Shown here: piece after piece, positions 1 through 64,000 of the stretch | How the letters are laid out: each line of letters begins with the position of its first letter | Position numbering within the stretch: the stretch's first letter is position 1 | IMG/VR virus record: IMGVR_UViG_2912765049_000001 | Span: 1-64,000 of that record | Source of the DNA: a virus | Lineage: Duplodnaviria; Caudoviricetes | DNA: 64,000 nucleotides | Reading direction: 5' to 3' (one strand) | The notes under the pieces: generated by a model | What the model saw: only the letters and a program-made list of their open reading frames with translations | What the model was told of the DNA's origin: nothing | Databases searched by the model: none | Translations under genes and position numbers: made by a program

Positions 1-282
1 CGGGGTGCCGTGTGACGGTGAGTTCCAGCAGCTGCTGGTTGACCTCGCCGATGTCCAGCACGTGCCAGCCCCTCGAGCGGGCCGAGTGTGTCCAGGGCGT
101 CCTCGGCCGCCTGGACGTGGGGGCGCTCGAGCTTGGGCGGGGGCAGCTGCTTGGCCTCGGCCAGCCGGTCGATGAGGGAGCGGATCGTGTACTGCAGGGC
201 CGGGCGCCATTCGACGCTCTGGGCGTGTGCCTCGGCCGGCGCGGGCGCAGGCGGCGAGGGCCGCCTCGGGGGTGACAGTCAC
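1..282 (-). pseudogene. partial hypothetical CDS running off the window start, with two apparent +1 frameshifts (~237-240 and ~69-72)
   Basis: GTG at 282 overlaps the stop of the upstream ORF. The GC3-rich reading MTVTPEAALAACAR / AEAHAQSVEWRPALQYTIRSL...LE / GWHVLDIGEVNQQLLELTV needs two frame switches. Confidence 0.5.
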
Positions 283-1340
283 CTGCTCTGCTCCGCAGTT
301 ACGGCACTCGGGCCCTGGCCCTGCTGCTCACGCTGGCGACCGGACTCGGTGATTTCCATGCGCAGGCTGAGGTGGGCGCCTTGGATGATGCGGAGATAGC
401 CGGCCTTCTCCAGGGCGTAGAAGGTGGTCTCCCGAGCGGAGTAGCCATCCCGTCCCCCCAGGGACCAGATGCCCTTGCGCTCGCCACGGTGTGGGGTGAC
501 CGGCTGTTCCAGCTGGGCCAGGGCCCGCAGGGCGCGCTGCGCGGCCGGCGACTCGGGGTCGGTCGCGGCGCGCGGCTTCTTCTGCTGGGCGCTGGCGTCC
601 AGCTCGGCCAGCAGCTTCCGCCCGGCCTCTGTCATGCGGACGGGTGCTGAGTCGTTCCCCTCATCGGTCACGAGGTTGTTTCCGGTGAGCGGGTAGAAGG
701 TGCGGGCGTTGAAGGTGCTGTAGGTGTTCGGGTGCAGGTACCGGCCGCGGGCGGCGTGCCGGAAGAGGACGCCCTTCCCGGTGTCGTACTTGGCGATCTC
801 GCGAAGGAGGCGCTCGGAGGCGGCGGGCAGAGTGATTTCGGCGGCTTCCGCCGGTACGGCGGGGGCCGGGGTGGTCTCTGCCGGACGGGCCGCCGGGGCC
901 GCGTCGGGCTTCGTCTCCGACTCCATGTAGGGGTGCCAGTGGGCGCGCTGGCGGTACTTGAGGTTCGCGGCTACGGGCGTCGGCCAGTCGAAGTGCTCCC
1001 GCCGCCGGGGCGAGGTCGGGTGCTTGTCCCAGTCAGGAGCACCGGTGTCATCGGCGAGCAGGGCCTCGACGAGGCACTCGCTGCACACGCCGGTCGCGTA
1101 GCCCTCCTTGTCGTTCTCCTGATCGGGGTGCAAGTGCAGGTGACGCCACGACGCCTCCCTCAGCAGGCGGGGCCAGCTGACGGCGCGCGCGACGCGCTCG
1201 AGGATCGCCTCCGCGGCGGCCTCGACCTCTTCGTACTTCTCGGTGGGCATGCTGACGCACTCGGCCAGGAGCCCGTTCCAGCGCTGCGCCCCCAGAACAT
1301 CCTGGGCGAGCACCTTGATGACGGCCTTGCGGTTGGGCAT
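279..1340 (-). CDS. hypothetical protein, two C-terminal winged-helix-like repeats
   Basis: ATG 1340 with GAGGGA RBS; repeats end ...VRMTEAGRKLL and ...MEITESGRQRE, typical wing motifs. Confidence 0.65.
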   Translation of the reverse strand: MPNRKAVIKVLAQDVLGAQRWNGLLAECVSMPTEKYEEVEAAAEAILERVARAVSWPRLLREASWRHLHLHPDQENDKEGYATGVCSECLVEALLADDTGAPDWDKHPTSPRRREHFDWPTPVAANLKYRQRAHWHPYMESETKPDAAPAARPAETTPAPAVPAEAAEITLPAASERLLREIAKYDTGKGVLFRHAARGRYLHPNTYSTFNARTFYPLTGNNLVTDEGNDSAPVRMTEAGRKLLAELDASAQQKKPRAATDPESPAAQRALRALAQLEQPVTPHRGERKGIWSLGGRDGYSARETTFYALEKAGYLRIIQGAHLSLRMEITESGRQREQQGQGPSAVTAEQSR

Positions 1341-1414
1341 ACGACTTCCCTCGCGGCAGGGCTCCCGTCCCCGGCGAGCTGGGACGGGAGCAGGGTTGGG
1401 GTGGGTCACTCACC

Positions 1415-1450
1415 ACACTACTAAAACCCAATACGTAAGCAATAGGTTTC
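1415..1450 (-). promoter_or_regulatory. conserved promoter/operator cassette copy 1
   Basis: AAACCCAATACGTAAGCAA at 1424-1442; minus strand reads TTGCTT-N16-TAGTGT. Confidence 0.8.
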
Positions 1451-1503
1451 ATGGATTGGGTTGCAGGCGAGACTTCTGCAACTCCCGGGACAGGGAGGCG
1501 AGT

Positions 1504-2586
1504 TCAGGCGTCGTCGCCGTCGGCGGGCAGCATTCCGTCGGCCAGGGAGCAGCCGTCACACCCGGCGCCGAGCGCGGGCAGGGTGCCCGGCCCCTGGTGG
1601 GGGCGCGGTTTGCGCTTGGGCGGCCGGGTGAGCGCGTCGCGCACGGCCGTCTCCAGGGCGTCGAAGTCGGCGGTGTCGTCGTCCAGGACCACGCCCGGGC
1701 CGGGTGCGCCGGGCCGCCGGGCCTCCTCGATGACGGAGACGATGGTGGTCGACGGGTTGAAGGGGATGCCCCGGGAGTGCTCGACCTCGGCGTACAGGGC
1801 GGCCAGCCGGGGCCGGCGGGCGACGGCGAGGAGCAGGTCGCGGCGGTTGCTGAAGACGCAGGCCGAGCAGGAGCAGCGGGTGCTGCCTGCCCAGTCCCCG
1901 GCGCCGGGGGCCGAGTCGTAGGCCCAGTGGTGGGGCCAGCCCTCGGCGTCGGTCCACTCCTTGACGAAGGCGGTGGTGTCGCCGTGCGCGGGCAGCCACT
2001 CGTCGACGATCCGGTGGGAGTTGTCGGTGGTGCGCTGCAGCACGGGCCGCTTGCGGCGGTCCGGGCTCTCGTCCGCGCGCAGCCCGAGGACGTTGAGCAT
2101 CCTGGCCGGCCTGCCGTGCGCCTTCTTGAAGTCGCGGGCGGCCTGGCTGAACGCGCCGAAGATGAGCTTGGTCTTCCAGTCCCCGGTGCAGAACCGGGCG
2201 CGGCCGAGCCAGGGCCAGTCCCCTCGTTCGGCGATGAACGTGAGCAGGTCGTACGGGACAGCGTCACGGTGGCGGCGCAGCTCGAGGTGGCGCTCGGGCG
2301 GGACGCCGAGCAACCGGGAGTGTTCGGCGGCCAGTTCGCCGACGCTCGGGTAGCGCACGCCGTCGACCGTGCAGGCCGGCCACTCCATCGGGCCGAGCGA
2401 GGCGTGGACGGTCCAGATCCGGTCCTCGACACCGGCCTGCCGCGCGGCGTCCCTGGTGACCGCGGCGGCCCGCAGGCCGTCCTTGCCGCCGGAGAGGTTC
2501 ACGATGAGGAAGTCCTGCTGTGCCGCCAGCTCCACCGGGTCGATTCCGGTGGAGCTGGCGGCGAACAGGTCCAGCTGGGCCGTCAT
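1504..2586 (-). CDS. phosphoadenosine phosphosulfate (PAPS) reductase family protein
   Basis: PP-loop LSGGKDG, RFCTGDWK, LGLRADESPDR and RCSCSACVF motifs. Confidence 0.88.
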   Translation of the reverse strand: MTAQLDLFAASSTGIDPVELAAQQDFLIVNLSGGKDGLRAAAVTRDAARQAGVEDRIWTVHASLGPMEWPACTVDGVRYPSVGELAAEHSRLLGVPPERHLELRRHRDAVPYDLLTFIAERGDWPWLGRARFCTGDWKTKLIFGAFSQAARDFKKAHGRPARMLNVLGLRADESPDRRKRPVLQRTTDNSHRIVDEWLPAHGDTTAFVKEWTDAEGWPHHWAYDSAPGAGDWAGSTRCSCSACVFSNRRDLLLAVARRPRLAALYAEVEHSRGIPFNPSTTIVSVIEEARRPGAPGPGVVLDDDTADFDALETAVRDALTRPPKRKPRPHQGPGTLPALGAGCDGCSLADGMLPADGDDA

Positions 2587-2804
2587 GCCGCGTCCGGGTC
2601 GCCGAGGCGGATGTCCCAGTCGCCGCCGGGCAGGGGCCTCATCCAGCGGGCCAGGCATGCGCGGGCGAACTCGGCGTCCACCTCGCTGTCGCCCATCTCG
2701 CCCCAGAACTCGACGAGGTTGCCGGCCTGGGCGAGCAGGGCGCGGGCCACGAGCCTCTTCTTCTCGTTCACCCCGGGCGGCGGGGCGGGGGTCGGGGCGT
2801 TCAC
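2583..2804 (-). CDS. hypothetical protein
   Basis: 4-nt stop/start overlaps on both sides, GC3 bias. Confidence 0.6.
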   Translation of the reverse strand: MNAPTPAPPPGVNEKKRLVARALLAQAGNLVEFWGEMGDSEVDAEFARACLARWMRPLPGGDWDIRLGDPDAA

Positions 2805-3169
2805 TCGCTGTCCTCCCGGAGGCGGCGAAGGTCGAGGGCCCATCCGATCTGGCCGGTGGCGCGCCGGGTGCCCAGGTGGATCACGCCGGGCATGTAGGCG
2901 TCGCGCAGGGGCCGCCAGTTGTGGAGGCGGTGCGCGTGCAGGGCCGCGATCAGGTCGAGGGCGAAGGGGCTGTGCGGGGCCTCGGAGCGGTAGACGGCCG
3001 TCTCGTGGCCGGGCTGGCCGCTGGCGACCTGGGTGTAGAGGCGTACCTCCTCCTGCCCGGTGGCCACGCTGAGGAGCAGCAGGGCGGTGTCCAGAGGTGC
3101 GGCGTCGGCGGGGAACTCGGCGGCGAGCAGGGCCCGCAGCCGGTCGGTGGGGGTCAGGGCGGCGGTCAC
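2801..3169 (-). CDS. hypothetical protein
   Basis: coupled overlaps, GC3 bias. Confidence 0.65.
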   Translation of the reverse strand: MTAALTPTDRLRALLAAEFPADAAPLDTALLLLSVATGQEEVRLYTQVASGQPGHETAVYRSEAPHSPFALDLIAALHAHRLHNWRPLRDAYMPGVIHLGTRRATGQIGWALDLRRLREDSE

Positions 3170-3387
3170 CGGGCGGCCCGCCGCTCGACCATGTGCAGCA
3201 GCCAGTCGCGGCCGACGCGGGGGTCGTGGCCGCAGGTGCCGGCGACCTCGCCGTCCGGGCCGTTGGTGATGGAGAGGTACTTGCCCTGCTTGAGCTGGCC
3301 GACCGCGTAACGGATCCGGTCCTCCAGGCGCTCGCGGGCCATCCGTTCAGCGCCGGTCTCCAGCGCGCCGTCGGTGGTGGTCGTCAT
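3166..3387 (-). CDS. hypothetical protein, first gene under cassette copy 2
   Basis: ATG 3387, coupled to the next gene. Confidence 0.6.
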   Translation of the reverse strand: MTTTTDGALETGAERMARERLEDRIRYAVGQLKQGKYLSITNGPDGEVAGTCGHDPRVGRDWLLHMVERRAAR

Positions 3388-3427
3388 CTCCGGGCCCCTT
3401 CCGGGCGGGTGTGTCTGCGTCGTCCAC

Positions 3428-3465
3428 ACCGTATTTGAAACCCAATACGTAAGCAATAGCTTTCA
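3428..3465 (-). promoter_or_regulatory. conserved promoter/operator cassette copy 2
   Basis: core at 3438-3456; TTGCTT-N17-TACGGT. Confidence 0.8.
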
Positions 3466-3618
3466 AGGCGCTTTTGATCTTGACTCTCGGGGGCGATCAG
3501 AGCGTTCATGGAGGTGCCCGGGGAACACCGCGAAGCGCACGCGCCACGGGCACCGCAGCACCAGCTGCCCCCGGCCGGGGAGCTCCCGAATGCCCAACTC
3601 CGAAGAAACGAGGACGAC

Positions 3619-4203
3619 ATGACGACCACCCAGGCCCCGGCCGAGCTGACCACCGCGCAGGCCAAGGCGCTCGCCGCCCTGACCGAGCACCCCGGCGCCA
3701 CCGCCCGGGAGATCGCGGAGCACGCCGGGATCGGCGGCTCGACAGCGGGCAAGGCCCTCACCCACCTCGAGAGCCTGAACCTGGCCACCCGCGAGCACGG
3801 CGAGAACGTCGGCGGACGCGGCGGGCGGCGTACGGCGGACCGCTGGTACCCGGTCACGGCCGACGCCGAGCCCGAGGCACCTGCCGCCGACGAGCCGGAG
3901 ACCCCGGCCGAGGACGCGGCCGACACCGCGCCCGAGCCCGCCGAGGCCCCGGTCGCCGAGACCAAGACCGAGGCCGCCCCCAAGGCCAAGGCCCGCAACG
4001 GCAGCCGCCTGGGACGCGGCGACCTGCGGCAGATGGTCTACGAGTACCTCGAGGCCCACCCTGCCGACGAGATCGGCCCCTCGGGCCTGGCCAAGGCCCT
4101 CGGCCGCAGCGCCGGAGCGGTCGCCAACGCCCTGGCCAAGCTCGCCGACCACGGGCAGGCCGAACTGGTCAGCGACAGCCCGCGCCGCTACCGGCTGAAG
4201 TAG
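3619..4203 (+). CDS. DNA-binding protein with two winged-HTH (MarR-like) domains
   Basis: ATAREIAEHAGIGGSTAGKALTHLE and GPSGLAKALGRSAGAVANALAKL joined by an acidic Pro/Ala linker; GAGGA RBS. Confidence 0.8.
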   Translation: MTTTQAPAELTTAQAKALAALTEHPGATAREIAEHAGIGGSTAGKALTHLESLNLATREHGENVGGRGGRRTADRWYPVTADAEPEAPAADEPETPAEDAADTAPEPAEAPVAETKTEAAPKAKARNGSRLGRGDLRQMVYEYLEAHPADEIGPSGLAKALGRSAGAVANALAKLADHGQAELVSDSPRRYRLK

Positions 4204-4216
4204 CGCCCGCCGCCCG

Positions 4217-4246
4217 GGGCGCCCGCCGTACCAACGGCGGGCGCCC
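4217..4246 (+). terminator. GC-rich hairpin after the wHTH gene
   Basis: 13-bp perfect stem GGGCGCCCGCCGT-ACCA-ACGGCGGGCGCCC. Confidence 0.55.
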
Positions 4247-4272
4247 GGGCCCCCTACGACGAGGAGGTCCTC

Positions 4273-4470
4273 ATGGCCCGCATGCTCGCCAAGTCCACGC
4301 CCCGCCACGCGGGGCACGCGTGCCGCTACGCCGGACGCGGCTGCACCTGCTACTACTACGAGCCCGGCGCCCTGACCAACCCCCGCCAGCGCGCCAAGTT
4401 CCGGGGCTGGGAGCGGCGCCGTGCGCGCGCCGCCGAGAACCGGGCCTGGCGCGCGGCCCTGGCCAACTAG
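4273..4470 (+). CDS. small basic hypothetical protein
   Basis: GAGGAGG RBS, GC3 bias. Confidence 0.6.
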   Translation: MARMLAKSTPRHAGHACRYAGRGCTCYYYEPGALTNPRQRAKFRGWERRRARAAENRAWRAALAN

Positions 4471-4719
4471 CCATCCCGGCACGGCCGGTCACCCCCGGAG
4501 CGGGGCGGTGACCGGCCGTCGTCGCGTCCGTTGCACGCGCCGCGCCCGCGGGCGCCCTCACCGGCTCCGGGGCCGACGCGGGGCCGTCCCCGGCGCCCGT
4601 TCGAGGTCCTGGAGTGCCGGGTGGAGATGCGCCGGCCGCGTACGACGCCGTGCGGCCGGCCTGGTGTGGGGAGCAACGAGCCGGGGCCCGCGCGCCGTTG
4701 CGGCGGGCCCCGGCGGGTG

Positions 4720-5724
4720 TCACCGGGCCAGGACGAACACCTTCTCCCCGCCGATCAGCGGGGCGTCCTCGGGTCCGGCGATGTACGGGCTGATCCAGAT
4801 CGGCTTGTGCGTGCCGCGCGAGGGGTACCACTGGTCGCGCCAGTGGCCCTTGACGACCCAGCGGTGCTGGTACTCGCGGGTGCCGGGCCGCTCGGCCGGG
4901 TCGGCGCCCCGGTCGGTGCGGGCCCGGCGCAGCCGGATGAGGCGGACCTCGGTGCCGTAGTCGCGGTCGATGCGCTGGATCCGGCGGCGGGAGGCCCGGT
5001 CGGCGGCCACACGTTCGCTTGTCGCGAGGCTCTGGCCCATGAGCAGCCAGGTGGCCTGGATCAGCCGCAGGAGGGCGACGTCGCCTTCCGGGGTGTCGCT
5101 GAGGTCGGGAAGGCCCGGCTCGATCAGCGTGGTGCGCTGGTAGACGAAGCCGGTGGTCGGGTGGAGCGCGGCCATCTGCCCGGGCGCCACGTGCGCGAAC
5201 CTCGTCCGCAGCCACGCCTGGGTCTCGGCGAGGTCCGTGTCCGGCGGGTTCGTCTCCAGGTGGGCGTCGACCTGGTCGAGGTACTCGCGGGTGCCGCTCC
5301 AGTAGTCGATGGCCAGGTGGCCGAGCCAGGGCCCCCAAGTGACCAGGCGTACGGGCTGGTTGCCCGCCGCGGCGTAGCGCATCGGCGGGTCCTCGAAGGC
5401 GAGCATCCCGACCGGGGAGGGCAGGTCCTCCGGGCGCATCTCGAAGTCGGTGAGGCTCTGGGCGGCGTGGTGGGCGAGCGCCGTCATGTCGCTGGTGACG
5501 TAGTAGAGCTCGGCGGTGCGCAGTCCGGCGGCGGTGCGGGCGGCCAGGGCCTGGGTGGTGCTGACGCCGGGCGGCAGGAGGTCGTCGTACGCCGTGCGGG
5601 CGTCGGGCGTGCCCAGGCAGTACAGCCAGTTGGCCATGCCGTCGCGGCCGCGGTCGGCGGCCCAGGCGGCGAGGTCGGCGCGGACCTCGGGTATCTCTCG
5701 GGCGGTGGGAGTCGTGACGGCCAC
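4720..5724 (-). CDS. phage/plasmid-type hypothetical protein
   Basis: C-terminal HRWVVKGHWRDQWYPS...HKPIWISPYIAGP motif recurrent in actinophage proteins; AAGGGGG RBS before GTG. Confidence 0.75.
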   Translation of the reverse strand: MAVTTPTAREIPEVRADLAAWAADRGRDGMANWLYCLGTPDARTAYDDLLPPGVSTTQALAARTAAGLRTAELYYVTSDMTALAHHAAQSLTDFEMRPEDLPSPVGMLAFEDPPMRYAAAGNQPVRLVTWGPWLGHLAIDYWSGTREYLDQVDAHLETNPPDTDLAETQAWLRTRFAHVAPGQMAALHPTTGFVYQRTTLIEPGLPDLSDTPEGDVALLRLIQATWLLMGQSLATSERVAADRASRRRIQRIDRDYGTEVRLIRLRRARTDRGADPAERPGTREYQHRWVVKGHWRDQWYPSRGTHKPIWISPYIAGPEDAPLIGGEKVFVLAR

Positions 5725-5959
5725 GGCCGTCCCCCTTTTCAAGATCGGCAACATCGGGGTGCCGTGACATTCGCGTGGATTGCCCGAGGTCATCCAGCGA
5801 TATGTGTGATGTGGCGATCTGCCGTGGGAGAACTGGGCGCAGCCGTCCGGCCGGGCCGCCGCCGGTGCCCCGGCGTGCGAGACTCGTGCGGCCCGGCCGC
5901 GCCCGTCGTGTGAAGCCGATGCCGGCCGGGCCCCGTTCGTCCCGGCCGGCCCATGGGGG

Positions 5960-6505
5960 TCAGGCCGCCGATGCCCCGCAGTGCGCGGCGAAGGCGGCGA
6001 TCGCGGCGAAGTCGTCGTCGCGCAGCCCGCGGCGGGGGTCGACCCAGTGCAGCAGCGCCGGGGCCGGGTGGTGCGCGGCGACGTACGCGCGGTCGCGGTC
6101 CGAGACCTCGTCGTCGACCCAGACGAAAGGCCGCTCGCCCGCGTACGCCAGGAGCGCCGGGAGTTTCCAGTGCAGGCCGTCGGCGCGGTCGTTGAGCAGG
6201 TCCGGGCCGAAGTCGACGTAGGGCAGGTCGGGCAGGCCGAGCACGGGCGCGATGAAGTCGCGGGCCTCCGCCATCCAGGTCGTGCCCCAGACCAGGTCCA
6301 CGTCCAGGTCGAGCAGGGCGGGCCCGTGGTCGGGGTTGAGCCAGACCCGCAGCGGCTTGACGTACGCCCTCGGCTTGCCGGGGTACCGGGCGTACAGGCT
6401 GGGCGGCTTCATGCGGTGGGTGGTGTACCCGGCGGGCCGCTTCTCCGGCTTCGCCCGCCATGGGTTGAGCGGCCCGTCCACGTCTAAGAATCCCACCGGC
6501 TTCAC
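5960..6505 (-). CDS. HAD-superfamily domain protein (HAD_SAK_2-like)
   Basis: FLDVDGPLN, VWGTTW, WK and FVWVDD motifs; TTA codon at 6485-6487. Confidence 0.85.
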   Translation of the reverse strand: MKPVGFLDVDGPLNPWRAKPEKRPAGYTTHRMKPPSLYARYPGKPRAYVKPLRVWLNPDHGPALLDLDVDLVWGTTWMAEARDFIAPVLGLPDLPYVDFGPDLLNDRADGLHWKLPALLAYAGERPFVWVDDEVSDRDRAYVAAHHPAPALLHWVDPRRGLRDDDFAAIAAFAAHCGASAA

Positions 6506-6596
6506 GGCGCTCTCCTCCCCGTCTGGGCTGGTCAGGTCGCAGGACCATAGCGTCCCGATGGGCTGCCCGTCCTCTCCTTTGACGCCCTAATCGATC

Positions 6597-6624
6597 TTGA
6601 CTTTACAACGTGCCGTTGTATTGT
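6597..6624 (+). promoter_or_regulatory. promoter with palindromic operator TACAACG-N3-CGTTGTA (copy A)
   Basis: TTGACT-N16-TATTGT with palindrome at 6604-6620; same palindrome at 57759-57775. Confidence 0.65.
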
Positions 6625-6664
6625 TGTGGGCGTAGGGAAGACCTCACCCACCGAGGAGAAGACG

Positions 6665-6913
6665 ATGCAGACCGAGACCGCTCTCGACCGGGCCAAGGGC
6701 GAGATCCTTTGCCACTACGACGCCTTCTACGGCGAGGACTACGACCAGGCCACCGCCCTGATGGACGCGGTGGTCACCGCCGCCCAGAGCGGCAGCCAGG
6801 GCGCCCTGGGCTCCGCCCGGTCGGAGTTCCACCTGCACTACAGAGCCCTGTACGGCGACGACTACACCCACCTCACCGGGCTGCTCGACGACCTGGTCGC
6901 CGCCGCTGCCTGA
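6665..6913 (+). CDS. small protein with an internal duplication
   Basis: GAGGAG RBS; HYDAFYGEDYDQATALMDAVV / HYRALYGDDYTHLTGLLDDLV. Confidence 0.7.
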   Translation: MQTETALDRAKGEILCHYDAFYGEDYDQATALMDAVVTAAQSGSQGALGSARSEFHLHYRALYGDDYTHLTGLLDDLVAAAA

Positions 6914-6977
6914 CGGCACAGCGCCCCCGGAGCCCGCCCAGGGCCCGGGGGCCGCGGCGTTCCCGGCGCCGGGGCCG

Positions 6978-8006
6978 TCACGCGGTGCGGCGCCCGGCGA
7001 GCGCGGCCGGGCGGACGGTGCCGCGGCCGAAGCGCCGGTTGGCCTTGTCGACGGCCGTCTCGACGCGGCGGGCGTTCTCCTCGGTGGGGTCCAGGGAGAT
7101 CTGCTCGGCGACCTGGTCGGCGTCCAGGAGCTGCTCGGCGCGTACCGTCACGGCGCGCACCCGGGCCCGCTCGAGGTTGAGGCCGTTGAAGATCCGGTAT
7201 GCGCACTCGCGCAGGTCGGCGTCGTGCGCGGTGGCGGCCGGCAGCTTCCGGGAGCGGGAGAGCAGGGACCGGTCGGCGAGGCGCAGCTGGAGCTGCAGGG
7301 CGGTCGCGGCCTGGTCGCGTTCGCGCAGCCTCGCCCCGATGACGACGACCGCGTCGAGGATCGCGGTGCGGATGACGTCGCCGTCCAGGACGTCCCGGTC
7401 GAAGTGCCTGCTCTCGCCGGTGGAGCGGGGCAGCGCGGTCGGGGTGACGCGGCGGTGGTCCAGGCCCCGCGCACGCTGGTGCAGGAGGCGACCCTCCCGG
7501 CCGCCGAGGACGCGCTGGGTGGTGGCGACGGGCAGGGCGGCGAGCGTGCCGATGTAGTGGACGCCGAAGCTGCGCAGCGTCTCCGCCTGGCGCCGGCCGA
7601 TGCCGTAAAGGGCGTCGATGGGCAGCGGGTACAGGAAGTCGGCGACCGCGGCCGGGTCGTCGGCGACGAGCCGGATGCCGTTGCGGACGGGGTGGGCGGA
7701 GGCGGTCGCGGCCAGGGCCCAGTTCGCGGCCACGCCGACGTGGACGTCGACGCCGGTGAGGGCGAGGGTGCGCAGGCGGATGATCTCGGCGAGTTCGTAC
7801 GGGGTGCGCTGGTGCAGGCGCAGCACGCCGGCGACCTCGGCGAGGGCGGCGCCGGGCGGGATGACCTGGACGATCGGGGTGAGCGGCTCGAGGACGTCGA
7901 GCACGGCCCGGTACGCGGGCTCGGGGGTGCCGGGCGGGACGCGCAGGTGCAGCACGGTGGCCCGCCGGGCGGCGGCCTCGTAGCTGTGGGGCGCGTGCGT
8001 GCTCAC
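6978..8006 (-). CDS. Y-family DNA polymerase-like protein (ImuB/DinB-like, catalytic acidic residues not evident)
   Basis: HhH LPIDALYGIGRRQAETLRSFGV, little-finger region RSTGESRHFDRD, C-terminal DKANRRFGRGTVRPA. Confidence 0.85.
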   Translation of the reverse strand: MSTHAPHSYEAAARRATVLHLRVPPGTPEPAYRAVLDVLEPLTPIVQVIPPGAALAEVAGVLRLHQRTPYELAEIIRLRTLALTGVDVHVGVAANWALAATASAHPVRNGIRLVADDPAAVADFLYPLPIDALYGIGRRQAETLRSFGVHYIGTLAALPVATTQRVLGGREGRLLHQRARGLDHRRVTPTALPRSTGESRHFDRDVLDGDVIRTAILDAVVVIGARLRERDQAATALQLQLRLADRSLLSRSRKLPAATAHDADLRECAYRIFNGLNLERARVRAVTVRAEQLLDADQVAEQISLDPTEENARRVETAVDKANRRFGRGTVRPAALAGRRTA

Positions 8007-8018
8007 CTCTCCACCGTA

Positions 8019-8034
8019 TCGAAACTCTGTTCTA
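8019..8034. promoter_or_regulatory. putative LexA (SOS) box
   Basis: TCGAAA-CTCT-GTTCTA versus the actinobacterial consensus TCGAAC-N4-GTTCGA (2 mismatches), 13 bp upstream of the ImuB-like start. Confidence 0.65.
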
Positions 8035-8049
8035 TTCGCGCGGTGGCGT

Positions 8050-8901
8050 TCAGCTGGTGCGCTTGTTGCGCAGGTGCGGGCCCACATAGCCGACGACCAC
8101 CACGCCGGACGCCCCCTTGCCGGCCACGTCGTCCAGGAAGTGCACCCGGGGACAGACGTTCCCGCGGGGGGCGAGCTTGAGGTGGGCCTGCATCTCGGCC
8201 TCGGTCCCCTCGAGCGCCGGGAAGATCCGCTCCTGGCCGTAGGCCGCCATGGTCGCGGACGTCTCGGTCATGGCGACCTGGCTCACCGGGTAGACCCGGG
8301 CGCCGGTCGGAGGGTTCCTGCAGAACTGGTGGAAGCCTCCGGTGAAGCCGTCCTTGCGGTGCGCGGCGTACGACTCCAGCGCGGCCAGCCCGCTCCACGC
8401 CTTGGCCGCCCAGGTGCGGGCCTCGGCCTGCTCGTCGAGCGCCAGCGCGATCCGCCGGTCCGCCGTCACCCGCACGTGCACGAGGGTGCCGAGCCGCTCC
8501 CACAGGTCGGCGAACGACGTCGGTAGTCCGGCCGGCGCCTCGGCCGCGGCGGCCACCTCCTCGTAGCGGCCCTGGCGCAGCAGCGCCTCCCGCAGCGCGT
8601 CGCCCTCGGCGCGGGCCCGCTCGAGTTCGCCCAAGGTCCCCAGGTGGTCCTCCAGTTCGGCGTCCCGCTCAGCCTGTACGGCCTGCAGCTGCTCGGTCAG
8701 CGACGCGGTCTCCTCCTCGGCCCGGCGCAGGGACTGGTCCGCCACCTCGAGCAGCTCGGTCAGCACGGCCACCTCCGCCTGCAGGTCGTCGCTCGCACCG
8801 GCGGGCGGCGCCGGGACCGACCGCAGCGCGGGCCGGCCGACGGGACGCGGGACAGGGCGAACGAGCCGGTGTGCAGGGCTGGTTGAGGAACCACTCATCA
8901 A
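8050..8901 (-). CDS. coiled-coil protein with a C-terminal possible RelE-like domain
   Basis: heptad Glu/Ala/Leu region followed by HLKL...PRVHF...VVVGYVGPHL. Confidence 0.65.
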   Translation of the reverse strand: MMSGSSTSPAHRLVRPVPRPVGRPALRSVPAPPAGASDDLQAEVAVLTELLEVADQSLRRAEEETASLTEQLQAVQAERDAELEDHLGTLGELERARAEGDALREALLRQGRYEEVAAAAEAPAGLPTSFADLWERLGTLVHVRVTADRRIALALDEQAEARTWAAKAWSGLAALESYAAHRKDGFTGGFHQFCRNPPTGARVYPVSQVAMTETSATMAAYGQERIFPALEGTEAEMQAHLKLAPRGNVCPRVHFLDDVAGKGASGVVVVGYVGPHLRNKRTS

Positions 8902-9027
8902 TGCCTCCAGTACAGGTCAGCGCGGCGAGCGCCGAGCGGGAGCGGGGACCGCGGCGAGGGCCTGCGGCCGGGCCTGGCATGGCTGTGGGCCGCCCCACAG
9001 CGGGGCGGCCCACAGGTCACAAGCCGG

Positions 9028-9762
9028 TCAGGATGCGAGAGGGAAGGCGTTGTCCAGGAACACGAAGATGTTGTGCGCGGCACGCCGGGTGCGACGGCTC
9101 TCGTTGTGGCTCTTGGTGACGGTGCGCATCTTGTCGAGCAGCGCCTCGCCCTGCACGATGTTGATCTCGCGGTCCTCGTCGTTGTGGTCCTGGTGGAACT
9201 GGACGTGTCCGTTGTTGTCGACCGTGGCGTCGTGCACGGGCAGCACCTGCGCGATGCCGGTGCTGCCCAGCTCCTTGCGCCGGTCCTTCAGCGCGTTGTC
9301 CACGGTGTCGGCGGCGTGCAGGACCCAGTCGACCGCGACGCTGGCGTCCGCGCCTCCGGCGTGCAGCTCGCCCGCGCCGTCCAGGAAGATGGTCGCGCCC
9401 TGGGGCCAGGCCCAGTTCATGACGACCACCACCAGGTGGGCGGTCGGCGGAACGCACAGGTGGTAGACGCGGTCCTCGTCCTGGCCGATGGCCCGGCCGT
9501 GCAGCAGGTACCAGCCCTCCCGGGTGAGCGGGGCGAGTTCCTGCGACGTGAGCTTGGTGAGCCGGGCGTTGGCCCGGGTGGCGCTGTCCGGCCGGCCGCT
9601 GCCGACCTTGCCCCCGGCGACGCCGGCCGCGCCCCCGATCAGCAGCGCCCAGCCCAGGCCGCCGGTGAAGGCGCCGACCAGGGCCCCGGCCGCGCCGGTG
9701 GCCACGCCGTACACGGCGGTGTTGACGACGCGCTCGGCGCGCGCCCGCATGGTGGTGCTCAC
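9028..9762 (-). CDS. membrane-anchored degenerate NERD-like protein
   Basis: Gly/Ala-rich TM segment, then LAPLTREGWYLLHGRAI...VYHLCVPP, paralleling the upstream NERD protein; GTGA overlap. Confidence 0.6.
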   Translation of the reverse strand: MSTTMRARAERVVNTAVYGVATGAAGALVGAFTGGLGWALLIGGAAGVAGGKVGSGRPDSATRANARLTKLTSQELAPLTREGWYLLHGRAIGQDEDRVYHLCVPPTAHLVVVVMNWAWPQGATIFLDGAGELHAGGADASVAVDWVLHAADTVDNALKDRRKELGSTGIAQVLPVHDATVDNNGHVQFHQDHNDEDREINIVQGEALLDKMRTVTKSHNESRRTRRAAHNIFVFLDNAFPLAS

Positions 9763-10430
9763 CGGCGGCCTCCTTCCACGTAGCGGGGCAGGAGCTGCTC
9801 GAGGACGCCGGCCACGTACGCGGCCCACTCCGGGTCGGGGGGGCCGGCCATCTCCCGCAGGACGCTCAACAGCCGGTCGGCGGGGACGACTTGGACCCCC
9901 TTGACGGTGAAGCCGTCGCCGGAGACGGGCGCGTTGTGCATGGCGATCAGCGGGGTGACCTCTACGGTGCGGTCGGTGCCGCGGCGGGCCAGCGCGTTGT
10001 GGAGGGACTGGTCGATCTGCGACGTCTCGAACAGGACGCTGCTGATGACGCGCGGGTACTTCTTGTCTCCGTGGGCCAGCTGGTCCTTGACCGCGTGCAC
10101 CACGGCGTGGCGGTGCCACAGCTTCGCGTCGACCGGGATCACCTTGCCGCTCGGCGAGATCAGGGCGATGTCCACGTTGGCGACGTCCAGGCCGGGGATG
10201 TGCCGGTCGAACAGGCCGAACCAGCCCTCCGGTGCCAGGGCGCGTACCAGTTCGGCGGTCCGGCGCTCCCCCTCGGCGCCGGCCTCCCAGTTCGCGGCTT
10301 CCTCCACGGCCTCCGCGGAGGGCTCGGCGCCGAAGCCGAAGTAGGCCCGGGTGCGGGCCCAAAGACCGGTGGGCTGGGCCGCCTGTAACGTCGCGTCGGC
10401 GCGGGCCTGCGCGGAGTTCCCGGCGCTCAT
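9759..10430 (-). CDS. NERD domain nuclease-related protein
   Basis: WEAGAEGERRTA, DRHIP, ANVDIALISPSG and VDAKLW motifs; TTA codon at 10386-10388. Confidence 0.85.
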   Translation of the reverse strand: MSAGNSAQARADATLQAAQPTGLWARTRAYFGFGAEPSAEAVEEAANWEAGAEGERRTAELVRALAPEGWFGLFDRHIPGLDVANVDIALISPSGKVIPVDAKLWHRHAVVHAVKDQLAHGDKKYPRVISSVLFETSQIDQSLHNALARRGTDRTVEVTPLIAMHNAPVSGDGFTVKGVQVVPADRLLSVLREMAGPPDPEWAAYVAGVLEQLLPRYVEGGRR

Positions 10431-11233
10431 CCGCTCGCCCCCAGGACCTCGAGGGCGTGCACCTGGTACAGGGTGATGCCGTGGCCGCGGAAGGCGACCT
10501 TGCCGGAGGCCCAGCCGCAGGTGCACGTCAGCTGCGCCGTGGAGTCGATGTTCTCCTTCGTCCAGGCGGGCTGGTGCTGGTGCTCCCCGGCCCACAGGCG
10601 AGAAGCATGGTCGGGGCAGCCGAAGCCGACAGCCGGGGCGGACTTCCAGCCTTCCGACTGCTCGCGGTCCTCCCCCGACCACGCCTTCACCAGGTCGACC
10701 TCGCGGGTGCAGCCGGGCAGGAAGCACACGCGCCGGGTGCTGCCGTGTTCCTCCCACTCCTTCCAGCTGGCACCGAGTCCGTTGATCAGGAGGGCGAGTG
10801 CGTCGTCGCCGAGCAGGATGCCGAGGTCGGCGATGCTGGTCGGTCGGCTCGTGTACGCGAACGCCGCCGCGGCTTCCTGCTTGGCGTCGGCAACCCACGC
10901 GTTGATGTCGGCGCCGGCGGGCTGGGCGATGTTCCGCTCGATCCGCAGGCCCACCCCCAGCGGGTGCGGCCCGTCGCCGGTCGGCCCGTGGTAGAACCCG
11001 GCAAACGCCGCCCCGTACTTCGGGTCGACGCCGTGCAGGAAGTGCAACATCCGGGCCGACAGCGCGGCGAGCTGGCCAGCGGTGGACTGCCAGCCGAAGG
11101 TTGCCGGGTTCACGGGCAGCGGCGACGCCCCGGCGCGCAGGTACATCCGGGCCAGGCCCTCGAGCGTCTCCGCGACGGAAGGGACATCCTCCTCATCCGT
11201 CTCGTGGGTCGTCAGGTCGGTTGCGTCGGTCAC
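10427..11233 (-). CDS. hypothetical protein with C-terminal Cys/His (Zn) motifs
   Basis: CFLPGC, CPDH and CTC motifs; coupled to the NERD gene. Confidence 0.65.
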   Translation of the reverse strand: MTDATDLTTHETDEEDVPSVAETLEGLARMYLRAGASPLPVNPATFGWQSTAGQLAALSARMLHFLHGVDPKYGAAFAGFYHGPTGDGPHPLGVGLRIERNIAQPAGADINAWVADAKQEAAAAFAYTSRPTSIADLGILLGDDALALLINGLGASWKEWEEHGSTRRVCFLPGCTREVDLVKAWSGEDREQSEGWKSAPAVGFGCPDHASRLWAGEHQHQPAWTKENIDSTAQLTCTCGWASGKVAFRGHGITLYQVHALEVLGASG

Positions 11234-11258
11234 GGTCGCGGTGTCCTCTCGTTCGTCG

Positions 11259-11816
11259 TCAGGCGCCGGACGGTGCGTACGGCACCAGCGGTGTCTTGTC
11301 GTGCAGGTACAAGGGGTGCAGGGGCTGGCCGGCCTTCGTGGTGCCAAAGCAGCGCAGCGCGATGCCCCGCCGCCCCAGCCGGGCGGCGACCTGGTCGGCG
11401 CGGCCGTGCAGGCCGCCGTGCGCGCCCCACGCGGCGATCACGAGGGACGACCTGGCGACGGTGCGGTCGATGAAGGAGTCGGCCAGCGCGCCGACCGGGT
11501 CGGGGTCCGTCTTCAGCGCGGCCGGGTCGGTCGCGCAGCGGGCGAACAGGTTGACCACCGCCAGCCCGCCGGCCTTCTCACGCCGCGCGAAGGAGATGCA
11601 GCGGGTGATGGTGGGGTCGTTGTCCCGGGCGCCCGCCGTCGAGGGGTTGAGCATCACAAACACGGCGAGCGGCAAAGCCGGGTCCCACAGCCGGGTCAGC
11701 AGGTAGCGGTAGGAGCGGTCGGCGGTGAAGACCGCCGTGCCCAGCGGCCGGTCCTCGAAGCCGTGGTCCTCGTCGACGACCAGGTCGGCGAGCGGCTCGG
11801 CCACGGCGGCCGTCAC
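11259..11816 (-). CDS. DUF1643 family protein
   Basis: YRYLLTRLWD, FVMLNPSTA, DPTITRC, VVNLFA, IAAWG and PLHPLY motifs. Confidence 0.92.
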   Translation of the reverse strand: MTAAVAEPLADLVVDEDHGFEDRPLGTAVFTADRSYRYLLTRLWDPALPLAVFVMLNPSTAGARDNDPTITRCISFARREKAGGLAVVNLFARCATDPAALKTDPDPVGALADSFIDRTVARSSLVIAAWGAHGGLHGRADQVAARLGRRGIALRCFGTTKAGQPLHPLYLHDKTPLVPYAPSGA

Positions 11817-12577
11817 TGCGGGCACCAGCCGATGTGCCGCAGCGGCCCGATCCGGTCCTCCAGCTCCTGGCGCTCGACGGCCTCCTCCCGGGCCATGACC
11901 AGCTGGATGACGGCGTCGCTGCGGGGCGAGGTCAGGTACTCCACCCATGGGTCGCCGTCCTGGTCGACGTAGAGAGCGGCGTGGCCGTCGGACGGCGGAG
12001 GCGACATCTGCGACTGCTGGAAGCGCTGAAGTTTGTCGTGGTACCTGCGGTTGTAGCGGGCGTCGGCCAGAGCGTGGTGCTGGCCGGTGGTCTGGAAGAG
12101 CAGCTGCGGTGCTCCCAGGCGCCGACGCAGGGACTCCAGATCGTCGTACGGGACGCGCGGGATGCCGGGCGCCATCGTGTTCCAGTCGTTGCCGAAGAGG
12201 CGGTGCAGATAGGCGAGGTCGTCCTTGCCGTAGTTGGCGAGCAGCTGCGCCTCGGTCTCGCCGGGGAAGTACGCCTCGACCTCTTCGGCGATCTGCGCGG
12301 CCGACCTCGCGTACTGGAAGTCCGGGTGGTCCTTGTCCCAGGTGACGCTGGTGATCGTTCCGTCGGTCCAGCGAGTGACCTTGACCGGCAGATGCGGCAG
12401 GACGTGGTCGGGGATGAACGGGTGGTCTGCAACGGCGTCGAGGTCGGCGTCGAGGTTGACGGCGTAGTAGTCGGCGGCCGGGCTGGCGTTGTCCGTGAGG
12501 GCGAGCGCCAGCAGCCCGGACAGCGCCGGGTTGCGCGGGTCGAACTCCGTGTCGAGGTAGACGAAGCGGCTCGTCAT
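11813..12577 (-). CDS. 3'-5' exonuclease, RNase AS (Rv2179c)-like DEDDh
   Basis: YLDTEF, YYAVN, HVLPHLP and HHALADARY motifs. Confidence 0.85.
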   Translation of the reverse strand: MTSRFVYLDTEFDPRNPALSGLLALALTDNASPAADYYAVNLDADLDAVADHPFIPDHVLPHLPVKVTRWTDGTITSVTWDKDHPDFQYARSAAQIAEEVEAYFPGETEAQLLANYGKDDLAYLHRLFGNDWNTMAPGIPRVPYDDLESLRRRLGAPQLLFQTTGQHHALADARYNRRYHDKLQRFQQSQMSPPPSDGHAALYVDQDGDPWVEYLTSPRSDAVIQLVMAREEAVERQELEDRIGPLRHIGWCPQ

Positions 12578-12619
12578 CAGGGTGGTGGCTCCTTGTCGGT
12601 TGGGGCGAAGTGGTGCTGT

Positions 12620-12841
12620 TCAGCGGCGGCCGGCCGTCCAGCAGTCGGGGCAGATGTCCCGGCCGGGCTTCGGGCGGTGCCACCCGCCTTCCGTACGCAG
12701 CAGGCGGCGCAGCTCGGTGTGGTTGGCGACCCACACGGGCCAGTGGCCCTCGCTGTCGCACTGGGCGTCCGGTGCGGCGGGATCCTCCTCGTCGGGGATC
12801 GTCGCGTCGCACCGGACGACCAGGTACACGTCGGCGGTCAC
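12620..12841 (-). CDS. small Cys-rich hypothetical protein
   Basis: VRCD...QCD...GW...DICPDC. Confidence 0.65.
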   Translation of the reverse strand: MTADVYLVVRCDATIPDEEDPAAPDAQCDSEGHWPVWVANHTELRRLLRTEGGWHRPKPGRDICPDCWTAGRR

Positions 12842-12843
12842 GG

Positions 12844-13746
12844 CTACTTGCTGTGCTCGAGGGCGCCGTGCGGGACGTAGCCCTTGCCGTCGCAGGCGGA
12901 GCAGGCGGCGACGCTGGCCTCAGCCACCTGCTCAAGCCAGTACTCGACCTGCTGCTCCCACTCGGCGAGCGCGGCGTCGTAGTTCTCCCCGTACACGGCG
13001 GCGGGCACCGGAAGGTCGACGCTGCGGTCGACGGTGACCTGGACGGTGCGCCCGGACTTCAGCGGCTGCCCCCTGCGCCCCGTGTTCCGGACGAAGGTGG
13101 TCCTGGGCTGGTCGTAGGGAACGCGGACCGTGATGTGCAGCCCGGGCCTGTCCTTGTAGTCGACGAAGCAGTACTTCACCCGCGGCATCGCCGTGATGAG
13201 CTTCTCCAAGTGCTGCTTCAGGCCCGGAATGTGGCCAGGGAAGAGGTGCCGGTACTCCGCACGCTGGGTCAGCTCGACAGGAAGGGCAGCGCGCCACTGC
13301 GGCTCGTCCGGCGCCGGGGGCTGGCGGCCCTCGAGCAGCATGAACGGCCCCTCGTAGACGTGTTCGACGGGCTCGAGGTCCTCGGTGACGCGCTCGTACA
13401 GGCCCCAGTACTCGTCATGGTCGCCGACGCGCTCGTTGAAGTCCTCGACGCTGAGCTCGGCCGGGTACCGCGTCGACAGCGCCGTGGGGTCGCTCAGCTT
13501 GTAGCGGAGCGTCTTGGGGTTCGGCTGGTAGACGGCGGTGATCCGCTGGGCGTGCCGGTCGGTGACGTACCAGTCGCCCTTGGCGTCGACGAGCGGCACC
13601 AGGCGGTTCATCGGCTCGCCGTCGGCGAAGATGCCGCTGCGCAGTCCGGGGCGCCGCTCGGGCTCGGGCAGGTAGTACGCGAACCGGCCGTCGGGCAGGC
13701 GCAGGGCGTAGCGGGGCAGGGTGGTCACGGGTGCGTGGCCTTTCAT
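12844..13746 (-). CDS. hypothetical protein with C-terminal CxxCxGxG motif
   Basis: long GC3-biased ORF, ATGA overlap. Confidence 0.75.
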   Translation of the reverse strand: MKGHAPVTTLPRYALRLPDGRFAYYLPEPERRPGLRSGIFADGEPMNRLVPLVDAKGDWYVTDRHAQRITAVYQPNPKTLRYKLSDPTALSTRYPAELSVEDFNERVGDHDEYWGLYERVTEDLEPVEHVYEGPFMLLEGRQPPAPDEPQWRAALPVELTQRAEYRHLFPGHIPGLKQHLEKLITAMPRVKYCFVDYKDRPGLHITVRVPYDQPRTTFVRNTGRRGQPLKSGRTVQVTVDRSVDLPVPAAVYGENYDAALAEWEQQVEYWLEQVAEASVAACSACDGKGYVPHGALEHSK

Positions 13747-14081
13747 GTCGTTGCTGGAGCCGGGGCCAGGTGGCCGCCGATGAACGCCAGGAGCTGGACG
13801 GCGAGGCAGAGCAGTTCGAGGGCGCCGGCGAGCGCGGCCTGGATGACGTAGGCGAGTGCGCGGGTCGCGTCGGCGACCGCCTCGTACGGGTCGTCGTTCC
13901 CGACGCGGCCGAGCAGGGCCACGGTGAGGGTGTAGGCGAGGACCGCCAGGCCGGCCTGCCAGTACAGGTTCGCGCCCTGCTGCGCGGCGTAGCCGAAGGC
14001 CACACGTCCGACGATCAGGCCGCCGACCGCCATCAGCAGCGGTACGAAGTAGTCGGTGAAGCGGCGGACCTGCGACGTCAT
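13743..14081 (-). CDS. small membrane protein
   Basis: hydrophobic helices, GGAGG RBS, first gene under cassette copy 3. Confidence 0.65.
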   Translation of the reverse strand: MTSQVRRFTDYFVPLLMAVGGLIVGRVAFGYAAQQGANLYWQAGLAVLAYTLTVALLGRVGNDDPYEAVADATRALAYVIQAALAGALELLCLAVQLLAFIGGHLAPAPATT

Positions 14082-14187
14082 CGGAGCCTCCGTGGCCGAG
14101 AAGGGGGTGGCCGCGCCCCGCCTGGGGGGGGTGGCGAAGCGCGGCCGGTGCGTGGCCCCGGGGAGTTGGTGGGGCCGCGCAGGACAG

Positions 14188-14224
14188 ACACTAGCTGAAA
14201 CCCAATACGTAAGCAACGGGTTTC
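14188..14224 (-). promoter_or_regulatory. conserved promoter/operator cassette copy 3
   Basis: core at 14198-14216; TTGCTT-N17-TAGTGT; perfect GAAACCC...GGGTTTC arms. Confidence 0.82.
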
Positions 14225-14294
14225 AATGCTGAGGGGCGCAACCCGACCGGACCCCATGCCGGGACCCGGCCTGTTCCGCTCGAGATGCCGGCCG

Positions 14295-15191
14295 TTACGC
14301 GGAAGGCCCCTCGTCCGCCTTCGGCAGGGCCGTCGCCTGCTCCAACTCGCCCACGATGCGGGTCAGTTCGTTGCGATGGTGGGCCAGAGTCGACGCGAGC
14401 CGCACCGTGCGCTCGCGACCGCGCTGCTGCTCGATGTGGGGTTGCGCGAACGCGGCCAGGGCCTCGGCCGCCTCGTCGGTGGAGACGTACCGCCCCCACC
14501 CGCCGCTGCCGCTGAGCCGCCCGCCCAGCGCCTGCTCCAGACGCTTGAGGAGCGCGAGCTTCTCCTCGACGTGGGGGTTGCGGGCCGTGCCGCCCTCGTC
14601 GCGCACCCGCTGCAGCTCCGCGCGGTGCCGGTCGCCGAGTTCGTCGCGCTGGCGGCGCAGGGCGTTCATCCGCACGGTCTCGGTGTTGGTGAGCAGGGTG
14701 ACCAGCAGACCCGTCGTCAGCTCCGGGGTGCGCTTGGCGGGTTCGACGAGGACCTGGAAGCGCCGGCCGCGGGCCTTGGGCACCATCAGCCCCCACCCTT
14801 CGGGCAGCTCGTCCGGCCGGGCGACGGTGGTGTTGGGCACCACGAGCCAGAACCGCGAGCTGTACGGCCACCACGCCTCCGCCTTGCCCGGGTCGCGCAA
14901 CTCCCGGAGCCAGTCGGCGCGTTGGGTCTTGACCTCGCACACGTCGATCTCGCCGCCGCCCCGCGACGCCCACGTGGCGATGTGGACCGCGTCCGCCCGG
15001 CGGCCGGTGCGCTCGGGGGCGGTGACCTCGGTGAGGAACACGGCGCCCGGTATCTCCTCCCCCGGCTTGATGAAGTGGTCGCGCAGCATCCGGGTCAGCA
15101 CCTCGGTGGTGACGTCCGCGATGCCGTGCCGGCCTCCCCGGCCGGGCTGCGCCGGGACCGACAGCGCGGTCTGCCCGCCCGCGGCGCTCAC
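14295..15191 (-). CDS. MmcB-like PD-(D/E)XK nuclease
   Basis: EV...RRADAV...CEVKTQRADWLREL...K...ELPEGWGL. Confidence 0.8.
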   Translation of the reverse strand: MSAAGGQTALSVPAQPGRGGRHGIADVTTEVLTRMLRDHFIKPGEEIPGAVFLTEVTAPERTGRRADAVHIATWASRGGGEIDVCEVKTQRADWLRELRDPGKAEAWWPYSSRFWLVVPNTTVARPDELPEGWGLMVPKARGRRFQVLVEPAKRTPELTTGLLVTLLTNTETVRMNALRRQRDELGDRHRAELQRVRDEGGTARNPHVEEKLALLKRLEQALGGRLSGSGGWGRYVSTDEAAEALAAFAQPHIEQQRGRERTVRLASTLAHHRNELTRIVGELEQATALPKADEGPSA

Positions 15192-15240
15192 CGGGTGCGC
15201 TCCGGGGCTCGGGCCGGTAAGGCGGGCGGTCGCTGGGGTG

Positions 15241-15720
15241 TCATCGTGTCCTCTCCTTCTGTGGCGGCTGCTGGTCAGGCCCTGCCGCCCGCTCGCGGTA
15301 CTCGCGGACGTCGGCGGCGTGGGCGTCCTTGCAGGGCTGGCACGGCTCTTCGCAGTGGTAGAGGTGCCGGCGGTAGGCGGCCTCGGTGCCGCACGGCTTC
15401 GTCGTACGGCGGCGCTGTCGGCGCGCGGCGGACTCGAGGCGGCACGCCTCCCGGCACGACTCGCAGGCCGCTTCCCGGCGTCGGCGGTGGCGGCGGTAGC
15501 CGCGCATCGTGCCGTGCGGGAAGTCGTCGGCCGGCTCCGGGGGCAGCAGGTGCCGTTCGGCGACGGTGAGCAGGGTGGCGACCTGCCGGTCGGTGGCGGC
15601 GATGCCCATCCGGCGGGCGGCGTACAGCATCGCGTCCAGGGCCTGTTCGTGGCCGTACGTCTCGGCAGGCGGGGCGGGTGGTGCCGGGCCGGGGGCGCGC
15701 TCGAGGAGGGCGGTCGTCAT
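15241..15720 (-). CDS. protein with two (H/C)GT..Y..H....C..C zinc-binding repeats
   Basis: HGTMRGYRRH...CESCR and CGTEAAYRRH...CQPCK. Confidence 0.75.
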   Translation of the reverse strand: MTTALLERAPGPAPPAPPAETYGHEQALDAMLYAARRMGIAATDRQVATLLTVAERHLLPPEPADDFPHGTMRGYRRHRRRREAACESCREACRLESAARRQRRRTTKPCGTEAAYRRHLYHCEEPCQPCKDAHAADVREYRERAAGPDQQPPQKERTR

Positions 15721-16163
15721 CGGCGATGCGCGGGGCAGTCGGCCACCGGGGCGTGCGGGGCGCACTCGTAGCCGTGCTCCGGGCAGGTGATGTCCTCCCA
15801 GCCCCTGCGCCAGGCCCGCTCGCTGAAGGTGGCCGGCGCCCATCCGGCGTTCGGGTGCCCGTGGCGCTTGAAGCCGAAGGCGCGCGGCTCGGTGGTGCCC
15901 GGATAGAGGGCGATGCCCTCGCAGCGGAAGGTGATGCCGTTGCGGACGTACAGGCGCTCGGGCTCGAAGAACTGCTCGTCGACGACGTCGTCGAGGTGGA
16001 GGAGCTGCCTGCCGAGGGCCTCGCGCTCCTGGTCGTCCAGGGCGAGCGCGGCGGGCTGGCCGTCGCTGGTCGTGCAGGGGATCCAGCTGGTGTCGTCCGT
16101 CCCGACCGGCGGGTAGACGTCCCTGTTCCAGCGCAGTTCGGTCACGGTGCTGGTGGTGGTCAC
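15717..16163 (-). CDS. hypothetical protein
   Basis: coupled overlap, GC3 bias. Confidence 0.65.
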   Translation of the reverse strand: MTTTSTVTELRWNRDVYPPVGTDDTSWIPCTTSDGQPAALALDDQEREALGRQLLHLDDVVDEQFFEPERLYVRNGITFRCEGIALYPGTTEPRAFGFKRHGHPNAGWAPATFSERAWRRGWEDITCPEHGYECAPHAPVADCPAHRR

Positions 16164-16250
16164 GGCGATGGCCCTTTCGTGCGCGGGGAGTTGAGGACGA
16201 GGCCCGCTCCGGCCCGGGTGAGCGGGGCCGGAGCGGTCGGGCGGGGTGGT

Positions 16251-17042
16251 TCAGCCGACGCTGCTGAGGACGTTCTCGGCGAAGCGCAGCGCGGTGGCCC
16301 GGTCCATCTGGGCGGGCGGGTCCTGGTCGGTGGGCGCGGCGGCCCGGTCCAGGAGGGTGGCGAGGTGGCGCAGGGAGTTCGCGGCGGCGGCCAGGGTGGC
16401 GTCGTCGTCGCTGGGGCGGACGACCACCGCCAGGTTGTCGAGTCTGGGGTCCCGGCTGAGGCACAGCTCGCCGTTGATCTGCTCGACCAGGCCCCGGTCG
16501 GTGGCCGGGTCGCCGCTTGAGGCGAAGGTGATGCGGGCTCCCTCGTGCGTGGTGACCGCCTCGAGCGTCGCGGGGTCGACTTCGGCTTCGAAGTCCAGCA
16601 GCGCGTTGGCGGCGAGGCCGGTGAGCAGCGTGGCAGCGGTCGGCAGAGGCATGGGCGGAGCCTTTCGGACGTGTGGTGGGTGGAAGCGGCGGAACTGGTA
16701 GCGCACGGCGGCCTCGACGGCCAGGGCGACGGTCTGCCACCCGCACTTCGCGCACCAGGCGACGAACCAGGTGCCGGGCTGGGCCGGGTCGTCCGGGTCG
16801 GCGGAGGCGATGCGCGGCGTGTGGGTGCGGGTGGGGCGCCGGGTGAGGCGTCCGGCCCGTACGTCGTCGAGCGGGATCTCGAGCGCGGGTACGGAGCGGG
16901 TGGCACGGGTGGTGAAGACGTCCTTGCCGGGGAGGACTTCGGCGAGGGTGAGCTGCAGCGGGATCCCGGCGTGGTCGGTGTAGACGACGCGCATCCCGGG
17001 CTCGAGGGCGTCAGGGGTGAGCAGGAGCCGGTCGGTCGGCAT
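16251..17042 (-). CDS. hypothetical protein
   Basis: GC3-biased ORF with CAKC...H motif. Confidence 0.6.
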   Translation of the reverse strand: MPTDRLLLTPDALEPGMRVVYTDHAGIPLQLTLAEVLPGKDVFTTRATRSVPALEIPLDDVRAGRLTRRPTRTHTPRIASADPDDPAQPGTWFVAWCAKCGWQTVALAVEAAVRYQFRRFHPPHVRKAPPMPLPTAATLLTGLAANALLDFEAEVDPATLEAVTTHEGARITFASSGDPATDRGLVEQINGELCLSRDPRLDNLAVVVRPSDDDATLAAAANSLRHLATLLDRAAAPTDQDPPAQMDRATALRFAENVLSSVG

Positions 17043-17118
17043 CGGGAGAGAGGGTCCTTCGGGTCGGCCTGGGGCCGGGCCGGGTGCGGCCCGGCCCCAG
17101 GGGAAGGCGGACGTCCCG

Positions 17119-17487
17119 TCAGCTGATGGGGACCAGGAGGGCGATCCGGCCGCCCTCGGCGCGACCGGGGCCGTTGAGGAGGGCCCTGACGACCTCGGCG
17201 TCGGCGGGGCCGTCCGTGGTGCCGAGGGCGACGAAGACCTTCAGCAGGAGGCGGACCTGGTCGCGGGTGTCGTCGCTGTTGGGCGGGTTCACCCCGGCGG
17301 TGCGGGCGGCGCTCGTGAAGTCCTCGGCGGTGAGCCGCTCGATCATGGCGGGGGTGGCCTGCTCGCCGAACTCGACGTACAGGGCCATGGCCATCTCGAT
17401 GGACTTGATCAGGCGGTTGTGGGCGATGCAGACCTGGCGCGAGGTGCCCTTGGGGTAGACGTCGCGGGCGGTGCGCAGTGCCGTCAT
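17119..17487 (-). CDS. hypothetical protein
   Basis: GGAG RBS, GC3 bias. Confidence 0.65.
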   Translation of the reverse strand: MTALRTARDVYPKGTSRQVCIAHNRLIKSIEMAMALYVEFGEQATPAMIERLTAEDFTSAARTAGVNPPNSDDTRDQVRLLLKVFVALGTTDGPADAEVVRALLNGPGRAEGGRIALLVPIS

Positions 17488-17579
17488 GTGGGTCTCCGTC
17501 TCTCGGGGTTGAAGGTGAAGCGGGTGCCGACGTGGCTGGCGGTACGGGGGCCGGGGCCCGTGGGCCCCGGCCGGGCCGG

Positions 17580-17840
17580 TCAGGCGACCGGCGGGGTGAT
17601 CCGCACCTCGTAGCGGTTGGCGCGGACCTGGCTGGCCGCCGCGCGCTGGTTGGAGGCGCTGACCCCGGTGAGGCTGGCCGCGTGCGCGAGGTGCAGCTCC
17701 CGGCCCTGGTCGGCGTCGGGTTCGGCGAGGGCCTTCAGCTCGGCCTCTACGGAGGCGACCTGGTCGGTCGGTACGCCGTAGCGGACCGCGCCGGGGACCG
17801 TGTAGCCGTTGGTGTCGATCAGGCGCATCTCGTGCTGCAT
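17580..17840 (-). CDS. hypothetical protein, first gene under cassette copy 4
   Basis: AGGAG RBS before ATG 17840. Confidence 0.65.
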   Translation of the reverse strand: MQHEMRLIDTNGYTVPGAVRYGVPTDQVASVEAELKALAEPDADQGRELHLAHAASLTGVSASNQRAAASQVRANRYEVRITPPVA

Positions 17841-17883
17841 GCCAGCTCCTTGGGTGTTTCGCGTGTCTTTGTCGGCACCCCAG

Positions 17884-17920
17884 ACACTACGCGAAACCCA
17901 ATACGTAAGCAATAGATTCA
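17884..17920 (-). promoter_or_regulatory. conserved promoter/operator cassette copy 4
   Basis: core at 17894-17912; TTGCTT-N17-TAGTGT. Confidence 0.82.
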
Positions 17921-18035
17921 AGGGTTTCGGGGCATGCAAAAAGGCGGCCTCCGCGGGGAGACCGCCCTGGTCAGAAGCTTGCTGGCGCGGGAGGCCGGCC
18001 ACCGGGGCGGGCCCCGACAGACGGCCGTCGCCGCC

Positions 18036-18971
18036 TCACGCGGCGTTCGCCGCCTGGTCCCGCAGGAGTTCGCTCGGCGAGATGTACACCCGCCGCCACG
18101 GCGGGGTGCGGCCTGCCTCCCGCTCCTTGGCCTTGGCCCGCTCCCAGGCTCGGGAGACCGCGGCCTCCGTCGCCTCGAGGCGCTCCGCCACCTGCGCGAC
18201 CGTCAGGTCCGTCCACTCCATGAGGTGGACGAGGACCTCCCTGCGGGACGCCGCGTCCAGGATGACCGACTCCCCCAGCAGGAACCGGTCCGCGAGGTTC
18301 TCCCCCTGCCCGAGCAGCGACACCCGAGCATCGGTCTGCGGCAGCGCGGAAGGGTTGTCGATGAGGTCGTCGTCCCACGCGAGCGGCCCGTGAAAGCCAG
18401 CGGCCTGTGCCGTTCGGCGGACCCGCTCGGCAACCCAGGCCCGGATGCCGTGGTCCTCGGGACGCTCGTTCCACAGCTCGTCGTACAGCTGCACCACCGT
18501 CTTCGCCAGCGGCACCGAGGTCCGTGCGAAGTTCAGCGAGTTCCTGAAGGAGCAGTACGGTCGTCCGGCCCGCTCGGCCAGCATCGCCCGCGACCATCCG
18601 CCGACCGCGAGCGCCTCGACACGACGCCGTGTCCCGGTCGGGTCGACGGTGGCGCTGTCGGGGAAGTCCTCCAGCTTCGGCCAGAACCCCAGGACCGCCT
18701 CACCGATCTCCCGGGTGACCTTCTCCCCCGGCCCGTAGCCGTAGGTACCGGCCGTCACGTGGCGCAGCGCCTGGGGCTGAAGTCCCAGGGCCTGTTCAAC
18801 TCCCTTGATCGGCATGCCCAGTTCGGCCAGCGCCCGCAGGTGTGCGCGGACCGGCTCGGCGGGCATGAACGGGTCCCACTGCCCGTAGGCGATCAGGCGC
18901 CGCCGCCGGGCGGCCCAGCGGGCGTGTGCCGCCCGCTCGGCCGGCCCGCGGGTGGGGGTCGCCGTGCTCAC
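18036..18971 (-). CDS. actinophage-type multi-HTH DNA-binding protein ('PLAWDD' family)
   Basis: AEPVRAHLRAL, DPTGTRRRVEALA, GPLAWDDDLIDNP, C-terminal HTH; paralog at 36688-37521. Confidence 0.75.
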   Translation of the reverse strand: MSTATPTRGPAERAAHARWAARRRRLIAYGQWDPFMPAEPVRAHLRALAELGMPIKGVEQALGLQPQALRHVTAGTYGYGPGEKVTREIGEAVLGFWPKLEDFPDSATVDPTGTRRRVEALAVGGWSRAMLAERAGRPYCSFRNSLNFARTSVPLAKTVVQLYDELWNERPEDHGIRAWVAERVRRTAQAAGFHGPLAWDDDLIDNPSALPQTDARVSLLGQGENLADRFLLGESVILDAASRREVLVHLMEWTDLTVAQVAERLEATEAAVSRAWERAKAKEREAGRTPPWRRVYISPSELLRDQAANAA

Positions 18972-19606
18972 GCAGCCACCTCCAGCGACTGCACCGCGCG
19001 CGTGGACGTGCCGACGTGGACGCCGAGGTACTCCGCGACGTCGATGTGCCGGGCGCCGCTTCCGCGCAGGCGCCTGATCTCGTCGGCGTGGTCGTCGCGC
19101 AGCCGCTGCCACAGCGGGCGCCGGTCCCGGGAGGCGCGCCGGGCCAGGGCCTTGCCGCTGCCCCCGACCCACCACAGCGCGACCCGCACCGTGATCGCGT
19201 CCACCGTCAGGCCCTCGCCGGTGAGGATCTCCGCCATCCGCCGCGGCGCGTGACCGCCGTTGCGCAGCTTGTGCAGCCGGTAGCGCCAGCTCGGCGAGAG
19301 GAGCTGCTCGGCGCGCTCCAAGTCGGGGCGCTCACCGATGAGTTCGGCGACCTTCAGCACGCGTCGCTGGGCCTCGTCCAGGCCGCCGACCATGCCCTCC
19401 GTCTCGGCGATGCCGCCCGCGGCACGGTCGGTGAGGCACGCGACGCGGACCGGGCAGGTCAGGCAGATCTCCCGGGCGCGGGCCTGCGCCGCCGGGCCGG
19501 GCTCGAAGAAGTCGTCGGCGTTGGTGGTGTGGCAGGCGCTGCGCTGCGCCCAGTGGCTGCCCTTGGCCGCGGCGGGGCGGCCGGTGAGGACGGCGGCGGG
19601 GGTCAT
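18968..19606 (-). CDS. WhiB-like Fe-S regulator with C-terminal HTH extension
   Basis: WAQRSAC...FF...AREICLTCPVRVACL...GMVGGL. Confidence 0.85.
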   Translation of the reverse strand: MTPAAVLTGRPAAAKGSHWAQRSACHTTNADDFFEPGPAAQARAREICLTCPVRVACLTDRAAGGIAETEGMVGGLDEAQRRVLKVAELIGERPDLERAEQLLSPSWRYRLHKLRNGGHAPRRMAEILTGEGLTVDAITVRVALWWVGGSGKALARRASRDRRPLWQRLRDDHADEIRRLRGSGARHIDVAEYLGVHVGTSTRAVQSLEVAA

Positions 19607-20049
19607 GCTGCTGCTCCCAGGGGGTCGAGAAGGGTGAGGTGGTCGGGGGCCATCTGGGTAAGGTCCGTGACCACGAGGACGAGTTGGGGGCCGGTCTTGA
19701 GGACCTCGCCGAGGCGCATGTCGGGGCCGATGACGCGGGTGGCGTCGTCGTCGGTGAGCACGCCGGCGTCGACGACTCCGTCGAGCGCGGCCTTCGCCGA
19801 GGGGTACCAGTTGCCCGGGTCGCGGCGACGCCGGTCCTTCGCCCGCAGGTAGCAGGTGACGTAGGCGCGCTCGAGGTGCGGCACACGGGCGACCTGGGCC
19901 GCGATGCGGGCGGCCTGCCGCAGGGCGCGGGTCCGATCCGAGCGCTGTAGGTGGTGCAGCCGCTCGTTGCTGGTCATCAGGGTGAGCCCGGTAGGCAGTT
20001 CGATGCGCCAGGTGCGCGCAGGACCGGGAGTCAGTTCCGTCACGGTCAT
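19603..20049 (-). CDS. RusA-like Holliday junction resolvase
   Basis: TSNER, RRRDPGNWYPSAKAALDGVVDAGVLTDDD. Confidence 0.8.
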   Translation of the reverse strand: MTVTELTPGPARTWRIELPTGLTLMTSNERLHHLQRSDRTRALRQAARIAAQVARVPHLERAYVTCYLRAKDRRRRDPGNWYPSAKAALDGVVDAGVLTDDDATRVIGPDMRLGEVLKTGPQLVLVVTDLTQMAPDHLTLLDPLGAAA

Positions 20050-21254
20050 CGGCCCGCCTCCGCTCGGGCAGCCGCCGGACGCACCTCGGGGAACTCCTGG
20101 TGGACGCGGCCGTCGAGTTCGTGGCCCGCCGCCTTCTTGCCGACGCTGTAGAGCTGGGTGAGGTTGGCCCGCTGGTGCCCGGCCCGGATGGCTTCGCCGT
20201 AGCGGGGGCCGTCCGGGTAGGCCAGGTCGCCGGGGGCGTACACCGTGCCGTCGTTGGCGAGGGTCACGCCCTGGCCGCGGGCGCCGCGCACGATCCGGCC
20301 CTCGCCGTCCAGCGGCGCCTCGAGGCCCCACTGTCCCCACTGTTTGAACCAGTAGCGCACCCCGGAGTGGGCGCACTGGTCGCGCAGGAGGCGGAACCAG
20401 TCGGGGTGCGCCGGGCGGGCACCCGGGCCGGACTCGCCGCCGGCGACCACCCAGTCGAGCCGGGGGCCGGTGACGAGCGGGTGCATCACCAGGCCGGTGC
20501 CCGTGGTGTACCCCTCGCCCAGGCCAGGGCGTCCGTCGAGCCAGTAGGTCAGCTTCCTGCGCCCGCCGTCCGGGTGCACAGGGCCGCAGAGGTCGATCGG
20601 GCCGAGCAGCGGTTCGGCGCTTATCCACCGTACGGCGGCCGGGGTCTCGAGGAGGGCGGGGATCCGCATGTCGGCCGTCTTCTGATCTTCCACGGACACG
20701 CCGAGCCAGAGGTTGGGCAGCTGCCGGAGCTGGTCGAAGGTGGCGGGGTCGCAGACGCTGGCGCCTTCCTCGATCCACTCCTCGGCGCCGCGGTGCCGGT
20801 AGGCGTCCTGGCGTGCGTGCCGCCCGACTTCCTGCCAGAACTCGCGCTTGCCGAGCAGGGACCGCATCCGGCCGTGCCGCTTGGTGAGGACCTGGTACGT
20901 GTGCCGGGGCGTCACGGCGATGACCGCGAAGATGCGGGCGATGAATTCCTCGGGAACCTGCTCGTGGAACAGGTCGCTCTGCGAGTTGACGAACACCCGC
21001 AGCGGCTTGCGCCACCTCAGCGGATCGGTGAGACGGTCCTCCACCAGGTTGACCTGGCCGGTCCAGTCGAGGCGCCCATCGGTCGTGTGGACGGTTCCGG
21101 CGTACGCCGCTGCGATCTTCGGGTTGGGGTTGTAGGTCCGGATGTTCGCGGTACGGATCGCGTAACAGCCGTCGCAGCCGGACGAGACTCGGGTGCAGCC
21201 GATGATGGGGCCCCACGTCTTGTTCGCCCACTCAATGGCGGTGTTCGTCGACAC
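20046..21254 (-). CDS. phage Gp37/Gp68 (DUF5131) family protein
   Basis: IEW..KTW.PIIGCTRVSSGCDGCYA, FVNSQSDLFH, YQVLTKR, ISAEPLLG, WVVAGGESG and FKQWG motifs. Confidence 0.93.
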   Translation of the reverse strand: MSTNTAIEWANKTWGPIIGCTRVSSGCDGCYAIRTANIRTYNPNPKIAAAYAGTVHTTDGRLDWTGQVNLVEDRLTDPLRWRKPLRVFVNSQSDLFHEQVPEEFIARIFAVIAVTPRHTYQVLTKRHGRMRSLLGKREFWQEVGRHARQDAYRHRGAEEWIEEGASVCDPATFDQLRQLPNLWLGVSVEDQKTADMRIPALLETPAAVRWISAEPLLGPIDLCGPVHPDGGRRKLTYWLDGRPGLGEGYTTGTGLVMHPLVTGPRLDWVVAGGESGPGARPAHPDWFRLLRDQCAHSGVRYWFKQWGQWGLEAPLDGEGRIVRGARGQGVTLANDGTVYAPGDLAYPDGPRYGEAIRAGHQRANLTQLYSVGKKAAGHELDGRVHQEFPEVRPAAARAEAGR

Positions 21255-21714
21255 GGCTGTCCTCCTCCTTGGGGAGTGTGTGGCTCAGGAACGAGAGGTC
21301 GAGGTCAGGCCGCGGGTGCCACAGGCTGAGCGAGCCGGTGTAGGGGATCGGCTCGATGGCGCGCAGGTCGGCGATCTGCCAGTGGAAGATCGGGTCCAGG
21401 ACCGTGGGGTCACCCCAGGGGGCGCAGCAGCCGCCCTTCTCCTCGTGGCATTCGGCCAGCCGTCCGTACGCGACGATCGCGCCAGTGACGAAGTCGTCGA
21501 GGTCGGGTACGTCGGGAAGCGCGGTGATCCGCGGATCGCTCAGGGCGTCGCGGTCGACCTTCTGGCCGGCGTGCAGCAGCACCGTGGCGCCGAGCAGGGC
21601 GGGCGGGATGGGCCAGGTCCGGTTCTCGATGTTCTTGCCGCCTGGCTGCAGCAGCGCCCAGGGCCAGGGCTGTTTTACCGTCAGGCCGCGTACGGCGGGG
21701 GCGAGTTCAGGCAT
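21232..21714 (-). CDS. ASCH domain protein
   Basis: LTVKQPWPWAL...GKNIENRTW...LLHAG. Confidence 0.85.
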   Translation of the reverse strand: MPELAPAVRGLTVKQPWPWALLQPGGKNIENRTWPIPPALLGATVLLHAGQKVDRDALSDPRITALPDVPDLDDFVTGAIVAYGRLAECHEEKGGCCAPWGDPTVLDPIFHWQIADLRAIEPIPYTGSLSLWHPRPDLDLSFLSHTLPKEEDSRVDEHRH

Positions 21715-22252
21715 GGGTGAACTCCCTGGCTGCGTAGGCGAGCAGCTGCTCGGCGGTGTCCTCGGTGACGTACAGCCGGGTGCCGATCTGCGCCGGGGTG
21801 AGGCCGAGGTGGGCGAGCGCGACCGCTTCGGTCGCCCAGACCCGCACCCGGTCGGCGACCGGCACGTAGGAGCGTCCGACGCTCAGGGCTTGGCCCTTGG
21901 CGCGCTGCGCGTGGCGATCGCGGTGGGCGTCGTACGCCGTGACGCAGCGGTGGCAGTAGCAGCCGTGCGTCGGGACCCCGGCGGTGGTGCCGTGCCACTT
22001 CTCCTTGCCGGTGTACAGGCTGCGGCCCTCGCGGGATGGGGGCAGCCAGTCCTCCGCCAGTTCGGTCACCTTCCGCGGGGCGCTGGCCTCGGTGACCTGC
22101 TCGGGGCACGGTTGAGGGCAGCCCGCGCACAGCGTGGCTGCCGTACGGCGGGCGGCGGCCTGGGCTTCGGACCCCTCGTCCTCGAACAGGGCGTCCCACA
22201 CGTCGAGTCGGTCCGTGCACGGCAGGGTGACGGCGACGGTCGCGGCCGTCAC
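21707..22252 (-). CDS. degenerate WhiB-like / Cys-rich protein with C-terminal HTH
   Basis: LPC...LF...AATLCAGCPQPC; HGTTAG...GCYCHRC; LGLTPAQIGTRLYVT. Confidence 0.6.
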   Translation of the reverse strand: MTAATVAVTLPCTDRLDVWDALFEDEGSEAQAAARRTAATLCAGCPQPCPEQVTEASAPRKVTELAEDWLPPSREGRSLYTGKEKWHGTTAGVPTHGCYCHRCVTAYDAHRDRHAQRAKGQALSVGRSYVPVADRVRVWATEAVALAHLGLTPAQIGTRLYVTEDTAEQLLAYAAREFTHA

Positions 22253-22509
22253 GATCGCTTCCCGTGGGTGCACGTGCCCTGGAAGCAGGGCAGGGCACGC
22301 TCGCGCCACTCCTGCTTCGTCAGGCGCTCCATGGTCCATCCTTCGGCCGCTTCCCGGCGCCGGTCGGCGACCTTGGGGACGAACTGCTTGTGGGCGTCCT
22401 CGGCGAGCGGGCCGATCTCGTCGACGTAGGAGGAACTCTGGGCGCAGCCCTGGGGGTCGAAGCGCACCCAGTGATCGCTCCCAGTGGCGGTGCTGGTCGC
22501 GCTGGTCAC
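22249..22509 (-). CDS. hypothetical protein
   Basis: coupled overlaps on both sides. Confidence 0.6.
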   Translation of the reverse strand: MTSATSTATGSDHWVRFDPQGCAQSSSYVDEIGPLAEDAHKQFVPKVADRRREAAEGWTMERLTKQEWRERALPCFQGTCTHGKRS

Positions 22510-23309
22510 TGCTCACCGCCCGGCCGCTGAGGGCTCTGGCTGTTCTGCAGCGCCTCGATCTCCTTGTCGAGGCGGATCCCCTCGAGGCCGGCGACCTCTT
22601 CGCCGAGGGTGAGCGCGGCGTCCATGGTGTGCGCGTACGCCGCGGCGGCGCCGAGGTCGCTGATGTAGTGCCAGTCCCCGTCGTGCCAGGCCCGCTTGCC
22701 GGTGAAGGCGCCGTCGGTGATGGCCCAGCGGTCGTCGTACGGGCCCGGGCCGCGCTCGACGGTCACCTCGGCGTACCCGCCGAGCCGGTTCTTCACCGGG
22801 ATCCGGAACTCGCGCACCAGCTGCAGCCGGGCGTCCAGCTCCTCGGCGCGGTCGGCGAGCCAGGCGATCGACTCGGCGAGGGGGGCGTCCGGGTCGGTGG
22901 GGACCCGGCGCGGCTGCCCGGCCGGGGCGATCACCTCGCCGACGGCGTCCAGCGTCTGCTCGGCCGTCTCGGCGCGCTGGTGCTGCTCGGCGACGATGTC
23001 GAGCAGGCGGGGGACGTCGGTGCGGGAGTGCGCCATGAACGTGCCGTCGGACAGGAGCTGCGCGTAGTCCTGCTCCTCGGTCCAGTCGTCATGGTCGTCG
23101 ATGTTGTCGATCGGTTCCTCGTCGAGGCGGGCGATCTGACGGCGGCACCGGTAGCCGGTGTCGGTCTCCTGCAGGCCGGCGACCACCTCGACCATCGTGC
23201 CCTGGTCGTAGACACCCCAGTCGCCGTCGGTGGCGGCGGCCTGCCGGGCGTCGACCTCGGTGAGGTAGGCGGCGTGCCGGGCGGGGTAGGTCCGGGAGTT
23301 CTCGGTCAT
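22506..23309 (-). CDS. hypothetical protein, Ead/Ea22-like N-terminal motif
   Basis: AATDGDW...FMAHSRTDVPRLL. Confidence 0.65.
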   Translation of the reverse strand: MTENSRTYPARHAAYLTEVDARQAAATDGDWGVYDQGTMVEVVAGLQETDTGYRCRRQIARLDEEPIDNIDDHDDWTEEQDYAQLLSDGTFMAHSRTDVPRLLDIVAEQHQRAETAEQTLDAVGEVIAPAGQPRRVPTDPDAPLAESIAWLADRAEELDARLQLVREFRIPVKNRLGGYAEVTVERGPGPYDDRWAITDGAFTGKRAWHDGDWHYISDLGAAAAYAHTMDAALTLGEEVAGLEGIRLDKEIEALQNSQSPQRPGGEQ

Positions 23310-23869
23310 GCGGTGAGGTCCTCGTCTCCGGTGCACTCCTCGGCCTCGCGGCGCACCGCCGCCAGGTCGTCGGGGTGCTTGAGGGGCTTGGTGTGGATGT
23401 GGTCGTGGCGGCAGCGGCTGCGGGCGTGCAGGCAGCCGTCGGTGAAGTGCAGGTCGGTGAAGTCGTCGACGAGCGCGATGGCGTTGCCGTCCTCGTCGCC
23501 GGTCCAGTCGCCCGGCTCGACGGGCACGTTGTCGTGGCCGGCCGTGCCCCAGACGAGCGTGGTGTTGGTCCACGCCTCGTATGCGGCGGCCTGGCCGGGG
23601 CTCTGCTCGGACAGGTCGGGCGTGGGGGCCTCGAGCGGGTTGAGCGGGCCGGCCTGGTCCACGCGCAGGCGGGCGGCGAAGTCCGCGCTCGCGGCGGCGG
23701 TCAGCAGCGCCAGGCCGAGCTCCTGAAGCGCGTATGGGTCGCCCTCGATGGCGCCGAACGGACCGGTGACGACTCCCTGGTACATGCCGTGCTGGCCGGG
23801 CCGGGTGTCGACCTCGTAGTGCTCGTCCCGGTCGGGGTCGAGCGCGGTCACGGAGATGGTGCCGTTCAT
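23306..23869 (-). CDS. hypothetical protein
   Basis: coupled overlaps, GC3 bias. Confidence 0.65.
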   Translation of the reverse strand: MNGTISVTALDPDRDEHYEVDTRPGQHGMYQGVVTGPFGAIEGDPYALQELGLALLTAAASADFAARLRVDQAGPLNPLEAPTPDLSEQSPGQAAAYEAWTNTTLVWGTAGHDNVPVEPGDWTGDEDGNAIALVDDFTDLHFTDGCLHARSRCRHDHIHTKPLKHPDDLAAVRREAEECTGDEDLTA

Positions 23870-24186
23870 CCCTCTCCCCCGCTCGGGCTCAGGGTGCCGG
23901 AGCGGCCGGCGTCGATGACCTTGGCCGCGGCGGCCACCTCGGAGGCGATGTGCAGTTCCTGGGCCAGGCGGGCGAGTTCGGTGGCGTCGCCCTCGAGGAC
24001 GACGCCGCCGAAAGTCAGCCGGCCGAGGTAGTTGCCGTCCCAGTCCGGGACCGTCTCGGCGTCGATGGCGGTGTCGTCGTGCAGGCGGACGTAGACCGGG
24101 GCGGGCTGGCTCGGCTTCGGCATCAGCAGCCGGTCGGCGAGGCGCTGCAGTTGGTGCTGCAGGCGGCGGAGCAGGCGCGTGTACAT
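23866..24186 (-). CDS. hypothetical protein
   Basis: GAGGAG RBS, ATG 24186. Confidence 0.6.
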   Translation of the reverse strand: MYTRLLRRLQHQLQRLADRLLMPKPSQPAPVYVRLHDDTAIDAETVPDWDGNYLGRLTFGGVVLEGDATELARLAQELHIASEVAAAAKVIDAGRSGTLSPSGGEG

Positions 24187-24208
24187 GGGGCGGTGATCTC
24201 CTCGGCGG

Positions 24209-24451
24209 TCAGGCCCGGCCGCGGCGGGTACGGAAGGCGGTCTCCACACGGCGGTCGAAGTCCAGGCCGGCGCGGTAGCCGTCGGCGTACTCGGCGTCGG
24301 CGAACTCCGTGATCCAGGCCAGGCGGACGGCGACGACGTCCGCCGCGGTGTTCGCGGCGTCGTCGCGGCCGGCCTCCAGGCCCGAGACGTACGGCGGCAG
24401 CGCGTCGACGGCGGCCGGGGCGGTGGTGGTGTTCACGGTCGGGGTGCTCAT
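24209..24451 (-). CDS. hypothetical protein
   Basis: AGGAG RBS. Confidence 0.6.
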   Translation of the reverse strand: MSTPTVNTTTAPAAVDALPPYVSGLEAGRDDAANTAADVVAVRLAWITEFADAEYADGYRAGLDFDRRVETAFRTRRGRA

Positions 24452-24472
24452 GGCGTGGCTCCTGTGTCGGCT

Positions 24473-24739
24473 TCAGGGGCGGACGGTGTGGTTGGCCAGT
24501 CCGCGCGCCCAGGCGAGGCGCGCGCGGTGCAGGTCCGGGTCGGTGCGCAGGGTCGAGGCGGCGTCGGCGATGTACACGGCGGCGACCTCGCGGTCGAGGG
24601 AGGCGAGCTGCAGCTCCGTGTGGCGGGCGGCCTGGAGCGCGGTGGCCTGGTCGACGGGCTTGGTGTGGTCGAGGGCAGCCAGGTACAGGGACATGACGGT
24701 CCGGCAGGTGCCGGGGGTGGTGCGTCGGGCGGTGAGCAT
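24473..24739 (-). CDS. hypothetical protein
   Basis: AGGAG RBS. Confidence 0.6.
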   Translation of the reverse strand: MLTARRTTPGTCRTVMSLYLAALDHTKPVDQATALQAARHTELQLASLDREVAAVYIADAASTLRTDPDLHRARLAWARGLANHTVRP

Positions 24740-24803
24740 GGCGGGGTCTCCTGTCCGCCGGTGCTCGGGTCGGCCGCCGCTCGGCCGCCGACTCGGGCTC
24801 CGG

Positions 24804-25220
24804 TCAGGCGGCGGCCGTGGCGGCCTGCGGGTCGAGGGCCTCGGCGGTGCGCAGCAGGCGGCCCATCACCTGGGTGCGGGTGGGCGGCTGCGCCTGCCGG
24901 AACGGGGCGGTCGCGGCCCAGTGGGAGACGCGGTCGATGACCTCGTCGGGGCCGTCCGTCTCTGGCATGGTCACCTCGGGGCCGAGGGCGTCGTACACGG
25001 CGCGGATCGCGGCCATCGCCCAGGCGCTGCTCTTGATGGCCTCGGTGGCGGCGACGGTGTCGGTGCGGAAGACCTCCGGCAGGACGCAGGTGGCGCCCTG
25101 GTACAGCGCGGCGCAGAGGTCGAGGGAGCCGTCCGGGCCGACGTAGCTGTCGTCGCCGGTGTACAGGCCGTGCTTCTCGATCAGTTCGACGGCGCGGCGC
25201 AGGTGGTCGGCGGTCTTCAT
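24804..25220 (-). CDS. hypothetical protein (DUF6197-like)
   Basis: ADHLRRAVELIEKHG...GSLDLCAAL...RTQVMGRLLRTA pattern; GGAGAGG RBS. Confidence 0.6.
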   Translation of the reverse strand: MKTADHLRRAVELIEKHGLYTGDDSYVGPDGSLDLCAALYQGATCVLPEVFRTDTVAATEAIKSSAWAMAAIRAVYDALGPEVTMPETDGPDEVIDRVSHWAATAPFRQAQPPTRTQVMGRLLRTAEALDPQAATAAA

Positions 25221-25389
25221 GGCGGGGCCTCTCCAGCCGTGGTGGGGCGGACGTGCGCGGTTGGTGCGGCCGGACGCGCGGGTGGGTGCCGCCGCGCGTC
25301 CGGCCTGGAGGGTCCGGCTCGGCCCCCGGGATCCCCCCGGGGGGTGGAGGCTCAACCGGGCGGGGCCGAGCCGGAGTTTGGGTGGGCCG

Positions 25390-25773
25390 CTAGTCCCAGC
25401 GGGACTCGAAGGTGGTGTCGTCGCGGCCGTAGTTCTCGTCGTTGGCCAGGGACCAGGCGTGGGCGTGCTCGCCGCAGAGCGTGAGGCCCTCGGCCTCCTT
25501 CGCGTGGTCCGCGTTGAAGATCAGGCCGCATTCGTTGCACTCGGCGATCTCGGCCGTCGCGGGGAGGCTGATCCGGGCGTTCTGTGCCGCCTGCTGCGCG
25601 ATCGCCAGCCGCTCGACCTTGTCGCTGAGGCCGCCGTCGACGGTGGCGGCGCCGCCCTCGTAGCCGAGGAGTGCCATCAGGGCCCAGTGCAGGTCCTGGT
25701 CGTCCTTGCTGAGCTCGGCCAGGTTGCGCTCGGCGGGCAGCCCGATCGTGCGGTCGGGGGCTATGACAGCCAT
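25390..25773 (-). CDS. hypothetical protein with CxxC...CxxH zinc finger, first gene under cassette copy 5
   Basis: GAGG RBS; ECNEC...LCGEH. Confidence 0.65.
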   Translation of the reverse strand: MAVIAPDRTIGLPAERNLAELSKDDQDLHWALMALLGYEGGAATVDGGLSDKVERLAIAQQAAQNARISLPATAEIAECNECGLIFNADHAKEAEGLTLCGEHAHAWSLANDENYGRDDTTFESRWD

Positions 25774-25818
25774 CGAATCCTCGATCCGTAGCGGGGGTGT
25801 TCTCTGTCGGCGCTCCAG

Positions 25819-25856
25819 ACACTACGGGAAACCCAATACGTAAGCAAGGGGTTTGG
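25819..25856 (-). promoter_or_regulatory. conserved promoter/operator cassette copy 5
   Basis: core at 25829-25847; TTGCTT-N17-TAGTGT. Confidence 0.82.
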
Positions 25857-25870
25857 ATTGGGTGGACATG

Positions 25871-25900
25871 AAGAAACCCCCTCCGGGACTCCGGAGGGGG
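25871..25900 (-). terminator. intrinsic terminator insulating cassette copy 5
   Basis: CCCCCTCCGG-AGTC-CCGGAGGGGG followed by TTTCTT on the minus strand. Confidence 0.75.
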
Positions 25901-25963
25901 CGGTCGGGCGGCGGCAAGCCTACGAGACGTCAGGGAGCGGGCCAGGAGGGCGGGTTGGACCGG

Positions 25964-26215
25964 CTAGCTGTCCGCCTCCGCGTTCTCGTCCTGGCGCTCG
26001 CCGTGCAGGACGAGCATGTCGGACAGGGACACGAGGTGCCGGCGGCCTCGCTTCCAGATCCTCACGCCGGCGGCCTCCGCGTCGCGCCTGAGCGTGGAGT
26101 GCGAGACGGGATGACCGGTCGGCTGGAAGAACGCGGCTGCGGTGAAGAAGTCGACGAGGTCGTCCGGCGGAGGGGTGGGGGGCTGGGAGGACTGCATTAC
26201 ATAACCCGTCATCAA
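25964..26215 (-). CDS. small excisionase/MerR-like HTH protein
   Basis: LVDFFTAAAFF...VSHSTLRRDAEAAGV...KRGRRHLVSLSD. Confidence 0.55.
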   Translation of the reverse strand: MMTGYVMQSSQPPTPPPDDLVDFFTAAAFFQPTGHPVSHSTLRRDAEAAGVRIWKRGRRHLVSLSDMLVLHGERQDENAEADS

Positions 26216-26266
26216 GTCCGCGGCCCGCCCGGGCTGGCGGGCCGCGTAAGGGGCATCGGCTGGGTG

Positions 26267-26854
26267 CTAGCTGGCGATCCGCTGGACGCGCCGGCTCGCG
26301 CGCTCGGCAGCGAGCTGGGCCAGCGTCCACATCCGCGGCTGCCCCCGATCGGCGCAGTAACGGTTGACGCACATGGCGGCCTTGTGCGTGACCACCCAGA
26401 TCAGCCCCCAGGTGCGGCAGGCCGGGCAGGGCTCGCGCCGGATGACCTCGGTGTCCCCCATCAGCAGCGCCGAGGAAACGGCGTGCCGCCACTCCATCGC
26501 GACCAGGTACTCCTGCCAGTCGATGCCGAGGTCTTCGGCCTGGACCCGGGCCCGCTCGTACGCGGCGGCGCGGCTGGGCTGTCCGGGATCGACGGGCTGC
26601 GCGGGGGCTTGGCGGGCCGCTGCGATGAAGTCGGCGACCTCGCCGTCACAGGCGGCCAAGTGGTCCAACACCAGGGTGTTGGCTGGGGCGTTGCTGTGGA
26701 CCCGGGTGGCTGAGCGGCCGAGACTCGGTCCGGCGGCGGTCGAACCCGCGCGCTTCCAGTCGGCGCTGTCCAGTTCGTCGAGAAGGTCCGCTGGCTCCTG
26801 AACCCCGGTTTCCGGCCGCGCAGCCGCTGGCCCGATCATGTTCCCCACCCCCAT
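26267..26854 (-). CDS. hypothetical protein with C-terminal zinc ribbon (start uncertain)
   Basis: PCPACRTWGL...MCVNRYC. Confidence 0.6.
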   Translation of the reverse strand: MGVGNMIGPAAARPETGVQEPADLLDELDSADWKRAGSTAAGPSLGRSATRVHSNAPANTLVLDHLAACDGEVADFIAAARQAPAQPVDPGQPSRAAAYERARVQAEDLGIDWQEYLVAMEWRHAVSSALLMGDTEVIRREPCPACRTWGLIWVVTHKAAMCVNRYCADRGQPRMWTLAQLAAERASRRVQRIAS

Positions 26855-27027
26855 GGAGCGCCCGGCCCCGGGGCGTGCAGAGGGACGCGGCAGGGCGGAG
26901 CTACGCAATGATCTGTAAGCGTTCTCTAAGCAGCCATCATGTCACGGGCACATGCGTTCGGTAAGAAATTACCTGCGCGTATTCAGCACTGGCCTGCACT
27001 GTTACAGAACGGGGACAAGACGTGGCC

Positions 27028-27390
27028 TCATCGACCTGACGGGGAGTCCCCCACGAAGTCCGGTGCACGGACCGCCTCAACGGCGAGCCCCGACAGATAG
27101 GTCGCCTGCGAGTCGCTCAACACGCCGGCGGCGCGGGCCCCGTCTATCAGCAGGCCGAATCCAGCCGCCGTGATGCGGTGCGCCTCGGCCGTGGCCGGGT
27201 CGGTCAGGGTGCGACCCATGTCCCCGAAGATCTTCTCCCACCAGGCGGCGACCTGGAGGTCGGTGGGACGACCGTCGCCACCGGCGCTCGCCACCGGCCG
27301 GAGCGGGATCACGGCTGCCTCCGGGGAAGGCTGGCGGATCACGCCGTGCTCCTTGCCAGGTTCGTCTCGCGCGGCCAGGCTGGGGCCCAT
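27028..27390 (-). CDS. hypothetical protein
   Basis: AGGTGGAG RBS before ATG. Confidence 0.5.
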   Translation of the reverse strand: MGPSLAARDEPGKEHGVIRQPSPEAAVIPLRPVASAGGDGRPTDLQVAAWWEKIFGDMGRTLTDPATAEAHRITAAGFGLLIDGARAAGVLSDSQATYLSGLAVEAVRAPDFVGDSPSGR

Positions 27391-27964
27391 TACTCCACCT
27401 TCTTCCGGCAGGCTTCTTCGGGTTCACACGGTTCGGCCGCCGGTGGCCTCCGTGCCGAGCCAGAGTGTCAAGATCCACCTGGATGCACCAGGGGGCAGGG
27501 TCAACTTGTCAACAAAGTGATGTTCGGGGCAAGGACCTCGTGACGCTCTCCGGCAGATATGTGGGGGCGCCCCCACGTACGTGAGCTGCCGCGTCCGATG
27601 TTGCCGACAAAGAACACGCACCGCCGTACGAAGGGGCGCCAGAGACCCACCAGGGAGGTGCGCACACCCCCCGGTGACACGGGGAGTGTATCGCGCGTTG
27701 GTTCCAACCAACACTGATCTTTGGTTTTGTGATGGTTGAGAGTGGGGAAACACGGCGAACACGCCGCCCGGCCTCTCCCCCGGCCGCCGGAGTGATTGCC
27801 CCGCAATCACCGAACTCCCCGCCCTTGCCGCGGACTGCGCCACGGCCCGGCCGCCGAAACGACCGGGCCGTGGCGCGTGCGTGATTGCGGGGCAATCACT
27901 TCCTCGTCCTGCAGGCGACGTTCGCCCCTCTCCCCCCGTGGGTGATTGCCCCGCAATCACCCGC

Positions 27965-28816
27965 CTACTTCGAGATCCGCTTGAATCCCAGGCCCTTGGC
28001 CACCGAGAGGTAGTCGGCGGTGGCCTCGCCGGCGCGGTCGAAGTAGAGCAGCGGCTTCTGGTGGGCGTATGACTCCGGGATCTTCGTCGAGCGGCGGATG
28101 CCCGGCAGGACCAGGTCCCCGTATGCCTCCTCCACCATCTTCTTGCCGTCGTCCCAGACAGCTCCCTGGGAGCGGGTGGTGGGAACGTCCACCAGGAGCA
28201 CGCCGACCAACTCGGCGTGGGCTCCGTACTCGCCCCAGGTCTCCTTCACCAGCTCGATCTTCTGCTCGATGCGGGTGAGGCCGCGGAGTTCCTTCAGGCC
28301 GGGCTTGATGCATGCGACGATCTCGTCACTGGCCAGGATGGCGCCGATCACGACCAGGCCGAGGTTCCCGGGGCAGTCGATGATGATGACGTCGTAGTCG
28401 CCCTTGATGGGGGCGAGCAGGTTCTTCAGCCACAGCTCGCGGGCCATGGCCGTCGTCAGATGCTGCTCGGCGTTCTCCATCTCGTGCGATCCGAGCACCA
28501 GATACAGGTTGTCGATGACCTTCGTGTCGGGCCCGCCGAGCGGACCGGCGAGGGCCGGCACGATCGCCTCCGAGAGCTTCACGCTCTTGTCGGTGAGGCA
28601 GTCATAGATGGTCTTCTGGTCCTCGAGCTGGTCGGGGAAGGCGTAGCCGAGCTGGTACGACGCGTCGCACTGGTCATCGCCGTCGACGACCAGAACCTTC
28701 CAGCCGAACTCGGCCAGCTGCGCGCCGAGGTTCACGCCTGAGGTGCTCTTGCCGGACCCCCCGACCTGGTTGGTCATCGAGATGATCCGGGGAACGCGTT
28801 CTGCCTGGACGGTCAT
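27965..28816 (-). CDS. parA: ParA family partition ATPase
   Basis: NQVGGSGKST, VLVVDGDDQCDAS, YDVIIIDCPGNLG and IRRSTKIPES motifs; GGAG RBS. Confidence 0.92.
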   Translation of the reverse strand: MTVQAERVPRIISMTNQVGGSGKSTSGVNLGAQLAEFGWKVLVVDGDDQCDASYQLGYAFPDQLEDQKTIYDCLTDKSVKLSEAIVPALAGPLGGPDTKVIDNLYLVLGSHEMENAEQHLTTAMARELWLKNLLAPIKGDYDVIIIDCPGNLGLVVIGAILASDEIVACIKPGLKELRGLTRIEQKIELVKETWGEYGAHAELVGVLLVDVPTTRSQGAVWDDGKKMVEEAYGDLVLPGIRRSTKIPESYAHQKPLLYFDRAGEATADYLSVAKGLGFKRISK

Positions 28817-29153
28817 GGAGATCTCCACAGTGATTGCCCCGCAATCACGCACGGGATCCTGGCGGGGGAGTGGCGGAGCACCAGGAGGCATCGTGCCGGC
28901 GTGTGAAGGGCTGAGTGAGTACGAGTTCCTGCCGTGTCGTCCGCCTGAGCCGTCAGGTCCGCTGACGGAACATCGGGGAGTGAAGTGATTGCCCCGCAAT
29001 CACCCGCGTGCGCGGGGCCGACGCGGTGAGAGCGTGGCAGGCACGGTAGGAAGGGGAATGCTGGGGCGCACGTTATCGCGCCAGGCAGGAAAAACGCCAG
29101 TCGCCCCGCCGAGAAATCACTCGACGAGGCGACTCGTGGAAAGCGGCGGCGCT

Positions 29154-30416
29154 TCAGTCGCTCAGGATGAGCTCCTGCAGCTCCTCGAACTCGGCAGGGG
29201 AGAGGCGCTCCTTGAGACCGGTGTAGATGTCCTTCACCGTGGTCACGGCGATGACGCCCCGGTCCGAGACCGTGGCAACCGTCCCCGCAGGCTGCTGATT
29301 CTCCGTTTCGGCGGACGACTGCGCACCCCCGTTGGAGCCGGTGGTGGTGGTATCCGGCAGGTTCTGTGGCGGCTCTCCGGTTCCCGTCTCGGGCTTCTCG
29401 GAGGAATCCCCGGTCTGCTCGCCCTCCCCTGTCTCGGTGTTCCGCTGGGAGGGGAACGTGTTCTGCTCGGTGCCCGCGGGCTTGTTCTCCCCGCCGCCTT
29501 CAGCGCCGTTGCCGGACTCCTGCTGCTGGCCGGTGCCGCCGTCCCCAGTGGTCTCCGGCTGGGACTGCTGCGCGGAGCCGCTCTCGCCGGCCCCGGTCTC
29601 CTGCTGGTTGGTGCCGGACTCCGGCTCCTTGGTCTGCTCGGACGGAAGTTGCTGCTGCTCCAGCGGCACCTTGCTCTTGACGATGACCTCGGCGTCGTCG
29701 AAGGACAGCGTGCCGTCGACGTACGCCTGCTGGAGGTCCTCGCGCAGGCCGGCGAGAACGGTGGCGGCCTCCTTGATGGGCAGCAGCCGTTCCCCGCCGA
29801 ACTCGAACTCGAGGCCCCGCTGCCGGCACCAGTGGTCGATGACCGCCTGCTGCAGCGGCTCGATGAGGCTCAGGAGCTTGATCTTGTGGGAGATGGCCGT
29901 CTGCGACGTCCCCTTCCCGAGGCGCTTCGCGAGCTCCCGCTGAGAGATGCCCAGCTCGTCGAGCGCAGCCTGGTAGTCGGCACCCTGCTCAATGGGGTCC
30001 AGTCCCAGCCGCTGCTCGTTCTCCTTCATCGCGGCGATCCGCAGCGAGCCGTTCTCCGACACGGTCTTGCGGATGAAGACCGGCACCTTCTCCAGCCCCC
30101 GCAGTTTCGCGGCGGCCAGTCGGCGGTGGCCGTGCAGAACGACGAAGGGCTTGCCGGACTTCGCGACGTGCTCGCGGTGCTTCGGATAGTGCTTGACGTA
30201 CGCCTCGGCAGTGACGACGGTCAGCGCCTGGACGACTCCGTCTTCGTCGTAGGAGTCGGCAAGCCCCTCGACGTTACGGAGCCGCTTGCGGCCGTTCTCT
30301 GGGCTGGGCAGCAGGTCCTCAACGGGAAGTTCAGACGTCCCCTTGTTGAACAGGCGCTGTTGTTCTGCTGCCGCTCGGTGGGTACCGAGACTGACGTTGT
30401 TTGGCATTCCGGCCAT
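29154..30416 (-). CDS. parB: ParB family partition protein
   Basis: GVVQALTV, LHGHRRLAAAK (CTP-binding GxxR box), ENEQRLGLDPIE, HTH SQRELAKRLGKGTSQTAISH; long acidic linker. Confidence 0.92.
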   Translation of the reverse strand: MAGMPNNVSLGTHRAAAEQQRLFNKGTSELPVEDLLPSPENGRKRLRNVEGLADSYDEDGVVQALTVVTAEAYVKHYPKHREHVAKSGKPFVVLHGHRRLAAAKLRGLEKVPVFIRKTVSENGSLRIAAMKENEQRLGLDPIEQGADYQAALDELGISQRELAKRLGKGTSQTAISHKIKLLSLIEPLQQAVIDHWCRQRGLEFEFGGERLLPIKEAATVLAGLREDLQQAYVDGTLSFDDAEVIVKSKVPLEQQQLPSEQTKEPESGTNQQETGAGESGSAQQSQPETTGDGGTGQQQESGNGAEGGGENKPAGTEQNTFPSQRNTETGEGEQTGDSSEKPETGTGEPPQNLPDTTTTGSNGGAQSSAETENQQPAGTVATVSDRGVIAVTTVKDIYTGLKERLSPAEFEELQELILSD

Positions 30417-30849
30417 CGGGTCTCCGGGGGAGGTGGTGCTGATGTAGTGGGTCTCAGCCGCGAGCTTATCCGTCGGCACGGGGCGGCCGGAGGGGTGGCG
30501 TCCGATACGGGCGCGCACTGTGTCCGAGATGAGCAGAAATGCACCCTGCGGCGGTGGGTCCGGCGGGAAGTCGTGGACGGCGCAAGGTGATTGCGGGGCA
30601 ATCACTGCGGAGCGAGATCGGCGGCCTCGGCTGGCTCGTCCGCGCTCAGTATGCCCTCTGCAGCGGCGCGTTGGGGCGCAGACACCGCGACGAGGTAGAC
30701 CGGCTCCTGGAATATCTGCTCCGGGATGGCCGGCCGGGGGTAGGTGTCGCGCGGCCGGGGTGATTGCGGGGCAATCACTGCACCGGGACGGCGGGGGTCA
30801 TGCAACGGCGCGTTCTGCACTCGGGGTCCTTCTCTCTCGGCCCGCGTCA

Positions 30850-31635
30850 TCAAGGCGCGGGGTCGCTGGGTGTGGAAGCACGGGCTGCGGCGGCCTTCTG
30901 CCGCCGGGCCTCTCGCAGGGCCCGGGCGTGGGTGTCGGCCTTGCGCGCCCTGTCCTCCTCGAGGCTCTGCTGCAGGTACTGCGCCTCGACGTGGTCGTCC
31001 GGGTCCGCCTGGATCCGCATCCGGGTGAGCGGCACGTACGGGGTGCCGCGGGCCGCGTCGCGCTGGGCCTTCTCTTCCCGCAGCCGCTCCCGGACCTGGG
31101 CGTAGTCGGACGTCGGTTGAGTCCCGGGCGGCTGGGAGCGGGTCGGCGGGGAAGGCGCGGGCTCGGCAGCGGACGGTTCCGGTGCGGACGCCGGTCGGTG
31201 GACTCCCTTGCGGACCTTGATGGTGGTGAGCGTGCCCGGCTTCAGCGCACGGTTCACGTCGTCGCACAGCTGCCGGGAGACCAGTGACAGCATCCGTGCC
31301 CAGGAGTCCGACTCGCACACGACGGTCAGGGTCTTCGTCGTCTCGTCGTACTTCACGGCGTGCCAGTGGGCTGCGCGGTCCTCGCCGATGATCGACGGCC
31401 ACTGGTTGAGGAGGCTGCCGCCGTCGGCGGCTTCTTCCCAGCCGTTGTCGACGAGCCACTGCTTCCAGATGCTGCCCAGGGACAACGGGTCGCGTCCGTC
31501 GTAGCGGCGCCGGCGTATGGTCCGCTTCGGCTTGGGCGCCTGCTGATTCCCCTGCCGACGGGCCGCCTCCTTCGCCTGGCGCAGGGCAATGCGTGCCAGG
31601 TCGGCACCGCTTGCGGGAGGCACATCCGTCGTCAT
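30850..31635 (-). CDS. dciA: DciA (DUF721) helicase-loader family protein with C-terminal extension
   Basis: DLARIALRQAKEAAR, GRDPLSLG, GW, LLNQWPSIIGEDRAAH and LTVVCESDSWARML closely follow actinobacterial chromosomal DUF721/DciA. Confidence 0.85.
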   Translation of the reverse strand: MTTDVPPASGADLARIALRQAKEAARRQGNQQAPKPKRTIRRRRYDGRDPLSLGSIWKQWLVDNGWEEAADGGSLLNQWPSIIGEDRAAHWHAVKYDETTKTLTVVCESDSWARMLSLVSRQLCDDVNRALKPGTLTTIKVRKGVHRPASAPEPSAAEPAPSPPTRSQPPGTQPTSDYAQVRERLREEKAQRDAARGTPYVPLTRMRIQADPDDHVEAQYLQQSLEEDRARKADTHARALREARRQKAAAARASTPSDPAP

Positions 31636-31949
31636 CGCGCCCCCGGGAGTGATTGCCCCGCAATCACCTCGGCCGACGCGGGGGAGGGTGATTGCCCCGC
31701 AATCACTCCGGGCCCGGCCTCCGGGTCGCCCTCCAGGGCTCGAGGTGATTGCGCGGCAATCACCGGCGGCGGGGCTGCGGCCAGCACGGTGGGGCAGCGC
31801 CACTCGCTCCGGCAGGCCGAGCACACGGTCCGCCCCTCGGTTTCGACGGGGACGTGCAGGGCGAGCGCGGCACGCAGGCGGCCCAGTTCGGCGAGAAGGT
31901 CGTCCAGATCAGGGTCCGTTATCGAGCTGGCCGTGAGGTGGCGGGACAT
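31632..31949 (-). CDS. small Zn-binding protein coupled to dciA; its 3' end carries three palindromes
   Basis: LH.P......CSAC...WRCPT motif; AGGAG RBS; ATGA overlap with dciA. Confidence 0.6.
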   Translation of the reverse strand: MSRHLTASSITDPDLDDLLAELGRLRAALALHVPVETEGRTVCSACRSEWRCPTVLAAAPPPVIAAQSPRALEGDPEAGPGVIAGQSPSPASAEVIAGQSLPGAR

Positions 31950-31972
31950 GTGGAGTCTCTCCTGACGCGCTG

Positions 31973-33325
31973 TCAGTGCAGGCGGATGCGGGGGTTGTTG
32001 GCGTTGGCGTGGAGCTTCTGGCACAGGTCGACCAGCTCCGGCCCGTACAGCGCGACCGCGACCTGCGGGCCGGCCAACTCGTACGTGGCCAGCACCAGCC
32101 CGGGGTCGCCGTCGTACTTGTAGGCGGCCCACGCCTCGGCCCGCATTCGCTTACGGGTCTCTTCGTCGAGGTCCTCGAGGCCCGCACACTGCGGGTAGTC
32201 GTCGTCCTCGGCCTGCCGCTCGCGGGTCTCCTGCACCGCCGCGGCGAAGTCGGGATTCGGCGCGACCGCGTTGGCCCAGTCCTGCTGCAGCTGGGCATCG
32301 CCTTCGCGGACGGCCCGCTCCCGCAGCAGCCAGCTAGCGATGTACGTGTGGGGCCGGGTCGGCCGCCAGTCCAGGCCGGCCACGACCGAGGGCGAGATGT
32401 CCCGCAGCCAGACGTCGACCTGCTGCTCGGTGCATCCCTCGGCGAGCTTGTCGACCAGCACCCACGACAACTCGCTGATCTTGGCTCGCTGGGTCCAGTT
32501 GTGCAGCGGGCGCAGTCGGCGAGCGAGACGGTCGGCGGCCTGGAACAGGGCAGCGGTCACCTTGTGGCCCAGGGTGCTCGTCTTCGGCGGCTTGATCCTC
32601 GAGGCCCGCGCGCTGCGCGTAGCTTTCTCTTTCCCACCATCAACATCAGCAGGTACGTGGGCGGAACCACCACGAGAAGGGGGCGCAAGGCGCCCCGCAG
32701 CCGACTCCTTCGCCTTCGCCACAGCCTGCTCCCGGCCGGCCTCCGTGAAGCCGATGACCGTCGCCTCGTAGCCGGTGCCTCGTAGCCGGTGGCCCTTGGC
32801 GGCGTCGTACGCGAGCGGGATGGTCGCGCCGTAGATCGTGGCGGTGGCGGTGTACTTCCGGCCCGGCAGACGCAGGTTGCGCTTGGAACCGTGCTCGAGC
32901 CAGACCAGGGCGCCGAGTTCGCGGAGGTACGCCACGTGCCGCTTCACCGTGGACTTGTCCACCTTCAGCTTGGCCGCGGTGCCCAGGAGGTCGTACAGGA
33001 CGATGCCCCGCCGGTAGTCCATGCGGGCGGCCAGGTCCATCGCCACGCGCATTGTGGTGAGGGTGGCCTTCGGGTGGAGCTTCGCTTCGAAGATCAGCCA
33101 GTCCAGCGCGACCAGCCAGTCGCGCGGCTCGCAGCGGCGCGAGGCGGTGTGCATGACGTCCTGGGCGCTGCCGCGGACCAACTCGAAGCGGTCGCGCGCG
33201 GCCTCGGCCGACGGCGTGGAGGGGTCAGGTTTGGGCGCAGATGTGTCGCCCGCAGGGGTGGTGAAGGGCTCGACACTCCCCATTTGGGCAGGGTCGAGCT
33301 GACAAACGGCAGCGCTGTGCTGCAT
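31973..33325 (-). CDS. putative replication initiator, winged-HTH protein
   Basis: LLGTAAKLKVDKSTVKRHVAYLRELGALVW wHTH; heads the dciA-parB-parA unit; role inferred from context. Confidence 0.6.
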   Translation of the reverse strand: MQHSAAVCQLDPAQMGSVEPFTTPAGDTSAPKPDPSTPSAEAARDRFELVRGSAQDVMHTASRRCEPRDWLVALDWLIFEAKLHPKATLTTMRVAMDLAARMDYRRGIVLYDLLGTAAKLKVDKSTVKRHVAYLRELGALVWLEHGSKRNLRLPGRKYTATATIYGATIPLAYDAAKGHRLRGTGYEATVIGFTEAGREQAVAKAKESAAGRLAPPSRGGSAHVPADVDGGKEKATRSARASRIKPPKTSTLGHKVTAALFQAADRLARRLRPLHNWTQRAKISELSWVLVDKLAEGCTEQQVDVWLRDISPSVVAGLDWRPTRPHTYIASWLLRERAVREGDAQLQQDWANAVAPNPDFAAAVQETRERQAEDDDYPQCAGLEDLDEETRKRMRAEAWAAYKYDGDPGLVLATYELAGPQVAVALYGPELVDLCQKLHANANNPRIRLH

Positions 33326-34107
33326 TATGGGCTCGTCGTCCTCTCCGGAGGGCGGCAAAACGAGACCCCTCCTGGGGGCTCATTTGCCTTTCGAAGCACG
33401 AAGGGGGCGTGAAAACGGCCTCTCGGAAGTGCTTCTGAAGGTGGGTGTTTGAGCAGTAACCCGCCCCTGTGATGGGCGGTGAAGTCCCGAACGGCCGAGT
33501 AGCGACCGGGCGATCGGGCCCTAGTGGGAAGTGCAGGCGGGCACCTGAACTGACCACCGTTGGAAGTGGCCGCGCGTGGCTCGACTGGTTGACGGGCAAT
33601 CAACTGGTCGGCGAACAGCGGCCGGCGGAGGGTTCCGTGATTGCGGGGCAATCACCTCCGCGGCAGACCTACGTCATGCCAGCCCCCCTTCGGGGGAGGA
33701 CCTGGCCATCCCTTTTCCGCTGCGAGATCACGCCGAAGACGGCGCCGCCGGTGCGGAATCGAGGAAGAAGAACAGTCCGAGACATGCCAAGACCTGCCCT
33801 CGGGCGTGGCGCGTATGCGCTGCCCGGGTGGGTCCTCATGTGCCGTGCACTGGATGCACGGGTACGATGGCTCATGCCTCGGCCGTCCCAACACGGTCTC
33901 GGCGCTTTTTCGGCCCTCGTTACCCCGGCGTCCACTCCGGGGGTGGCGGGGGCCATAAGCGTTTTCGGACTAGTGCGGCCACCGGATCCGTGATCCCCAA
34001 ATATGGCCAGGGCTGAGCCTACCTCTGCGACCGCGTGGATTGCGACCACCTTCACTCCGACGTGTCGCATCGACTTTTCGCAGGTGTTCACGGCGTTTTC
34101 CTTCCTG

Positions 34108-34557
34108 TCAGGCTGCCGCAGCGGCAGGGGCGTTGGTGGTGTCGCCGGTCGCGGCGCGACGGCGGTTGCGGGCCTGGGTGCCGGCGGCCCGGCAGGGCTC
34201 GCAGGGGCAACGGCGCTTGGTGTAGCTCGACTCCGTGCCGTGCTGGTCGACCTGGAGCTCCGGCCCGGCCGCGCGCCGCGCCTGCTTGCCTGCTTTCTGA
34301 GCGAGCGTCAGGGCTGCCGCGAACACCGAGTCGTGCTGGCGCAGGTTGTACACCGGGGTCCTCGACAGCCCGGCCGATGCTGCGGCCTCGGCCACCGTGG
34401 CACCCCGGCTGATGTCGGTGAGCAGCTGCTCGATCTGCTCCGGGTTGGTCAGGGCCGGCGGCCGGCCCCGGCCGCGCCGCACCGGTACAGCGGGTGCGGC
34501 GGTGCGCGGCTCGTCGTCCGCGGGCGCCGGGCGCAGGGGGAGGAGGGCCGTCGTCAC
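34108..34557 (-). CDS. HTH protein with AT-hook-like RGRGRP and C-terminal HGT/CxCxxC motif
   Basis: GATVAEAAASAGLSRTPVY; HGTESSY...CPCEPCR. Confidence 0.7.
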   Translation of the reverse strand: MTTALLPLRPAPADDEPRTAAPAVPVRRGRGRPPALTNPEQIEQLLTDISRGATVAEAAASAGLSRTPVYNLRQHDSVFAAALTLAQKAGKQARRAAGPELQVDQHGTESSYTKRRCPCEPCRAAGTQARNRRRAATGDTTNAPAAAAA

Positions 34558-35156
34558 GCGGCGGCCTCCAGCTCGGGGCCGGACGGCCGCTCGCCGGAGA
34601 TTCGCTTGGCGGCCTCCTCGAGGAGCGCGGGCACCGTCAGCTCGTCGGAGTGGAAGCCGAGCTGCTCGCACATCTGGGCGTACACCCAGCGGACGTTGGG
34701 GTAGGGCCGCTTCATCGTCTCGGCCGCGGCCCGCAGGTCCGGCTGCTCGGCCAGGGCCTGCAGCAGTGACGCCTGCGCCGGGGAGGGCTCCCAGTTCTCC
34801 GTCGGCTGGGGCCGCTTGTCGCCCTGGCGGGCGAGCCGGGCGCGCCGCTTCTTCTGTGCCCGGCGCTCCGCACGGCGTTCGTCGGCGGTCATCCCGCCCC
34901 ACACGCCGTCGGACTCCCACCATCCGCTGCCGCCGAGGGCGTAGGCGCGGCAGGCCGCCAGGACCGGGCAGCCGCTCAGGCAGACCTTCTTGGCGTCCCG
35001 CTCGTTGGCGGCACCGGGCGTGTAGAAGAGGTCCGGGTCGATGACGAACTCGCCGAGTTCGTCGGTGACCGCGCACAACCGCAGCGGCCAGTTCGGGTGG
35101 GCTTCGAGTTCGGAGAGGGCGGCGTTCTGGTCGGGGCTGAGCATGTCGATCCTCAC
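34554..35156 (-). CDS. WhiB family transcriptional regulator
   Basis: LC...PDLFY...AKKVCLSGCPVLAACRAYAL...GVWGGMTADER. Confidence 0.9.
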   Translation of the reverse strand: MRIDMLSPDQNAALSELEAHPNWPLRLCAVTDELGEFVIDPDLFYTPGAANERDAKKVCLSGCPVLAACRAYALGGSGWWESDGVWGGMTADERRAERRAQKKRRARLARQGDKRPQPTENWEPSPAQASLLQALAEQPDLRAAAETMKRPYPNVRWVYAQMCEQLGFHSDELTVPALLEEAAKRISGERPSGPELEAAA

Positions 35157-35365
35157 TCCTCGCGGGCCTGCGCCCGGATAATCACGTCGGTGGCCTCGGC
35201 GACGACGAGCGTCGCGGCCAGCTCGGACCGGGTCCGGCGGTGCACAGCACGCTCGAGGACCCGCTCCAGCCGTTCGCCGGCCAGGGCCTGGTCGACCCGG
35301 CGGCGGTGCCACCACAAGACGGCAGCACCGGTGAGCGCCGCGGCGGCAAGGCAGCGGATGCGCAT
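35153..35365 (-). CDS. small hypothetical protein with N-terminal hydrophobic segment
   Basis: GGAGG RBS, coupled overlap. Confidence 0.55.
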   Translation of the reverse strand: MRIRCLAAAALTGAAVLWWHRRRVDQALAGERLERVLERAVHRRTRSELAATLVVAEATDVIIRAQAREE

Positions 35366-35422
35366 GGGAGTTCACCTCCGTCCACGGCGCGGTCGGGGCC
35401 AGGGCGACCCGGCGGGCGGCGG

Positions 35423-36688
35423 TCATGCCGCCAGCCCGAGGGGTTCGAGTTCCTGGCCGGTGATGAATTCGAAGGCCATCGCCCCCAGGTCGCGGGCGAT
35501 GTTGCCGGTGACGGCATTGCCGACCATCGAGATCAGCTGCTTGTCGCGGTCCTGCTTCTTCTCGGCGGTGGCGATCAGCTCGTAGTCGGCGGGGAAGGTC
35601 ATGGCGACCTTCCGTTCGTCGATCGTCACGAGCCGGGCGTGCCGATCGCGGACGTCGGCAGCGGTTCCGCTGACCCACAGGTGGTGGTTGCCGCCTGCGG
35701 TCAGCGTTGACAGGGGCCGGCTGGTGGGCCGGTGCGTGGAGCCGCCACCCCGCAGCTCGGCGATGAACGGGGCGCCGCCGTACTTGAGGTGCCCGTCCTG
35801 GATCTTTCGCCAGGTGTTCGCGTTGTGCGGGCGGAGGTAGCGGTCGCCGATCAGCGGGCCGGGGTTGGAGAAGTCCAGGACCTCGGCGATCGGGCGCAGC
35901 GCGTACGGCTCCAGGTCCACGGTGGCGCACGCCTTGTGAGGGCAGCGCCAGGTGTACTGGGAGATGTACTTGCCCCACGGCCGCTGCGGCGAGCAGGAGT
36001 CCGTCAGCTTCCAGCTCTGCAGCGCCTGCACCTTCCCGTGCCGGGCGCACACCACGAGCGGGCGCATCCACTTGTCGAAGTTCGGCGTGCGGCCGACGGA
36101 CTCGTGCCACAGCACGACGTACATGCGGTCCCGGCTGGTGTGCGCGGCCGGCCCGTAGGCGGCGGCGTGCGCAGAGTTCGCGTAGACGATGCGGTGGCGG
36201 TAGCCCCACGCACGCAACTGGGCGAGCCACGCGTTGAAGGCGGCGCCCTTGTTGTGCTTCGGCCCCCACAAGCGAGCCTCGACCACGTTCTCCACGACGA
36301 TGAACAGGTACTGGTGGAACTCAGCGAACCTCGGGACACAGTGCATGGTGGCCCGCGAGCGGATGGCGGTTTCGTCGGCGCCGGTCGTGGAGAACAGGCC
36401 GTCGACGAACTCGCCCTGCAGCCGCGGCTGGCCCTGCGCGACGGTGTGGTGAGTGCATTCCGGGCTCGACCACAGCGCGTGGGTCCGCGGCCACGCCGAC
36501 GGCACCACCTGCGAGAGGTCTGCCAGGTGCACCCGGACATGCTGGTGGTTGGCCTTGTAGGTGGCCGTGCAGTGTGCGGCGTGGTTGCCGGCCTGGACGA
36601 CGACCGTGCCGGGCACCTGCTCGAGGCCCCCGGGCACACCCCCGCCCCCGCCGAACTGGTCGCTCCACGTCACGGCGAACGCTGCCAT
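35423..36688 (-). CDS. orphan C5-cytosine DNA methyltransferase
   Basis: motif I DQFGGGGG, IV WSSPECT, VI VENVVE, VIII TSRDRMY, X VGNAV. Confidence 0.9.
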   Translation of the reverse strand: MAAFAVTWSDQFGGGGGVPGGLEQVPGTVVVQAGNHAAHCTATYKANHQHVRVHLADLSQVVPSAWPRTHALWSSPECTHHTVAQGQPRLQGEFVDGLFSTTGADETAIRSRATMHCVPRFAEFHQYLFIVVENVVEARLWGPKHNKGAAFNAWLAQLRAWGYRHRIVYANSAHAAAYGPAAHTSRDRMYVVLWHESVGRTPNFDKWMRPLVVCARHGKVQALQSWKLTDSCSPQRPWGKYISQYTWRCPHKACATVDLEPYALRPIAEVLDFSNPGPLIGDRYLRPHNANTWRKIQDGHLKYGGAPFIAELRGGGSTHRPTSRPLSTLTAGGNHHLWVSGTAADVRDRHARLVTIDERKVAMTFPADYELIATAEKKQDRDKQLISMVGNAVTGNIARDLGAMAFEFITGQELEPLGLAA

Positions 36689-37521
36689 CAGGCCGCCTCC
36701 GCTCGCCGGTTGGCCCGCGCGAACGCCTGGTCGACCGCGGCCTTCGTGACCCCGATCCGCTCGGCGGCCTGCTGCCGGGTGTACCCGCACGTCTCCATCA
36801 GCCAGGAGATGTCCTCGACGAGCGCGGCCGTCCGGGTCGCGCGGGCTCCGAGGTCGGGGACTGCCGCCGGGTCGTCGATCGACTCGTCGTCCCAGGCGAG
36901 GGGGGAGGGCCATCCGGCTGCCGCGGCGCGCGCCAGGGTACGGGTGATGCCGCGGGCGGTGGCGCCGAAGGCGCGCGGGTCCGCGTTCCACGCCCGGTCG
37001 TACAGGGCGGCCACCCGCTGAGCCATGCCCACGGTGACGGTGGCCTGGCTGAGCATGGTGTGGAAGTTCATCGGGTGCATATCCAGCTCACCGGCCAGCA
37101 CCGCGTTGGGGAAGCCCATCGCCCCCAGCGCCCGCACGCGCCGTAATGAGCCGGTGGCGTCGATCGGTATCCGGGAGGGCGGCGCCGCCGGGTCGGCACG
37201 CAGGACCAGGAGCGCCCGGGCGTGGTGGGCGCGGATCTGCTGGGAGGGCGCCCTCCCCAGTGAGGGCCGGCCGTACAGCAGTCGCTCGAGGACGCCGTGC
37301 GACATGCAGGCGGCCGTGGCGAGGTGACGGCGCTGCATCCCGGCCTCCATGAGCCCCCGCACGTGGGTACGCACAGGCTCGGCGTCGACATACGGCTGCC
37401 ACCGCCGAAGGATGATCTGCTTCTGCCGGTTGGCGACGTACGCGGCGTTGGCAGCGCGGCAGATCGGGCACCGGCACCCCTCGCGCTTGTACTTCGCGTA
37501 ACCGTGCTCGCGGTCGGCCAC
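36688..37521 (-). CDS. actinophage-type multi-HTH protein ('PLAWDD' family), paralog of 18036-18971
   Basis: HGYAKY...CRCPICR, AEPVRTHV, DATGSLRRVRAL and PSPLAWDDESIDDP motifs; TTA codon at 37144-37146. Confidence 0.75.
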   Translation of the reverse strand: MADREHGYAKYKREGCRCPICRAANAAYVANRQKQIILRRWQPYVDAEPVRTHVRGLMEAGMQRRHLATAACMSHGVLERLLYGRPSLGRAPSQQIRAHHARALLVLRADPAAPPSRIPIDATGSLRRVRALGAMGFPNAVLAGELDMHPMNFHTMLSQATVTVGMAQRVAALYDRAWNADPRAFGATARGITRTLARAAAAGWPSPLAWDDESIDDPAAVPDLGARATRTAALVEDISWLMETCGYTRQQAAERIGVTKAAVDQAFARANRRAEAA

Positions 37522-38468
37522 TACGCCGCCCCCTGCTGGGCGTTGGCCTGCTGGCTGCGGGCGTACGCCCGGGAGAGCCGGAAGGAGACGAGGTCGCCGA
37601 GGGTCGTCAGCTTCCCCTGGTGGTCGATGGCGGCCATGCCCGCCGCCCGGCACTCCTGGATCTCGCGGGCCAGCTCGGACAGCGACTCGTACGTGGCCTC
37701 GCCGTCGTACGCGCGGTGCAGCATGTCGGTGCGCGGAGCACGGTCGACTCCTTCGTCGGCCCACTTCCTCAGCGCGGCCCCGACGGCGACGGCGTCCGTG
37801 AGGACCTCGTCGGCGAGGGCGGGCGCGGCGGACTTGGTGACCACCATCTCGTGGGTCGGCAGCAGGGACGCCGCGAAGTCGACGTCGTACTCGAGGCCGT
37901 CGCGGGCCTCGGCGCGCATACTCACCCGGGTGGGCACCGTGCGCCCGGCGGCGTCGGTGGCCAGAACGGCTTCCAGGCGGTTACGCAGGACGCCGATGAC
38001 GTGGCCGGGGAAGCACTGCACCGCCTCGATCATCTGCCGTTCCACGGGCCGGACTTCGTCCCAGGCCGCATCCCTGCCGCCCTTGCCGCCGCGCTGGGCG
38101 ACCTGGTCGCGGACGCCCTCGGGGCCGCTCCAGAACGCGGACCAGCTGGCGAGCACGACCACGTCGTATGAGGCTGCGGCGTACAGCGCCAGGCAGAGGT
38201 CCTTCGGGTCGAACGAGGTCATCTCCGTGACGTCGAACGTGACCTCGTCGGCGTACTGCCGGGACCTGCCACGCTCGGTGTCGATGACCGCGATGGTGTC
38301 GCCCAGGGCGGAGGCCATCCGCAGAGCGGAGATCAACCGGTTGGAACCAGGCGGGCCGTCGAGGAGCGCACGTACGGGACGGGCTTCCTTCGCGGCCTGC
38401 GCGAACTGAAATTGGGTGTGCGGAACCAGGCCGCCCGCGGATGCGGGGGCCTCGGCGGCGGTCGCCAT
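37521..38468 (-). CDS. phage-type AAA (AAA_24/Sak4-like) protein with degenerate Walker motifs
   Basis: F..A.KE...RALLDGPPGSNRLISAL, IAVIDTERG, YDVVVLASWSAFW, RDGLEYDVD. Confidence 0.75.
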   Translation of the reverse strand: MATAAEAPASAGGLVPHTQFQFAQAAKEARPVRALLDGPPGSNRLISALRMASALGDTIAVIDTERGRSRQYADEVTFDVTEMTSFDPKDLCLALYAAASYDVVVLASWSAFWSGPEGVRDQVAQRGGKGGRDAAWDEVRPVERQMIEAVQCFPGHVIGVLRNRLEAVLATDAAGRTVPTRVSMRAEARDGLEYDVDFAASLLPTHEMVVTKSAAPALADEVLTDAVAVGAALRKWADEGVDRAPRTDMLHRAYDGEATYESLSELAREIQECRAAGMAAIDHQGKLTTLGDLVSFRLSRAYARSQQANAQQGAA

Positions 38469-38554
38469 GAGGTGGGTCTCCTATGCGGTTGTTCTGTCGC
38501 GGAGGGCCGGGCCGGTGTCGGCTTCCAGCCCGCAGGGCGCCCCCGCGCGGCGTC

Positions 38555-39097
38555 TTACTCCTGGTCCAGCTCGCCGGCCAGGTAGTCCTCACGCAGGTAC
38601 TGGGTGATCACCCGGGACGGATTGACGAGGAACTTCAGGCGCTCCTTGTCGGCCTTGCAGCGGGCCTCGATCGGCGCCCAGTCGTCGTCGCTCATGCGCA
38701 GGCTGGCGCTCGGCAGCGACTTGACCGGCTTCTCGCCCGCCGCCCGGCGCGGTGCCCGCACCGGTTTGACCGGCGTGATGCCGCCCTCGAGGTACTTCGT
38801 GAACCCGCCGCGCAGCACGTCGGCGAGGCTGCGGTGTTCGCGCTTGGCCTTCTTCTCCGCCGCGTCCTTCACGTCCTGCGGGATGTACAGCGGCCGGGAC
38901 GGCAGGTCTCCCGAGTCGTCGCGCACCGCCCACACCGCGCGGCCGGCGGCCCGGGCGAGCGCGCCGAACGCATCGGCGCTGCCCTCGAGCACCCCGAAGT
39001 CGGTCTTCAACTTGGCGACGCCGCCCTCGGCGATCACCTCGTAGGACGTCTTGTCGGTCAGGCGGAACACGGGGACGGAGGGCTGCTCGTCAGCCAC
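38555..39097 (-). CDS. putative tandem ribbon-helix-helix DNA-binding protein
   Basis: LPSRPLYIPQDVKDAAEKKAKREHRSLADVLRGGFTKY and LPSASLRMSDDDWAPIEARC...SRVITQYL; first gene under cassette copy 6. Confidence 0.65.
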   Translation of the reverse strand: MADEQPSVPVFRLTDKTSYEVIAEGGVAKLKTDFGVLEGSADAFGALARAAGRAVWAVRDDSGDLPSRPLYIPQDVKDAAEKKAKREHRSLADVLRGGFTKYLEGGITPVKPVRAPRRAAGEKPVKSLPSASLRMSDDDWAPIEARCKADKERLKFLVNPSRVITQYLREDYLAGELDQE

Positions 39098-39234
39098 GGC
39101 GGTTGATCCTCTCGACGGCGGGCCGCGCCGGACCCTGACCGGCGCGTCGGCGTACGACATGTACGACCTCACTTTCGCAGAACCGTGCCGGAGGTCCCGG
39201 TGGTGCGTGCTGCACCAACCGTCCCGGCGGCCCC

Positions 39235-39280
39235 ACGATAACTAAAACCCTATACGTAAGCAATGGGTTTTGGGTATGGT
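39235..39280. promoter_or_regulatory. conserved promoter/operator cassette copy 6 at the point where transcription diverges
   Basis: AAACCCTATACGTAAGCAA at 39245-39263 inside AAAACCC...GGGTTTT; leftward TTGCTT-N17-TATCGT; rightward -10-like TATGGT. Confidence 0.8.
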
Positions 39281-39340
39281 GTGGTCGTCCGGCACGTCGA
39301 CTACGAAAGGAGGACAGGGCCGCTCCGCCCGAATCCGCCA

Positions 39341-39721
39341 ATGCCCACCATGCCATTCAGCGAGTTCTTCGCGAACCTCATCGCGGAACACGCCACCGAT
39401 CCGCCCGCTCCGGAGCCAGTGCCGCCGCCGGCCGTGACGGTCGAACTGGTCCCCGTTGATCCTGACGTGCCCAGCGCCCACGTCGCCTACGCCTTCAACC
39501 CGCACGAGGGCGCCCGCTCCCAGGCCAACTACCACCTGCGCCTGGACCAGGATCTCAACGCCGGGCGCCTGGTACGCAAGAGGGGCGACGCCCTGTGCAA
39601 GCCGCAGGCGAAGTTCTGGGGGCTGGAGCCCACCCGGCCGGCCGACCGCCGCGCCCCCTCCTGCCCGACCTGTATCGAGCGAGCCGAGCGCTACGGCATC
39701 ACCGTCCGGCAGGCCGCATGA
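39341..39721 (+). CDS. hypothetical protein with H/C zinc motifs
   Basis: YHL...ALC...CPTC; coupled to the next gene. Confidence 0.6.
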   Translation: MPTMPFSEFFANLIAEHATDPPAPEPVPPPAVTVELVPVDPDVPSAHVAYAFNPHEGARSQANYHLRLDQDLNAGRLVRKRGDALCKPQAKFWGLEPTRPADRRAPSCPTCIERAERYGITVRQAA

Positions 39722-39966
39722 GCCAGACCGAGCAGGAGACGGCCAAACCGAAGCGGCACCGGTGGGACAAGATCAACGACTACCGCAAGCGGTGCGGGGA
39801 CTGCGGCATGCTCGCCGACCGCCGCCCGCACCCCTACCGCCGCCAGTGGTGGACCGAGTGGACGCTGGGCGAGAAGTCCTGGAACACGCTCCAGGGCGAC
39901 AAGACCCCGCCCTGCCAGCCCAAAGACGAAGACCGCCAGCCCCAAGACGAGGCGGCGGCCCAGTAG
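39718..39966 (+). CDS. small Cys/Trp-rich hypothetical protein
   Basis: ATGA overlap; HRW...CGDCG...TPPC. Confidence 0.6.
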   Translation: MSQTEQETAKPKRHRWDKINDYRKRCGDCGMLADRRPHPYRRQWWTEWTLGEKSWNTLQGDKTPPCQPKDEDRQPQDEAAAQ

Positions 39967-40038
39967 TTCACACCGCGTACGGCGCGGCCAGCGTAACCGA
40001 TCTTCATTTCACAGCACAGCCCCAAAATCCCCACAGGC

Positions 40039-40057
40039 GTGATTGCCGCGCAATCAC
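40039..40057. repeat. outlying copy of the 19-bp palindrome
   Basis: GTGATTGC-CGC-GCAATCAC upstream of the DUF4326 operon. Confidence 0.9.
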
Positions 40058-40088
40058 CCCACCCGCCCCAGCAGAAACGGAGACCCAG

Positions 40089-40556
40089 TTGAGCACCCCC
40101 GCCCTGCCCGTGAGGAGGAAACGCGAGCGCACCGAGGGCTGGCGCAAGGGCGACGGTGTCATCGTCGACCGCACCACCCGGGACTTCGGCAACCCCTTCA
40201 CGCTCGACTGGGCCTACACGCTGAAACTGGCCGAGCGCGGCGACCGCGCCAAAGCGCACGAGGCCGTCGTCGACCTGTACCGCAAGTGGCTGGCCGGCGA
40301 CCGCACCTACTTCAACGACGCCGAGTACGACCTGCAGCGCGACCGCGTCCTCGACCGCCTGGAAGAGCTGCGCGGCAAGGACCTCATCTGCCCCTGCGAA
40401 CTGGGCCTGGCCTGCCACGCCGACGTGCTCATGCAGTGGGCCAACGCCGACCCGGCCGAGACCGCGCGGTACGTCACCCTCGCCCGGCGCCGCGTCGACC
40501 GCTCGAGGGCCCGGCGCGGCGAGACCCCGCTGCAGCACCTGCGGGACGCTGCGTGA
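40089..40556 (+). CDS. DUF4326 family protein
   Basis: VDR...FGNPF...YRKWL...ELRGKDLICPC....CHADVL. Confidence 0.88.
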   Translation: MSTPALPVRRKRERTEGWRKGDGVIVDRTTRDFGNPFTLDWAYTLKLAERGDRAKAHEAVVDLYRKWLAGDRTYFNDAEYDLQRDRVLDRLEELRGKDLICPCELGLACHADVLMQWANADPAETARYVTLARRRVDRSRARRGETPLQHLRDAA

Positions 40557-40945
40557 CCGCCGTCGCGGCGGTCGTGCCGAGCATGCCCGAGGCCGACGCG
40601 GCCTGGATCCGCGACCACGTCCTTGCCCCGCTGGAGATCCCGCCCGCGGAAACCGAATGCCCCTGCCAGATCACCTCCAACGCCTGCCGGTACGACCGGC
40701 ACGGCGAGTGCGGCCACGAACAGTGGATCGCCTGGGGCGGCTACGAGCACGAGACCGTCATCGGCCAGGGCTTCGGCCCCTTCCCCTGCCGCGGGAGCTT
40801 CCCTCTCGGCAGTACCGCCACCGTCTACCTCGCCGACCGGCGCTGCCGCGTCCGGTGCAACTGCCGCTGCCACCAGCCCCCGCCCGAGCCCAGCTCCACT
40901 CCCACCCACACCGAGCAACTCGATCTGTTCACGGAGGAGTTATGA
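40553..40945 (+). CDS. Cys-rich hypothetical protein
   Basis: coupled overlaps; CPCQ...C...H..C, CRVRCNCRCH. Confidence 0.65.
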   Translation: MTAVAAVVPSMPEADAAWIRDHVLAPLEIPPAETECPCQITSNACRYDRHGECGHEQWIAWGGYEHETVIGQGFGPFPCRGSFPLGSTATVYLADRRCRVRCNCRCHQPPPEPSSTPTHTEQLDLFTEEL

Positions 40946-41733
40946 GCAAACGACCGGTCACCCACTACATGGCCACCCGCCCCGACGGGACGGTCCACCC
41001 CAGCTGCGAGTACCTCGCCCGGTACGCCCGCGAGCACGGCGAGCCCGTCACGACCGTCAACCTCGCCGACCACGTCGGCCAGACCATCGACCACCCCAGC
41101 CCCGGCAAGAAGTGGTACACCGACGCCCCGTTCTCGTACTTCCACATGTACACCAAGCCCGGCGAGATCCTGGAGCGCATCGAGGAGGGCTGGCCGATCC
41201 GGCTGTTCGTCGTACAGCCGCGCGGAGAGACCGGCAACTGGGGCGAGGGCCACTACCCGTACTGGCTGATGTCCCACCAGGTCCACGTCGTAGCGGAGAC
41301 CGACGCCTGGCGTGCCTTCGGGCACCGCGGCGAAAAGGTCCTCAACACCATCGCGCAGGTGCCCGACCTCGCCCGGCAGTGGGCCGAAGCGTGGGCCGCC
41401 GACCCCGACGGCGCCCGCCGCCAGTACGCCGCCTGGGACGAGCGCCTGGACGACACCCGGGCCGTGACCGACTGGGCGCACTGGAAGGCGCGGTACTCCC
41501 GACGCGCGGCCGGCCTCAAGACGGCCTACACGCTCGCCTCGGCCGCCGCGGAGAAGGCCGCGACCGACGCCGGCGCCGACACGGACGTCGTCGCCGCGAT
41601 CAGCCTGCGCGCCCGGTGCCTGGTCGCCGGTCAGCTCCTCCACGACCGGATCTGCTCGGGCGAGTACGAGAAGTCGATCCGCGCGCTGCTGCTCGGCACC
41701 CAACTCGACACCCCCACCCCCGTCGCTGCCTGA
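40942..41733 (+). CDS. hypothetical protein
   Basis: GGAGGAG RBS, GC3 bias. Confidence 0.75.
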   Translation: MSKRPVTHYMATRPDGTVHPSCEYLARYAREHGEPVTTVNLADHVGQTIDHPSPGKKWYTDAPFSYFHMYTKPGEILERIEEGWPIRLFVVQPRGETGNWGEGHYPYWLMSHQVHVVAETDAWRAFGHRGEKVLNTIAQVPDLARQWAEAWAADPDGARRQYAAWDERLDDTRAVTDWAHWKARYSRRAAGLKTAYTLASAAAEKAATDAGADTDVVAAISLRARCLVAGQLLHDRICSGEYEKSIRALLLGTQLDTPTPVAA

Positions 41734-41804
41734 TCAACCCGTCGGACCTCCCACCAAGGCCGCCGCCATCGAGGGCGGCGGCCCCGCCTGCACCAAGGAG
41801 CACC

Positions 41805-42425
41805 ATGCCCCGACCCCTGGCCCGGATCCACCGGTCCATTCGCGCCCAGACGATCGGGAACCTCCTGATCAAGTCCAGCGGCGGCCGACTCCAGCGCCGG
41901 AAGAAGGTGGGGATCGGCCGCACCGGCACCCGATCCCCGCGCTGCTCCGGCTTCCTCGCCTCCCAGCAGCACGGCGCCCTGGTCCAGGTGCACTACGTCC
42001 ACGACGAGGGCGACGGCACCGAGACCAGCGAGCGCATCGAGGCCGACCGGGACCGCGAGATCCAGGCCCTCCTGCTGGACGCGGGCTACACCGCCGAGAT
42101 CCTCGACAACCCGAACCCCGGCGCCGTCGGCGTCCACGTCCGGCGCCTGGACGAGCCCACCGAGGAGGAGTGGCAGGCCCTGCGCCTCATCGCCGACCGC
42201 CAGGTCACCCACCGCCCGGGCGCCTCCAGCGTCACCGGCCTCGCCGACCCGGACCTCTTCCAGACGCTGTTCCTCTCCCACCTGGCCACCACCACCCGCG
42301 AGTCCGACGCCACCGGCGCCACCTTCGTACGCCTCACCGAGGCCGGCGAAGCCCTCCTCGCTGACCGCCTCACCACCGGTACCGGGGAGACCATGGTGCA
42401 GGTGCTCGAATCCAAGGAGGGCTGA
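41805..42425 (+). CDS. hypothetical protein, C-terminal wHTH-like
   Basis: AAGGAG RBS; VRLTEAGEALL. Confidence 0.65.
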   Translation: MPRPLARIHRSIRAQTIGNLLIKSSGGRLQRRKKVGIGRTGTRSPRCSGFLASQQHGALVQVHYVHDEGDGTETSERIEADRDREIQALLLDAGYTAEILDNPNPGAVGVHVRRLDEPTEEEWQALRLIADRQVTHRPGASSVTGLADPDLFQTLFLSHLATTTRESDATGATFVRLTEAGEALLADRLTTGTGETMVQVLESKEG

Positions 42426-42427
42426 GC

Positions 42428-43243
42428 GTGGGAGCGCTGAACCTGATCCCCTACGAGCCGCCGAAGAAGGACCCGTCGACGAAGACCGGCGGCCGGGACG
42501 GCGGCGGCTTCGCTGAACTCGCCCACCAGATCTACCAGGACGAACGGGCCGACGCAGACTCGCGCCGGCTCCTCCTCGCGTTCGCGTACGTCATCACCAT
42601 GCTGCCCAAGCCGGCCAACGGGAAGGAGCAGTTCGCGAACATCCGCGAGGCCCTCGGCCGCGACGAACGGCACCGCTACACCGACCCGCTGCGCGCGCTC
42701 ATCGAACACGACCGGCCCCGCTACGTTCCCCCGGACGAGCGCCCCGGCGGCTACGAGGCGTCCAAGCGGACCTGCGTCGGCCCCCGCGTCCGCCCGTACA
42801 AGGAACGCCTCTACAGGGCCGAGCAGATGTCCCTGCCCGCCAGGGTCGAGCAGGAGAAGCGGGACGCCGAGGACTTCCGCAACACCGAGAACGTCTGCGG
42901 CGCACCCGGTAAGGACCGCGTCCTGGAGAAGCTGCCCGGGACCGGCTGGTACCGGTGGCACTGGTTCTGCCAGCGGCACCGCGACCACGCCGCCCGCGTC
43001 CGCGCCCAGGTCCAGGAGCAGAACGAGCGAGCGCCCGAGCCGATCCCGAACGCCGGCGGCCTGCTGCCCTGTTACTACGAGGCCGACTGGGTCCGTCTGT
43101 ACCGGCACTACACCTGGGAGGGCTGGGAGCCGCCCGTGTACGGCGTCCGCGCCGACGACTGGCCCGTCCCCGGGAAGGAACCCGTGCCCCCGCGGGCGCG
43201 ACTGCGGCTGGTCATCAGCAGCGACGAACCGGAGGACGCCTGA
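42428..43243 (+). CDS. hypothetical protein
   Basis: AAGGAGG RBS, GC3 bias. Confidence 0.72.
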   Translation: MGALNLIPYEPPKKDPSTKTGGRDGGGFAELAHQIYQDERADADSRRLLLAFAYVITMLPKPANGKEQFANIREALGRDERHRYTDPLRALIEHDRPRYVPPDERPGGYEASKRTCVGPRVRPYKERLYRAEQMSLPARVEQEKRDAEDFRNTENVCGAPGKDRVLEKLPGTGWYRWHWFCQRHRDHAARVRAQVQEQNERAPEPIPNAGGLLPCYYEADWVRLYRHYTWEGWEPPVYGVRADDWPVPGKEPVPPRARLRLVISSDEPEDA

Positions 43244-43245
43244 CC

Positions 43246-43980
43246 ATGCGCATACCCGTGAGCTTCCTGCACCAGTGGCGCCCCCAACAGCCGCACAGGC
43301 GGGGATACCTGCCCGGCGACGGGGTCATGCCGTACCTGAAGGAGACCAACCACTCCACCCGCATCCGGCCGGGCACCATCATCGTGTTCGGGGAGCGGAA
43401 GGCGTACGAAGTCGTCGAGGTGAACGAGCGGCCGGTGGATCTGTGGCCGGAGCACTTCCAGCAGGAGTGGGCACGGTTCACCCAGTGGTGGGCGGAGCAG
43501 GTCGTGTCCGGCCGGGAGATGGGCGATCAGCCCGAGCGCGCCACCTGGGAGCACCGCCCCCTGGTCCTCGTCATACGCCCCGCCGACCAGCCCACCGCGA
43601 AGCCGAAGCACTACGCCGTACGCGCCAGCCGCCCGTTCTTCGTCCTGGATGAGCACTACAGCGTCTGCCGTCTGTGCAACGAGATCCCGCCGTGCACCCA
43701 CGTCACCACCGAGGCCATGGTCGACCTCGAGATGGCCAACACCGACCGGCTCATGGCGATCCCGGCCGGCCACTGCCTTGGCTGCGGCGAAGCCATCACG
43801 GCCCGGATGAAGGCCGTACGGTTCCCCGGCCCCAACCTCTGGCGCCCCGACCTCGGTTCCGACTCCGCCGTCTTCCACGCCCGCAGCACCTGCGACGAGT
43901 ACGTGTCCGCCTACCGGCGCCAGTGGGAGGAGAAGGGCCACGACGAGCTGCAGCCCCAACTCCCCGAGGACAGCCCGTGA
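43246..43980 (+). CDS. hypothetical protein with CxxC motifs
   Basis: GGAGG RBS; VCRLCNE.PPC, HCLGCGE. Confidence 0.72.
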   Translation: MRIPVSFLHQWRPQQPHRRGYLPGDGVMPYLKETNHSTRIRPGTIIVFGERKAYEVVEVNERPVDLWPEHFQQEWARFTQWWAEQVVSGREMGDQPERATWEHRPLVLVIRPADQPTAKPKHYAVRASRPFFVLDEHYSVCRLCNEIPPCTHVTTEAMVDLEMANTDRLMAIPAGHCLGCGEAITARMKAVRFPGPNLWRPDLGSDSAVFHARSTCDEYVSAYRRQWEEKGHDELQPQLPEDSP

Positions 43981-44507
43981 CGCCCGCGGCGCCCGGCCCG
44001 TGCGTGCTGCTCATGGCTCCCAGCGGCGCGGGGAAGTCCACGCTCGCCGAGCAGTTGGCGCGCGAGCTGGGCGCGGCCGTCGTCAGCTACGACGCCCATC
44101 AGCGGCGGATGCCCGGGGACACCGGCGTCGAAGCGGTGACCGAGGACGCACTGACGGCGGCATGGGCGGAACTGGCGACCCACTGCGCGGCCGGGACGCC
44201 GGTGGTCGTGGACGGAACCCACTCGCAGCCGGAGCGCCGCGCCCGCGTCCACGCGATCGCGACCGCGCACGGCCGCGCCACGATCCTCCTTGTGCTGATG
44301 GTGCCGCTGACGGAGTGTCTGGCCCGGCAGCAGTCGCGAGGCCGGAAGGTCCCGGCCGCCGACGTGACCCGCCAGCACACGGCCATTACCACCGCCCTGC
44401 CCACCCTCGACGCCGAGGGCCACGCGGCCGTGATCCGGCTGGACGACGCCGTGCTCACCGACGCGTGCCGGGCCGCCATCCACGCCCCGCGGCGGCTGTC
44501 GCGATGA
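43977..44507 (+). CDS. P-loop kinase (AAA_33 / polynucleotide kinase-like)
   Basis: APSGAGKST, VVVDGTH, CLARQQSRGRKVP. Confidence 0.85.
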   Translation: MTPAAPGPCVLLMAPSGAGKSTLAEQLARELGAAVVSYDAHQRRMPGDTGVEAVTEDALTAAWAELATHCAAGTPVVVDGTHSQPERRARVHAIATAHGRATILLVLMVPLTECLARQQSRGRKVPAADVTRQHTAITTALPTLDAEGHAAVIRLDDAVLTDACRAAIHAPRRLSR

Positions 44508-44710
44508 CCACCCAGCGCGACGACCAGACGAGCCTGCCCATCCCCGTCACCCGCGACCGGCCCGTCGTGAAGTGCCTCGACTGCAAGACCCCGCTCACCA
44601 ACCGCAAGTCCCGCCTCTGGGGCCGGGGCGAGAAGTGTCGGCACGACCTGACCTCGGCCCCCAGCCCGGGCCGCTTCGACGTCGAGCAGGACGAACTCCC
44701 AGACGCGTGA
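44504..44710 (+). CDS. small zinc-finger protein (DUF6011-like)
   Basis: CLDCKTPLTNRKSRLWGRGEKC. Confidence 0.65.
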   Translation: MTTQRDDQTSLPIPVTRDRPVVKCLDCKTPLTNRKSRLWGRGEKCRHDLTSAPSPGRFDVEQDELPDA

Positions 44711-44909
44711 TGCGGCACGTACTAAGGGACGGCACGTTCATCCTGGCCGAGGCATATAGTCGCTCCTGGCGGCGCACGACCGTCGGCATCCGTGATGGGA
44801 TCGAGAGCCCACGCCAGATCCCGGCATCCGGACAGGTTGTCTCTGACACATCGTGCGATGACCAGCGTCCGCTCATGAGCGGTACGCGCGTGGGGCGTAC
44901 CGGCATGGA

Positions 44910-46190
44910 GTGATGGACCTGATGTCCAAGAACCGCGCCCGCGACCGGGCAGCCAAGGCAGAGATGGAACGCACCGGCGCCCGCCGCGCCAAAGCCGTCC
45001 GCAAGGTCGACACGACCGGCCAGGACAGCCCGTACCCCGTCAGCCTGGTCGACGACAACGGTGAACGTTGGTACCTGCAGTCCGGGCAGGCCAACGCCTA
45101 CGGCACCCGCAGCCTCGACTGGAGCGAGTCCCGCACGTACGAGGAGATCACCGAGCAGGCCGGGCCCGTCCGGCACATCGACGTCCCCGCCGACGACGAC
45201 TTCCCGCGCATCCGCCAAGCGCTCACGGACGCGGGGCCGACTGCGCTGTCCACCCTCATCGCCGCCCTGCACGCTGCGGCGACCGCCGCCGAGGAAGCCA
45301 CCGGCCGGCCGGAGGACCTGGTCGCTGGCCGCCCCGGCTCCACCGAGTCGGTGATCGTGCTGCAGATGACCCTGGACGTCGGCCCCCGCGTACCCGCCAC
45401 GTCCATCGACCCGGCCTCCCTCGAAGTCATCGCGCCGATCCTCACCCGCTGGGTGACCGGGGAGACCGTCGTCGAGGTGGCCGAGAACCTGGCGCACGTC
45501 CTCGGCGGGCTTGTCGACGGGCTCGGCTGGCACGGCATCACCGACCCGTGGACCCGCCGCAACGTCGCGCCGTACGCCAGCTGGGCCACCAGCCACAGCA
45601 GCAACCCGGTGGGGGCGCACCGGGCCCGTGCCGCCGCGGAACTCCTCGATGAGGCCGAGGAAACCGTCGCCTCGACCGCGTTCCTGCTGGACGCCTCCAT
45701 GCCCAGCGAGCCAGACCCCGGCCTGGTCGGCGACTCCACCATGGAGCAGCTCTTCGCCGCCCTGGTCGCCCGCGCCCTGCACACCTTGGACCGCGACGGC
45801 GCCGAATACCCGGCCCGCGCTGACGTGTTCGTCCTGCCTCCCGGCATCACGGACCGGCCCGACGACGCTCCGCCCGGCTGGCGTCGTGTCGCCGCCTTGG
45901 TCGTGGTGACCGCCCGCCGACCGTGGGAACTCGACGAAGACGAGGACCAGCGCGTCATCACCGACGCCTTCCGGGCAGTACGAGACGCTCTCAACCGCTA
46001 CTGGCCGGGCCTGCCCGAAGAACACGAGCACGCCGCGCTGTCCCTGGACATGCTGGCCGCGCTGCGTGGCCAGTTCACCGCCGAGGCCGTGCGCGAGGTG
46101 TACCGGGACCTGGTCGGCTCGGCCGTGTACCACACGTACACCCTGGGAGCCGACCCGGAGTTGGATCCCAGCGGTCAGCCCCCCGCCTGA
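44910..46190 (+). CDS. hypothetical protein
   Basis: 426-aa GC3-biased ORF. Confidence 0.75.
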   Translation: MMDLMSKNRARDRAAKAEMERTGARRAKAVRKVDTTGQDSPYPVSLVDDNGERWYLQSGQANAYGTRSLDWSESRTYEEITEQAGPVRHIDVPADDDFPRIRQALTDAGPTALSTLIAALHAAATAAEEATGRPEDLVAGRPGSTESVIVLQMTLDVGPRVPATSIDPASLEVIAPILTRWVTGETVVEVAENLAHVLGGLVDGLGWHGITDPWTRRNVAPYASWATSHSSNPVGAHRARAAAELLDEAEETVASTAFLLDASMPSEPDPGLVGDSTMEQLFAALVARALHTLDRDGAEYPARADVFVLPPGITDRPDDAPPGWRRVAALVVVTARRPWELDEDEDQRVITDAFRAVRDALNRYWPGLPEEHEHAALSLDMLAALRGQFTAEAVREVYRDLVGSAVYHTYTLGADPELDPSGQPPA

Positions 46191-46293
46191 CCCCACGGGG
46201 CCGGGTGCCGACGGGGGATGCAGCACCCGGCCCCGCACCGACCGTACAGCTTGTGCATCGCCGAGAGCTGTACTTGCCGACTTGGACTTCACG

Positions 46294-46914
46294 ATGACTC
46301 GACACCCGTACGCTTCTGCCATGCGCCGCGACATCTACACGCCGGTCAACGCCGAGGACGAGTTCGACCGCGCCGTGGCGCGGCGGAACGGAATCCGGCT
46401 CAGCATGTACGCGGACGCGCTCCGCTACAGCCGCGACCCCGACGCCATGATCTGGCACGACGCGCTCAAGTGGTCCGTGGCCGCGCATAGCGACGGCCCG
46501 CCCACTGAGGCAGCGCATCGCACGCTTGAGGACCGGTTCGGCCCCCGCCTCGATAGCAGCAGCGACCCGGAGGCCCCGGTCTGGTCCGACGCGCTCCGCT
46601 GGGCGGCGCAGTACTTCCGCGGCGAGCCCACGGCGCCGAAGGAGTTCTTCGACCGGTTCGCCGTGGCGCCGGCGTACCAAGGCGGCGAGCCGCCCGCGGA
46701 AGCCCTCGTCGTGTACCAGACCGTCCGGGCCGCCGTTGAACTTGCCAGGCTCGCCGAGGCGATGACGGCCGCCGGGCAGCACTCGGCGCCGATCGCACGT
46801 CAGGCCGAGCAACTGCGTGCCAGCGCCCGCCAGCAGGCCGAGGAGCTGGGCATGCGCGGCCTGCTGCAAGAAGTCGACCGCCGTCTGGGCAATGACTCGA
46901 CGGCGGCAGCGTGA
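46294..46914 (+). CDS. hypothetical protein
   Basis: internal repeat IWHDALKW / VWSDALRW; coupled to the next gene. Confidence 0.65.
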   Translation: MTRHPYASAMRRDIYTPVNAEDEFDRAVARRNGIRLSMYADALRYSRDPDAMIWHDALKWSVAAHSDGPPTEAAHRTLEDRFGPRLDSSSDPEAPVWSDALRWAAQYFRGEPTAPKEFFDRFAVAPAYQGGEPPAEALVVYQTVRAAVELARLAEAMTAAGQHSAPIARQAEQLRASARQQAEELGMRGLLQEVDRRLGNDSTAAA

Positions 46915-47669
46915 GTAAGACTCCCGTCGCCAACCGCTCCAGTCGCCTGCGTCGACTCGCCGGCACTCTGGGCGAGAAGTACCAGCTCGACTGGAGTCGA
47001 GGCGAGCACATCGAGCCCGAATACGACGACGCCCGCCGGGAGTGGACGTACCGCTGGACCGACGGCCCCACCGTCGAGCAGATACGGCGCGCCGCCCGCA
47101 AGGCTGACCGGGAGGCCACCGATGGCCTGGTCTACCGGCGCGAACTGTCCCAGCAGACCGTCGCGCTCGGGGCCATCCGGCTGGCCATGGACCCCGCCAC
47201 CGGGGTCGACTTCCGCGACCGCCCGTCCATCACACCCAGCGCCGTCGCGGAACTGTGGCGCACCGTCTCCAAACCGCACCCGCGCGACGCTCGCGAGACG
47301 GCGATGGTCACTGCGATCCTTGCGGAGGCCAACGGCGACCGCGGCCGTAACTGGGCGCAGGACTACGACATCTGCAAGCTCGTCCAGGAACAGGGCCTGG
47401 CCACTTTCCTGCGACGTGCTGGCGTCGAGCTGAGCCCGATCGAGCGGCTGACCGAGCGCTATGCCCCGCCCCGTGCATCCCTGGCCTGGTCGCACCGCCT
47501 CGTTCCGATGACGGCCCTGGAGGCGTTCAGTGCTGTCCAGGCCAATCCGACGGCGAGAGCCGACGCCGTGGCGGACGCGTTGACCCTGCTGCCGACACTG
47601 CACGCCGAACTCGACCAGGCCGCCGCCGAGCTGCAGAGCAGGGTCACTGGCGAAGGGGCGGCCTCGTAG
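46911..47669 (+). CDS. hypothetical protein
   Basis: GTGA overlap, WTDGPT motif. Confidence 0.7.
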   Translation: MSKTPVANRSSRLRRLAGTLGEKYQLDWSRGEHIEPEYDDARREWTYRWTDGPTVEQIRRAARKADREATDGLVYRRELSQQTVALGAIRLAMDPATGVDFRDRPSITPSAVAELWRTVSKPHPRDARETAMVTAILAEANGDRGRNWAQDYDICKLVQEQGLATFLRRAGVELSPIERLTERYAPPRASLAWSHRLVPMTALEAFSAVQANPTARADAVADALTLLPTLHAELDQAAAELQSRVTGEGAAS

Positions 47670-47898
47670 TCTCGCCCCCGTTGGCGCCCGGACCGAGCCG
47701 GTGCCTGCCCCGCTCGTCAATGACGACGGGCGGGCAGTCGGGACAGGAGAAGAGATTCAGCGTGCCGATCCAGCGCCATCCCGCCTCCCACAAGGGGCGG
47801 TACTGCGCCGGCGCAGGCTTCGCGGTGCTCGCGCCGCAGGCGCCGCACTTCAGCATGTCGGCAGCCGCGGCCGTGACCTCCTGGGTGGTGACACTCAT
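47644..47898 (-). CDS. small zinc-finger hypothetical protein
   Basis: CGACG...AGW...SCPDCP. Confidence 0.55.
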   Translation of the reverse strand: MSVTTQEVTAAAADMLKCGACGASTAKPAPAQYRPLWEAGWRWIGTLNLFSCPDCPPVVIDERGRHRLGPGANGGETTRPPLRQ

Positions 47899-48009
47899 GC
47901 AGGGAGACTAGCGGTCTCCGCGGGAGGCGCTTCCGGCCGGTCATCTGCGGCGTAGCATGATCGCCGCGGTGAAACGGCCGCGCCCAGCACGAGGAGGAGG
48001 TCCCTTCCG

Positions 48010-48597
48010 GTGGACTGGCTCATCGCCGCCGCTCAGCAGCCCAGCACGAGCACCAGCCCTGTCTGGCTCGCACCTCTCCTGGGCGGCGTCGGAGCGGTAT
48101 TGGGCGGCAGCCTGACCTCAATGGTCGCCTGGCGCGTTCTGTCCGACACGAAGCAGGCCCGCAAGCGCGCCGAGGAGAAGGAGGCGGCGGCGACCATCAC
48201 TGCCGCACTGCTGGAGGTGCGCCAGATCTACCGGAACACCGATGTCGGGTCCGGGCCGGCGCCCGAGGACTTCGAATACTGGTCGGATTACCTCCTCTCG
48301 AAGCTCGGCAAGGCGGAGGTCGCCGTCATGGCGTTCCGCAGCGAGGCTCTGCGTACGCGCCTCACCGCTTCGCTGGATCTGCTGATCTGGGGATCCCACG
48401 ACGCGCGACTGCTGTACGAGACCCGCCTCGGCAGTTCACGCGCGGTGGCGTACGCGGCGCACCAGGACGCGATGGCCTGCCTCGGCGCGACGCTGCGCGG
48501 GGAGAAGCTGCCCGAGGCGACAAAGGCGTGGAAGGAGGCCGACGGCCATATGCAGTGGATGGCCGAGGAAGAACGACGGGCCACAGAAGAGGAATAG
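48010..48597 (+). CDS. N-terminally membrane-anchored hypothetical protein
   Basis: GAGGAGGAGG RBS; single TM helix. Confidence 0.7.
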   Translation: MDWLIAAAQQPSTSTSPVWLAPLLGGVGAVLGGSLTSMVAWRVLSDTKQARKRAEEKEAAATITAALLEVRQIYRNTDVGSGPAPEDFEYWSDYLLSKLGKAEVAVMAFRSEALRTRLTASLDLLIWGSHDARLLYETRLGSSRAVAYAAHQDAMACLGATLRGEKLPEATKAWKEADGHMQWMAEEERRATEEE

Positions 48598-48619
48598 CGC
48601 CCGGCACCAGGCAGCGGGG

Positions 48620-49174
48620 TCAGAAGGCCGCGGCCGGCTGCTGCCCGGACGGCCACGTGCAGCCCTCGCACCGCCCGTTGCGGTCGTGGCCCGCCGTCTC
48701 CCAATGCGTGTGCTTCAGCCGCCAGAACGCCTCCCGGTACGCCTCCCGGGCCCGCCGGCACCATTCCCGCTCCGCGGCGTCGAGGTGAGACCAGCACGCC
48801 CCCGGGTCGTCGACCTCGACGAAGCCCTCTGGCCACTCCGCAGCCTGCCGCGTGCAGGCCCGGCCGTCCTGCCGGGCCCGCACGCACAGTGGCTTCTCGA
48901 GGCCGAGCCGTCCTCCCCACGGCGGGGCGTGGAAGCGTACCCACTCCGCTGGCAGCGTCCGTACGACGCCCGGCGGCGGCAGCCGCACGTCCAGGTGCAG
49001 TCGGCCGCGGACGGCCCCCTGCCCTGCGGGCTCGTGGTCGACGGGCACACCGGTCGACGCCCACGTTCCGGTCAGCCGCTCGGCGATGGTCTGCAAGGTC
49101 GCTGCGTCGCTGGCCACGATGTCGACCACGGCCAACCCGGGCGCGGACACGAGCGAGGGGGTGATGTCTCCCAT
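48620..49174 (-). CDS. DUF6207-like protein with Cys-rich C-terminus
   Basis: PGLAVVDIVASDAAT...WA...VRGRLHLDVR. Confidence 0.6.
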   Translation of the reverse strand: MGDITPSLVSAPGLAVVDIVASDAATLQTIAERLTGTWASTGVPVDHEPAGQGAVRGRLHLDVRLPPPGVVRTLPAEWVRFHAPPWGGRLGLEKPLCVRARQDGRACTRQAAEWPEGFVEVDDPGACWSHLDAAEREWCRRAREAYREAFWRLKHTHWETAGHDRNGRCEGCTWPSGQQPAAAF

Positions 49175-49486
49175 GCCGTACGAGACCCCAACCGACGGTC
49201 TGCGGTTGCTGTCACCCGGCAGGGTTCACCCGGCCGAGTGCACGCGAACGGGCCGAGGGCCGAAGTGCCCGCCACGGCGCGGGGCTTGTCCACTACCCTG
49301 GTGTCTGGTCGCCCGGCTGCGGACGGCCCTGGCCCGAGTAGTCCGGCCCGTGACCGGATGGCGACGACAGCCCGAACCCGCTCAGCGGGAATCTGCGGCA
49401 GTGAATCGACAGTGTCCGCTTCCAGGCTCGCCCTGTACGCCAGGCGTGCCCGGGTCACGGGGCCGTGCGCGCAGCGAGGGGACCAA

Positions 49487-50512
49487 GTGGGAGCCAAGAA
49501 CCAGGCGTTGAAGAACGCCGCCCGCCGACGCGCGGAGGAGACCGGCCAGTCGTACGAGGCCGCGCTGAAGGACGTGCGTCGCGAGTACGAGCGCGGCGGC
49601 CTCGGCGAGGACGACCACCAGGAGCCGATGGGCTTCGACGAGGCGGCCGACGCCGACGAGCACCGACCGCGGACCGGAACCACCGGCTACTTCGTGGCCT
49701 GGGGGGTGCAGGAACTCCTCGGTACGGAGCAAGTCCGTGAGGTCGTCGAGCACGGCGAGAAGTGCGGCCAGCCCGGCGCCGCCGACCCGATCCTGTGCCA
49801 CCTGTGCGACCGGCGGATTGACGTCACCCGGGAGCCGGAAGTCCACCTGGGCCTGGCGCTGATCGAGGTCCCGGTCCCCGGCCGGCCGCGCCCCAAGGAG
49901 ACAATGGTGCCGGTGTGGACGCACGAGCAGTGTGGCCGGACCCGCGTCTGGGCCTGGTCCCAGCTCTCCCTGGAGCGGCGTCGGCGCGGCCTTCCTGTGG
50001 ACACGGCGTCCCTGCCGCCCAAGCAGCGCCGGCGGGGCGCCCGCACGGTGGAGGACTACTACGTGTTCACCCAGCCGGAGAACAGCCCGCCCCTCTTCTA
50101 CCTCCAGCCCGGCAGCCCGCACCGCCACGGCCCGGCCGGGTTCCGCGCGGACCGGCTCAGCGACGGCCTGCCCGCGCTGGACCTCTCCCGGGAGGAGGCC
50201 CGCGCGCTGCCGGAGTGGTCGATCGCCGCCGACGACACCGGCCTGCTGCACATCGCCCGGCAGGGCACCGGCCGCTGGTACCAGCCGCCCGCCCCGTGGA
50301 CGCCCTCCGCCGACTGGCTTGCCGCCGCGCACTACCACCGCAGCGCCATCGTCCTGACCGCCCCGGCCGACACGGTGCCCACCGAGCAGCTGGAGGCCAG
50401 CACGGGCGACCTGAGCATCCTGCTCGACGCCGGCCGCCTCGAGGTGCTGTTCGGTGCCCGCATGACCGTCGACTTCGTCCCGGCCGCGGCGACCGGCGAG
50501 GGCGCCCGGTGA
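49487..50512 (+). CDS. hypothetical protein
   Basis: GAGGGG RBS; ARRRAEETGQSYEAAL N-terminus; CHLC...HEQC. Confidence 0.7.
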   Translation: MGAKNQALKNAARRRAEETGQSYEAALKDVRREYERGGLGEDDHQEPMGFDEAADADEHRPRTGTTGYFVAWGVQELLGTEQVREVVEHGEKCGQPGAADPILCHLCDRRIDVTREPEVHLGLALIEVPVPGRPRPKETMVPVWTHEQCGRTRVWAWSQLSLERRRRGLPVDTASLPPKQRRRGARTVEDYYVFTQPENSPPLFYLQPGSPHRHGPAGFRADRLSDGLPALDLSREEARALPEWSIAADDTGLLHIARQGTGRWYQPPAPWTPSADWLAAAHYHRSAIVLTAPADTVPTEQLEASTGDLSILLDAGRLEVLFGARMTVDFVPAAATGEGAR

Positions 50513-50967
50513 CCGCGCGGGAGCTGTACGGGTCCGTGTACGAGGGCGTGCCCGACTCCACGGCCGTGCCCACCGGACTGCCGACAATGGACGGCACCCT
50601 GCCCGCGCTGATCCTCATCCCGAACGCCGACGTCACCGACGCTGAGGTCCGCGACTTCACCGCCCGGCACCGGTTCGCCTCCCGGGAGGAGACCGCCCGC
50701 GCTGCCGACTCCCAGGCCCGCTGGTCGCTGGAACCCGACGGCCGCGTGAGCATCACGTTCCTGTCCGACGAGGGGGCCGCCCGGATCGTGCTGCCGGCCG
50801 ATCCCCGGATCACGAACTGGACGTCCTTCGCCCGGCTGAGCGGCGGCAGCATCTCCGTGATGCTGCTCCCCGGCCTGGAGTCGGCGGACCTGCAGACGAT
50901 CGGCCGGCACCTCGCCCGGCCCGACGGCGAGTACTGGCACCTCAGCGTCGGCTGCATCCCCGCCTGA
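50509..50967 (+). CDS. hypothetical protein
   Basis: GTGA overlap, GC3 bias. Confidence 0.65.
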   Translation: MTARELYGSVYEGVPDSTAVPTGLPTMDGTLPALILIPNADVTDAEVRDFTARHRFASREETARAADSQARWSLEPDGRVSITFLSDEGAARIVLPADPRITNWTSFARLSGGSISVMLLPGLESADLQTIGRHLARPDGEYWHLSVGCIPA

Positions 50968-50992
50968 CGCCCACTGTCGATCACCACGCCAC

Positions 50993-51014
50993 TGTCAGTG
51001 GCGCCCGGCATGCT
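50993..51014 (+). promoter_or_regulatory. RecA-NDp/PafBC-type DNA-damage promoter candidate
   Basis: TGTCAGTG-N8-CATGCT upstream of the exonuclease gene. Confidence 0.5.
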
Positions 51015-51055
51015 GAACGTGCCCAGCTTCGGCCACGAGTAGGGGAAGGAACGCG

Positions 51056-52564
51056 ATGACGGACACCGTGCTGGAGACGGCTACGGATGAGACGCTGCCG
51101 GAAGCCCTCGGCGCATGGCGGCTCGCCGAACTCCTGGCCGAGCGCCTCGACGCGAAGGTGACATCCGCCGACATCGAGGAGCTCGTCGCGCGCGGCCACC
51201 TGAAGGTCGCCGACTACTTCAAGCGGCGCCCGATCTACGCCGTGGCCGATGCACTCGCCCTCGACGCCGACCTCGTCCGCCGGGTCGTCACCGACCGCAC
51301 CGAGTGGCAGGCGGCCTCCCTCACACGGGACGAGGCCAGCGCCCGGATCGGCTGGCACTGGCGCGACATCCAGCGCATGGGCAGCGAAGGCCGCGTCACC
51401 GTCGGCAAGGACGGCCGCTATCTGACCGCCGACATCGACCGGTTGCCCGTCGAGGCCGACGGCGAGCAGTTCATCACCGCCCAGGCCGCCGCCGACGTCC
51501 TGGAGATCCGGCACCCGGCCGACTGGCGGTACGTAGAGGCCGCCGGGTGGGTACGGCCCGCGGACACGTACGAGCGCGAGGTCGGCCGGCACCGCACGGT
51601 CACGGTCGCGTTGTTCAGGCTGGCCGATGTACGAGCCGTACGGGAGATGCCCGGTGTGGACTGGGAATCGGCCCGGGGACTGCCCAAGGGGACGCCCTCC
51701 CCCTTGCGGGAGTACGCCCGGCTCGCCCCCACCCGCGCTGCCGTCGTGAAGGGGTTCGCGCAGGCCCTGGCCGACCGGCACGGCGTCGAGGTCTGGGCGT
51801 GGAACTCGCCCTATTCCGGGGCCTGGGAGCTGGACTGGGCACGTATCGACGGCGCCCCGACCAAGGACCAGGTCCGCCAGGAGCTGGCCGACGACCCCCA
51901 AGCCGCCTCCTACGCCGGCGAGATCACCCTCTGCCCGACATGGGGGCGCATCACCCGCAAGGCCCGCGAACTGCTGCAGCCCGACGTCGCTGTAATCCTT
52001 GATACAGAGACCACGAAGCTCTACGGGCAGACCGTCGAGATCGCGGTGATCGATGCGGCGACCGGGAAAAAGCTCATGGACACGCTCGTACGCCCGACCG
52101 AGAAGATCAGCCTCGGTGCGTACTGGGTGCATGGCATCTCCGATGACGATGTGGCCGACGCCAGGCCGTGGGAGAAGGTACTGCCCCGGCTGCGGAAGGT
52201 CACCAAGGACCGCGTCATCTGTGCCTACAACAGCGAGTTCGACTCGTCCGTCGTGGTCGGCGACACCCGCCGCGCCGGCAAGAAACCGCTCCACCTCGCC
52301 GACGACGCGAACTGGTACTGCCTGATGGAGGCGTACGCCCAATGGCTGGGCTCCTCCCGGTGGCGGCGCCTGGGCGGAAGTCACCGGGCAGCTGGCGACT
52401 GTGCCGCCGCGCGCGACGTGCTGGTGCGCATGTCCAAGGGCCGCGGCACCGCCTTCACCCCGCAGCAGCCCGGGCCCGGCGACCCGGTGCCCGGGCCGCC
52501 CGCCCAAACCGCCCTGGCCGCCACCGTGCCCGGACAGCTGGCCAGTGAGACGGCGCCCGCGTAG
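51056..52564 (+). CDS. DEDDh 3'-5' exonuclease with N-terminal repeated HTH-like domains
   Basis: ILDTETT, VEIAV, VHGIS, AYNSEFD and HRAAGDC motifs. Confidence 0.88.
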   Translation: MTDTVLETATDETLPEALGAWRLAELLAERLDAKVTSADIEELVARGHLKVADYFKRRPIYAVADALALDADLVRRVVTDRTEWQAASLTRDEASARIGWHWRDIQRMGSEGRVTVGKDGRYLTADIDRLPVEADGEQFITAQAAADVLEIRHPADWRYVEAAGWVRPADTYEREVGRHRTVTVALFRLADVRAVREMPGVDWESARGLPKGTPSPLREYARLAPTRAAVVKGFAQALADRHGVEVWAWNSPYSGAWELDWARIDGAPTKDQVRQELADDPQAASYAGEITLCPTWGRITRKARELLQPDVAVILDTETTKLYGQTVEIAVIDAATGKKLMDTLVRPTEKISLGAYWVHGISDDDVADARPWEKVLPRLRKVTKDRVICAYNSEFDSSVVVGDTRRAGKKPLHLADDANWYCLMEAYAQWLGSSRWRRLGGSHRAAGDCAAARDVLVRMSKGRGTAFTPQQPGPGDPVPGPPAQTALAATVPGQLASETAPA

Positions 52565-52817
52565 CCGTTCCCGAACCGACACCCCAACCCCGTTGCACCA
52601 GCGGGGCGATACACGGGAACCTGGTCGGGCGCGAGGCTCTGCGCACCACGGGAGCGGGACCGGGCGGGTCTGCCGAGGCAGCCGCCACTGCAGCGGTCTC
52701 CGGTGTCACCGAGGGGTTCGAATCCCCTGCTGGGGCCTCGCGCGTACCTCTTTCTGGCACCCGCCGGTAAATCCCTGCCCCGCCCACCCCGCGTGGCGTA
52801 GCCTGGGCACACACCGA

Positions 52818-52891
52818 CGCGCGGTGGAGCAGCTCGGTAGCTCGCTGGGCTCATAACCCAGAGGTCGCTGGTTCAAATCCGGCCCGCGCTA
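52818..52891 (+). tRNA. tRNA-Met (CAT), initiator type
   Basis: full cloverleaf; C1:U72 mismatch; anticodon arm CTGGG-CTCATAA-CCCAG with three G-C pairs; TTCAAAT T-loop; no encoded CCA. Confidence 0.93.
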
Positions 52892-52896
52892 CGAGA

Positions 52897-52929
52897 TCCG
52901 GCCCCCCAACATCATGTTGGGGGGTCGGA
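52897..52929. terminator. hairpin after the tRNA
   Basis: TCCGGCCCCCCAACAT-C-ATGTTGGGGGGTCGGA. Confidence 0.7.
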
Positions 52930-52947
52930 GTTGTCAGGTGGCGATTC

Positions 52948-53217
52948 CTACGCGCTGACCGTGGCCGTCGCGGATGCAGAGGTCGCGATGCGCATCCCAC
53001 TGCCGTCGTACTCCACGACTTCGCCCGGCAGGATCAACAGCCCCGGCTCGCCGTCCTCCCACGCCGAACCAACCCGGCGCACCTGTACCGCCGGGCCCCG
53101 CGCGCCGGCCATGAACACCGTCGGGTCGACCTCCCAGCCGTGCTGAGCAAGCCACGCCTCCAGAGCCGCGGAGTCCTCGCTGCTCGCCCCCCGCGGCCAC
53201 TCGTACGTACACGTCAC
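52948..53217 (-). CDS. hypothetical protein
   Basis: GGGGGA RBS before GTG. Confidence 0.55.
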   Translation of the reverse strand: MTCTYEWPRGASSEDSAALEAWLAQHGWEVDPTVFMAGARGPAVQVRRVGSAWEDGEPGLLILPGEVVEYDGSGMRIATSASATATVSA

Positions 53218-53420
53218 TGCCGTTCCCCCAGTCCGTAAGCGGATCCGCGGCCGATCCTGCCATCGCGCACCGACAGGCCAGCCGACACCGCCTGCCGCCC
53301 TACACCCCGCAATGCCTGCGAACAGGAGGAGAATCCGGGGCCTCTGTGCCGCATTCGCAGGCGTGTCCGCGCGGCGGTGCCTTCGAAACATCGGCCCGAC
53401 AGCTGTGGCGGGCGATCGGT

Positions 53421-53678
53421 TCACGCTTCCCGGTGGATCACCAGGCCGCCGTCCTTCGTCCAGGTCCGCAGCGGTTCCCGCACCCCGCCGGCCTCCGCCC
53501 ACAAGGTGATCGTCACCCCGGCCATGCTGCCGTGCGAGCCCACGAAGCCGAGGAACTTCTCCAACGCCACGGCGCCGTCCGTCCACGTGCCCGTCACGGC
53601 CGGGCCGTCCTTCCGGAAGGTCACCGCGACATGGAACTCCTCGGCCTCGACCGGCTGTCCGGGGGCGGGACCGATCAC
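53421..53678 (-). CDS. small protein coupled to the recombinase
   Basis: GTGA overlap with the recombinase stop. Confidence 0.6.
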   Translation of the reverse strand: MIGPAPGQPVEAEEFHVAVTFRKDGPAVTGTWTDGAVALEKFLGFVGSHGSMAGVTITLWAEAGGVREPLRTWTKDGGLVIHREA

Positions 53679-54862
53679 TGCTGGGCCGCCTCGGCGCGCC
53701 GCTTCTCCGCCACCTTGTGCCAGGGGTTCTCCGCCCTCGTCTGGGCGCGGTCCAGGTACTCCTTCTTGACCGTGGCGGAGCCCTCTTTCCACCGGCCCTG
53801 CTTGGTCGGGTCCCCGCCCGCGTCCGCGATCTCCTGAGCGCCGCCGCGCCGCAGCCCGTGCGCGGTGATCTTGTGCCAGTCCTTCAGGCCCGCCTTGTAC
53901 GCCCGGCCGCGTACCCAGTCGTTGACGGCGTCGCCGGTGACGTAGTCGCCCCGCAGGGTCGCCGTGGACCGGTTCTGTAGCGTGCCGGCCGACGTCAGGG
54001 CGCGCAGCAGCGGTCCGTTGCGGACGCCGAGGCGGTGCAGGCAGTTCAGCCAGTCCCGTACGGCCTCCACCGGGTCGTAGAGCGGGTTGTCCGGGTCCGC
54101 GGGGATCCACGTCTCCTGGCCCTCGGCCGCCTGGTCTGTTTTGGAGAAGGCGACCCACTCGGCGATGCCGTCCTCCTCGACCTCCACGTCCTCGATGTCC
54201 AGGTCGGCCAGCTCGATACGCCGGTTGAGCGCGGCCCGGCCGATCAGCAGCGCGCACCGGTCCCGCAGGCCGATCGGGTGGCGCAGGTCGCAGGTGCCGA
54301 CCATGGCCTCCAGCATCGGCCGGGTGATGGGCGGCGCCTTGCGGACCCGGTTGCGCTTGCCCCAGTCCTTGCGGTGCTCGTTGAGCATGCCGCGGGCCTC
54401 GGTGTTGTCCGGCTTCAGGTCCGGCGGCATCCAGGTCCGGACGCCGCTCATGTAGGTGCTGATGGTGTTCGGGGACATGTCCCGGGCGATCATCCCGGCG
54501 ACCCACTCGACGTACGTCGCCGTCGTGCACGGCCGGGCGACTCGCCCCATGGCCTCGCACCACTCGGCGAACAGGCGCCGCTGGTTGGTGTAGTTGCGGT
54601 TGGTGTTCTTCGGCTTGGACTTGTTCTGCAGCCGCTCGGCGGTCGCCGGGGACACCTCGAAGTCGCGCCGCGTGTACGAGGGGGCGTCTGCCCGGGTCGC
54701 CAGGTCCTGGCCGGGGTAGAGGATCGTGTGTCGGTCCACCGGGGGCTTGGCGGGTGCCGCCGGGGTGAGGGTGGTGGGCAGCAGTTCGTCGTCGACGATC
54801 TCGGCGTCGACCACCTCGACGACTTCGAGGTCTGCGCCTTCGGTGTCGTGGGCCGTGGTCAT
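53675..54862 (-). CDS. tyrosine recombinase (Cre-like integrase/resolvase)
   Basis: RDRCALL...NRRIEL, SKTDQ, HGLRRG, GRW, KEYL: complete R-K-H-R-W-Y set. Confidence 0.92.
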   Translation of the reverse strand: MTTAHDTEGADLEVVEVVDAEIVDDELLPTTLTPAAPAKPPVDRHTILYPGQDLATRADAPSYTRRDFEVSPATAERLQNKSKPKNTNRNYTNQRRLFAEWCEAMGRVARPCTTATYVEWVAGMIARDMSPNTISTYMSGVRTWMPPDLKPDNTEARGMLNEHRKDWGKRNRVRKAPPITRPMLEAMVGTCDLRHPIGLRDRCALLIGRAALNRRIELADLDIEDVEVEEDGIAEWVAFSKTDQAAEGQETWIPADPDNPLYDPVEAVRDWLNCLHRLGVRNGPLLRALTSAGTLQNRSTATLRGDYVTGDAVNDWVRGRAYKAGLKDWHKITAHGLRRGGAQEIADAGGDPTKQGRWKEGSATVKKEYLDRAQTRAENPWHKVAEKRRAEAAQQ

Positions 54863-55009
54863 GGCGTCACCGAGCCGCGGCCGGGGCGGGAGCGACGGGC
54901 ATGGGTGGGCAGCCTTTCGGGAGCGGGCGGCGCCGGGAGCAGGCGCTTCCTTACTAGTTGATCACTGTTTGTGCTGGTAAGCGGTGTGTTGGGCGGCACA
55001 CCGCGCCGG

Positions 55010-55375
55010 TCAGTGTGTTGCGCTGGGGTCCCGGTTCTCCTCCACGACCAGGTCCCGCCAGGTCGGGGCGAACTCGGCGGTGTAGTCCGGGTGTTCGTGC
55101 CAGCGCCGGGCGATGTGGCGCAGCATCTCCCACGCCTCCTCCGCGCGGGTCTGCCGCACCGCCTGGTCGGTGTGTGTCCGGATGCCGGTGCGCATCAGGT
55201 CGCCGGCGGCTGCTGCCCGGCTGGCCAGGTACTGCAGGGCGTCCAGCGCGAGTGCGGTATCGCTCCCGGCAGGCACGCCGCGGCGGGCTTCCTCCAAGCG
55301 GGCCTGAACGAAGGAGTCGATGCGGTCGTACAGCTCCGGGAGCATCGGGTGCCGTACGTCGGCGGAGGCGGCCAT
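55010..55375 (-). CDS. hypothetical protein (DUF6221-like C-terminus)
   Basis: LRHIARRWHEHPDYTAEFAP. Confidence 0.6.
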   Translation of the reverse strand: MAASADVRHPMLPELYDRIDSFVQARLEEARRGVPAGSDTALALDALQYLASRAAAAGDLMRTGIRTHTDQAVRQTRAEEAWEMLRHIARRWHEHPDYTAEFAPTWRDLVVEENRDPSATH

Positions 55376-55377
55376 GC

Positions 55378-55974
55378 TCAACTCCCCTCCGGCTGGGCCT
55401 GGTCGGTTGGGTGGCCGATGGACGGCTCGCGCTGGGTGAGGACGACGGCGACGGACTCGAGCACCCGCCAGGCGAGGTGGTGCAGTTCGCCATCGTGTCC
55501 GGTGATGCTGTCCGCCGACCCGGCCTCCCGGCTGTCGAGGGCCAGGCGCAGCGCGTCGGACGTCATCGCGAGGCGCCCCAGGGCCTGGTCCTCGTCGTAC
55601 GCGGCCGGGGTGGGATCGTCGGGGAGCCCCTCGAGAAGCCGCCGCAGGTCGGCGTCGGGGACCGTGGTCGTCGGCCGGTTGTCGAGCAGGGCGCCGCGGA
55701 GCGTCTCGGCGAGGGGGACCGCCCGCGGCGGGATGCGGTCCGGGTCGGCGCGGCGCGCGGCGAGGAAGCGGCTGAAGACATCGGGGTCGAAGGTCATGGG
55801 CAGTCCTTGTTCGGCCGCCGCCAGCGCCGCGGCGGAAATGCCGTGGGCGTGGCGGCAGTTGGGGTCCTGGCAGGCGTGCAGGTCGCCCGCGGGCCAGTAA
55901 TACAGCGGGGTGCCGTGGACGGGGCAGCGGCAGGCAGCGCCGCACCAGTGAGTCTGGCGTACGGCGGCCGTCAC
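55378..55974 (-). CDS. hypothetical protein
   Basis: CPVH...HACQDPNC; coupled overlap. Confidence 0.65.
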   Translation of the reverse strand: MTAAVRQTHWCGAACRCPVHGTPLYYWPAGDLHACQDPNCRHAHGISAAALAAAEQGLPMTFDPDVFSRFLAARRADPDRIPPRAVPLAETLRGALLDNRPTTTVPDADLRRLLEGLPDDPTPAAYDEDQALGRLAMTSDALRLALDSREAGSADSITGHDGELHHLAWRVLESVAVVLTQREPSIGHPTDQAQPEGS

Positions 55975-56459
55975 CGGGAGCCCGAGGCGATGTTCTGGGC
56001 GCCGGCCACGCCCTCGCTCAGTGCGGTGAGTTCGCGGCGTACGTCCTCGTGCTCGGCGGTGCCCACCAGTGCGGCGGACAGCATCTGCGCGACCGGGTCA
56101 GTGGTCGGGTGCTCGCCCCGGTGGATGGCGCGCAGCCGGTGGAGGCTGACGACGTCCCAGGCGCGGTCGCTGGACTCCCGTACGGCCTCGGTCGCCTCAC
56201 GCGCGGTCTGGAGTGAGCGCAGGAAGTCGACCAGGTCGTGGCTCTGGAGGTGCTCGCGCACCCTGGTCTCCAGCTCGGCCGGGTCGCTGGGGTGGGTGAC
56301 GGGGTCGTCGTGGTGCCAGTCGCAGTCGTCCAGCGGGCAGGCGACGCAGGTCCAACCGGCGCTGAACAGGGCCCGGCTGTAGTGCGGGGCCCGGCCGCGG
56401 TCGGCTTTCCACCTGCCGGCGTGCTCGGCCGCCTGGAGCGCGGCGGTCGCGTCGCTCAT
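55971..56459 (-). CDS. hypothetical protein with CPLxxCxW...H zinc motif
   Basis: AAGGAG RBS. Confidence 0.65.
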   Translation of the reverse strand: MSDATAALQAAEHAGRWKADRGRAPHYSRALFSAGWTCVACPLDDCDWHHDDPVTHPSDPAELETRVREHLQSHDLVDFLRSLQTAREATEAVRESSDRAWDVVSLHRLRAIHRGEHPTTDPVAQMLSAALVGTAEHEDVRRELTALSEGVAGAQNIASGSR

Positions 56460-56473
56460 CTCGGCGTGCTCCT

Positions 56474-56806
56474 TCATTCGGGGGCGGGAAGGCCGACGAG
56501 GTGGCGTGGAGGCTCGTCGTCGCCGTAGGCCAGGGCGAGTTGGTGGATGACGGCGGTGAGGCCGGGCAGCAGGGTCCGCGCACCGCTCTCGTTGGGCAGG
56601 GTGAAGCCCTCGAGGTCGAAGTTCAGCGCCCAGGACTGCAGGAAGCTGTCGTCGCGCCGGGCCTGGGCGGAGGCCGCCTTGTACAGGTCGAGGATGCGCA
56701 GCACCGCCTTGTGCAGCTCGGGCGCCTCGCCGGCCGGGGTGTTGGCGATCGTCTCGCGCAGCCAGGCGGCGGTCTCGGCCGTCCGGTCCGGCAGGGGGTC
56801 CGTCAC
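56474..56806 (-). CDS. hypothetical protein
   Basis: GGAG RBS, GC3 bias. Confidence 0.6.
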   Translation of the reverse strand: MTDPLPDRTAETAAWLRETIANTPAGEAPELHKAVLRILDLYKAASAQARRDDSFLQSWALNFDLEGFTLPNESGARTLLPGLTAVIHQLALAYGDDEPPRHLVGLPAPE

Positions 56807-56910
56807 TGCATCTCCATTCGCTTCGCGGGGGCCGTGCGTGGCCGCCGGTCCCCCGCGCAGAATCGCTCTGGGACAAGCAGCCTCGTATAAGGGAATTTAT
56901 ACGAGCCTGA

Positions 56911-57051
56911 TTACGGCTTGGTGCCGAACAGGGCCTCCAACACGCGTAAGGCCCGCTCGCGCACCGCCGGATCCGGATGCGACACCGCCACCACCAGGAC
57001 CAGCGCGACGGTGAAGGGCAGAACGGCCAGGGCGGAAGGTGTGATCTCCAT
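56911..57051 (-). CDS. small membrane peptide
   Basis: TM helix followed by PDPAVRERALRVLEAL. Confidence 0.5.
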   Translation of the reverse strand: MEITPSALAVLPFTVALVLVVAVSHPDPAVRERALRVLEALFGTKP

Positions 57052-57253
57052 GCCGTCGAACGTAGGGTGCGGTGCTGTCGCGCTGGAAGACGTGCAGCTG
57101 TAGCGAGTTGTAGCGGAATACGCGCTACAGCTGTCGCGCAGTTGCGCGACACCGGAATTCACCCGATCGGGGCGCGCGCCGTGGGCTGACGCAGCCGCCG
57201 GGCGTCAGTAGCCTGGCAACGCCAGGCCCCGCTCGGGCCACCGGGCACCAAGT

Positions 57254-57502
57254 TCACCGTCGGGAACTCGCGTCGGTCCGCCGCGGCGGCAGCGGGAACA
57301 CGGCCGGCACGATGCGGAACAGCGCCACCGGCCACGCCACCAGCAGCAGGGCCACCAGGCCGGGCAGGTTGTGCTCCAGGCCCCACAGGTCCGGGCTCGA
57401 ACTCGCCGATCCCGCCGGGCGGTTCTTCACGAAGAACACGGTGACGGCCGACATCACCAGCCAGTTGGCGAGCCAGAGCATCAGCAGCGCGGAAGGCGTC
57501 AT
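57254..57502 (-). CDS. small two-TM protein
   Basis: two hydrophobic segments. Confidence 0.5.
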   Translation of the reverse strand: MTPSALLMLWLANWLVMSAVTVFFVKNRPAGSASSSPDLWGLEHNLPGLVALLLVAWPVALFRIVPAVFPLPPRRTDASSRR

Positions 57503-57754
57503 GGGATGAACCTACCCGCGCTGGCGCCTGCTGTGGCCCTTGCCGTACAGGTGGGTTGGAGCCACCCGATTGGGTGTCCGCTCCGGCACTCGCGAAGATC
57601 GAAAAGCCGCTGGCGGCTCTCTCGCGGCCTGGCAGTCCCTCCGGCACCGCGCCATACCGGCGACTGCGAGTTCGGCCGCGCACGGTGCCGTTCTGGAGGC
57701 CGATTTTCGCCCGATTCCCCGAAATTGATCTTTCCGGCGCGGGGCTCGACTTCC

Positions 57755-57779
57755 ACATTACAACGTTGCGTTGTAATGT
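57755..57779 (+). promoter_or_regulatory. palindromic operator/promoter TACAACG-N3-CGTTGTA (copy B)
   Basis: perfect ACATTACAACG-TTG-CGTTGTAATGT; -10-like TAATGT. Confidence 0.7.
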
Positions 57780-57817
57780 TGGGCTTAGCGAAGACAGATC
57801 GACGCAAGGAGCACCCG

Positions 57818-58141
57818 ATGGAGACTCAGCACTGCCCCTCGACGTACAGCCGGGAGCGGGAGGACGACCGCACCACCTACACCTGCATCCGGGAGGCGGG
57901 GCACCCCGGAACGCACAAGGCGGGTCTCACCGAGATGGTCACCTGCTACTCGGCGTACCGCGAGCCCATCCAGGTCGAGGCGGAGATCGGCTGGGCGGAC
58001 TGGGAGGCGTTCCTCGCGGCGCAGCGCACCGCGCCCGACGACCGGCTGCTGGAGCTCGGCGCGGCTCTGGTCGACAAGCACGACTTCTACGAGGACATGC
58101 TCACCCGGCAGCCTCGCTACGCGGCGCTGACCTCCGCCTGA
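57818..58141 (+). CDS. hypothetical protein
   Basis: AAGGAG RBS; C...C....GH.G.H motif. Confidence 0.65.
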   Translation: METQHCPSTYSREREDDRTTYTCIREAGHPGTHKAGLTEMVTCYSAYREPIQVEAEIGWADWEAFLAAQRTAPDDRLLELGAALVDKHDFYEDMLTRQPRYAALTSA

Positions 58142-58247
58142 TGACCCCGTACCCGCGGCGGTGCCCCGACGACCACGTCGGGGCACCGCCGTTGCCGATG
58201 AACGGGCCGCCCCGGATCTCACGCACTGGTCCACGGCGTCGAGCCCG

Positions 58248-58266
58248 GTGATTGCGGCGCAATCGC
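58248..58266. repeat. one-mismatch copy of the 19-bp palindrome
   Basis: GTGATTGC-GGC-GCAATCGC. Confidence 0.75.
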
Positions 58267-58346
58267 AGGTCGCCCGCCGTGGCGAACTCTGCGCCCTCCT
58301 CTGGGAGTACGCCGCGCGAAACCACGATGACCTTCCCAAGAACAAG

Positions 58347-59183
58347 CTACTTCGACCACCCGGGCCCGGTGCCCGCTGCGGGAGCACCCACCTCCAAGTG
58401 GTCAACGCCTTGACCACCCTCGGCCAGGGCGCGCCGCACCAGAGGCAGCGACAGTACTCCGCAGGTCCGCCGGCCCAGCTCGCGCTTCCCCGCGCCCGCC
58501 GCGTGTTCGGCGCGCAGCGCTTCGCCGAGGCGCTCGAGGGCCCGAGCCTCTGCGTCCCGTGCCGCCCGAACCTCCTCCAGAGCTTCGTCCACGCTCAGTG
58601 GGTGGTCAACGCCTTCACCACCCGCTTCCTGCACCGTTTCTGGCCCCTGGCCCTTCTCCGGTGCGCCGCGTCCCGGCGGATCATCCCGGCCCTTAAAGGG
58701 CCCGTACCGGAAGCGCCGCTCGCCGGTCAGCTCTTCTTCGTGGGCGTCGACCAGCTTCCGCAGCCGGGTCTCGTACCAGTCGGTGAAGATGTCCTCCACC
58801 TCCCAGTCCCGCGCCCGCGGCCATCCGGCGTCCTCCTCCAGGGCAGCCATGAACGCCTTGTAGAGCGGATGTCCCCACTGGCGCGGGTGCTTACCGCAGT
58901 CCTGCTCACATACCGCACACAGCACCGGCCACGGGTCCTTGAAGACGCCCTGGGGGAAGTCGTCGGACATCACCGATACGGCCAGCACCCCGGCCTCGGG
59001 GCGCGCGGCATCGACGAGGATCTGCATCGACGGACCGGGCAGCCACGCCTGCACCAAGGTGCCCCCGCACTTTGGGCAGTACGGAACCGATGGATCCAGG
59101 CCGCGGCGGCGGCGCACCTCCGCCCCTGCGCTCGCTTGCCTCCCACGCCGCTTCGACCTCTTCCGCGCCCGCGCCTTCGCCAT
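58347..59183 (-). CDS. hypothetical protein with zinc ribbon
   Basis: GGAGG RBS; CPKCG, CAVC. Confidence 0.55.
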   Translation of the reverse strand: MAKARARKRSKRRGRQASAGAEVRRRRGLDPSVPYCPKCGGTLVQAWLPGPSMQILVDAARPEAGVLAVSVMSDDFPQGVFKDPWPVLCAVCEQDCGKHPRQWGHPLYKAFMAALEEDAGWPRARDWEVEDIFTDWYETRLRKLVDAHEEELTGERRFRYGPFKGRDDPPGRGAPEKGQGPETVQEAGGEGVDHPLSVDEALEEVRAARDAEARALERLGEALRAEHAAGAGKRELGRRTCGVLSLPLVRRALAEGGQGVDHLEVGAPAAGTGPGWSK

Positions 59184-59233
59184 CGGCCACCTCCGGCGCC
59201 ACAGCCTAGAAGCCTGTCGCCGTCCGGACGGCC

Positions 59234-59848
59234 ATGATGGGGGACGTGAACCCCCGTGACCTCGAACTCACCCTCGCCGCCGCCCGCGCGGTCGGACCCT
59301 GCCCGCCCGGCGAGGAGGCCGCGTGGACCGAGCAGGTCCGCGCCCGGGCGGTCCACCTCTACACCCTCGCCGACACCGTCAGCGGAGACCTCCAACGCCT
59401 CGACTCCGCAAAGCAGTTCACGGCCACCCTGCTGACCGTGCGCGTCGAGGCCACCAGCACCCGCGGCATCCTCGTCGTACGCAACACCTCCGGCGAACTC
59501 GAGCGCCTGCGCACCGACCGCGGCGACAGCGACGCCGGCCGGGCGATGATTGAGCGGGCCCGGGCCCTGGTGGGGCACCGGCTGCGGGTGTACCGCCTCA
59601 ACGAACAGATGGCCTCCAACGCCAAGCTGCAGGTCCGCACCGTCGTCCACCTCACCGACCACGGCCCGGACACCGACCCGATCCACGAGCACAGCGCCAA
59701 GGACAACGTGCTGGCCGCCGCCGAGGGCGACAAGGACGCCGCCCGCCGGGCCTGGCAGGACGCCGGGCTGCCCGAGACCGGCTCGGTGTCCGTGTCCCAA
59801 CTCGCCGCCGCCCTGGCCCAGCTTCCCGCCGCGGAGGACACACCGTAG
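59234..59848 (+). CDS. hypothetical protein
   Basis: GC3-biased ORF. Confidence 0.7.
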   Translation: MMGDVNPRDLELTLAAARAVGPCPPGEEAAWTEQVRARAVHLYTLADTVSGDLQRLDSAKQFTATLLTVRVEATSTRGILVVRNTSGELERLRTDRGDSDAGRAMIERARALVGHRLRVYRLNEQMASNAKLQVRTVVHLTDHGPDTDPIHEHSAKDNVLAAAEGDKDAARRAWQDAGLPETGSVSVSQLAAALAQLPAAEDTP

Positions 59849-59929
59849 AGCCGGACCCGGCCCTACGATGGCGGCCTGGGTCCGGCCCCGATACCTGCGG
59901 GGCCGGACCCAGGCCGTTGTTGCCGGGCG

Positions 59930-60319
59930 TCAGGCCGCCGCGGACGCGCCCTCGCCCGGGGCTGCGACCGGCCCGCGGTCGACGCCGGCGGGGGCGACCA
60001 GGCGCTCGAGGAAGGCGCCGATCAACTCGACGGGCACCTCGCCGGTGAAGGTCGCCGTCCAGAAGCGGGGCTTGGCGAGGACCGCGTGTCCCGGCTCGCC
60101 GGGCAGGAAGCCGACCGCCTGGACCTTCCACAGGACGTCGGTGGTGGCGTACTCGGCGGCCTCGGGCTGGAACACCAGCCGGGCCTGCCCGCCGGGAGCC
60201 ACGACCTGGGTGTTGGAGGACGGGTCGGTGTGCGGGGTCCAGCCGGCCGCTGTCAGGACGTTGAACGCGACCGCGGGGTCGCCTTCGTCCGCCAGGAGCG
60301 CCGGGACGTTCGTCGTCAT
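59930..60319 (-). CDS. DUF317-like protein
   Basis: L.AAGW...APGG.ARL...W...WTATFTGEVPVELIGAF; AAGGA RBS. Confidence 0.7.
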   Translation of the reverse strand: MTTNVPALLADEGDPAVAFNVLTAAGWTPHTDPSSNTQVVAPGGQARLVFQPEAAEYATTDVLWKVQAVGFLPGEPGHAVLAKPRFWTATFTGEVPVELIGAFLERLVAPAGVDRGPVAAPGEGASAAA

Positions 60320-60746
60320 GCCGTAAGTCCGTTCCTTCGGGGCGGGCGGAATTACCCGCCGCGTTTTCGGGTGGCCAGGAACGTAGCTCGCCCTCGGGAA
60401 CAACATCAACGGCCTCTGAAAAAACGTGAATTCGGCATTCTACGGGGATATCGAGTGCTCTTTCGGACGCGGCCTCGCCGCCCGCGCCCAGGCTCGTCAC
60501 CACAGGTGGATGGCCTACGGCCGTCACCCCCGACAGCTTCCCCAGGTTCATCCTGTCCCAGGTTCGTCGGCAACCGTTTCCACCCGTGGGCCGCTGGAAT
60601 TTTCCACCCGTGGCCGCGCCGAAACCCCCGTACTCAGCCCCTGCTCCTCGGCTTTAGCGAGCCCACTTCTGAGAAAAAAGCGGAGCCAGCGCCAAGGCGG
60701 CCCGAAACCCGTTGAGCTGCCCGCCGCACCAGTGCCAAGGTGGCTC

Positions 60747-61490
60747 ATGAGCAAGAAGAACGTCCGGGTGCCGGACGACAGCGAACTCGTCCGGCTGGCT
60801 GCCGCGGCATGTGAGAGCGCCGCGAGCAAGCTGGAGGCGGCCACGCTGCTGCTGGGAGCGGAGCAGTGGGCGGAGGCGTTCTACAACGCCGCCCTCGGCT
60901 TCGAAGAACTGGGCAAGGCGCACCTGTGCCTGACCGTGGTGATGATCCCCACCCAGTACCGCAGCGACGTGACGCCTCGGGAGTTCTCCGAGATGTTCAA
61001 CGGCCACGGCGCCAAGGCGGCCTTCGGGCACCTCGTGCTGCGCAGCCTGGTCGACCGGGACGCACCGGTCGCCGTGACCGACATGCTGGCCGAGGCCGAA
61101 GCGGCGGCCGCGCAGACCAACACCACCAAGTTCCGGGGCCTGTACGTCGACCTGGGCGCAGACGGCACGCTGCTGCACCCGAGCGACGTCGTGGAGAGCG
61201 ACGCCCGCTGGATGGTCGACCGACTGCAGACACTGCACGAGTGGATGGGCCCGATGTGCGCCGAGGCCGGCCGGGACCCCGACTTCCTGGCGTTCTTGGT
61301 CCAGTTCCGGGAGAACATTGACGCCGACGCGATCGCGGACGCCCTCGTGGCCGACCCGGAAGACTGGCTGCGCCAGCTGCGCGCTGCGGTCCAGGCCCCG
61401 TTCACGGCACTGCCGTCCTGGATGTCCGACGCCCTCCTGGCTCTCCCAGGTACGGCAGAGCTGTCACGCAGCGAGGCCGCGCAGCCCTGA
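60747..61490 (+). CDS. AbiV family abortive-infection protein (HEPN-like)
   Basis: A..LL......A...A.LGFEELGKA, H..K, N..KFRGLYVD. Confidence 0.85.
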   Translation: MSKKNVRVPDDSELVRLAAAACESAASKLEAATLLLGAEQWAEAFYNAALGFEELGKAHLCLTVVMIPTQYRSDVTPREFSEMFNGHGAKAAFGHLVLRSLVDRDAPVAVTDMLAEAEAAAAQTNTTKFRGLYVDLGADGTLLHPSDVVESDARWMVDRLQTLHEWMGPMCAEAGRDPDFLAFLVQFRENIDADAIADALVADPEDWLRQLRAAVQAPFTALPSWMSDALLALPGTAELSRSEAAQP

Positions 61491-61503
61491 CGGTGCCGGG
61501 CCG

Positions 61504-62352
61504 CTACTGGTCCGCTTCCTCAACGCCGCAGAACTGCTCGAACAGCAGCGGGGACCCGAGCGCGGTGGCGGTGAGCTTGCGGTGCGCGGCCTCGAGCGTG
61601 CGTACGGCGGCGGGCAGCCCGGCCGGGGGCGCGGGCTTGCCGCCGCGCGGCCGGCCGGGGGCGGTGGTGACCCACAGCTCCTCGACGTTGCCGCCCTTGA
61701 GGACCTTCAGGTGCCCGGCGGTCAGCGCCTGGTGGGTGGCCTTCCAGCGGGCCAGGGCGCCGCGGGAGACGGCGTCGATCGGGTACCAGTCCTCGCCGAC
61801 CCGGGCGCGCGGCAGGGAGCGCTCCAGCTCGAGGTCGGTCAGCCGCATCGGGTGCAGGGCGCTTATCCCCTGACCGGTGCACACGGCGAGCGCGATCAGG
61901 GCGACGGAGCGTTCCCAGGTCGACTCGAGCATCCCGGCCGGGTGGTGCCCGGACAGCAGCCGCAGGGTGCGGTGGGCCTCGGTGGGGGTGAGTCGGTCGG
62001 CGAACTCCGGCGCCGGCGGCTGCAGCTCGAGGGGTTGGCCGCAGTAGCGGGAGAAGGTGTTGACCGAGCTGGTGCGCGCGGCCATGGAGTTGACGGAGGC
62101 CCGGGCGGTTGGGCCCTCGAGGCCGGGGCGGCGCCGGGTCAGGCCGCGCTGGGCGTCGGTGAGCCAGGCGAGGGCATTCTCCTCGTCCAGGAGGTCCTCG
62201 GTGGCCACCGTACTGACGGCGCCGTCGCCCTGGTCGGCGACCCAGGCCACGTACTCGTCGAGGAAGGCGCGGCGCTGGCGCCGGGTGGCTTCGGCGCGCA
62301 GGGTGTCCACGAACGCGGCGACGGCCGCGGTGGCGCGGCGGGGAGGCGTCAC
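61504..62352 (-). CDS. catalytically degenerate tyrosine-recombinase-like protein
   Basis: core-binding-like N-terminus, then ERSVALIALAVCTGQGISALHPMRLTDL (catalytic Arg position is Q) and ALARW...LWVT; ends before an HxxR/Y. Confidence 0.65.
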   Translation of the reverse strand: MTPPRRATAAVAAFVDTLRAEATRRQRRAFLDEYVAWVADQGDGAVSTVATEDLLDEENALAWLTDAQRGLTRRRPGLEGPTARASVNSMAARTSSVNTFSRYCGQPLELQPPAPEFADRLTPTEAHRTLRLLSGHHPAGMLESTWERSVALIALAVCTGQGISALHPMRLTDLELERSLPRARVGEDWYPIDAVSRGALARWKATHQALTAGHLKVLKGGNVEELWVTTAPGRPRGGKPAPPAGLPAAVRTLEAAHRKLTATALGSPLLFEQFCGVEEADQ

Positions 62353-63083
62353 AGCTTGTCCCACCCCAGGTCGCGGTGTACCTGCCGGACGGCCCGGGCG
62401 GTGGGCGCGATGAAGGTGTGCAACAGGCGCAGGGCGCCGTCGCACTGGGCGCCGACGGCCGCGAGGTCGCGGTGCCGGCGGCCGCGGCTGCCCTTGCCGG
62501 AGGGGTCGACGAGGTCGAGCTCGTGGACGACCTCGTGGCGGGCGTTGAAGAAGGGCTGGTGGCCTTTGAGTATGGCGTCGTCGAGGGCGGGATCTTTCTT
62601 CAGGCCGAGGGCGTTGCGGCAGCGGGTGAGGTCGGCTGCGCCCTGGATGCTCGAGCCGGCCAGGTCCTCGACGTAGAGGTCGATTAGGGCGGAGCGCGGG
62701 TCGATGTCGACCACGGCCTTCTTGGTGGCCTGGGTCATCTCGCCGGTCAGGCGGCTGGACATGAAGTGGCTGACGAAGGCTCCGTGCGCGTCGCCCGCGG
62801 TGGACAGCAGGGTGGGCAGCGAGTCGCGCAGCAGGGTGCGCAGGCAGGCGTCGATGCCGGCCGCGGTGAACACGATGGCGGCGCGGACCTGGTCGCGGTG
62901 GGCCTCGGAGATGGGGCCGCGGGGGTCGTTCTGCGCGCTGCGCAGTTCGTTGAGGGTGGTGAACAGTCCGGCGACGGACTTGTGCGTGGCGACGAGCCGG
63001 GCCCAGCTGCGTTCGACTTCGGGCGGGCAGCCGTGCGGCTTGCGGGGCAGGTTGGTCAGCTCGACGAGCGTCAGTTTCGACAA
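62349..63083 (-). CDS. HEPN domain protein
   Basis: RAAIVFTAAGIDACL helix and RX4H motif (ARHEVVH); AAGGAG RBS before TTG; GTGA overlap with the next gene. Confidence 0.75.
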   Translation of the reverse strand: MSKLTLVELTNLPRKPHGCPPEVERSWARLVATHKSVAGLFTTLNELRSAQNDPRGPISEAHRDQVRAAIVFTAAGIDACLRTLLRDSLPTLLSTAGDAHGAFVSHFMSSRLTGEMTQATKKAVVDIDPRSALIDLYVEDLAGSSIQGAADLTRCRNALGLKKDPALDDAILKGHQPFFNARHEVVHELDLVDPSGKGSRGRRHRDLAAVGAQCDGALRLLHTFIAPTARAVRQVHRDLGWDKL

Positions 63084-63145
63084 CGTCTTCTCCTTGCGCC
63101 GTTCTCCGCGTGGTGCCCGCGGCCTCTCCGCCTCGAAGTATGAGG

Positions 63146-63375
63146 TGTGTCCGACCGCCGTGTCACTAAATAACAGCAAGTAGCTGGCGATCACGGGGCC
63201 CGGTCCTCCAGCTAGCCCATCGTTTCGGTTCGTGTCGAACCGAGTCGTACGTGCCGGTCCGGTACGGACAATGCGGCCTTCCGGCCTCCCGGCACGCGCT
63301 CCCCCACCGACGCCGACTCTGTCATCTGCGGGTTCGGCTGTTTGCTGTTATTTAGATACACGACGGTCGGACACA
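63146..63375. repeat. 34-bp inverted repeat pair (31/34 identical) enclosing 162 bp
   Basis: 63146-63179 TGTGTCCGACCGCCGTGTCACTAAATAACAGCAA versus the reverse complement of 63342-63375, TGTGTCCGACCGTCGTGTATCTAAATAACAGCAA. Confidence 0.88.
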
Positions 63376-63467
63376 GGGCGCCTGCCGCTGTTGCCGCTCG
63401 GCTCGGCAGTCGGGCACCCCAAGGAAGTGCCGTACGCGAGCGGGCTCCGGTCACTACGCTCAGGCCC

Positions 63468-63662
63468 GTGACCGAGCGACCCGTCGAGAACGTCGACAAC
63501 CGCCCCACGGCGATCGAGCCCAAGCAGAGCGACGCCGTGGAGGACGCCCACTTCCGCCGGCGTCTGCGCGCCACCATGGAACGGCCCCAGACACGCCCGC
63601 CGCTCCTGACCCTCGAAGACGTCCGCGCCCTCGAGGACGCTCCCCCGCCGCAGCGTCCGTGA
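63468..63662 (+). CDS. small hypothetical protein
   Basis: GC3-biased short ORF downstream of the right repeat arm; start uncertain. Confidence 0.4.
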   Translation: MTERPVENVDNRPTAIEPKQSDAVEDAHFRRRLRATMERPQTRPPLLTLEDVRALEDAPPPQRP

Positions 63663-63744
63663 TCTTCCCGTCGCCTGACACTGGTGAGTGGTTTCGCGGG
63701 GAACGCCGCCGCGCCGCCCGGGCACTGCCCTAGCCTGCTGTGCC

Positions 63745-64000
63745 ATGGACATCGAGCTGACTGACGATGAGCACCTGCGGGCACTGGCCGCGCTGGAGGC
63801 CGTCGTGGGAAACGACGACGATGCCCTGGCAGTCCTGGCAGGCGGTGCCGGCGAACGGCCGCTGCCAGCGCTGCTGGCCGCCTACGGACAGCACACCCTC
63901 CACCGCGTCGTGATCGCCGCATTCGGCATCGACGCCACCATGGACTACGACGAAACGGGCCGACTGGTATCGGAGATCAACAGCGACCCGGTGGCCCCCC
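63745..64000 (+). CDS. hypothetical protein, partial
   Basis: MDIELTDDEHLRALAALEAVVG..., open to the window end. Confidence 0.6.
   Translation, partial: MDIELTDDEHLRALAALEAVVGNDDDALAVLAGGAGERPLPALLAAYGQHTLHRVVIAAFGIDATMDYDETGRLVSEINSDPVAP

Follow-up and report, generated by a model that had tools for sequence, protein, structure and literature searches.

A repeated promoter-like cassette and a candidate double ribbon-helix-helix regulator in circular Streptomyces phage-plasmids

One short cassette is repeated at the heads of operons around a circular Streptomyces replicon of 151,949 bp, whose first 64,000 nt (the window) we analysed. We think it probable (roughly 60%) that the repeat is the common early promoter, with its operator, of circular Streptomyces phage-plasmids, and that the product of a double ribbon-helix-helix (RHH) gene binds it in a negative feedback loop. 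The cassette's anatomy recurs from copy to copy, it is specific to these elements, it is conserved at syntenic operons in relatives, and its sites have changed in concert between lineages. Which protein binds it, and the sign of the regulation, we infer.

The element carries phage genes (terminase, capsid, portal and tape-measure) as well as plasmid genes (ParAB, DciA and Rep), so it is a phage-plasmid rather than a conjugative plasmid.

The cassette and the operons behind it

A 19-nt motif occurs exactly at 1424, 3438, 14198, 17894, 25829 and 39245, always on the + strand as written (Table 1). (The copy at 39245 has T for A at position 7.) As the initial annotation had claimed, these six copies share one orientation and are intergenic, 9-117 nt upstream of a minus-strand gene; the placement and the distances use GC3-based gene calls. 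The chance expectation is 0, as the motif had no match in 100 dinucleotide-preserving shuffles. The proposal of an element-wide regulon held up in a scan of the whole replicon, where six proved to be an understated set: there are ten copies, eight of them exact (the window's six plus 140347 and 149140) and two degenerate (71041 and 117920). We found no copies inside genes; all are in short intergenic gaps. Several stand directly between a hairpin that resembles an intrinsic terminator and an operon: copy 4 is preceded by a terminator-like hairpin (about 17936-17968) and copy 5 by a strong terminator (25876-25901). Nearly all operons of the DNA-metabolism and maintenance arm of the element appear to begin at copies of one putative promoter-operator.

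Table 1. Cassette copies and associated genes in the window
Feature	Coordinates	Strand	Details
Cassette copy 1	1415..1449	-	Weak left arm; -35 TTGCTT; 16-nt spacer; -10 TAGTGT; heads gene 279-1340
Cassette copy 2	3428..3463	-	-10 TACGGT; heads operon 1504-3429; divergent from MarR-family gene
Cassette copy 3	14188..14223	-	Perfect arms; -10 TAGTGT; heads operon 6978-14081
Cassette copy 4	17884..17919	-	-10 TAGTGT; heads operon 14295-17840
Cassette copy 5	25819..25854	-	Perfect arms; heads operon 18036-25773 (DUF6197, DUF5131, WhiB)
Cassette copy 6	39235..39280	-	Strand switch; perfect arms; leftward -10 TATCGT at 39235-39240
Candidate regulator gene	38555..39172	-	First gene behind copy 6
Rest of switch-copy operon	25964..38336	-	AAA_24 ATPase, C5 methyltransferase, WhiB, Rep-like, DciA, ParB, ParA, two small genes
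MarR-family winged-helix regulator gene	3508..4203	+	Clear winged-helix match; divergent from copy 2

The initial annotation had also raised the case of a motif common in the host chromosome. The 9.6-Mb chromosome lacks the 19-mer at up to 3 mismatches, which makes the motif element-specific. It also lacks all four 11-14-nt sub-motifs that we searched for, the 12-nt CGTATWGGGTTT among them; an 8-nt piece of the motif does occur there. The exact motif is multi-copy solely on Streptomyces contigs of 110-165 kb and in one IMG/VR virus.

Read on the minus strand, each window copy has TTGCTT, 17 nt (16 in copy 1), and then TAGTGT, TACGGT or TATCGT, which reproduces the anatomy first described. The TTGCTT hexamer (4/6 matches to TTGACA) is invariant in the exact copies and becomes TTCCTT or TTTCTT in the degenerate class. 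The TANNNT type of -10 is the Streptomyces consensus, which the cassettes fit. A promoter scan tuned to E. coli, and not to Streptomyces, does not flag the cassettes, whose -10 hexamers are below its threshold. The cassette is most likely a promoter of the host housekeeping-sigma type (-35 TTGCTT, 16-18 nt, TANNNT); the sigma factor used and the transcription starts are predicted from sequence.

An imperfect 26-bp dyad (AAACCC-N14-GGGTTT) spans the -35 hexamer and the spacer, and its arm centres are about two helical turns apart. Among the window copies, the arms are perfect only at 14198, 25829 and 39245, the same three that were first noted. The strongly conserved core lacks symmetry, and most copies have a weak left arm, so the data do not require a symmetric two-arm model.

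Two copies have additional features. Copy 6 carries a mirror-image, rightward -10-like TATGGT (39275-39280, + strand) that lacks a usable -35. The copy at 71041 lacks a forward -10; it points the same way as its downstream genes and faces the upstream operon, which encodes accessory enzymes. Its reverse-facing promoter also lacks a -35. A GntR gene accompanies this type of copy.

Part of the cargo first listed for the operons was confirmed. Pfam searches find DUF1643, NERD, DUF5131, two WhiB genes and a C5 methyltransferase; family searches of the minus-strand operons gave no match at E<=0.001 for MmcB, ASCH, RusA or exonuclease. The PAPS reductase label has as its sole basis the plasmid-record annotation under a 72%-identity match. 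The operon behind copy 3 encodes the DUF1643 and NERD proteins, a Y-family polymerase and a weak Gad1-like match.

Conservation and concerted change in related elements

The motif is also multi-copy in related elements. At up to 4 mismatches, five complete elements (including our own) hold 46 copies, with ten over 152 kb in our element and 8-10 in each of the four relatives, and across all five the copies stand in front of the same syntenic operons. A TANNNT hexamer 16-18 nt from the -35 is kept in 42 of the 46 (17 nt in 33, 18 nt in 6 and 16 nt in 3), in nine different versions, while the flanks diverge. The orientation is that of the headed gene block in 45/46 copies, and in 38/38 of those with at most one mismatch. 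The exception is at 80647 in S. diastatochromogenes (4 mismatches), where TACGGT at 17 nt and an operon downstream are nevertheless present. Copies of the 71041 type, found in our element and in S. muensis, are oriented like their downstream genes, lack the forward -10 and face an upstream operon.

A more distant comparison is with a 91-kb Kitasatospora phage-plasmid (NZ_CP108485), which shares the structural, ParA/ParB/DciA/Rep and RHH genes with our element. It has the same layout, with 8 copies of a completely different dyad cassette. These are partly at positionally equivalent places, and one is directly upstream of the RHH homologue. Comparing the sequences, all of the sites have changed in concert between the lineages. 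The same layout with a wholly different cassette indicates that the sites evolve in concert with a factor that the element encodes.

Which protein might bind the cassette

Copy 6 sits at the strand switch, directly above a two-RHH gene, as had been reported. We place this gene at 38555-39172 (38555-39097 originally); it has two in-frame starts (ATG near 39160 and GTG 39097), each with its own Shine-Dalgarno site. In the AF2 model, the chain of 180-205 amino acids has an N-terminal beta3-alpha domain and two RHH units (E92-95/H99-111/H116-128 and E156-159/H162-179/H185-197) with pLDDT of 85-90. Residues 90-128 match the PHROG family phrog_6506, "Arc-like repressor" (E 7.6e-8). A Pfam search gave no match, and a profile search against the PDB gave only a weak match to an antitoxin (VapB26, E 0.74). 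When we compared structures, residues 89-201 of the model matched F-relaxosome chains (9f0x/9f0y, which we take to be F-plasmid TraY) with Z 8.7 over 97 residues, DndE with Z 8.6, AvtR with Z 6.9, and single-chain Arc with Z 6.1; unrelated proteins scored at most 4.5. The model supports a single-chain protein whose two RHH units form a pseudo-dimer.

We have several reasons to consider this protein the best candidate for the cassette's binder. First, its gene follows the switch copy in 8/8 related elements examined and keeps this position in every lineage examined, and in the plasmids of about 90 kb a homologous switch promoter precedes it. Second, of the predicted DNA-binding proteins, we found only this one, Rep and ParB in common with the Kitasatospora lineage. 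Third, the divergent neighbour at the switch is not conserved: among elements with an identical operator, it belongs to three unrelated families. Fourth, the beta-strand residues presumed to read DNA do not vary inside a lineage and differ among the three lineages with different operators, a co-variation that is confounded by overall divergence (25-34% identity). Judging from gene order and the structural model, the double-RHH product is most likely what binds the cassette.

The circuit would work as follows. A host sigma factor of the housekeeping type would read each copy, and a protein on the dyad over the -35 and spacer would exclude RNA polymerase. The extra N-terminal domain could pair two RHH chains, one per dyad arm. 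Since the RHH gene sits behind a cassette copy, and would be driven by it, this would be a negative feedback loop, like those of Arc at P22 Pant and Cro at lambda PR. (It is solely this gene position that suggests autoregulation.) In a naive cell that the element has just entered, about ten promoters would fire at once, which would be the zygotic induction first proposed; the burst would cover DNA metabolism, replication, partition, WhiB, the methylase and possible anti-defence genes. As the RHH protein accumulated, it would throttle the promoters to a low steady level that is compatible with plasmid life.

Among the genes in the operon of copy 6 are rep and par, which must stay on in the plasmid state. 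Large gaps within 25964..38336 may hold further promoters, and such internal promoters could decouple rep and par from the control of copy 6.

The MarR-family gene beside copy 2, which was absent from the initial annotation, is a second regulator candidate, either as a rival to the RHH gene or with a local role. It belongs to a broader alternative, which we consider possible but doubtful: that the promoter-operator is bound by another protein of the element (MarR, GntR, or an unannotated repressor elsewhere on the 152 kb) and that the RHH gene is merely the first early gene. The RHH protein might then be a Cro-like second regulator, a partition- or relaxosome-type accessory protein, or antitoxin-like. 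Its closest structural matches (TraY-like relaxosome chains and DndE) are indeed not repressors of regulons, and the PDB profile search returned only the weak VapB antitoxin match. Much of the element carries no annotation, and the MarR gene, with its clear winged-helix match, is divergent at copy 2 in 5/5 elements of the lineage. But we did not find a MarR homologue on the Kitasatospora plasmid, despite the same architecture there. Also, MarR dimers usually read half-sites about one helical turn apart, not two. Finally, MarR and GntR are each found at a single peripheral copy, but in every lineage it is the RHH gene that stands at the switch copy.

If the double-RHH protein is the binder, its role could be wider. 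It might be the whole switch, repressing about ten leftward early promoters and activating the mirror-image rightward ones (39275-39280 and 71041) from the same site, with an RNA-level layer acting through the conserved 5' end of several early transcripts. The phage-plasmids of Streptomycetaceae would then fall into immunity groups according to changes in the specificity of this protein and of its roughly ten sites. We consider this extended version improbable.

Less probable again is that the 19-mer is a positive element, and that the promoters need an activator or sigma-appropriating factor from the element, such as one of the two long WhiB-like proteins, and stay off in a naive host until it has been made. 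Two WhiB-domain proteins (200-212 amino acids) are encoded inside the regulon, WhiB-type factors are known to act through the principal sigma factor, and the rightward promoters at 39275-39280 and 71041, which have no -35, may need activation from the same site. However, a good -35 at canonical spacing is already present in the leftward promoters, and the conserved block over the -35 and spacer is the classic position for a repressor (an activator would be expected upstream). A sigma factor gene is also absent: we did not find a sigma-70 region-2 gene on the 152-kb element, and all 48 matches were chromosomal. Lastly, the WhiB genes are themselves behind cassette copies, which would leave an activator circuit without a way to start.

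Comparison with known regulons

To our knowledge, actinomycete phage-plasmids have barely been studied, and only pZL12 has been characterised. In the literature on them, we found no description of the decision between plasmid life and lytic growth. The initial annotation's view that the regulon was undescribed holds for the element family and for its candidate double-RHH regulator, but not for the control logic: P1, phiC31 and L5 already establish that a single repressor can act at many dispersed operators, so what would be gained is a new type of regulator and a new family, not a new principle. The locus offers a compact, testable circuit, with one cassette of 35-45 bp, one candidate regulator and about ten operons as targets; genes for replication, partition and methylation are among these, as are possible anti-defence genes. 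Sister lineages carry natural variants in specificity that lend themselves to swap experiments. If the true protein-site pair is as proposed, Streptomyces engineering would also gain a small, orthogonal promoter system that can be repressed.

The control logic that we propose matches that of P1 C1, phiC31 and L5. In the phage-plasmid P1, the C1 repressor has 22 dispersed, asymmetric operators of 17 bp (PMC8546580). As here, one site is found at many operons round the genome of a phage-plasmid, DNA-metabolism and replication functions are controlled, and the operator has an asymmetric core that overlaps promoters (it even begins with the same ATTGCT). Unlike P1, which repeats the operator only, our element repeats a whole promoter (-35, spacer and -10 spacing). 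Its host is an actinomycete, and its candidate regulator has a double-RHH fold instead of the C1 fold and is encoded by the first gene behind a cassette copy. Family searches of the genes examined (part of the element) returned no C1-like name, and we identified no modulators of the Coi, Lxc or Ant type.

The closest parallel for the candidate regulator's position is in P22 immI, where Arc (an RHH homodimer of 53-aa chains with one operator) is the first gene of the arc-ant operon and shuts off its own promoter, Pant. Both have the RHH fold and come first in the operon that they repress or would repress, giving a burst and then shut-off. But the chain here is 180-205 amino acids long, fuses two RHH units, has an extra domain and would act at about ten promoters. 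Two RHH units per polypeptide, in a pseudo-dimer, are also seen in TraY, AvtR (from an archaeal lipothrixvirus, 4hv0) and DndE (7x4e), with Z of 6.9-8.7 over about 95 residues and 11-16% sequence identity to the candidate; the N-terminal domain is additional here. Of these, AvtR regulates viral transcription, TraY is an accessory protein of the relaxosome, and DndE is a phosphorothioation protein. We know of none of these that governs a multi-promoter phage-plasmid regulon.

In the Streptomyces phage phiC31, isoforms of the gene c repressor bind about 18 conserved inverted repeats (CIRs) at conserved early promoters. This too is a temperate Streptomyces phage with many early promoters that share their sequence and a repeated dyad operator, and in-frame isoforms of the regulator are possible in our element as well. 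However, the phiC31 repressor family and operator sequence are unrelated to those here, its early promoters do not belong to the -35/-10 housekeeping class, and it integrates, whereas our element replicates as a plasmid.

The gp71 repressor of L5 binds asymmetric operators and stoperators whose orientation follows transcription (PMC9283540). The cassettes resemble stoperators in both respects, but stoperators, which a monomeric HTH protein reads, are sites inside transcription units that have no promoter and act on elongation, while 42/46 cassettes carry a spaced -10. It is very unlikely that the repeats are not primarily transcription signals (L5-type roadblocks, or replication, recombination or packaging sites): this would fit the asymmetric core, the strict orientation and the short gaps, but a correctly spaced TANNNT is kept through sequence change, several copies directly follow terminators, and none is within a gene.

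The initial annotation had named the CUP/ArdK system of IncN and IncW plasmids as a parallel, along with Bacillus plasmids. CUP elements of IncN are repeated upstream elements that carry a promoter, with an autoregulated repressor (ArdK) and establishment genes (PMC6289460). The repeated, promoter-bearing upstream element is alike, but CUP is in the leading region of an enterobacterial conjugative plasmid, and our element has phage structural genes. Because it is a phage-plasmid, its nearest analogues are P1 C1, the phiC31 CIRs and the L5 operators.

The element and its cassette copies

A reading frame is unbroken over the end-to-start junction of the Streptomyces replicon C2, and in a relative these genes lie side by side. 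So C2 is circular, or at least circularly permuted, and because this frame crosses the contig ends, the window starts inside a gene. (The homologue of the junction gene is 268 amino acids long in relatives.) C2 has 151,949 bp and 71.4% GC, and is the second replicon beside a chromosome of 9.62 Mb; its first 64 kb make up the window. Megablast against phage and plasmid collections found no close relatives of the window. In tblastn comparisons, C2 proteins matched a distantly related, 91-kb circular Kitasatospora plasmid (NZ_CP108485) with 45-60% identity over a siphovirus-type structural block, where the matching genes are annotated as terminase, major capsid protein, and tape measure protein. 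ParA (58%) and ParB (46%) also match, as do DciA, Rep, and AAA_24. The type III PKS PhlD is encoded on the Kitasatospora plasmid as well, and pZL12 and pSLE1 were also reported to have a type III PKS. These structural, partition, and replication matches, together with the PKS parallel, indicate that C2 is a phage-plasmid of the broad pZL12 kind. (There is a weak tyrosine-integrase match in the right arm of the plasmid-borne phage.)

The initial annotation described a 19-mer at six positions in the window. All six are exact, and 100 shuffles gave no match. The scan that it proposed, of the whole replicon and its relatives, found eight exact copies and two degenerate copies on C2, as well as multiple copies in related records. 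Using an exact pattern of 18 specified bases, we found multiple copies only in Streptomyces sp. 2.9 (a 164-kb contig), S. muensis (111 kb), S. diastatochromogenes (140 kb), Streptomyces sp. NPDC127100, and one IMG/VR virus (142 kb). Single matches in unrelated phyla were no more than chance would give for this pattern and collection size. As the initial annotation pointed out, a motif that is common in host chromosomes would point to a host regulon. The 19-mer is absent from the chromosome at up to three mismatches, and none of four sub-motifs of 11-14 nt was found there. (An 8-nt piece does occur.) Since the chromosome holds no copy of the cassette, a host regulon is ruled out as the source of the motif.

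Coordinates of the cassettes and associated features (positions are on C2 unless another record is named)
Feature	Position	Strand
Cassette copies 1-6, exact	1424, 3438, 14198, 17894, 25829, 39245
Cassette copies beyond the window, exact	140347, 149140
Degenerate cassette copies	71041, 117920
Junction reading frame	151423-151949 joined to 1-282
Candidate regulator (RHH protein)	38555-39172	minus
Two in-frame starts of the candidate gene	39097-39172
Divergent neighbour of the candidate	39281-39721
MarR-family gene	3508-4203
Block between copy 2 and the MarR gene	3457-3507
CGAC-R-M-AGA-(A)-CAC sequence, copies 2, 4, and 5	3400-3411, 17852-17865, 25785-25800	minus
CGAC-R-M-AGA-(A)-CAC sequence, fourth copy	27605-27622	plus
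Gene whose homologue precedes a Kitasatospora cassette	25964-26197
Weak Gad1 match	12844-13746
Y-family (ImpB/MucB-type) DNA polymerase	6978-8006
Weak tyrosine-integrase match	53675-54862
Aminotransferase-led enzyme operon	69578-70801
GntR/UTRA regulator	72878-73558
Cytochrome P450	116530-117717
WYL-domain gene in L090-L092	about 19100-19600
RHH gene in S. lunaelactis JABSUC010000058	9887-10528

Cassette anatomy and promoter evidence

Read on the minus strand, the cassette begins with a weakly conserved A-rich left arm, which in copies 3, 5, and 6 is a perfect AAACCC. After a single base come TTGCTT, 13 invariant nt that end in GGGTTT, 3-5 variable bases, and TANNNT. Inner sequence and outer arms are symmetric about one common center, which makes the site an imperfect 26-bp dyad. 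By our own reading of the copy sequences, it has mirror matches at 9 of 13 positions, and its arm centers are 20 bp apart. The -35 hexamer lies within the dyad, as does most of the spacer. (In S. lasiicapitis, the copy at the strand switch, which corresponds to copy 6, carries an A-to-G operator variant.) Strong terminator-like hairpins with T-tails lie directly upstream of copies 4 and 5, and several other copies are also preceded by hairpins, so the cassettes lie at the boundaries of transcription units.

A promoter scan tuned to E. coli flagged none of the cassettes, so the promoter evidence comes from a comparative analysis of TANNNT. We compared 46 cassette copies from C2 and four related records taken in full. 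TANNNT lies 16-18 nt from TTGCTT in 42 of these, in the form of nine different hexamers, and the flanks otherwise vary freely. This is the pattern that selection on a -10 element would predict. As C2 has no gene with sigma-70 region 2, the cassettes are likely read by a host sigma factor.

The switch copy also has a mirror-image -10-like hexamer, at an equal distance from the other arm, which lacks a -35 and is conserved across relatives. Of the two arrangements, the degenerate copy at 71041, which faces an aminotransferase-led accessory operon, retains just the reverse one. In the 117920 class the -35 is weakened, and a cytochrome P450 gene lies downstream. Degenerate copies with a weakened -35 sit before cargo at both loci, and this class, its own substitutions included, is conserved in three relatives. 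A GntR/UTRA regulator accompanies the 71041-type copy in all five elements (C2 and the four related elements).

A double-RHH candidate regulator and its proposed link to the site

Neither the candidate regulator, encoded just below the switch copy, nor its divergent neighbor has a Pfam match. Residues 90-128 of the candidate match the PHROG "Arc-like repressor" family (E = 7.6e-8). An AlphaFold2 model built with 22 homologues (mean pLDDT 70; 85-90 in the C-terminal half) has an N-terminal domain of three strands and a helix, followed by two beta-alpha-alpha units. Residues 89-201 align with F-plasmid relaxosome chains (Z = 8.7 over 97 residues), DndE (8.6), the viral regulator AvtR (6.9), and single-chain Arc (6.1). 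Unrelated entries reached at most 4.5, so the comparison supports the earlier call of two RHH units. (Only entry titles were given for the relaxosome chains; we presume that they are TraY, which is known to have tandem RHH units.) The family is narrow: we found 24 close homologues, all from Streptomyces and mostly on contigs of 50-180 kb, and only 28 matching clusters among 1.84 billion representatives. Each of the two in-frame starts of the gene has a Shine-Dalgarno sequence of its own. The extension between them (22 codons) has a constant length, with synonymous changes among relatives; a long isoform may therefore be produced as well as a short one.

In all eight elements of the lineage that we examined, a cassette copy with a conserved leader immediately precedes a homologue of the candidate (72-100% identity). 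We rejected the divergent gene as the cognate repressor because three unrelated families occupy its place among elements with identical operators. The Kitasatospora plasmid encodes an RHH homologue with 34% identity at the same place in a syntenic operon. Its cassette is quite different: a perfect 10-bp inverted repeat, with arm centers 19 bp apart, flanks a TTGCAA -35 on both sides. All eight copies are intergenic and on the same strand, and one is directly upstream of the RHH homologue. Some occupy places equivalent to those of copies in the window; for instance, one comes right after the homologue of the gene at 25964-26197. All the sites within a lineage have thus changed together, which requires a co-evolving trans factor encoded by the element. 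Among predicted DNA-binding proteins, only the RHH protein, Rep, and ParB are detectably common to the two lineages.

More distant RHH homologues (25-28% identical) are the first gene at the switch in three Streptomyces phage-plasmids of about 90 kb (L090-L092), opposite a WYL gene, and each has a homologous promoter upstream. One of these plasmids has, like the Kitasatospora plasmid, a 14-bp palindrome as its dyad, and this recurs 15-20 kb away. In the two beta-strands that presumably read the DNA, the residues are constant inside each lineage and differ among the three lineages. This fits co-variation of specificity, but is confounded by overall divergence.

In L090-L092, the small WYL-domain gene and the RHH gene are divergent, and on the Kitasatospora plasmid the WYL gene instead comes immediately after one of the eight cassettes. 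We rejected the WYL protein as a switch partner in the C2 lineage, because the five elements have no WYL homologue. Separately, S. lunaelactis has a 58%-identical RHH gene without a promoter cassette. Homology begins just downstream of the promoter, the motif was not found within 20 kb, and the neighbors are an ISL3 transposase, a PhD/ParE pair, and Ku. This locus is probably a remnant of a decayed element and is uninformative about the link between protein and site.

We propose that when the regulator is missing, host RNA polymerase would fire all the cassettes. The double-RHH protein made from the switch copy would then bind the dyad, plausibly with one pseudo-dimeric chain per arm, joined via the N-terminal domain. 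By blocking the -35 and spacer it would close a negative feedback loop like those of Arc/Pant or Cro, giving a burst on entry and a low set-point later. This would suit an arm that mixes replication and partition genes with establishment functions (methylase, possible anti-defence, and recombination and repair genes). The bound protein might repress or activate the reverse promoters at the switch copy and 71041.

There is perhaps one chance in four that another protein of the element (MarR, GntR, or an unannotated protein) binds the cassette instead. All five elements have the MarR gene, which is divergent from copy 2; it has no counterpart on the Kitasatospora plasmid. Dependence of the cassette promoters on an activator seems improbable, and a non-promoter role even more so, as both fit the anatomy of the cassette poorly.

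Operons behind the cassettes and known systems

In each of the five elements, the same syntenic operons begin with a cassette copy (domain names are supported by Pfam). One runs RHH / AAA_24 / methylase / WhiB / Rep / DciA / ParB / ParA; another runs from DUF6197 to DUF5131 to WhiB. A third has small genes, and a fourth has a weak Gad1-like match, DUF1643, NERD, and a Y-family polymerase. A short operon adjoins the MarR gene, and one or two more lie across the origin. For the second gene behind copy 3, a weak Gad1 match (anti-Gabija; E = 1.7e-4, below the Pfam cut-off) hints at anti-defence genes in the regulon. The copy-3 operon ends with the polymerase gene. The reverse complement of the block between copy 2 and the MarR gene contains TTGATCTTGACTC and is conserved at all copy-2-type sites of the five elements; the block is probably the MarR promoter or MarR's own operator.

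One known regulator of a similar kind is the c repressor of phiC31, with its conserved inverted repeats. P1 C1 has 22 asymmetric 17-bp operators (PMC8546580), L5 gp71 has asymmetric, orientation-linked sites (PMC9283540), and CUP/ArdK is a plasmid-borne regulon with dispersed operators (PMC6289460). The cassettes share this dispersed-operator design. Unlike these systems, the entire promoter is repeated, the element is an actinomycete phage-plasmid, and the candidate regulator is a double-RHH protein from outside their protein families. In the library that was searched, there was no paper on this phage-plasmid family. The initial annotation's reading, a promoter-operator regulon under the RHH protein, seems largely right from sequence comparison, with the protein as a candidate only; the novelty is lower than was claimed, as the design was already known.

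Finally, copies 2, 4, and 5 are followed by a conserved sequence of the type CGAC-R-M-AGA-(A)-CAC that starts 8-9 nt past their -10, where the transcripts are predicted to have their 5' end. A fourth copy is inside a gene-free gap (26.7-27.9 kb). This sequence could be an RNA-level signal or a requirement on the initial transcribed sequence. The closely similar CCGACAACGAACC is behind seven of the eight Kitasatospora cassettes, though the operators differ, and a sequence like it is also behind one S. europaeiscabiei operator copy (L092, near 39900).

Follow-up and report, generated by a model that had tools for sequence, protein, structure and literature searches.

The 19-bp palindrome repeated around the partition genes of a 152-kb Streptomyces phage-plasmid is very probably the parS of a type-I, CTPase-type HTH-ParB system, as judged by sequence comparison. 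The replicon, contig C2 (151,949 bp), is a Streptomyces phage-plasmid which encodes a tape-measure protein, a large terminase and many uncharacterised small proteins, and a stretch of 64,000 nucleotides of it (hereafter the window) was analysed. Among the centromeres of Streptomyces plasmids, the palindrome adds a new sequence to a class that was characterised recently. The original prediction had called it novel, which was right for the sequence and wrong for the class, since HTH-ParBs of Streptomyces plasmids with 13- or 19-bp inverted-repeat parS and a G/C centre were described in 2026 (PMC13245405), and the palindrome is also present on the published plasmid pCQ4.

Copies of the palindrome and their arrangement

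The window contained 12 exact copies of GTGATTGC-SSS-GCAATCAC (core TGATTGC-SSS-GCAATCA, 19 bp), compared with 0 in 100 dinucleotide shuffles. Eleven of them lay within 27792-33655, and the original prediction, which had counted 11 copies in 5.9 kb, was confirmed for all 11 coordinates and gene positions; two copies had been overlooked, the 12th exact one (40039) and one with a single mismatch (58248). In the whole genome, 13 exact copies and one near copy were found, every one on contig C2, including an exact copy beyond the window at C2:149213, and the scan of the chromosome (9.62 Mb) gave 0 copies. The chromosome carried 9 canonical GTTTCACGTGAAAC parS, and contig C2 carried 0. Thus 11 of the 14 palindrome sites were clustered in 5.9 kb, and nearly all 14 were intergenic. 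The central triplet consisted of G/C only in 13/13 exact copies, as had been predicted, and it was 97-99% G/C among 87 sites of 13 non-redundant elements. In the same set, arm positions 2-8 were at least 97% invariant and the flanks were random.

The order of genes on the minus strand was rep-like, small ORF, dciA, parB and parA, so parB precedes parA as originally noted. The rep-like gene (31973..33325) encodes a putative winged-helix protein of 450 aa; one exact palindrome copy (33637..33655) was located 311 nt 5' of its ATG, and a degenerate half-copy was present at 33573-33602. It is followed by a putative small ORF of 105 aa without a family (31632..31949, minus strand), whose stop overlaps the dciA start (ATGA), and which was conserved in loci L004, L005 and L010. 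The 3' half of this ORF holds all three exact copies that precede dciA (31745..31763, 31688..31706 and 31649..31667) in one reading frame, the last of them exactly 13 nt 5' of the dciA ATG. The dciA (DUF721) homologue (30850..31635, minus strand, 261 aa; Pfam DciA, 55.1 bits) is separated from parB by two further exact copies, one at 30760..30778 and the other at 30587..30605, 170 nt 5' of the parB ATG.

A terminator-like hairpin with a T-run (29099..29134, minus strand) lies immediately 3' of parB (29154..30416, minus strand, 420 aa) and is predicted from its sequence to split parB and parA into two transcription units; in L005 and L010 the stem was retained with an altered sequence. Between the two genes, exact copies were found at 28985..29003, the distal site of the spacer, and at 28830..28848, where the parA ATG follows after exactly 13 nt and the ribosome-binding site (GGAG) is 3 nt away. 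The block around this second copy was conserved in L001, L002, L005 and L010. The parA gene (27965..28816, minus strand, 283 aa) is followed by three exact copies: one 4 bp past its stop codon (27942..27960), which was kept wherever the fetched DNA included the parA end, then a second (27881..27899) and a third (27792..27810). The outlying exact copy (40039..40057) is intergenic and precedes a gene on the plus strand by about 55 nt, a distance kept in S. muensis. The outlying copy with one mismatch (58248..58266) is intergenic as well and sits right behind another terminator-like hairpin.

ParB, ParA and the rep-like protein

ParB was identified by Pfam, NCBIfam and PDB sequence matches. It exceeded the cut-off for TIGR00180 (64.9 versus 58.45) and for HTH_ParB (PF17762, 39 bits versus 22.6), while ParB_N (PF02195) at 26.4 bits was barely over the Pfam cut-off of 26.3. 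It aligned with Spo0J, ParB and Noc structures and showed motifs of the CTPase fold, namely box II (G96-H-R-R-L-A-A-A) and box III (E132-N-E-Q-R). The recognition helix within HTH_ParB reads S171-Q-T-A-I-S-H-K, and beyond the HTH a long linker of low complexity leads to a short C-terminal domain. A protein resembling ParB2 of SCP1 was 34% identical over the CTPase and HTH domains (E 1e-20).

The adjoining parA encodes a ParA/MinD-family ATPase (AAA_31, 127.9 bits, plus CbiA and MipZ matches), which is a short Walker-type ATPase without an N-terminal HTH extension. In the alignment, its Walker A motif (NQVGGSGKST) is devoid of the signature lysine of the deviant box xKGGxxK[ST]. This position was V, S or A in 16/16 members of the clade, and the neighbouring clades have NQKGGVGKT. 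A ParA-type ATPase that works without the signature lysine is known in McdA (PMC6582323).

The labels ParA, ParB and DciA given in the original prediction were thus borne out by Pfam and NCBIfam; for Rep there was no match to any Pfam, NCBIfam or PHROG family. A lenient Pfam search of the rep-like protein gave an HTH signal at residues 117-141, below threshold. Its homologues were present on 96 Streptomycetaceae plasmids, and its Atlas neighbours fell into unnamed clusters or a 'Replication protein' cluster without a Pfam family. The protein is regarded here as a putative initiator.

Related loci and the pairing of site with recognition helix

The palindrome was found around parB in 15/15 related loci, nine of which were fetched with flanks of 6-9 kb (pCQ4, IMG/VR contigs and draft genomes). 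Positions were mapped where flanks allowed, in the window and L001-L010, and here one site lay 4-8 bp past the parA stop, one or two sites before parA and one site 150-190 bp before parB. Whole-record scans gave 4 sites on pCQ4, all 4 at parBA, 4 on an S. albidoflavus plasmid, 7 on a Kitasatospora plasmid and 11 on an IMG/VR contig of 141.7 kb; in the S. muensis genome, 13 sites occurred on one contig only. The exact palindrome was also found in IMG/VR on viral contigs of 86-142 kb.

The maintenance module of pCQ4 (NC_019307), a replicon with recombination genes of phage type (SSB and Rad52-family among them), resembles the present one in its order of wHTH protein, DUF721/DciA, ParB and ParA, and the identical palindrome occupies identical positions around parB and parA. 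It differs in having 4 sites only, none of them near rep or dciA; its ParB is 49% identical to that of the window and its Rep 28-29%. The four extra sites flanking the rep-like gene were found only in the sub-lineage with this type of Rep. No open-access paper describing pCQ4-type sites was found, the literature search for pCQ4 yielding a passing mention only, and a full-text search with both arm sequences gave unrelated primer matches only.

More distant loci (L006-L009), with ParB 37-39% identical to that of the window, retained the sites with no Rep or DciA homologue nearby. When 135 ORFs of C2 were compared with these four loci, ParA and ParB were the only clear homologues beside the sites; two other ORFs gave stray matches of 29-30%, each in single loci. 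The palindrome sites therefore travel together with parB-parA and not with rep.

Other ParB clades of Streptomycetaceae were associated with repeated palindromes that share this layout and differ in sequence, with half-sites of the types GTGATTACG, GTGCTWACG, GTGGAAACG, GTGTTTACG, CTTTACG, TTATCACG and ATAACC. The arrangement is 8-N3-8 here and 9-N1-9 in relatives. Each half-site type was paired with its own recognition helix. ParBs of the GTGATTGC type had S-Q-T in 16/16, and those of the GTGATTACG clade had S/T-Q-G-F, although the overall distance was equal (47-51% identity); the site of that clade, GTGATTACG-S-CGTAATCAC, is a variant of the palindrome with one base changed per arm. On the ParB tree, the 10 site types required 9 changes, which is the minimum. 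The co-variation of ParB HTH and palindrome, which had been put forward as a check on the original prediction, was thus observed: the site type follows the recognition helix across ParB clades. This is a correlation, because it holds at the level of clades, where each site type stands for about one evolutionary event. The type TTATCACG-G-CGTGATA is parS2 of SCP1, which binds ParB2 as shown by ChIP-seq and BLI, and SCP1 ParB2 is a proven CTPase with a GHRR box (PMC13245405). The 50-mer of SCP1 parS1 had no match in the plasmid collection, so the helix of ParB1 is absent from the comparison of helices and sites.

The ParABS1 and ParABS2 systems of SCP1 in Streptomyces coelicolor (McPhillips et al., NAR 2026, PMC13245405) are the nearest characterised counterparts in kind: both they and the present system have a type-I HTH-ParB with a divergent CTP pocket (GHRR in box II), and several identical parS copies around the par genes which are absent elsewhere in the cell. 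In SCP1, single-base differences between half-sites give strict specificity (PMC13245405). The inverted repeat, the G/C centre, the homologous ParB and a helix that matches the site type place the palindrome in this class; the parA-parB operon with a long ParA, typical of the class, was not found here. In SCP1 parA and parB form an operon and ParA has 387 aa with an N-terminal extension of about 110 aa, whereas here parB comes before parA, the two being separated by the terminator and a spacer of 337 bp, and ParA has 283 aa without the extension and without the signature lysine. The half-site also differs (ATTATCACG or ATTACG in SCP1, GTGATTGC here), as do the number of parS copies (3 and 14) and the replicon, a linear conjugative plasmid in SCP1 and a phage-plasmid here.

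Replicon specificity, co-travel with parBA, co-variation with the helix and the match to SCP1 ParB2-parS2 together argue that the sites are parS of a CTPase-type HTH-ParB, and they lend support, at the level of sequence, to the earlier suggestion of a multi-copy centromere for the element's own ParB. We infer ParB binding, CTP dependence, segregation and repression. By analogy with SCP1 ParB1/ParB2 and chromosomal ParB, ParB dimers would nucleate at each palindrome through the recognition helix (S171-Q172-T173), take up CTP in the GHRR/ENEQR pocket, and slide once they have closed into clamps. One large partition complex might form in this way over the rep-dciA-parB-parA region of about 6 kb, and the short ParA ATPase would position it on the nucleoid. 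A centromere sequence can thereby be assigned to a clade of Streptomycetaceae phage-plasmids, which takes in the pCQ4-like elements (85-90 kb) as well as larger relatives (140-150 kb). Since the site was kept in 16/16 elements despite ParB identities down to 36%, one partition-incompatibility group is predicted for them. The table of half-sites and recognition helices, covering about nine ParB clades of Streptomyces plasmids with one entry anchored on SCP1 parS2, offers natural specificity variants for studying how ParB reads DNA and how incompatibility groups arise.

Regulation of the module and other explanations of the sites

The chance that ParB at these sites also dampens the expression of parA, dciA, parB and the rep-like gene, as autoregulation with some coupling to the replication genes, was judged to be even or slightly better, because ParA has no N-terminal HTH and the sites stand 13 nt before two starts, bracket parA and lie 5' of parB and the rep-like gene. 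When 27400-34100 was scanned with a promoter consensus, a single match resulted, which was on the plus strand and irrelevant. Conserved blocks were seen when the parB-parA spacer and the parB leader were aligned, but no convincing -35/-10 pair, a motif resembling TAAGCT about 55 nt 5' of parB excepted. Since the parB-proximal site is about 110 nt 5' of this motif, the sole conserved one that resembles a -10 element, it does not overlap it as a classical operator would.

The original prediction had likened such an operator role, with coupling to the replication genes, to that of KorB, and the argument for it is one of site position. KorB of the IncP plasmid RK2 is a CTP clamp of the ParB family which combines partition with gene silencing, and its OB sites are many identical palindromes across the replicon, several of them at promoters of replication and maintenance genes (PMC11790492). 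The present system is alike in its ParB-family protein and its many identical palindromes. Nearly all of the present sites are intergenic, and two stand just before start codons. The system is different in that the Pfam scan of ParB gave ParB_N, HTH_ParB and HTH_3 and no KorB/KorB_C, proteins annotated as KorB were only 27% identical to it, the sites were mostly clustered instead of replicon-wide, and no clamp-locking partner like KorA/TrbA was obvious in the module. A KorB-like silencer, in which ParB-CTP clamps from the 11 clustered and three outlying parS would tie the rep-like gene, dciA, parA and a few phage genes to the assembly of the partition complex, with ParA working without its signature lysine, is unlikely; if true, it would be a second, independently evolved circuit of partition plus regulation, in a Gram-positive phage-plasmid. 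The linear phage-plasmid N15 has four dispersed SopB-binding inverted repeats, IR1-4 (10.1101/862136). It is similar to C2 in being a phage-plasmid with several separate palindromic centromere sites, some beside phage control regions, and different in its proteobacterial type-Ia system, long SopA, unrelated site sequence and 4 sites genome-wide. Reportedly, according to Ravin, Rech and Lane in 2008, N15 Sop affects phage late gene expression.

The intergenic position of nearly all 14 sites, several of which abut start codons, and the many uncharacterised small proteins of the phage-plasmid would also suit operators of another element-encoded transcription factor, such as a phage repressor or other HTH protein, with ParB binding elsewhere or non-specifically. 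This is very improbable: beside the L006-L009 sites, no C2 protein other than ParB and ParA had a clear homologue, the type of site goes with the recognition helix of ParB, and a homologous pair of ParB and site has been proven experimentally. It is very improbable too that Rep binds the sites as iteron-like elements of the replication origin, be it all of them or just the extra ones near rep and dciA. The four sites around the rep-like gene, which are confined to the sub-lineage having this type of Rep and might therefore be recognised by Rep, would agree with such an origin, as would the searches of 26-36 kb, where DnaA boxes were at chance level, no iteron or repeat besides the palindrome family was found, and Rfam with a lenient E-value gave no match. 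However, the sites are palindromes instead of tandem direct repeats and have the same sequence as those at parBA; pCQ4-type elements possess Rep and a DciA homologue with no site near rep, L006-L009 carry sites without Rep, and the HTH signal of Rep was below threshold.

The two copies 13 nt 5' of start codons, within likely leaders, and the copy directly past the parA stop might be imagined to work in the RNA, folding into 8-bp hairpins for attenuation, processing or stability. Yet no compensatory changes occurred in the arms, which stayed invariant among the 87 sites of 13 elements with ParB identity down to 36%; the asymmetric centre is variably oriented relative to transcription between copies, and a U-tract is absent. 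The unconserved flanks and the restriction of copies to one replicon, clustered at the par genes, speak against both hairpins and a mobile repeat of the REP/MITE type, and these two explanations were considered extremely improbable. With the palindromes read as parS, two oddities of the system remain of interest, the exact spacing of 13 nt before two start codons and a lineage of ParA that lacks the signature lysine.

Palindrome copies and the C2 replicon

In the window, 12 exact copies of GTGATTGC-SSS-GCAATCAC were detected, compared with none in 100 shuffles. All 11 copies listed in the original prediction were confirmed at their positions by exact pattern search, a twelfth was located at 40039 and a copy with one mismatch at 58248. 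The genome comprised two contigs: a linear chromosome of 9.62 Mb, bounded by terminal inverted repeats of 93.9 kb, and the replicon C2 (151,949 bp), whose first 64 kb make up the window. In the whole-genome scan every exact copy (13) and the one-mismatch copy fell on C2, the exact copy outside the window being at C2:149213, and the 9.62-Mb chromosome had none; canonical GTTTCACGTGAAAC sites numbered 9 on the chromosome and 0 on C2. Whole-record scans of relatives showed that the palindrome was confined to the element, almost only at the par locus, and the exact pattern occurred on just 3 of 2.9 million viral contigs (86, 88 and 142 kb). In a matrix of 87 sites from 13 non-redundant elements, arm positions 2-8 were at least 97% invariant, the outer G reached 87%, the three central bases were 97-99% G/C, and the flanks were random. 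The outlying exact copy outside the window (C2:149213-149231; L043:3214-3232 of the C2 extract) lay in the intergenic space between divergent genes; about 68 nt separate it from a downstream gene encoding a protein with a KWDG motif, which is characteristic of ATP-dependent DNA ligases.

Among the products of C2 are a tape-measure protein of 1732 aa, a large terminase and a tail protein, and a related 141.7-kb IMG/VR contig (rated 97% complete) has the same module, so C2 is a phage-plasmid. Its maintenance module also matched that of the published plasmid pCQ4 (NC_019307). The predicted order rep-dciA-parB-parA, with parB before parA, was borne out on the minus strand: rep-like gene (33325-31973, 450 aa), possible 105-aa ORF (31949-31632), dciA (31635-30850; Pfam DciA, 55 bits), parB (30416-29154; ParB_N and HTH_ParB, TIGR00180 above its cut-off) and parA (28816-27965; AAA_31, 128 bits). 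The rep-like protein had no match to Pfam, NCBIfam or PHROG models and only a sub-threshold HTH signal at residues 117-141; its homologues were found on 96 Streptomycetaceae plasmids. A terminator-like hairpin directly follows parB, with the stem kept and the sequence different in two relatives, which suggests that parA is transcribed separately; the 337-bp parB-parA spacer contains two palindromes.

The possible ORF at 31632-31949, between the rep-like gene and dciA, has a CxxC...C motif and a stop overlapping the dciA ATG (ATGA); its 3' half contains three palindromes in one shared frame, whose translation would give VIA[AG]QS repeats. It was kept in three related loci (L004, L005, L010) and missing from pCQ4-type elements. 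In ParB, residues ~255-380 form a low-complexity linker of about 130 residues, rich in Q, E, G, T, S and P, that joins the HTH region to a short C-terminal domain and is far longer than in chromosomal ParBs. The second ParB_N protein of C2 (C2:111415-112728, minus strand; L042:9415-10728 of the C2 extract) joins a ParB-like nuclease domain to a DNA methyltransferase (PHROG 498/723), and a further methyltransferase lies at C2:109118-110197.

Site layout in related loci

The TGATTGC-N3-GCAATCA core was found around parB and parA in 15 related loci: pCQ4, an S. albidoflavus plasmid, a Kitasatospora plasmid, S. muensis, IMG/VR contigs and several draft genomes. Site positions were compared in the window and the loci with long flanks (L001-L010). 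In every one of these, a site followed the parA stop at 4-8 bp; the nearer relatives had a site 13 nt ahead of the parA ATG, abutting the GGAG ribosome-binding site, a second pre-parA site lay 110-155 bp further upstream, and parB was preceded by one site at 150-190 bp. The sites ahead of dciA (one of them also exactly 13 nt from the ATG) and the site 311 nt before the rep-like gene were restricted to the window's own sub-lineage. In L006-L009, ParB was just 37-39% identical and the sites were present, with no Rep or DciA homologues near them; of the 135 proteins predicted on C2, ParA and ParB alone had clear homologues next to these sites, two others giving stray 29-30% matches at single loci each.

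Upstream of the distal parB-parA palindrome, a block (…CCGTGCC.GCC.CGC…CCGCG..GGCCC…; 29040-29100, minus strand) was shared with L001, L002, L005 and L010, even where element ParBs are 49% identical; its role may be that of a promoter or an RNA element.

Site type and the ParB recognition helix

A ParB search across 401 Streptomycetaceae genomes revealed that more distant ParB relatives adjoin other repeated palindromes in the same layout, namely GTGATTACG-S-CGTAATCAC, GTGCTWACG-S-CGTWAGCAC, GTGGAAACG-S-CGTTTCCAC, GTGTTTACG-G-CGTAAACAC, CTTTACG-C-CGTAAAG, TTATCACG-G-CGTGATA and CCATAACC-S-GGTTATGG. Every site type had its own recognition-helix sequence in the ParB alignment: S-Q-T-x-[IV]-S-[HQ]-[KR] in 16/16 GTGATTGC-type proteins and S/T-Q-G-F-[IV]-S-Q-R in the GTGATTACG group, which was 47-51% identical overall to the window ParB, equal to the most distant GTGATTGC-type members. 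In the maximum-likelihood tree the 16 GTGATTGC-type ParBs formed one clade (100/100), and the 10 site types needed only the minimum of 9 changes. The co-variation of ParB HTH and palindrome expected among homologous elements was thus perfect, yet clade-level, with roughly one event per type. On an S. hygroscopicus contig, one GTGATTACG-G-CGTAATCAC palindrome (L008:10182-10200) lay 2 kb downstream of a parBA bearing GTGATTGC-type sites and may point to another par specificity within that element.

In SCP1, ChIP-seq and BLI showed that ParB1 binds a 13-bp and ParB2 a 19-bp inverted repeat, with three identical copies of each around its par genes; although their pocket is divergent, both ParBs act as CTP-dependent sliding clamps (McPhillips et al., NAR 2026, PMC13245405). 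The two sites (oligonucleotides parS1, ATTACG-G-CGTAAT; parS2, ATTATCACG-G-CGTGATAAT) are set apart by one nucleotide and by 1 bp of length and are still read with strict specificity (PMC13245405), which fits the one-base difference between GTGATTGC and GTGATTACG. SCP1 parS2 was the palindrome found beside the ParBs of comparison loci L026 and L027, and in an SCP1-like plasmid it lay inside a ParB2 homologue; across the CTPase and HTH domains, this homologue and the window ParB are 34% identical (E 1e-20). SCP1 ParB2 and the window ParB share the box II G-H-R-R. Unlike SCP1, the present system has 14 sites rather than 3, parB then parA in apparently separate units, a short ParA without N-terminal extension, and a phage-plasmid as host replicon.

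These results suggested that the palindrome is very likely the parS of the element's own ParB, with binding predicted, in agreement with the centromere originally proposed. The claimed novelty held for the specificity variant and not for the kind of element, whose class is already experimentally defined. Reading of the palindromes by a different repressor, a function as Rep iterons and RNA hairpins were each disfavoured, since sites and parBA travel together, site type and ParB helix co-vary, no direct repeats were present, and the invariant arms showed 0 compensatory changes among 87 sites. The additional sites near rep may have a dual role, and no other origin-like feature was found at 26-36 kb (repeats, Rfam, DnaA boxes). 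The module is flanked by two stretches with no ORFs passing the GC3 filter, 26908-27790 (~0.9 kb, with an AT-richer patch at ~27690-27750) and 33360-35150 (~1.8 kb), in which no repeats, DnaA boxes or Rfam matches were found.

Possible KorB-like regulation and the ParA Walker A box

Site position made a KorB-like regulatory role plausible. Nearly all sites are intergenic, parA is flanked on both sides (-13 nt and +4 bp), the dciA site lies at the identical 13-nt distance, three outlier copies fall in intergenic spacers, and ParA has no HTH of the kind by which type-Ia systems autoregulate. Against this reading, about 110 nt separate the parB-proximal site from the only conserved -10-like motif, which lies downstream of it, and 11/14 sites are just clustered, like many centromeres. 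No promoter was placeable in the module by consensus scan or spacer and leader alignments, no KorB domains were detected in ParB by Pfam scan, and no KorA-like partner was evident in the module.

The window ParA (27965-28816, minus strand) contained NQVGGSGKST at residues 14-25, in place of NQKGGVGKT. ParAs paired with GTGATTGC-type ParBs had NQ[VSA]GG[SA]GK[ST]T, so the deviant Walker A signature lysine was absent in 16/16 members, whereas ParAs beside other ParB clades retained NQKGGVGKT, signature lysine included. In this respect the window-clade ParA resembled McdA, the known precedent for a missing signature lysine (PMC6582323).

What the first reader, a model, noticed from the sequence alone, without database searches (positions are those of the whole stretch)
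30850..33325. Element-encoded DciA helicase loader co-oriented with a putative initiator
Seen: 30850-31635 follows actinobacterial DUF721/DciA motif by motif and adds a ~110-aa C-terminal extension. It lies two genes downstream of a large wHTH protein. Known: DciA is the ancestral DnaB loader, normally chromosomal in the dnaA-dnaN-recF-dciA-gyrB cluster of actinobacteria, whereas mobile elements more typically use DnaC- or lambda-P-type loaders. Inference: the element carries its own DciA to recruit host DnaB to a Rep-bound origin, possibly through the extension.
Basis: partly seen in the sequence, partly recalled or inferred. Interest (0 to 1): 0.8.

Follow-up and report, generated by a model that had tools for sequence, protein, structure and literature searches.

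The report
Phage-plasmid copy of helicase loader DciA
A 152-kb Streptomyces phage-plasmid carries its own diverged copy of the bacterial helicase loader DciA beside a DNA-binding protein and partition genes, probably to borrow the host's replicative helicase. Plasmid-borne DciA copies in Streptomyces were already reported in 2016, and their function is still untested.

Summary
Window 30850-31635 (- strand) encodes a 261-aa DciA: Pfam PF05258 at 54 bits against a cut-off of 24. It is 42% identical to the host's own recF-linked DciA, has a DciA-like fold, and carries a ~115-aa C-terminal extension.

The element is contig C2, 152 kb. It is a phage-plasmid with capsid, terminase and tape-measure genes. 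No DnaB-type helicase was found on it.

ParB and ParA follow. Eleven copies of a 19-bp palindrome, absent from the chromosome, lie in and around the four-gene block.

The finding is not new in kind:
- Brézellec et al. 2016 described plasmid-borne dciA-like "tra3" genes in Streptomyces.
- tblastn finds homologues on 190 plasmid records, many already annotated as DciA family or DUF721 proteins.
- The phage-plasmid pZL12 has the same module.
- Two first-reader notes from this scan describe the same module in other genomes.

My tree reproduces a single plasmid clade sister to the chromosomal one.

New details:
- The C-terminal extension is conserved across the plasmid clade.
- The winged-helix partner is conserved in part of the family.
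- A 740-bp conserved non-coding region lies upstream.

Loading of host DnaB is plausible but untested. The partner's role as initiator is weaker, because its homologues also occur alone among chromosomal housekeeping genes.

The parts
30850..31635 (-). Plasmid-clade dciA (261 aa): N-terminal helix, KH-like DUF721 core, disordered linker, three-helix C-terminal extension
   Evidence: PF05258 at 54.4 bits, full profile. 42% identity to the chromosomal DciA. AF2 model and Foldseek top hits are DciA 7ykm and 8a3v. Homologues are 260-296 aa long, which supports the ATG at 31635.
31973..33358 (-). Winged-helix protein (called P0002 in this report), 450-461 aa; likely start is the ATG at 33325. It has a wHTH at residues ~76-184 and a C-terminal helical domain. 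It is the putative initiator or regulator.
   Evidence: No Pfam family. AF2 pLDDT 78.6. Only generic winged-helix fold matches at Z 6-8. Homologous to pZL12.20c (E 3e-48) and to the pFRL2 HTH protein (HHalign 99.7%).
33359..34110 (.). Conserved 740-bp non-coding region upstream of P0002, with an invariant long-range 16-bp inverted repeat, one perfect palindrome and one degenerate copy. Candidate origin or regulatory leader.
   Evidence: No ORF with coding-type GC3. 72-80% nucleotide identity to four relatives (55% to the most distant, L026), as high as the adjacent coding gene. No Rfam hit. No net covariation.
29154..30416 (-). parB (ParB_N and HTH_ParB domains plus a long low-complexity tail); start probably the ATG at 30416
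   Evidence: Pfam and NCBIfam hits; start position.
27965..28816 (-). parA (Walker-type partition ATPase); start probably the ATG at 28816
   Evidence: AAA_31 at 127 bits and CbiA; start position.
27792..33655 (.). Eleven perfect copies of the 19-bp palindrome GTGATTGC-N3-GCAATCAC, starting at 27792, 27881, 27942, 28830, 28985, 30587, 30760, 31649, 31688, 31745 and 33637. They lie in the non-coding stretches before each of the four genes and downstream of parA. Candidate parS or operator sites.
   Evidence: 13 perfect copies on C2 and none on the 9.6-Mb chromosome. In relatives they occur only where the ParAB pair is also kept. One copy ends 13 nt upstream of the dciA ATG and another 13 nt upstream of the parA ATG.

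Best explanation
Contig C2 is a ~152-kb Streptomyces phage-plasmid. Its plasmid-state maintenance block reads, in order of transcription: conserved non-coding region, winged-helix protein P0002, dciA, parB, parA. The dciA is a member of the plasmid ('Tra3') clade of DciA. This clade is sister to the chromosomal Streptomyces DciA and gained a conserved three-helix C-terminal extension. The most likely mechanism is that this DciA binds the host's DnaB hexamer through the retained KH core and N-terminal helix, as chromosomal DciA does, and delivers it to the element's origin. That would let a large element that encodes no replicative helicase replicate without depending on DnaA/oriC-coupled loading. 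The C-terminal helices are the obvious candidate for an element-specific contact, with P0002, with origin DNA, or as a second DnaB contact. The origin most likely lies in the conserved 740-bp region upstream of P0002. The 19-bp palindromes are most likely ParB sites that double as operators for dciA and parA. Shown here: family membership, fold, clade, synteny, no helicase found on the element, and conservation of the extension and of the non-coding region. Inferred: DnaB binding, loading at the element's origin, the role of P0002, and the role of the extension.
For: DciA membership by HMM, fold and alignment. Residues invariant in both the chromosomal and plasmid clades (D12, A14, R15, L18, R48, W79, L103, S109) argue for a retained core function. 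No DnaB_C, AAA_25, D5_N or PolA match lies on C2, and none of the 58 of about 150 ORFs screened against Pfam is a helicase. The host has one DnaB and its own recF-linked dciA. The module P0002-(small ORF)-DciA-ParA/B recurs in pZL12 and pFRL2 and in 31 of 80 genomic loci that hold a P0002 homologue. tblastn finds DciA homologues on 190 PLSDB plasmids. About 18% of 401 Streptomyces genomes hold a second PF05258 copy. The extension motifs are conserved across the whole plasmid clade and fold into confident helices. The upstream non-coding region is as conserved as the coding DNA.
Against: No experiment on any plasmid-clade DciA was found in four literature searches. Branches in the plasmid clade are long, which Brézellec et al. 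read as relaxed selection. No iterons or DnaA-box cluster were found near the module. P0002 matches only generic winged-helix folds, and its homologues also occur without DciA among chromosomal housekeeping genes. C2 also carries a Prim-Pol gene 31 kb away, if the contig is circular, that could belong to another replication system. SCP1 and pSCL4 hold P0002-like genes, yet their mapped or predicted origins lie elsewhere.
Confidence: 0.5

Rival explanations
1. The DciA copy is a helicase loader for the element, but P0002 is not the initiator. P0002 would be a transcriptional regulator or nucleoid-type DNA-binding protein. Initiation would depend on something else: the Prim-Pol gene, an RNA from the conserved non-coding region, or host factors.
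For: Only generic winged-helix matches. No iterons. DciA-less P0002 homologues lie beside phosphoglucomutase, nucleoside phosphorylase, oxidoreductase and ECF sigma genes in chromosomes. A stand-alone Prim-Pol lies at C2:150796-151401. The + strand of the conserved region folds with z = -2.7.
Against: P0002 and DciA are adjacent and co-oriented in pZL12, pFRL2 and 31 of 80 loci, including nearly all of the closest relatives with enough flanking DNA. An ESM Atlas neighbour cluster is auto-named 'Replication protein', which is a lead only. There is no covariation support for an RNA.
Confidence: 0.25
2. The DciA copy is a host-takeover or regulatory factor. It would sequester or modulate host DnaB, for example to shut down chromosome replication or to redirect helicase during the lytic cycle. 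It would not be a dedicated loader at a plasmid origin.
For: The element is a phage-plasmid. The clade evolves fast. The added C-terminal helices could alter how DnaB is handled. In M. tuberculosis, DciA changes DnaA-DnaB complex formation (PMC5720831).
Against: The gene sits in the par/maintenance block under the same palindromic sites as parA, not in the structural or lysis region. The same clade occurs on many plasmids where no phage genes are known, such as SAP1 and pFRL2.
Confidence: 0.12
3. The gene serves conjugal transfer or establishment, as the historical name Tra3 suggests. It might, for example, restart replication after TraB-type double-stranded DNA transfer.
For: Older annotations call it 'Tra3-like'. 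C2 has an FtsK/TraB-like gene.
Against: The FtsK-like gene lies about 90 kb away. The dciA gene is linked to parAB and P0002, not to transfer genes. No evidence was found behind the name.
Confidence: 0.08
4. The gene is a drifting paralogue with no important function.
For: Long branches. Brézellec et al. remarked on relaxed selection.
Against: The clade is widespread, the ORF is intact, the core residues are invariant, and the extension has conserved motifs and confident helices.
Confidence: 0.05

Closest known systems
Plasmid-borne dciA-related 'tra3' genes of Streptomyces (Brézellec et al. 2016, Nat Commun 7:13271, Supplementary Fig. 4)
   Same: A PF05258 gene on an extrachromosomal element. 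The host keeps a recF-gyrB-type chromosomal dciA. The gene falls in one clade with SAP1, pFRL2 and pZL12, sister to the chromosomal Streptomyces DciA.
   Different: That paper gives no function, partner gene or domain analysis. Here the conserved C-terminal three-helix extension, the P0002 partner, the par linkage and the phage-plasmid host element are described.
Streptomyces phage-plasmid pZL12 (GQ919031), genes pZL12.20c-16c
   Same: The same module: P0002 homologue (35% identity, E 3e-48), Tra3/DciA, ParA and ParB, with DNA methylases upstream, on a tailed-phage genome kept as a plasmid.
   Different: pZL12 is 90 kb and has a 139-aa ORF between the two genes and the order parA-parB. C2 is 152 kb, has no intervening ORF and has the order parB-parA. 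Zhong et al. 2010 mapped a 'repA' replication locus in pZL12. I recall this from memory, the paper was not held, and I could not check which ORF it is.
Chromosomal actinobacterial DciA (M. tuberculosis Rv0004; this genome's C1 copy)
   Same: N-terminal helix motif G-x-DLAR-x-AL, the DGRDP motif, the KH-like DUF721 core and both conserved tryptophans. 42% identity.
   Different: Not next to recF. About 85 residues longer, with a helical C-terminal extension. Faster evolving. Presumably not essential to the host.
V. cholerae DciA (PDB 8a3v; cryo-EM DnaB6-DciA3, NAR 2026 gkag977)
   Same: KH-like core (Foldseek probability 1.00). A helical C-terminal element follows a disordered linker, as in the DnaB-binding 'lasso'.
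   Different: No detectable sequence similarity in the extensions. Whether the plasmid extension binds the DnaB linker-helix/docking-helix module is unknown.
Phage and plasmid helicase loaders of the DnaC/DnaI/lambda P type
   Same: The proposed job is the same: an element-encoded factor that delivers host DnaB to the element's origin.
   Different: An unrelated fold with no AAA+ domain. Here the loader comes from the host's ancestral loader, whereas DnaC/DnaI are the phage-derived loaders that replaced DciA in some bacteria.

Membership tests
DciA / DUF721 (PF05258) | Match to the PF05258 profile above the gathering score | tested here: met
   54.4 bits against 24, profile positions 1-89 of 89; 57.2 bits in the six-frame genome search.
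DciA / DUF721 (PF05258) | KH-like core fold as in solved DciA structures | tested here: met
   The top Foldseek hits of the AF2 model are D. radiodurans DciA DUF721 (7ykm, E 2.2e-4, TM 0.75, rmsd 1.5 over 71 columns) and V. cholerae DciA (8a3v, probability 1.00). RbfA and the DnaA N-terminal domain follow.
DciA / DUF721 (PF05258) | No AAA+ ATPase domain | tested here: met
   PF05258 is the only Pfam hit.
DciA / DUF721 (PF05258) | Conserved N-terminal segment before the KH core and a conserved tryptophan in the core | tested here: met
   D12, A14, R15, L18, R48 and W79 are invariant across the chromosomal and plasmid sequences, and W112 is retained in the window's protein. Which tryptophan equals M. 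tuberculosis W113 was not determined.
DciA / DUF721 (PF05258) | Binds DnaB and promotes its loading | not testable with these tools
   Needs pull-down and loading assays, or a complex prediction.
Chromosomal actinobacterial dciA (dnaN-recF-dciA-gyrB class) | Located directly downstream of recF near oriC | tested here: not met
   The window's gene is on C2 between P0002 and parB. The recF-linked copy is at C1:4623978-4624508.
Plasmid 'Tra3' clade of DciA (Brézellec 2016) | On a plasmid, the host also has a chromosomal dciA, and the gene groups with the other plasmid copies | tested here: met
   Separate 152-kb contig. The plasmid clade has SH-aLRT 93 and includes SAP1, pFRL2 and pZL12; the window lies in a 43-sequence subclade with support 99.
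Phage-plasmid (pZL12-like) | Tailed-phage structural genes and plasmid partition genes on one extrachromosomal replicon | tested here: met
   Tape measure, major capsid protein E and large terminase; ParA and ParB. Virion production is not testable here.
Iteron-type winged-helix plasmid initiators (RepA/RepE/Pi, Rep_3) - for P0002 | Rep-family HMM match or specific fold match, with iterons next to the gene | tested here: inconclusive
   No Pfam or NCBIfam Rep hit. Staphylococcal RepA and RctB domain 1 appear only at Z ~6 among many regulators. No iterons in 33359-34110.
ParABS partition system | Walker ParA, ParB with an HTH, and repeated centromere sites | tested here: met
   AAA_31 at 127 bits; ParB_N and HTH_ParB. 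Thirteen plasmid-specific 19-bp palindromes that co-occur with ParAB in relatives. Binding was not tested.

The most novel reading that the evidence does not exclude
P0002, the plasmid-clade DciA and the conserved 740-bp region together form a self-contained replicon shared by large families of Streptomyces phage-plasmids (~90 kb and ~140-150 kb) and linear plasmids. In it, a captured host loader gained a three-helix C-terminal adaptor that couples the element's origin-binding protein to host DnaB. This would be the first mobile-element helicase loader of the ancestral DciA type, and the mirror image of the phage-to-host domestication of DnaC/DnaI.
Probability: 0.35. Interest if true: 0.6.

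Novelty: new member of a known kind. Interest (0 to 1): 0.4.

Why it matters
DciA is the ancestral, ATP-independent DnaB loader, and its mechanism is only now being resolved. A natural, non-essential, fast-evolving paralogue on phage-plasmids, with an added helical module and a fixed partner gene, would be a convenient genetic handle. It could be used to ask which DciA surfaces contact DnaB and how a loader is targeted to a particular origin in actinobacteria. It would also show how large Streptomyces elements that encode no helicase replicate, and could provide parts for Streptomyces vectors. If the copy proves dispensable, the case is simply one more annotated paralogue.

Tried and rejected
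- **PLSDB, close relatives:** a megablast of the module found none. A blastn of the conserved non-coding region found only one weak 80-bp match.
- **Solved structures:** a sequence search with the single DciA protein found nothing.
- **Rfam:** no hit on 33200-34300.
- **RNA structure:** RNAalifold on either strand of the conserved region gave positive (unfavourable) covariation terms, so I make no RNA claim.
- **GC skew:** it follows gene orientation and does not locate an origin.
- **DnaA boxes and iterons:** none clustered near the module.
- **Papers not held:** Zhong 2010 on pZL12, Zhang 2006 on linear-plasmid replication genes, and Blaine 2022 on DciA diversity. I therefore could not check whether the mapped pZL12 'repA' is the P0002 homologue.
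- **Records not in the collection:** pSLA2-L and SCP2. The idea that RepL2 or RepII are DciA-like was therefore not tested.
- **Wasted search:** the 'repL1/repL2' text search returned only unrelated papers.
- **SAP1:** the ORF upstream of its DciA is not a P0002 homologue.
- **Palindromes as Rep iterons:** judged less likely than ParB sites, because relatives that keep P0002-DciA but lack ParAB nearby also lack the palindromes.
- **Annotation gap:** the 150-aa ORF at 34108-34560 and many other C2 ORFs have no Pfam match.
Full report
**What is there**

The window is bases 1-64000 of contig C2, a 151,949-bp contig at 71% G+C. The same assembly holds a 9.62-Mb linear chromosome with 93.9-kb terminal inverted repeats, so the organism is a Streptomyces. 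A locus 99% identical to the window's lies in Streptomyces muensis DSM 103493. Third-position GC analysis puts the real genes of 20-39 kb on the - strand.

In order of transcription the block reads:
- a WhiB-family gene at 34554-35147 and a 150-aa ORF without a Pfam match at 34108-34560;
- a 740-bp non-coding region at 33359-34110;
- a 450-461-aa protein with no Pfam family at 31973-33358, called P0002 here;
- dciA at 30850-31635;
- parB at 29154-30416;
- parA at 27965-28816.

**The DciA call**

- The 261-aa product matches PF05258 over the entire profile at 54.4 bits, against a cut-off of 24.
- It is 42% identical over residues 9-141 to the genome's own DciA, which sits directly downstream of recF on the chromosome.
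- An AlphaFold2 model built on a 40-sequence alignment gives an N-terminal helix (10-30), a KH-like core (53-143, pLDDT ~90), a disordered linker (146-175) and three confident helices (176-196, 216-233, 235-254).
- Foldseek ranks the D. radiodurans DciA DUF721 domain (7ykm) and V. cholerae DciA in complex with DnaB (8a3v) first.
- In the alignment, D12, A14, R15, L18, R48, W79, L103 and S109 are invariant across the chromosomal and plasmid sequences.
- The C-terminal extension carries motifs (Y178-x2-R-x2-LR, RIQ-x-P-x2-H-x-EA, D-x-H-x-RAL-x2-AR) that are shared even by the most distant plasmid-clade members. The chromosomal proteins end at the conserved tyrosine and lack the extension.

**The element**

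C2 is a phage-plasmid, not a generic plasmid.
- It encodes a 1732-aa tape-measure protein, a major capsid protein E and a large terminase.
- It also encodes an FtsK/TraB-like protein, endonuclease VII and an ATP-dependent ligase; DUF5131, an AAA_24 ATPase and a Y-family polymerase fragment; and an RNase T-type exonuclease and an integrase-like protein.
- Whole-genome searches place no DnaB_C, AAA_25, D5_N or family-A polymerase match on C2.
- None of the 58 of about 150 C2 ORFs screened against Pfam is a helicase. This set includes essentially all ORFs of 300 aa or more.
- The one replication-type enzyme found is a stand-alone Prim-Pol at C2:150796-151401.
- Relatives on 139-164-kb contigs carry the same capsid gene on the same contig as the module.

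**Prior knowledge**

Brézellec et al. 2016 state that dciA is almost exclusively chromosomal, with one instance of mobility in Streptomyces. Their Supplementary Fig. 4 describes plasmid-borne 'tra3' genes as a single clade in strains that also keep a chromosomal dciA.

tblastn finds homologues on 190 PLSDB plasmids, 182 of them Streptomyces. These include SAP1 and pFRL2, and many are already annotated 'DciA family protein' or 'DUF721 domain-containing protein'. Of 401 Streptomyces genomes sampled, 399 have PF05258 and about 71 have two or more copies (this sample includes the unpublished genome G129).

My tree of 94 domain sequences reproduces the published picture. One chromosomal Streptomyces clade (support 93) is sister to one plasmid clade (93) that contains SAP1, pFRL2, pZL12 and the window's gene, with much longer branches. 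Loci from the unpublished genomes G414 and G406 were left out of the tree.

Four literature searches found no functional study of a plasmid-clade DciA. Two first-reader notes from this scan, on other genomes, describe the same wHTH-DciA-parAB cluster in phage-plasmids. They led me to pZL12.

**The partner gene**

- P0002 has no family assignment. Its model (pLDDT 78.6) shows a winged helix at ~76-184 and a helical C-terminal domain.
- Fold matches are generic, at Z 6-8. Replication-linked winged helices (RctB domain 1, staphylococcal RepA, DnaD-N, MCM-WH) are mixed among many transcription factors.
- It is homologous to pZL12.20c (35% identity, E 3e-48; HHalign probability 100%) and, distantly, to the HTH protein two genes upstream of the pFRL2 DciA (HHalign 99.7%).
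- pZL12 has the order P0002-like, 139-aa ORF, Tra3/DciA, ParA, ParB.
- Among 80 genomic loci holding a P0002 homologue, 31 have a DciA gene immediately downstream on the same strand. These include nearly all of the closest relatives with enough flanking DNA.
- The remaining loci are stand-alone. The four sampled lie beside phosphoglucomutase, nucleoside phosphorylase, oxidoreductase, ECF sigma and methyltransferase genes in large contigs or chromosomes.

So the pairing is a real, recurrent module. But the family is not restricted to replicons, which weakens the reading of P0002 as a dedicated initiator. An ESM Atlas neighbour cluster auto-named 'Replication protein' is only a lead. From memory, Zhong et al. 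2010 mapped a 'repA' locus in pZL12. The paper was not held, and the GenBank record labels no repA.

**Cis elements**

The 19-bp palindrome GTGATTGC-N3-GCAATCAC has 13 perfect copies on C2 and none on the chromosome. Eleven of them lie in the non-coding stretches before each of the four genes and downstream of parA. One copy ends 13 nt upstream of the dciA ATG and another 13 nt upstream of the parA ATG.

In relatives, the same or a co-varying palindrome occupies the same positions only where the similar ParAB pair is present. P0002-DciA loci without ParAB nearby have none. I therefore read the palindromes as ParB centromere/operator sites rather than Rep iterons.

The 740-bp region upstream of P0002 has no coding signal. 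It is nevertheless 72-80% identical to four relatives (55% to the most distant, L026), which is as high as the adjacent coding DNA. It contains long invariant blocks and an invariant 16-bp long-range inverted repeat. It has no Rfam match, no net covariation on either strand, no iterons and no DnaA-box cluster. The + strand folds with z = -2.7. It is the best candidate for the origin or a regulatory leader, but this is inference.

**Mechanism and verdict**

The best-supported reading is that this is the plasmid-state maintenance module of a phage-plasmid. Its DciA paralogue loads the host's DnaB at the element's origin, and ParABS sites bracket and probably regulate the block.
- The retained core residues, the lack of any helicase found on the element, and the tight linkage to par and to P0002 support a replication role.
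- The conserved helical extension is the natural candidate for an element-specific contact.

None of this has been tested in any member of the clade. P0002's initiator role is the weakest link.

The finding is a correct annotation of a new member of a clade that was already reported and is already annotated in public plasmid records. The useful added detail is the conserved extension, the partner gene, the conserved non-coding region, the par palindromes and the phage-plasmid context.

Noticed in passing
window 27792-33655, plus 40039 and C2:149213: A 19-bp palindrome, GTGATTGC-N3-GCAATCAC, has 13 perfect copies on the 152-kb element and none on the 9.6-Mb chromosome. Eleven copies bracket P0002, dciA, parB and parA. 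Relatives keep it, or a co-varying form (TGATTGG...CCAATCA), only where ParAB is also present.
   Followed up: partly
window 33359-34110: A 740-bp non-coding region is as conserved between related elements as the neighbouring gene. It has invariant blocks and a 16-bp long-range inverted repeat (GGCTCATGCCTCGGCC ... GGCCAGGGCTGAGCC). It has no Rfam family and no covariation support. It may be an origin, a leader or an RNA.
   Followed up: partly
C2:88008-108181 (loci L104, L105): The contig carries tailed-phage structural genes (1732-aa tape measure, major capsid protein E, large terminase), so the 'plasmid' is a phage-plasmid. Relatives on 139-164-kb contigs share the capsid gene.
   Followed up: partly
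C2:150796-151401 (L107:16796-17401, -): A stand-alone 201-aa Prim-Pol domain protein (98.8 bits). It is the only recognisable primase or polymerase-type replication gene found on the element, and could belong to a second, possibly lytic, replication system.
   Followed up: no
loci L033-L087 (for example L036, L046, L055, L087): A DciA-less subfamily of P0002 homologues, often annotated 'cell wall protein', sits alone in chromosomal housekeeping neighbourhoods (phosphoglucomutase, nucleoside phosphorylase, oxidoreductase, ECF sigma). Both genes of the plasmid module therefore have chromosomal relatives.
   Followed up: partly
window 34554-35147 (-) and 35423-36991 (-): A WhiB-family regulator (52.8 bits) and a C-5 cytosine DNA methylase lie just upstream of the module. 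pZL12 likewise has methylases upstream of its module.
   Followed up: no
window 60426-61490 (+), 12844-13746 (-), 53675-54862 (-): An AbiV-type HEPN protein (47 bits), a weak match to the Gabija anti-defence protein Gad1 (21.7 bits, below cut-off) and an integrase-like protein (22.4 bits, below cut-off). These look like defence and counter-defence cargo.
   Followed up: no
proteins P0183-P0301: Homologues of the pZL12 P0002-like protein sit on dozens of contigs of about 86-92 kb from many Streptomyces species. This suggests a large, little-described family of pZL12-like phage-plasmids.
   Followed up: no
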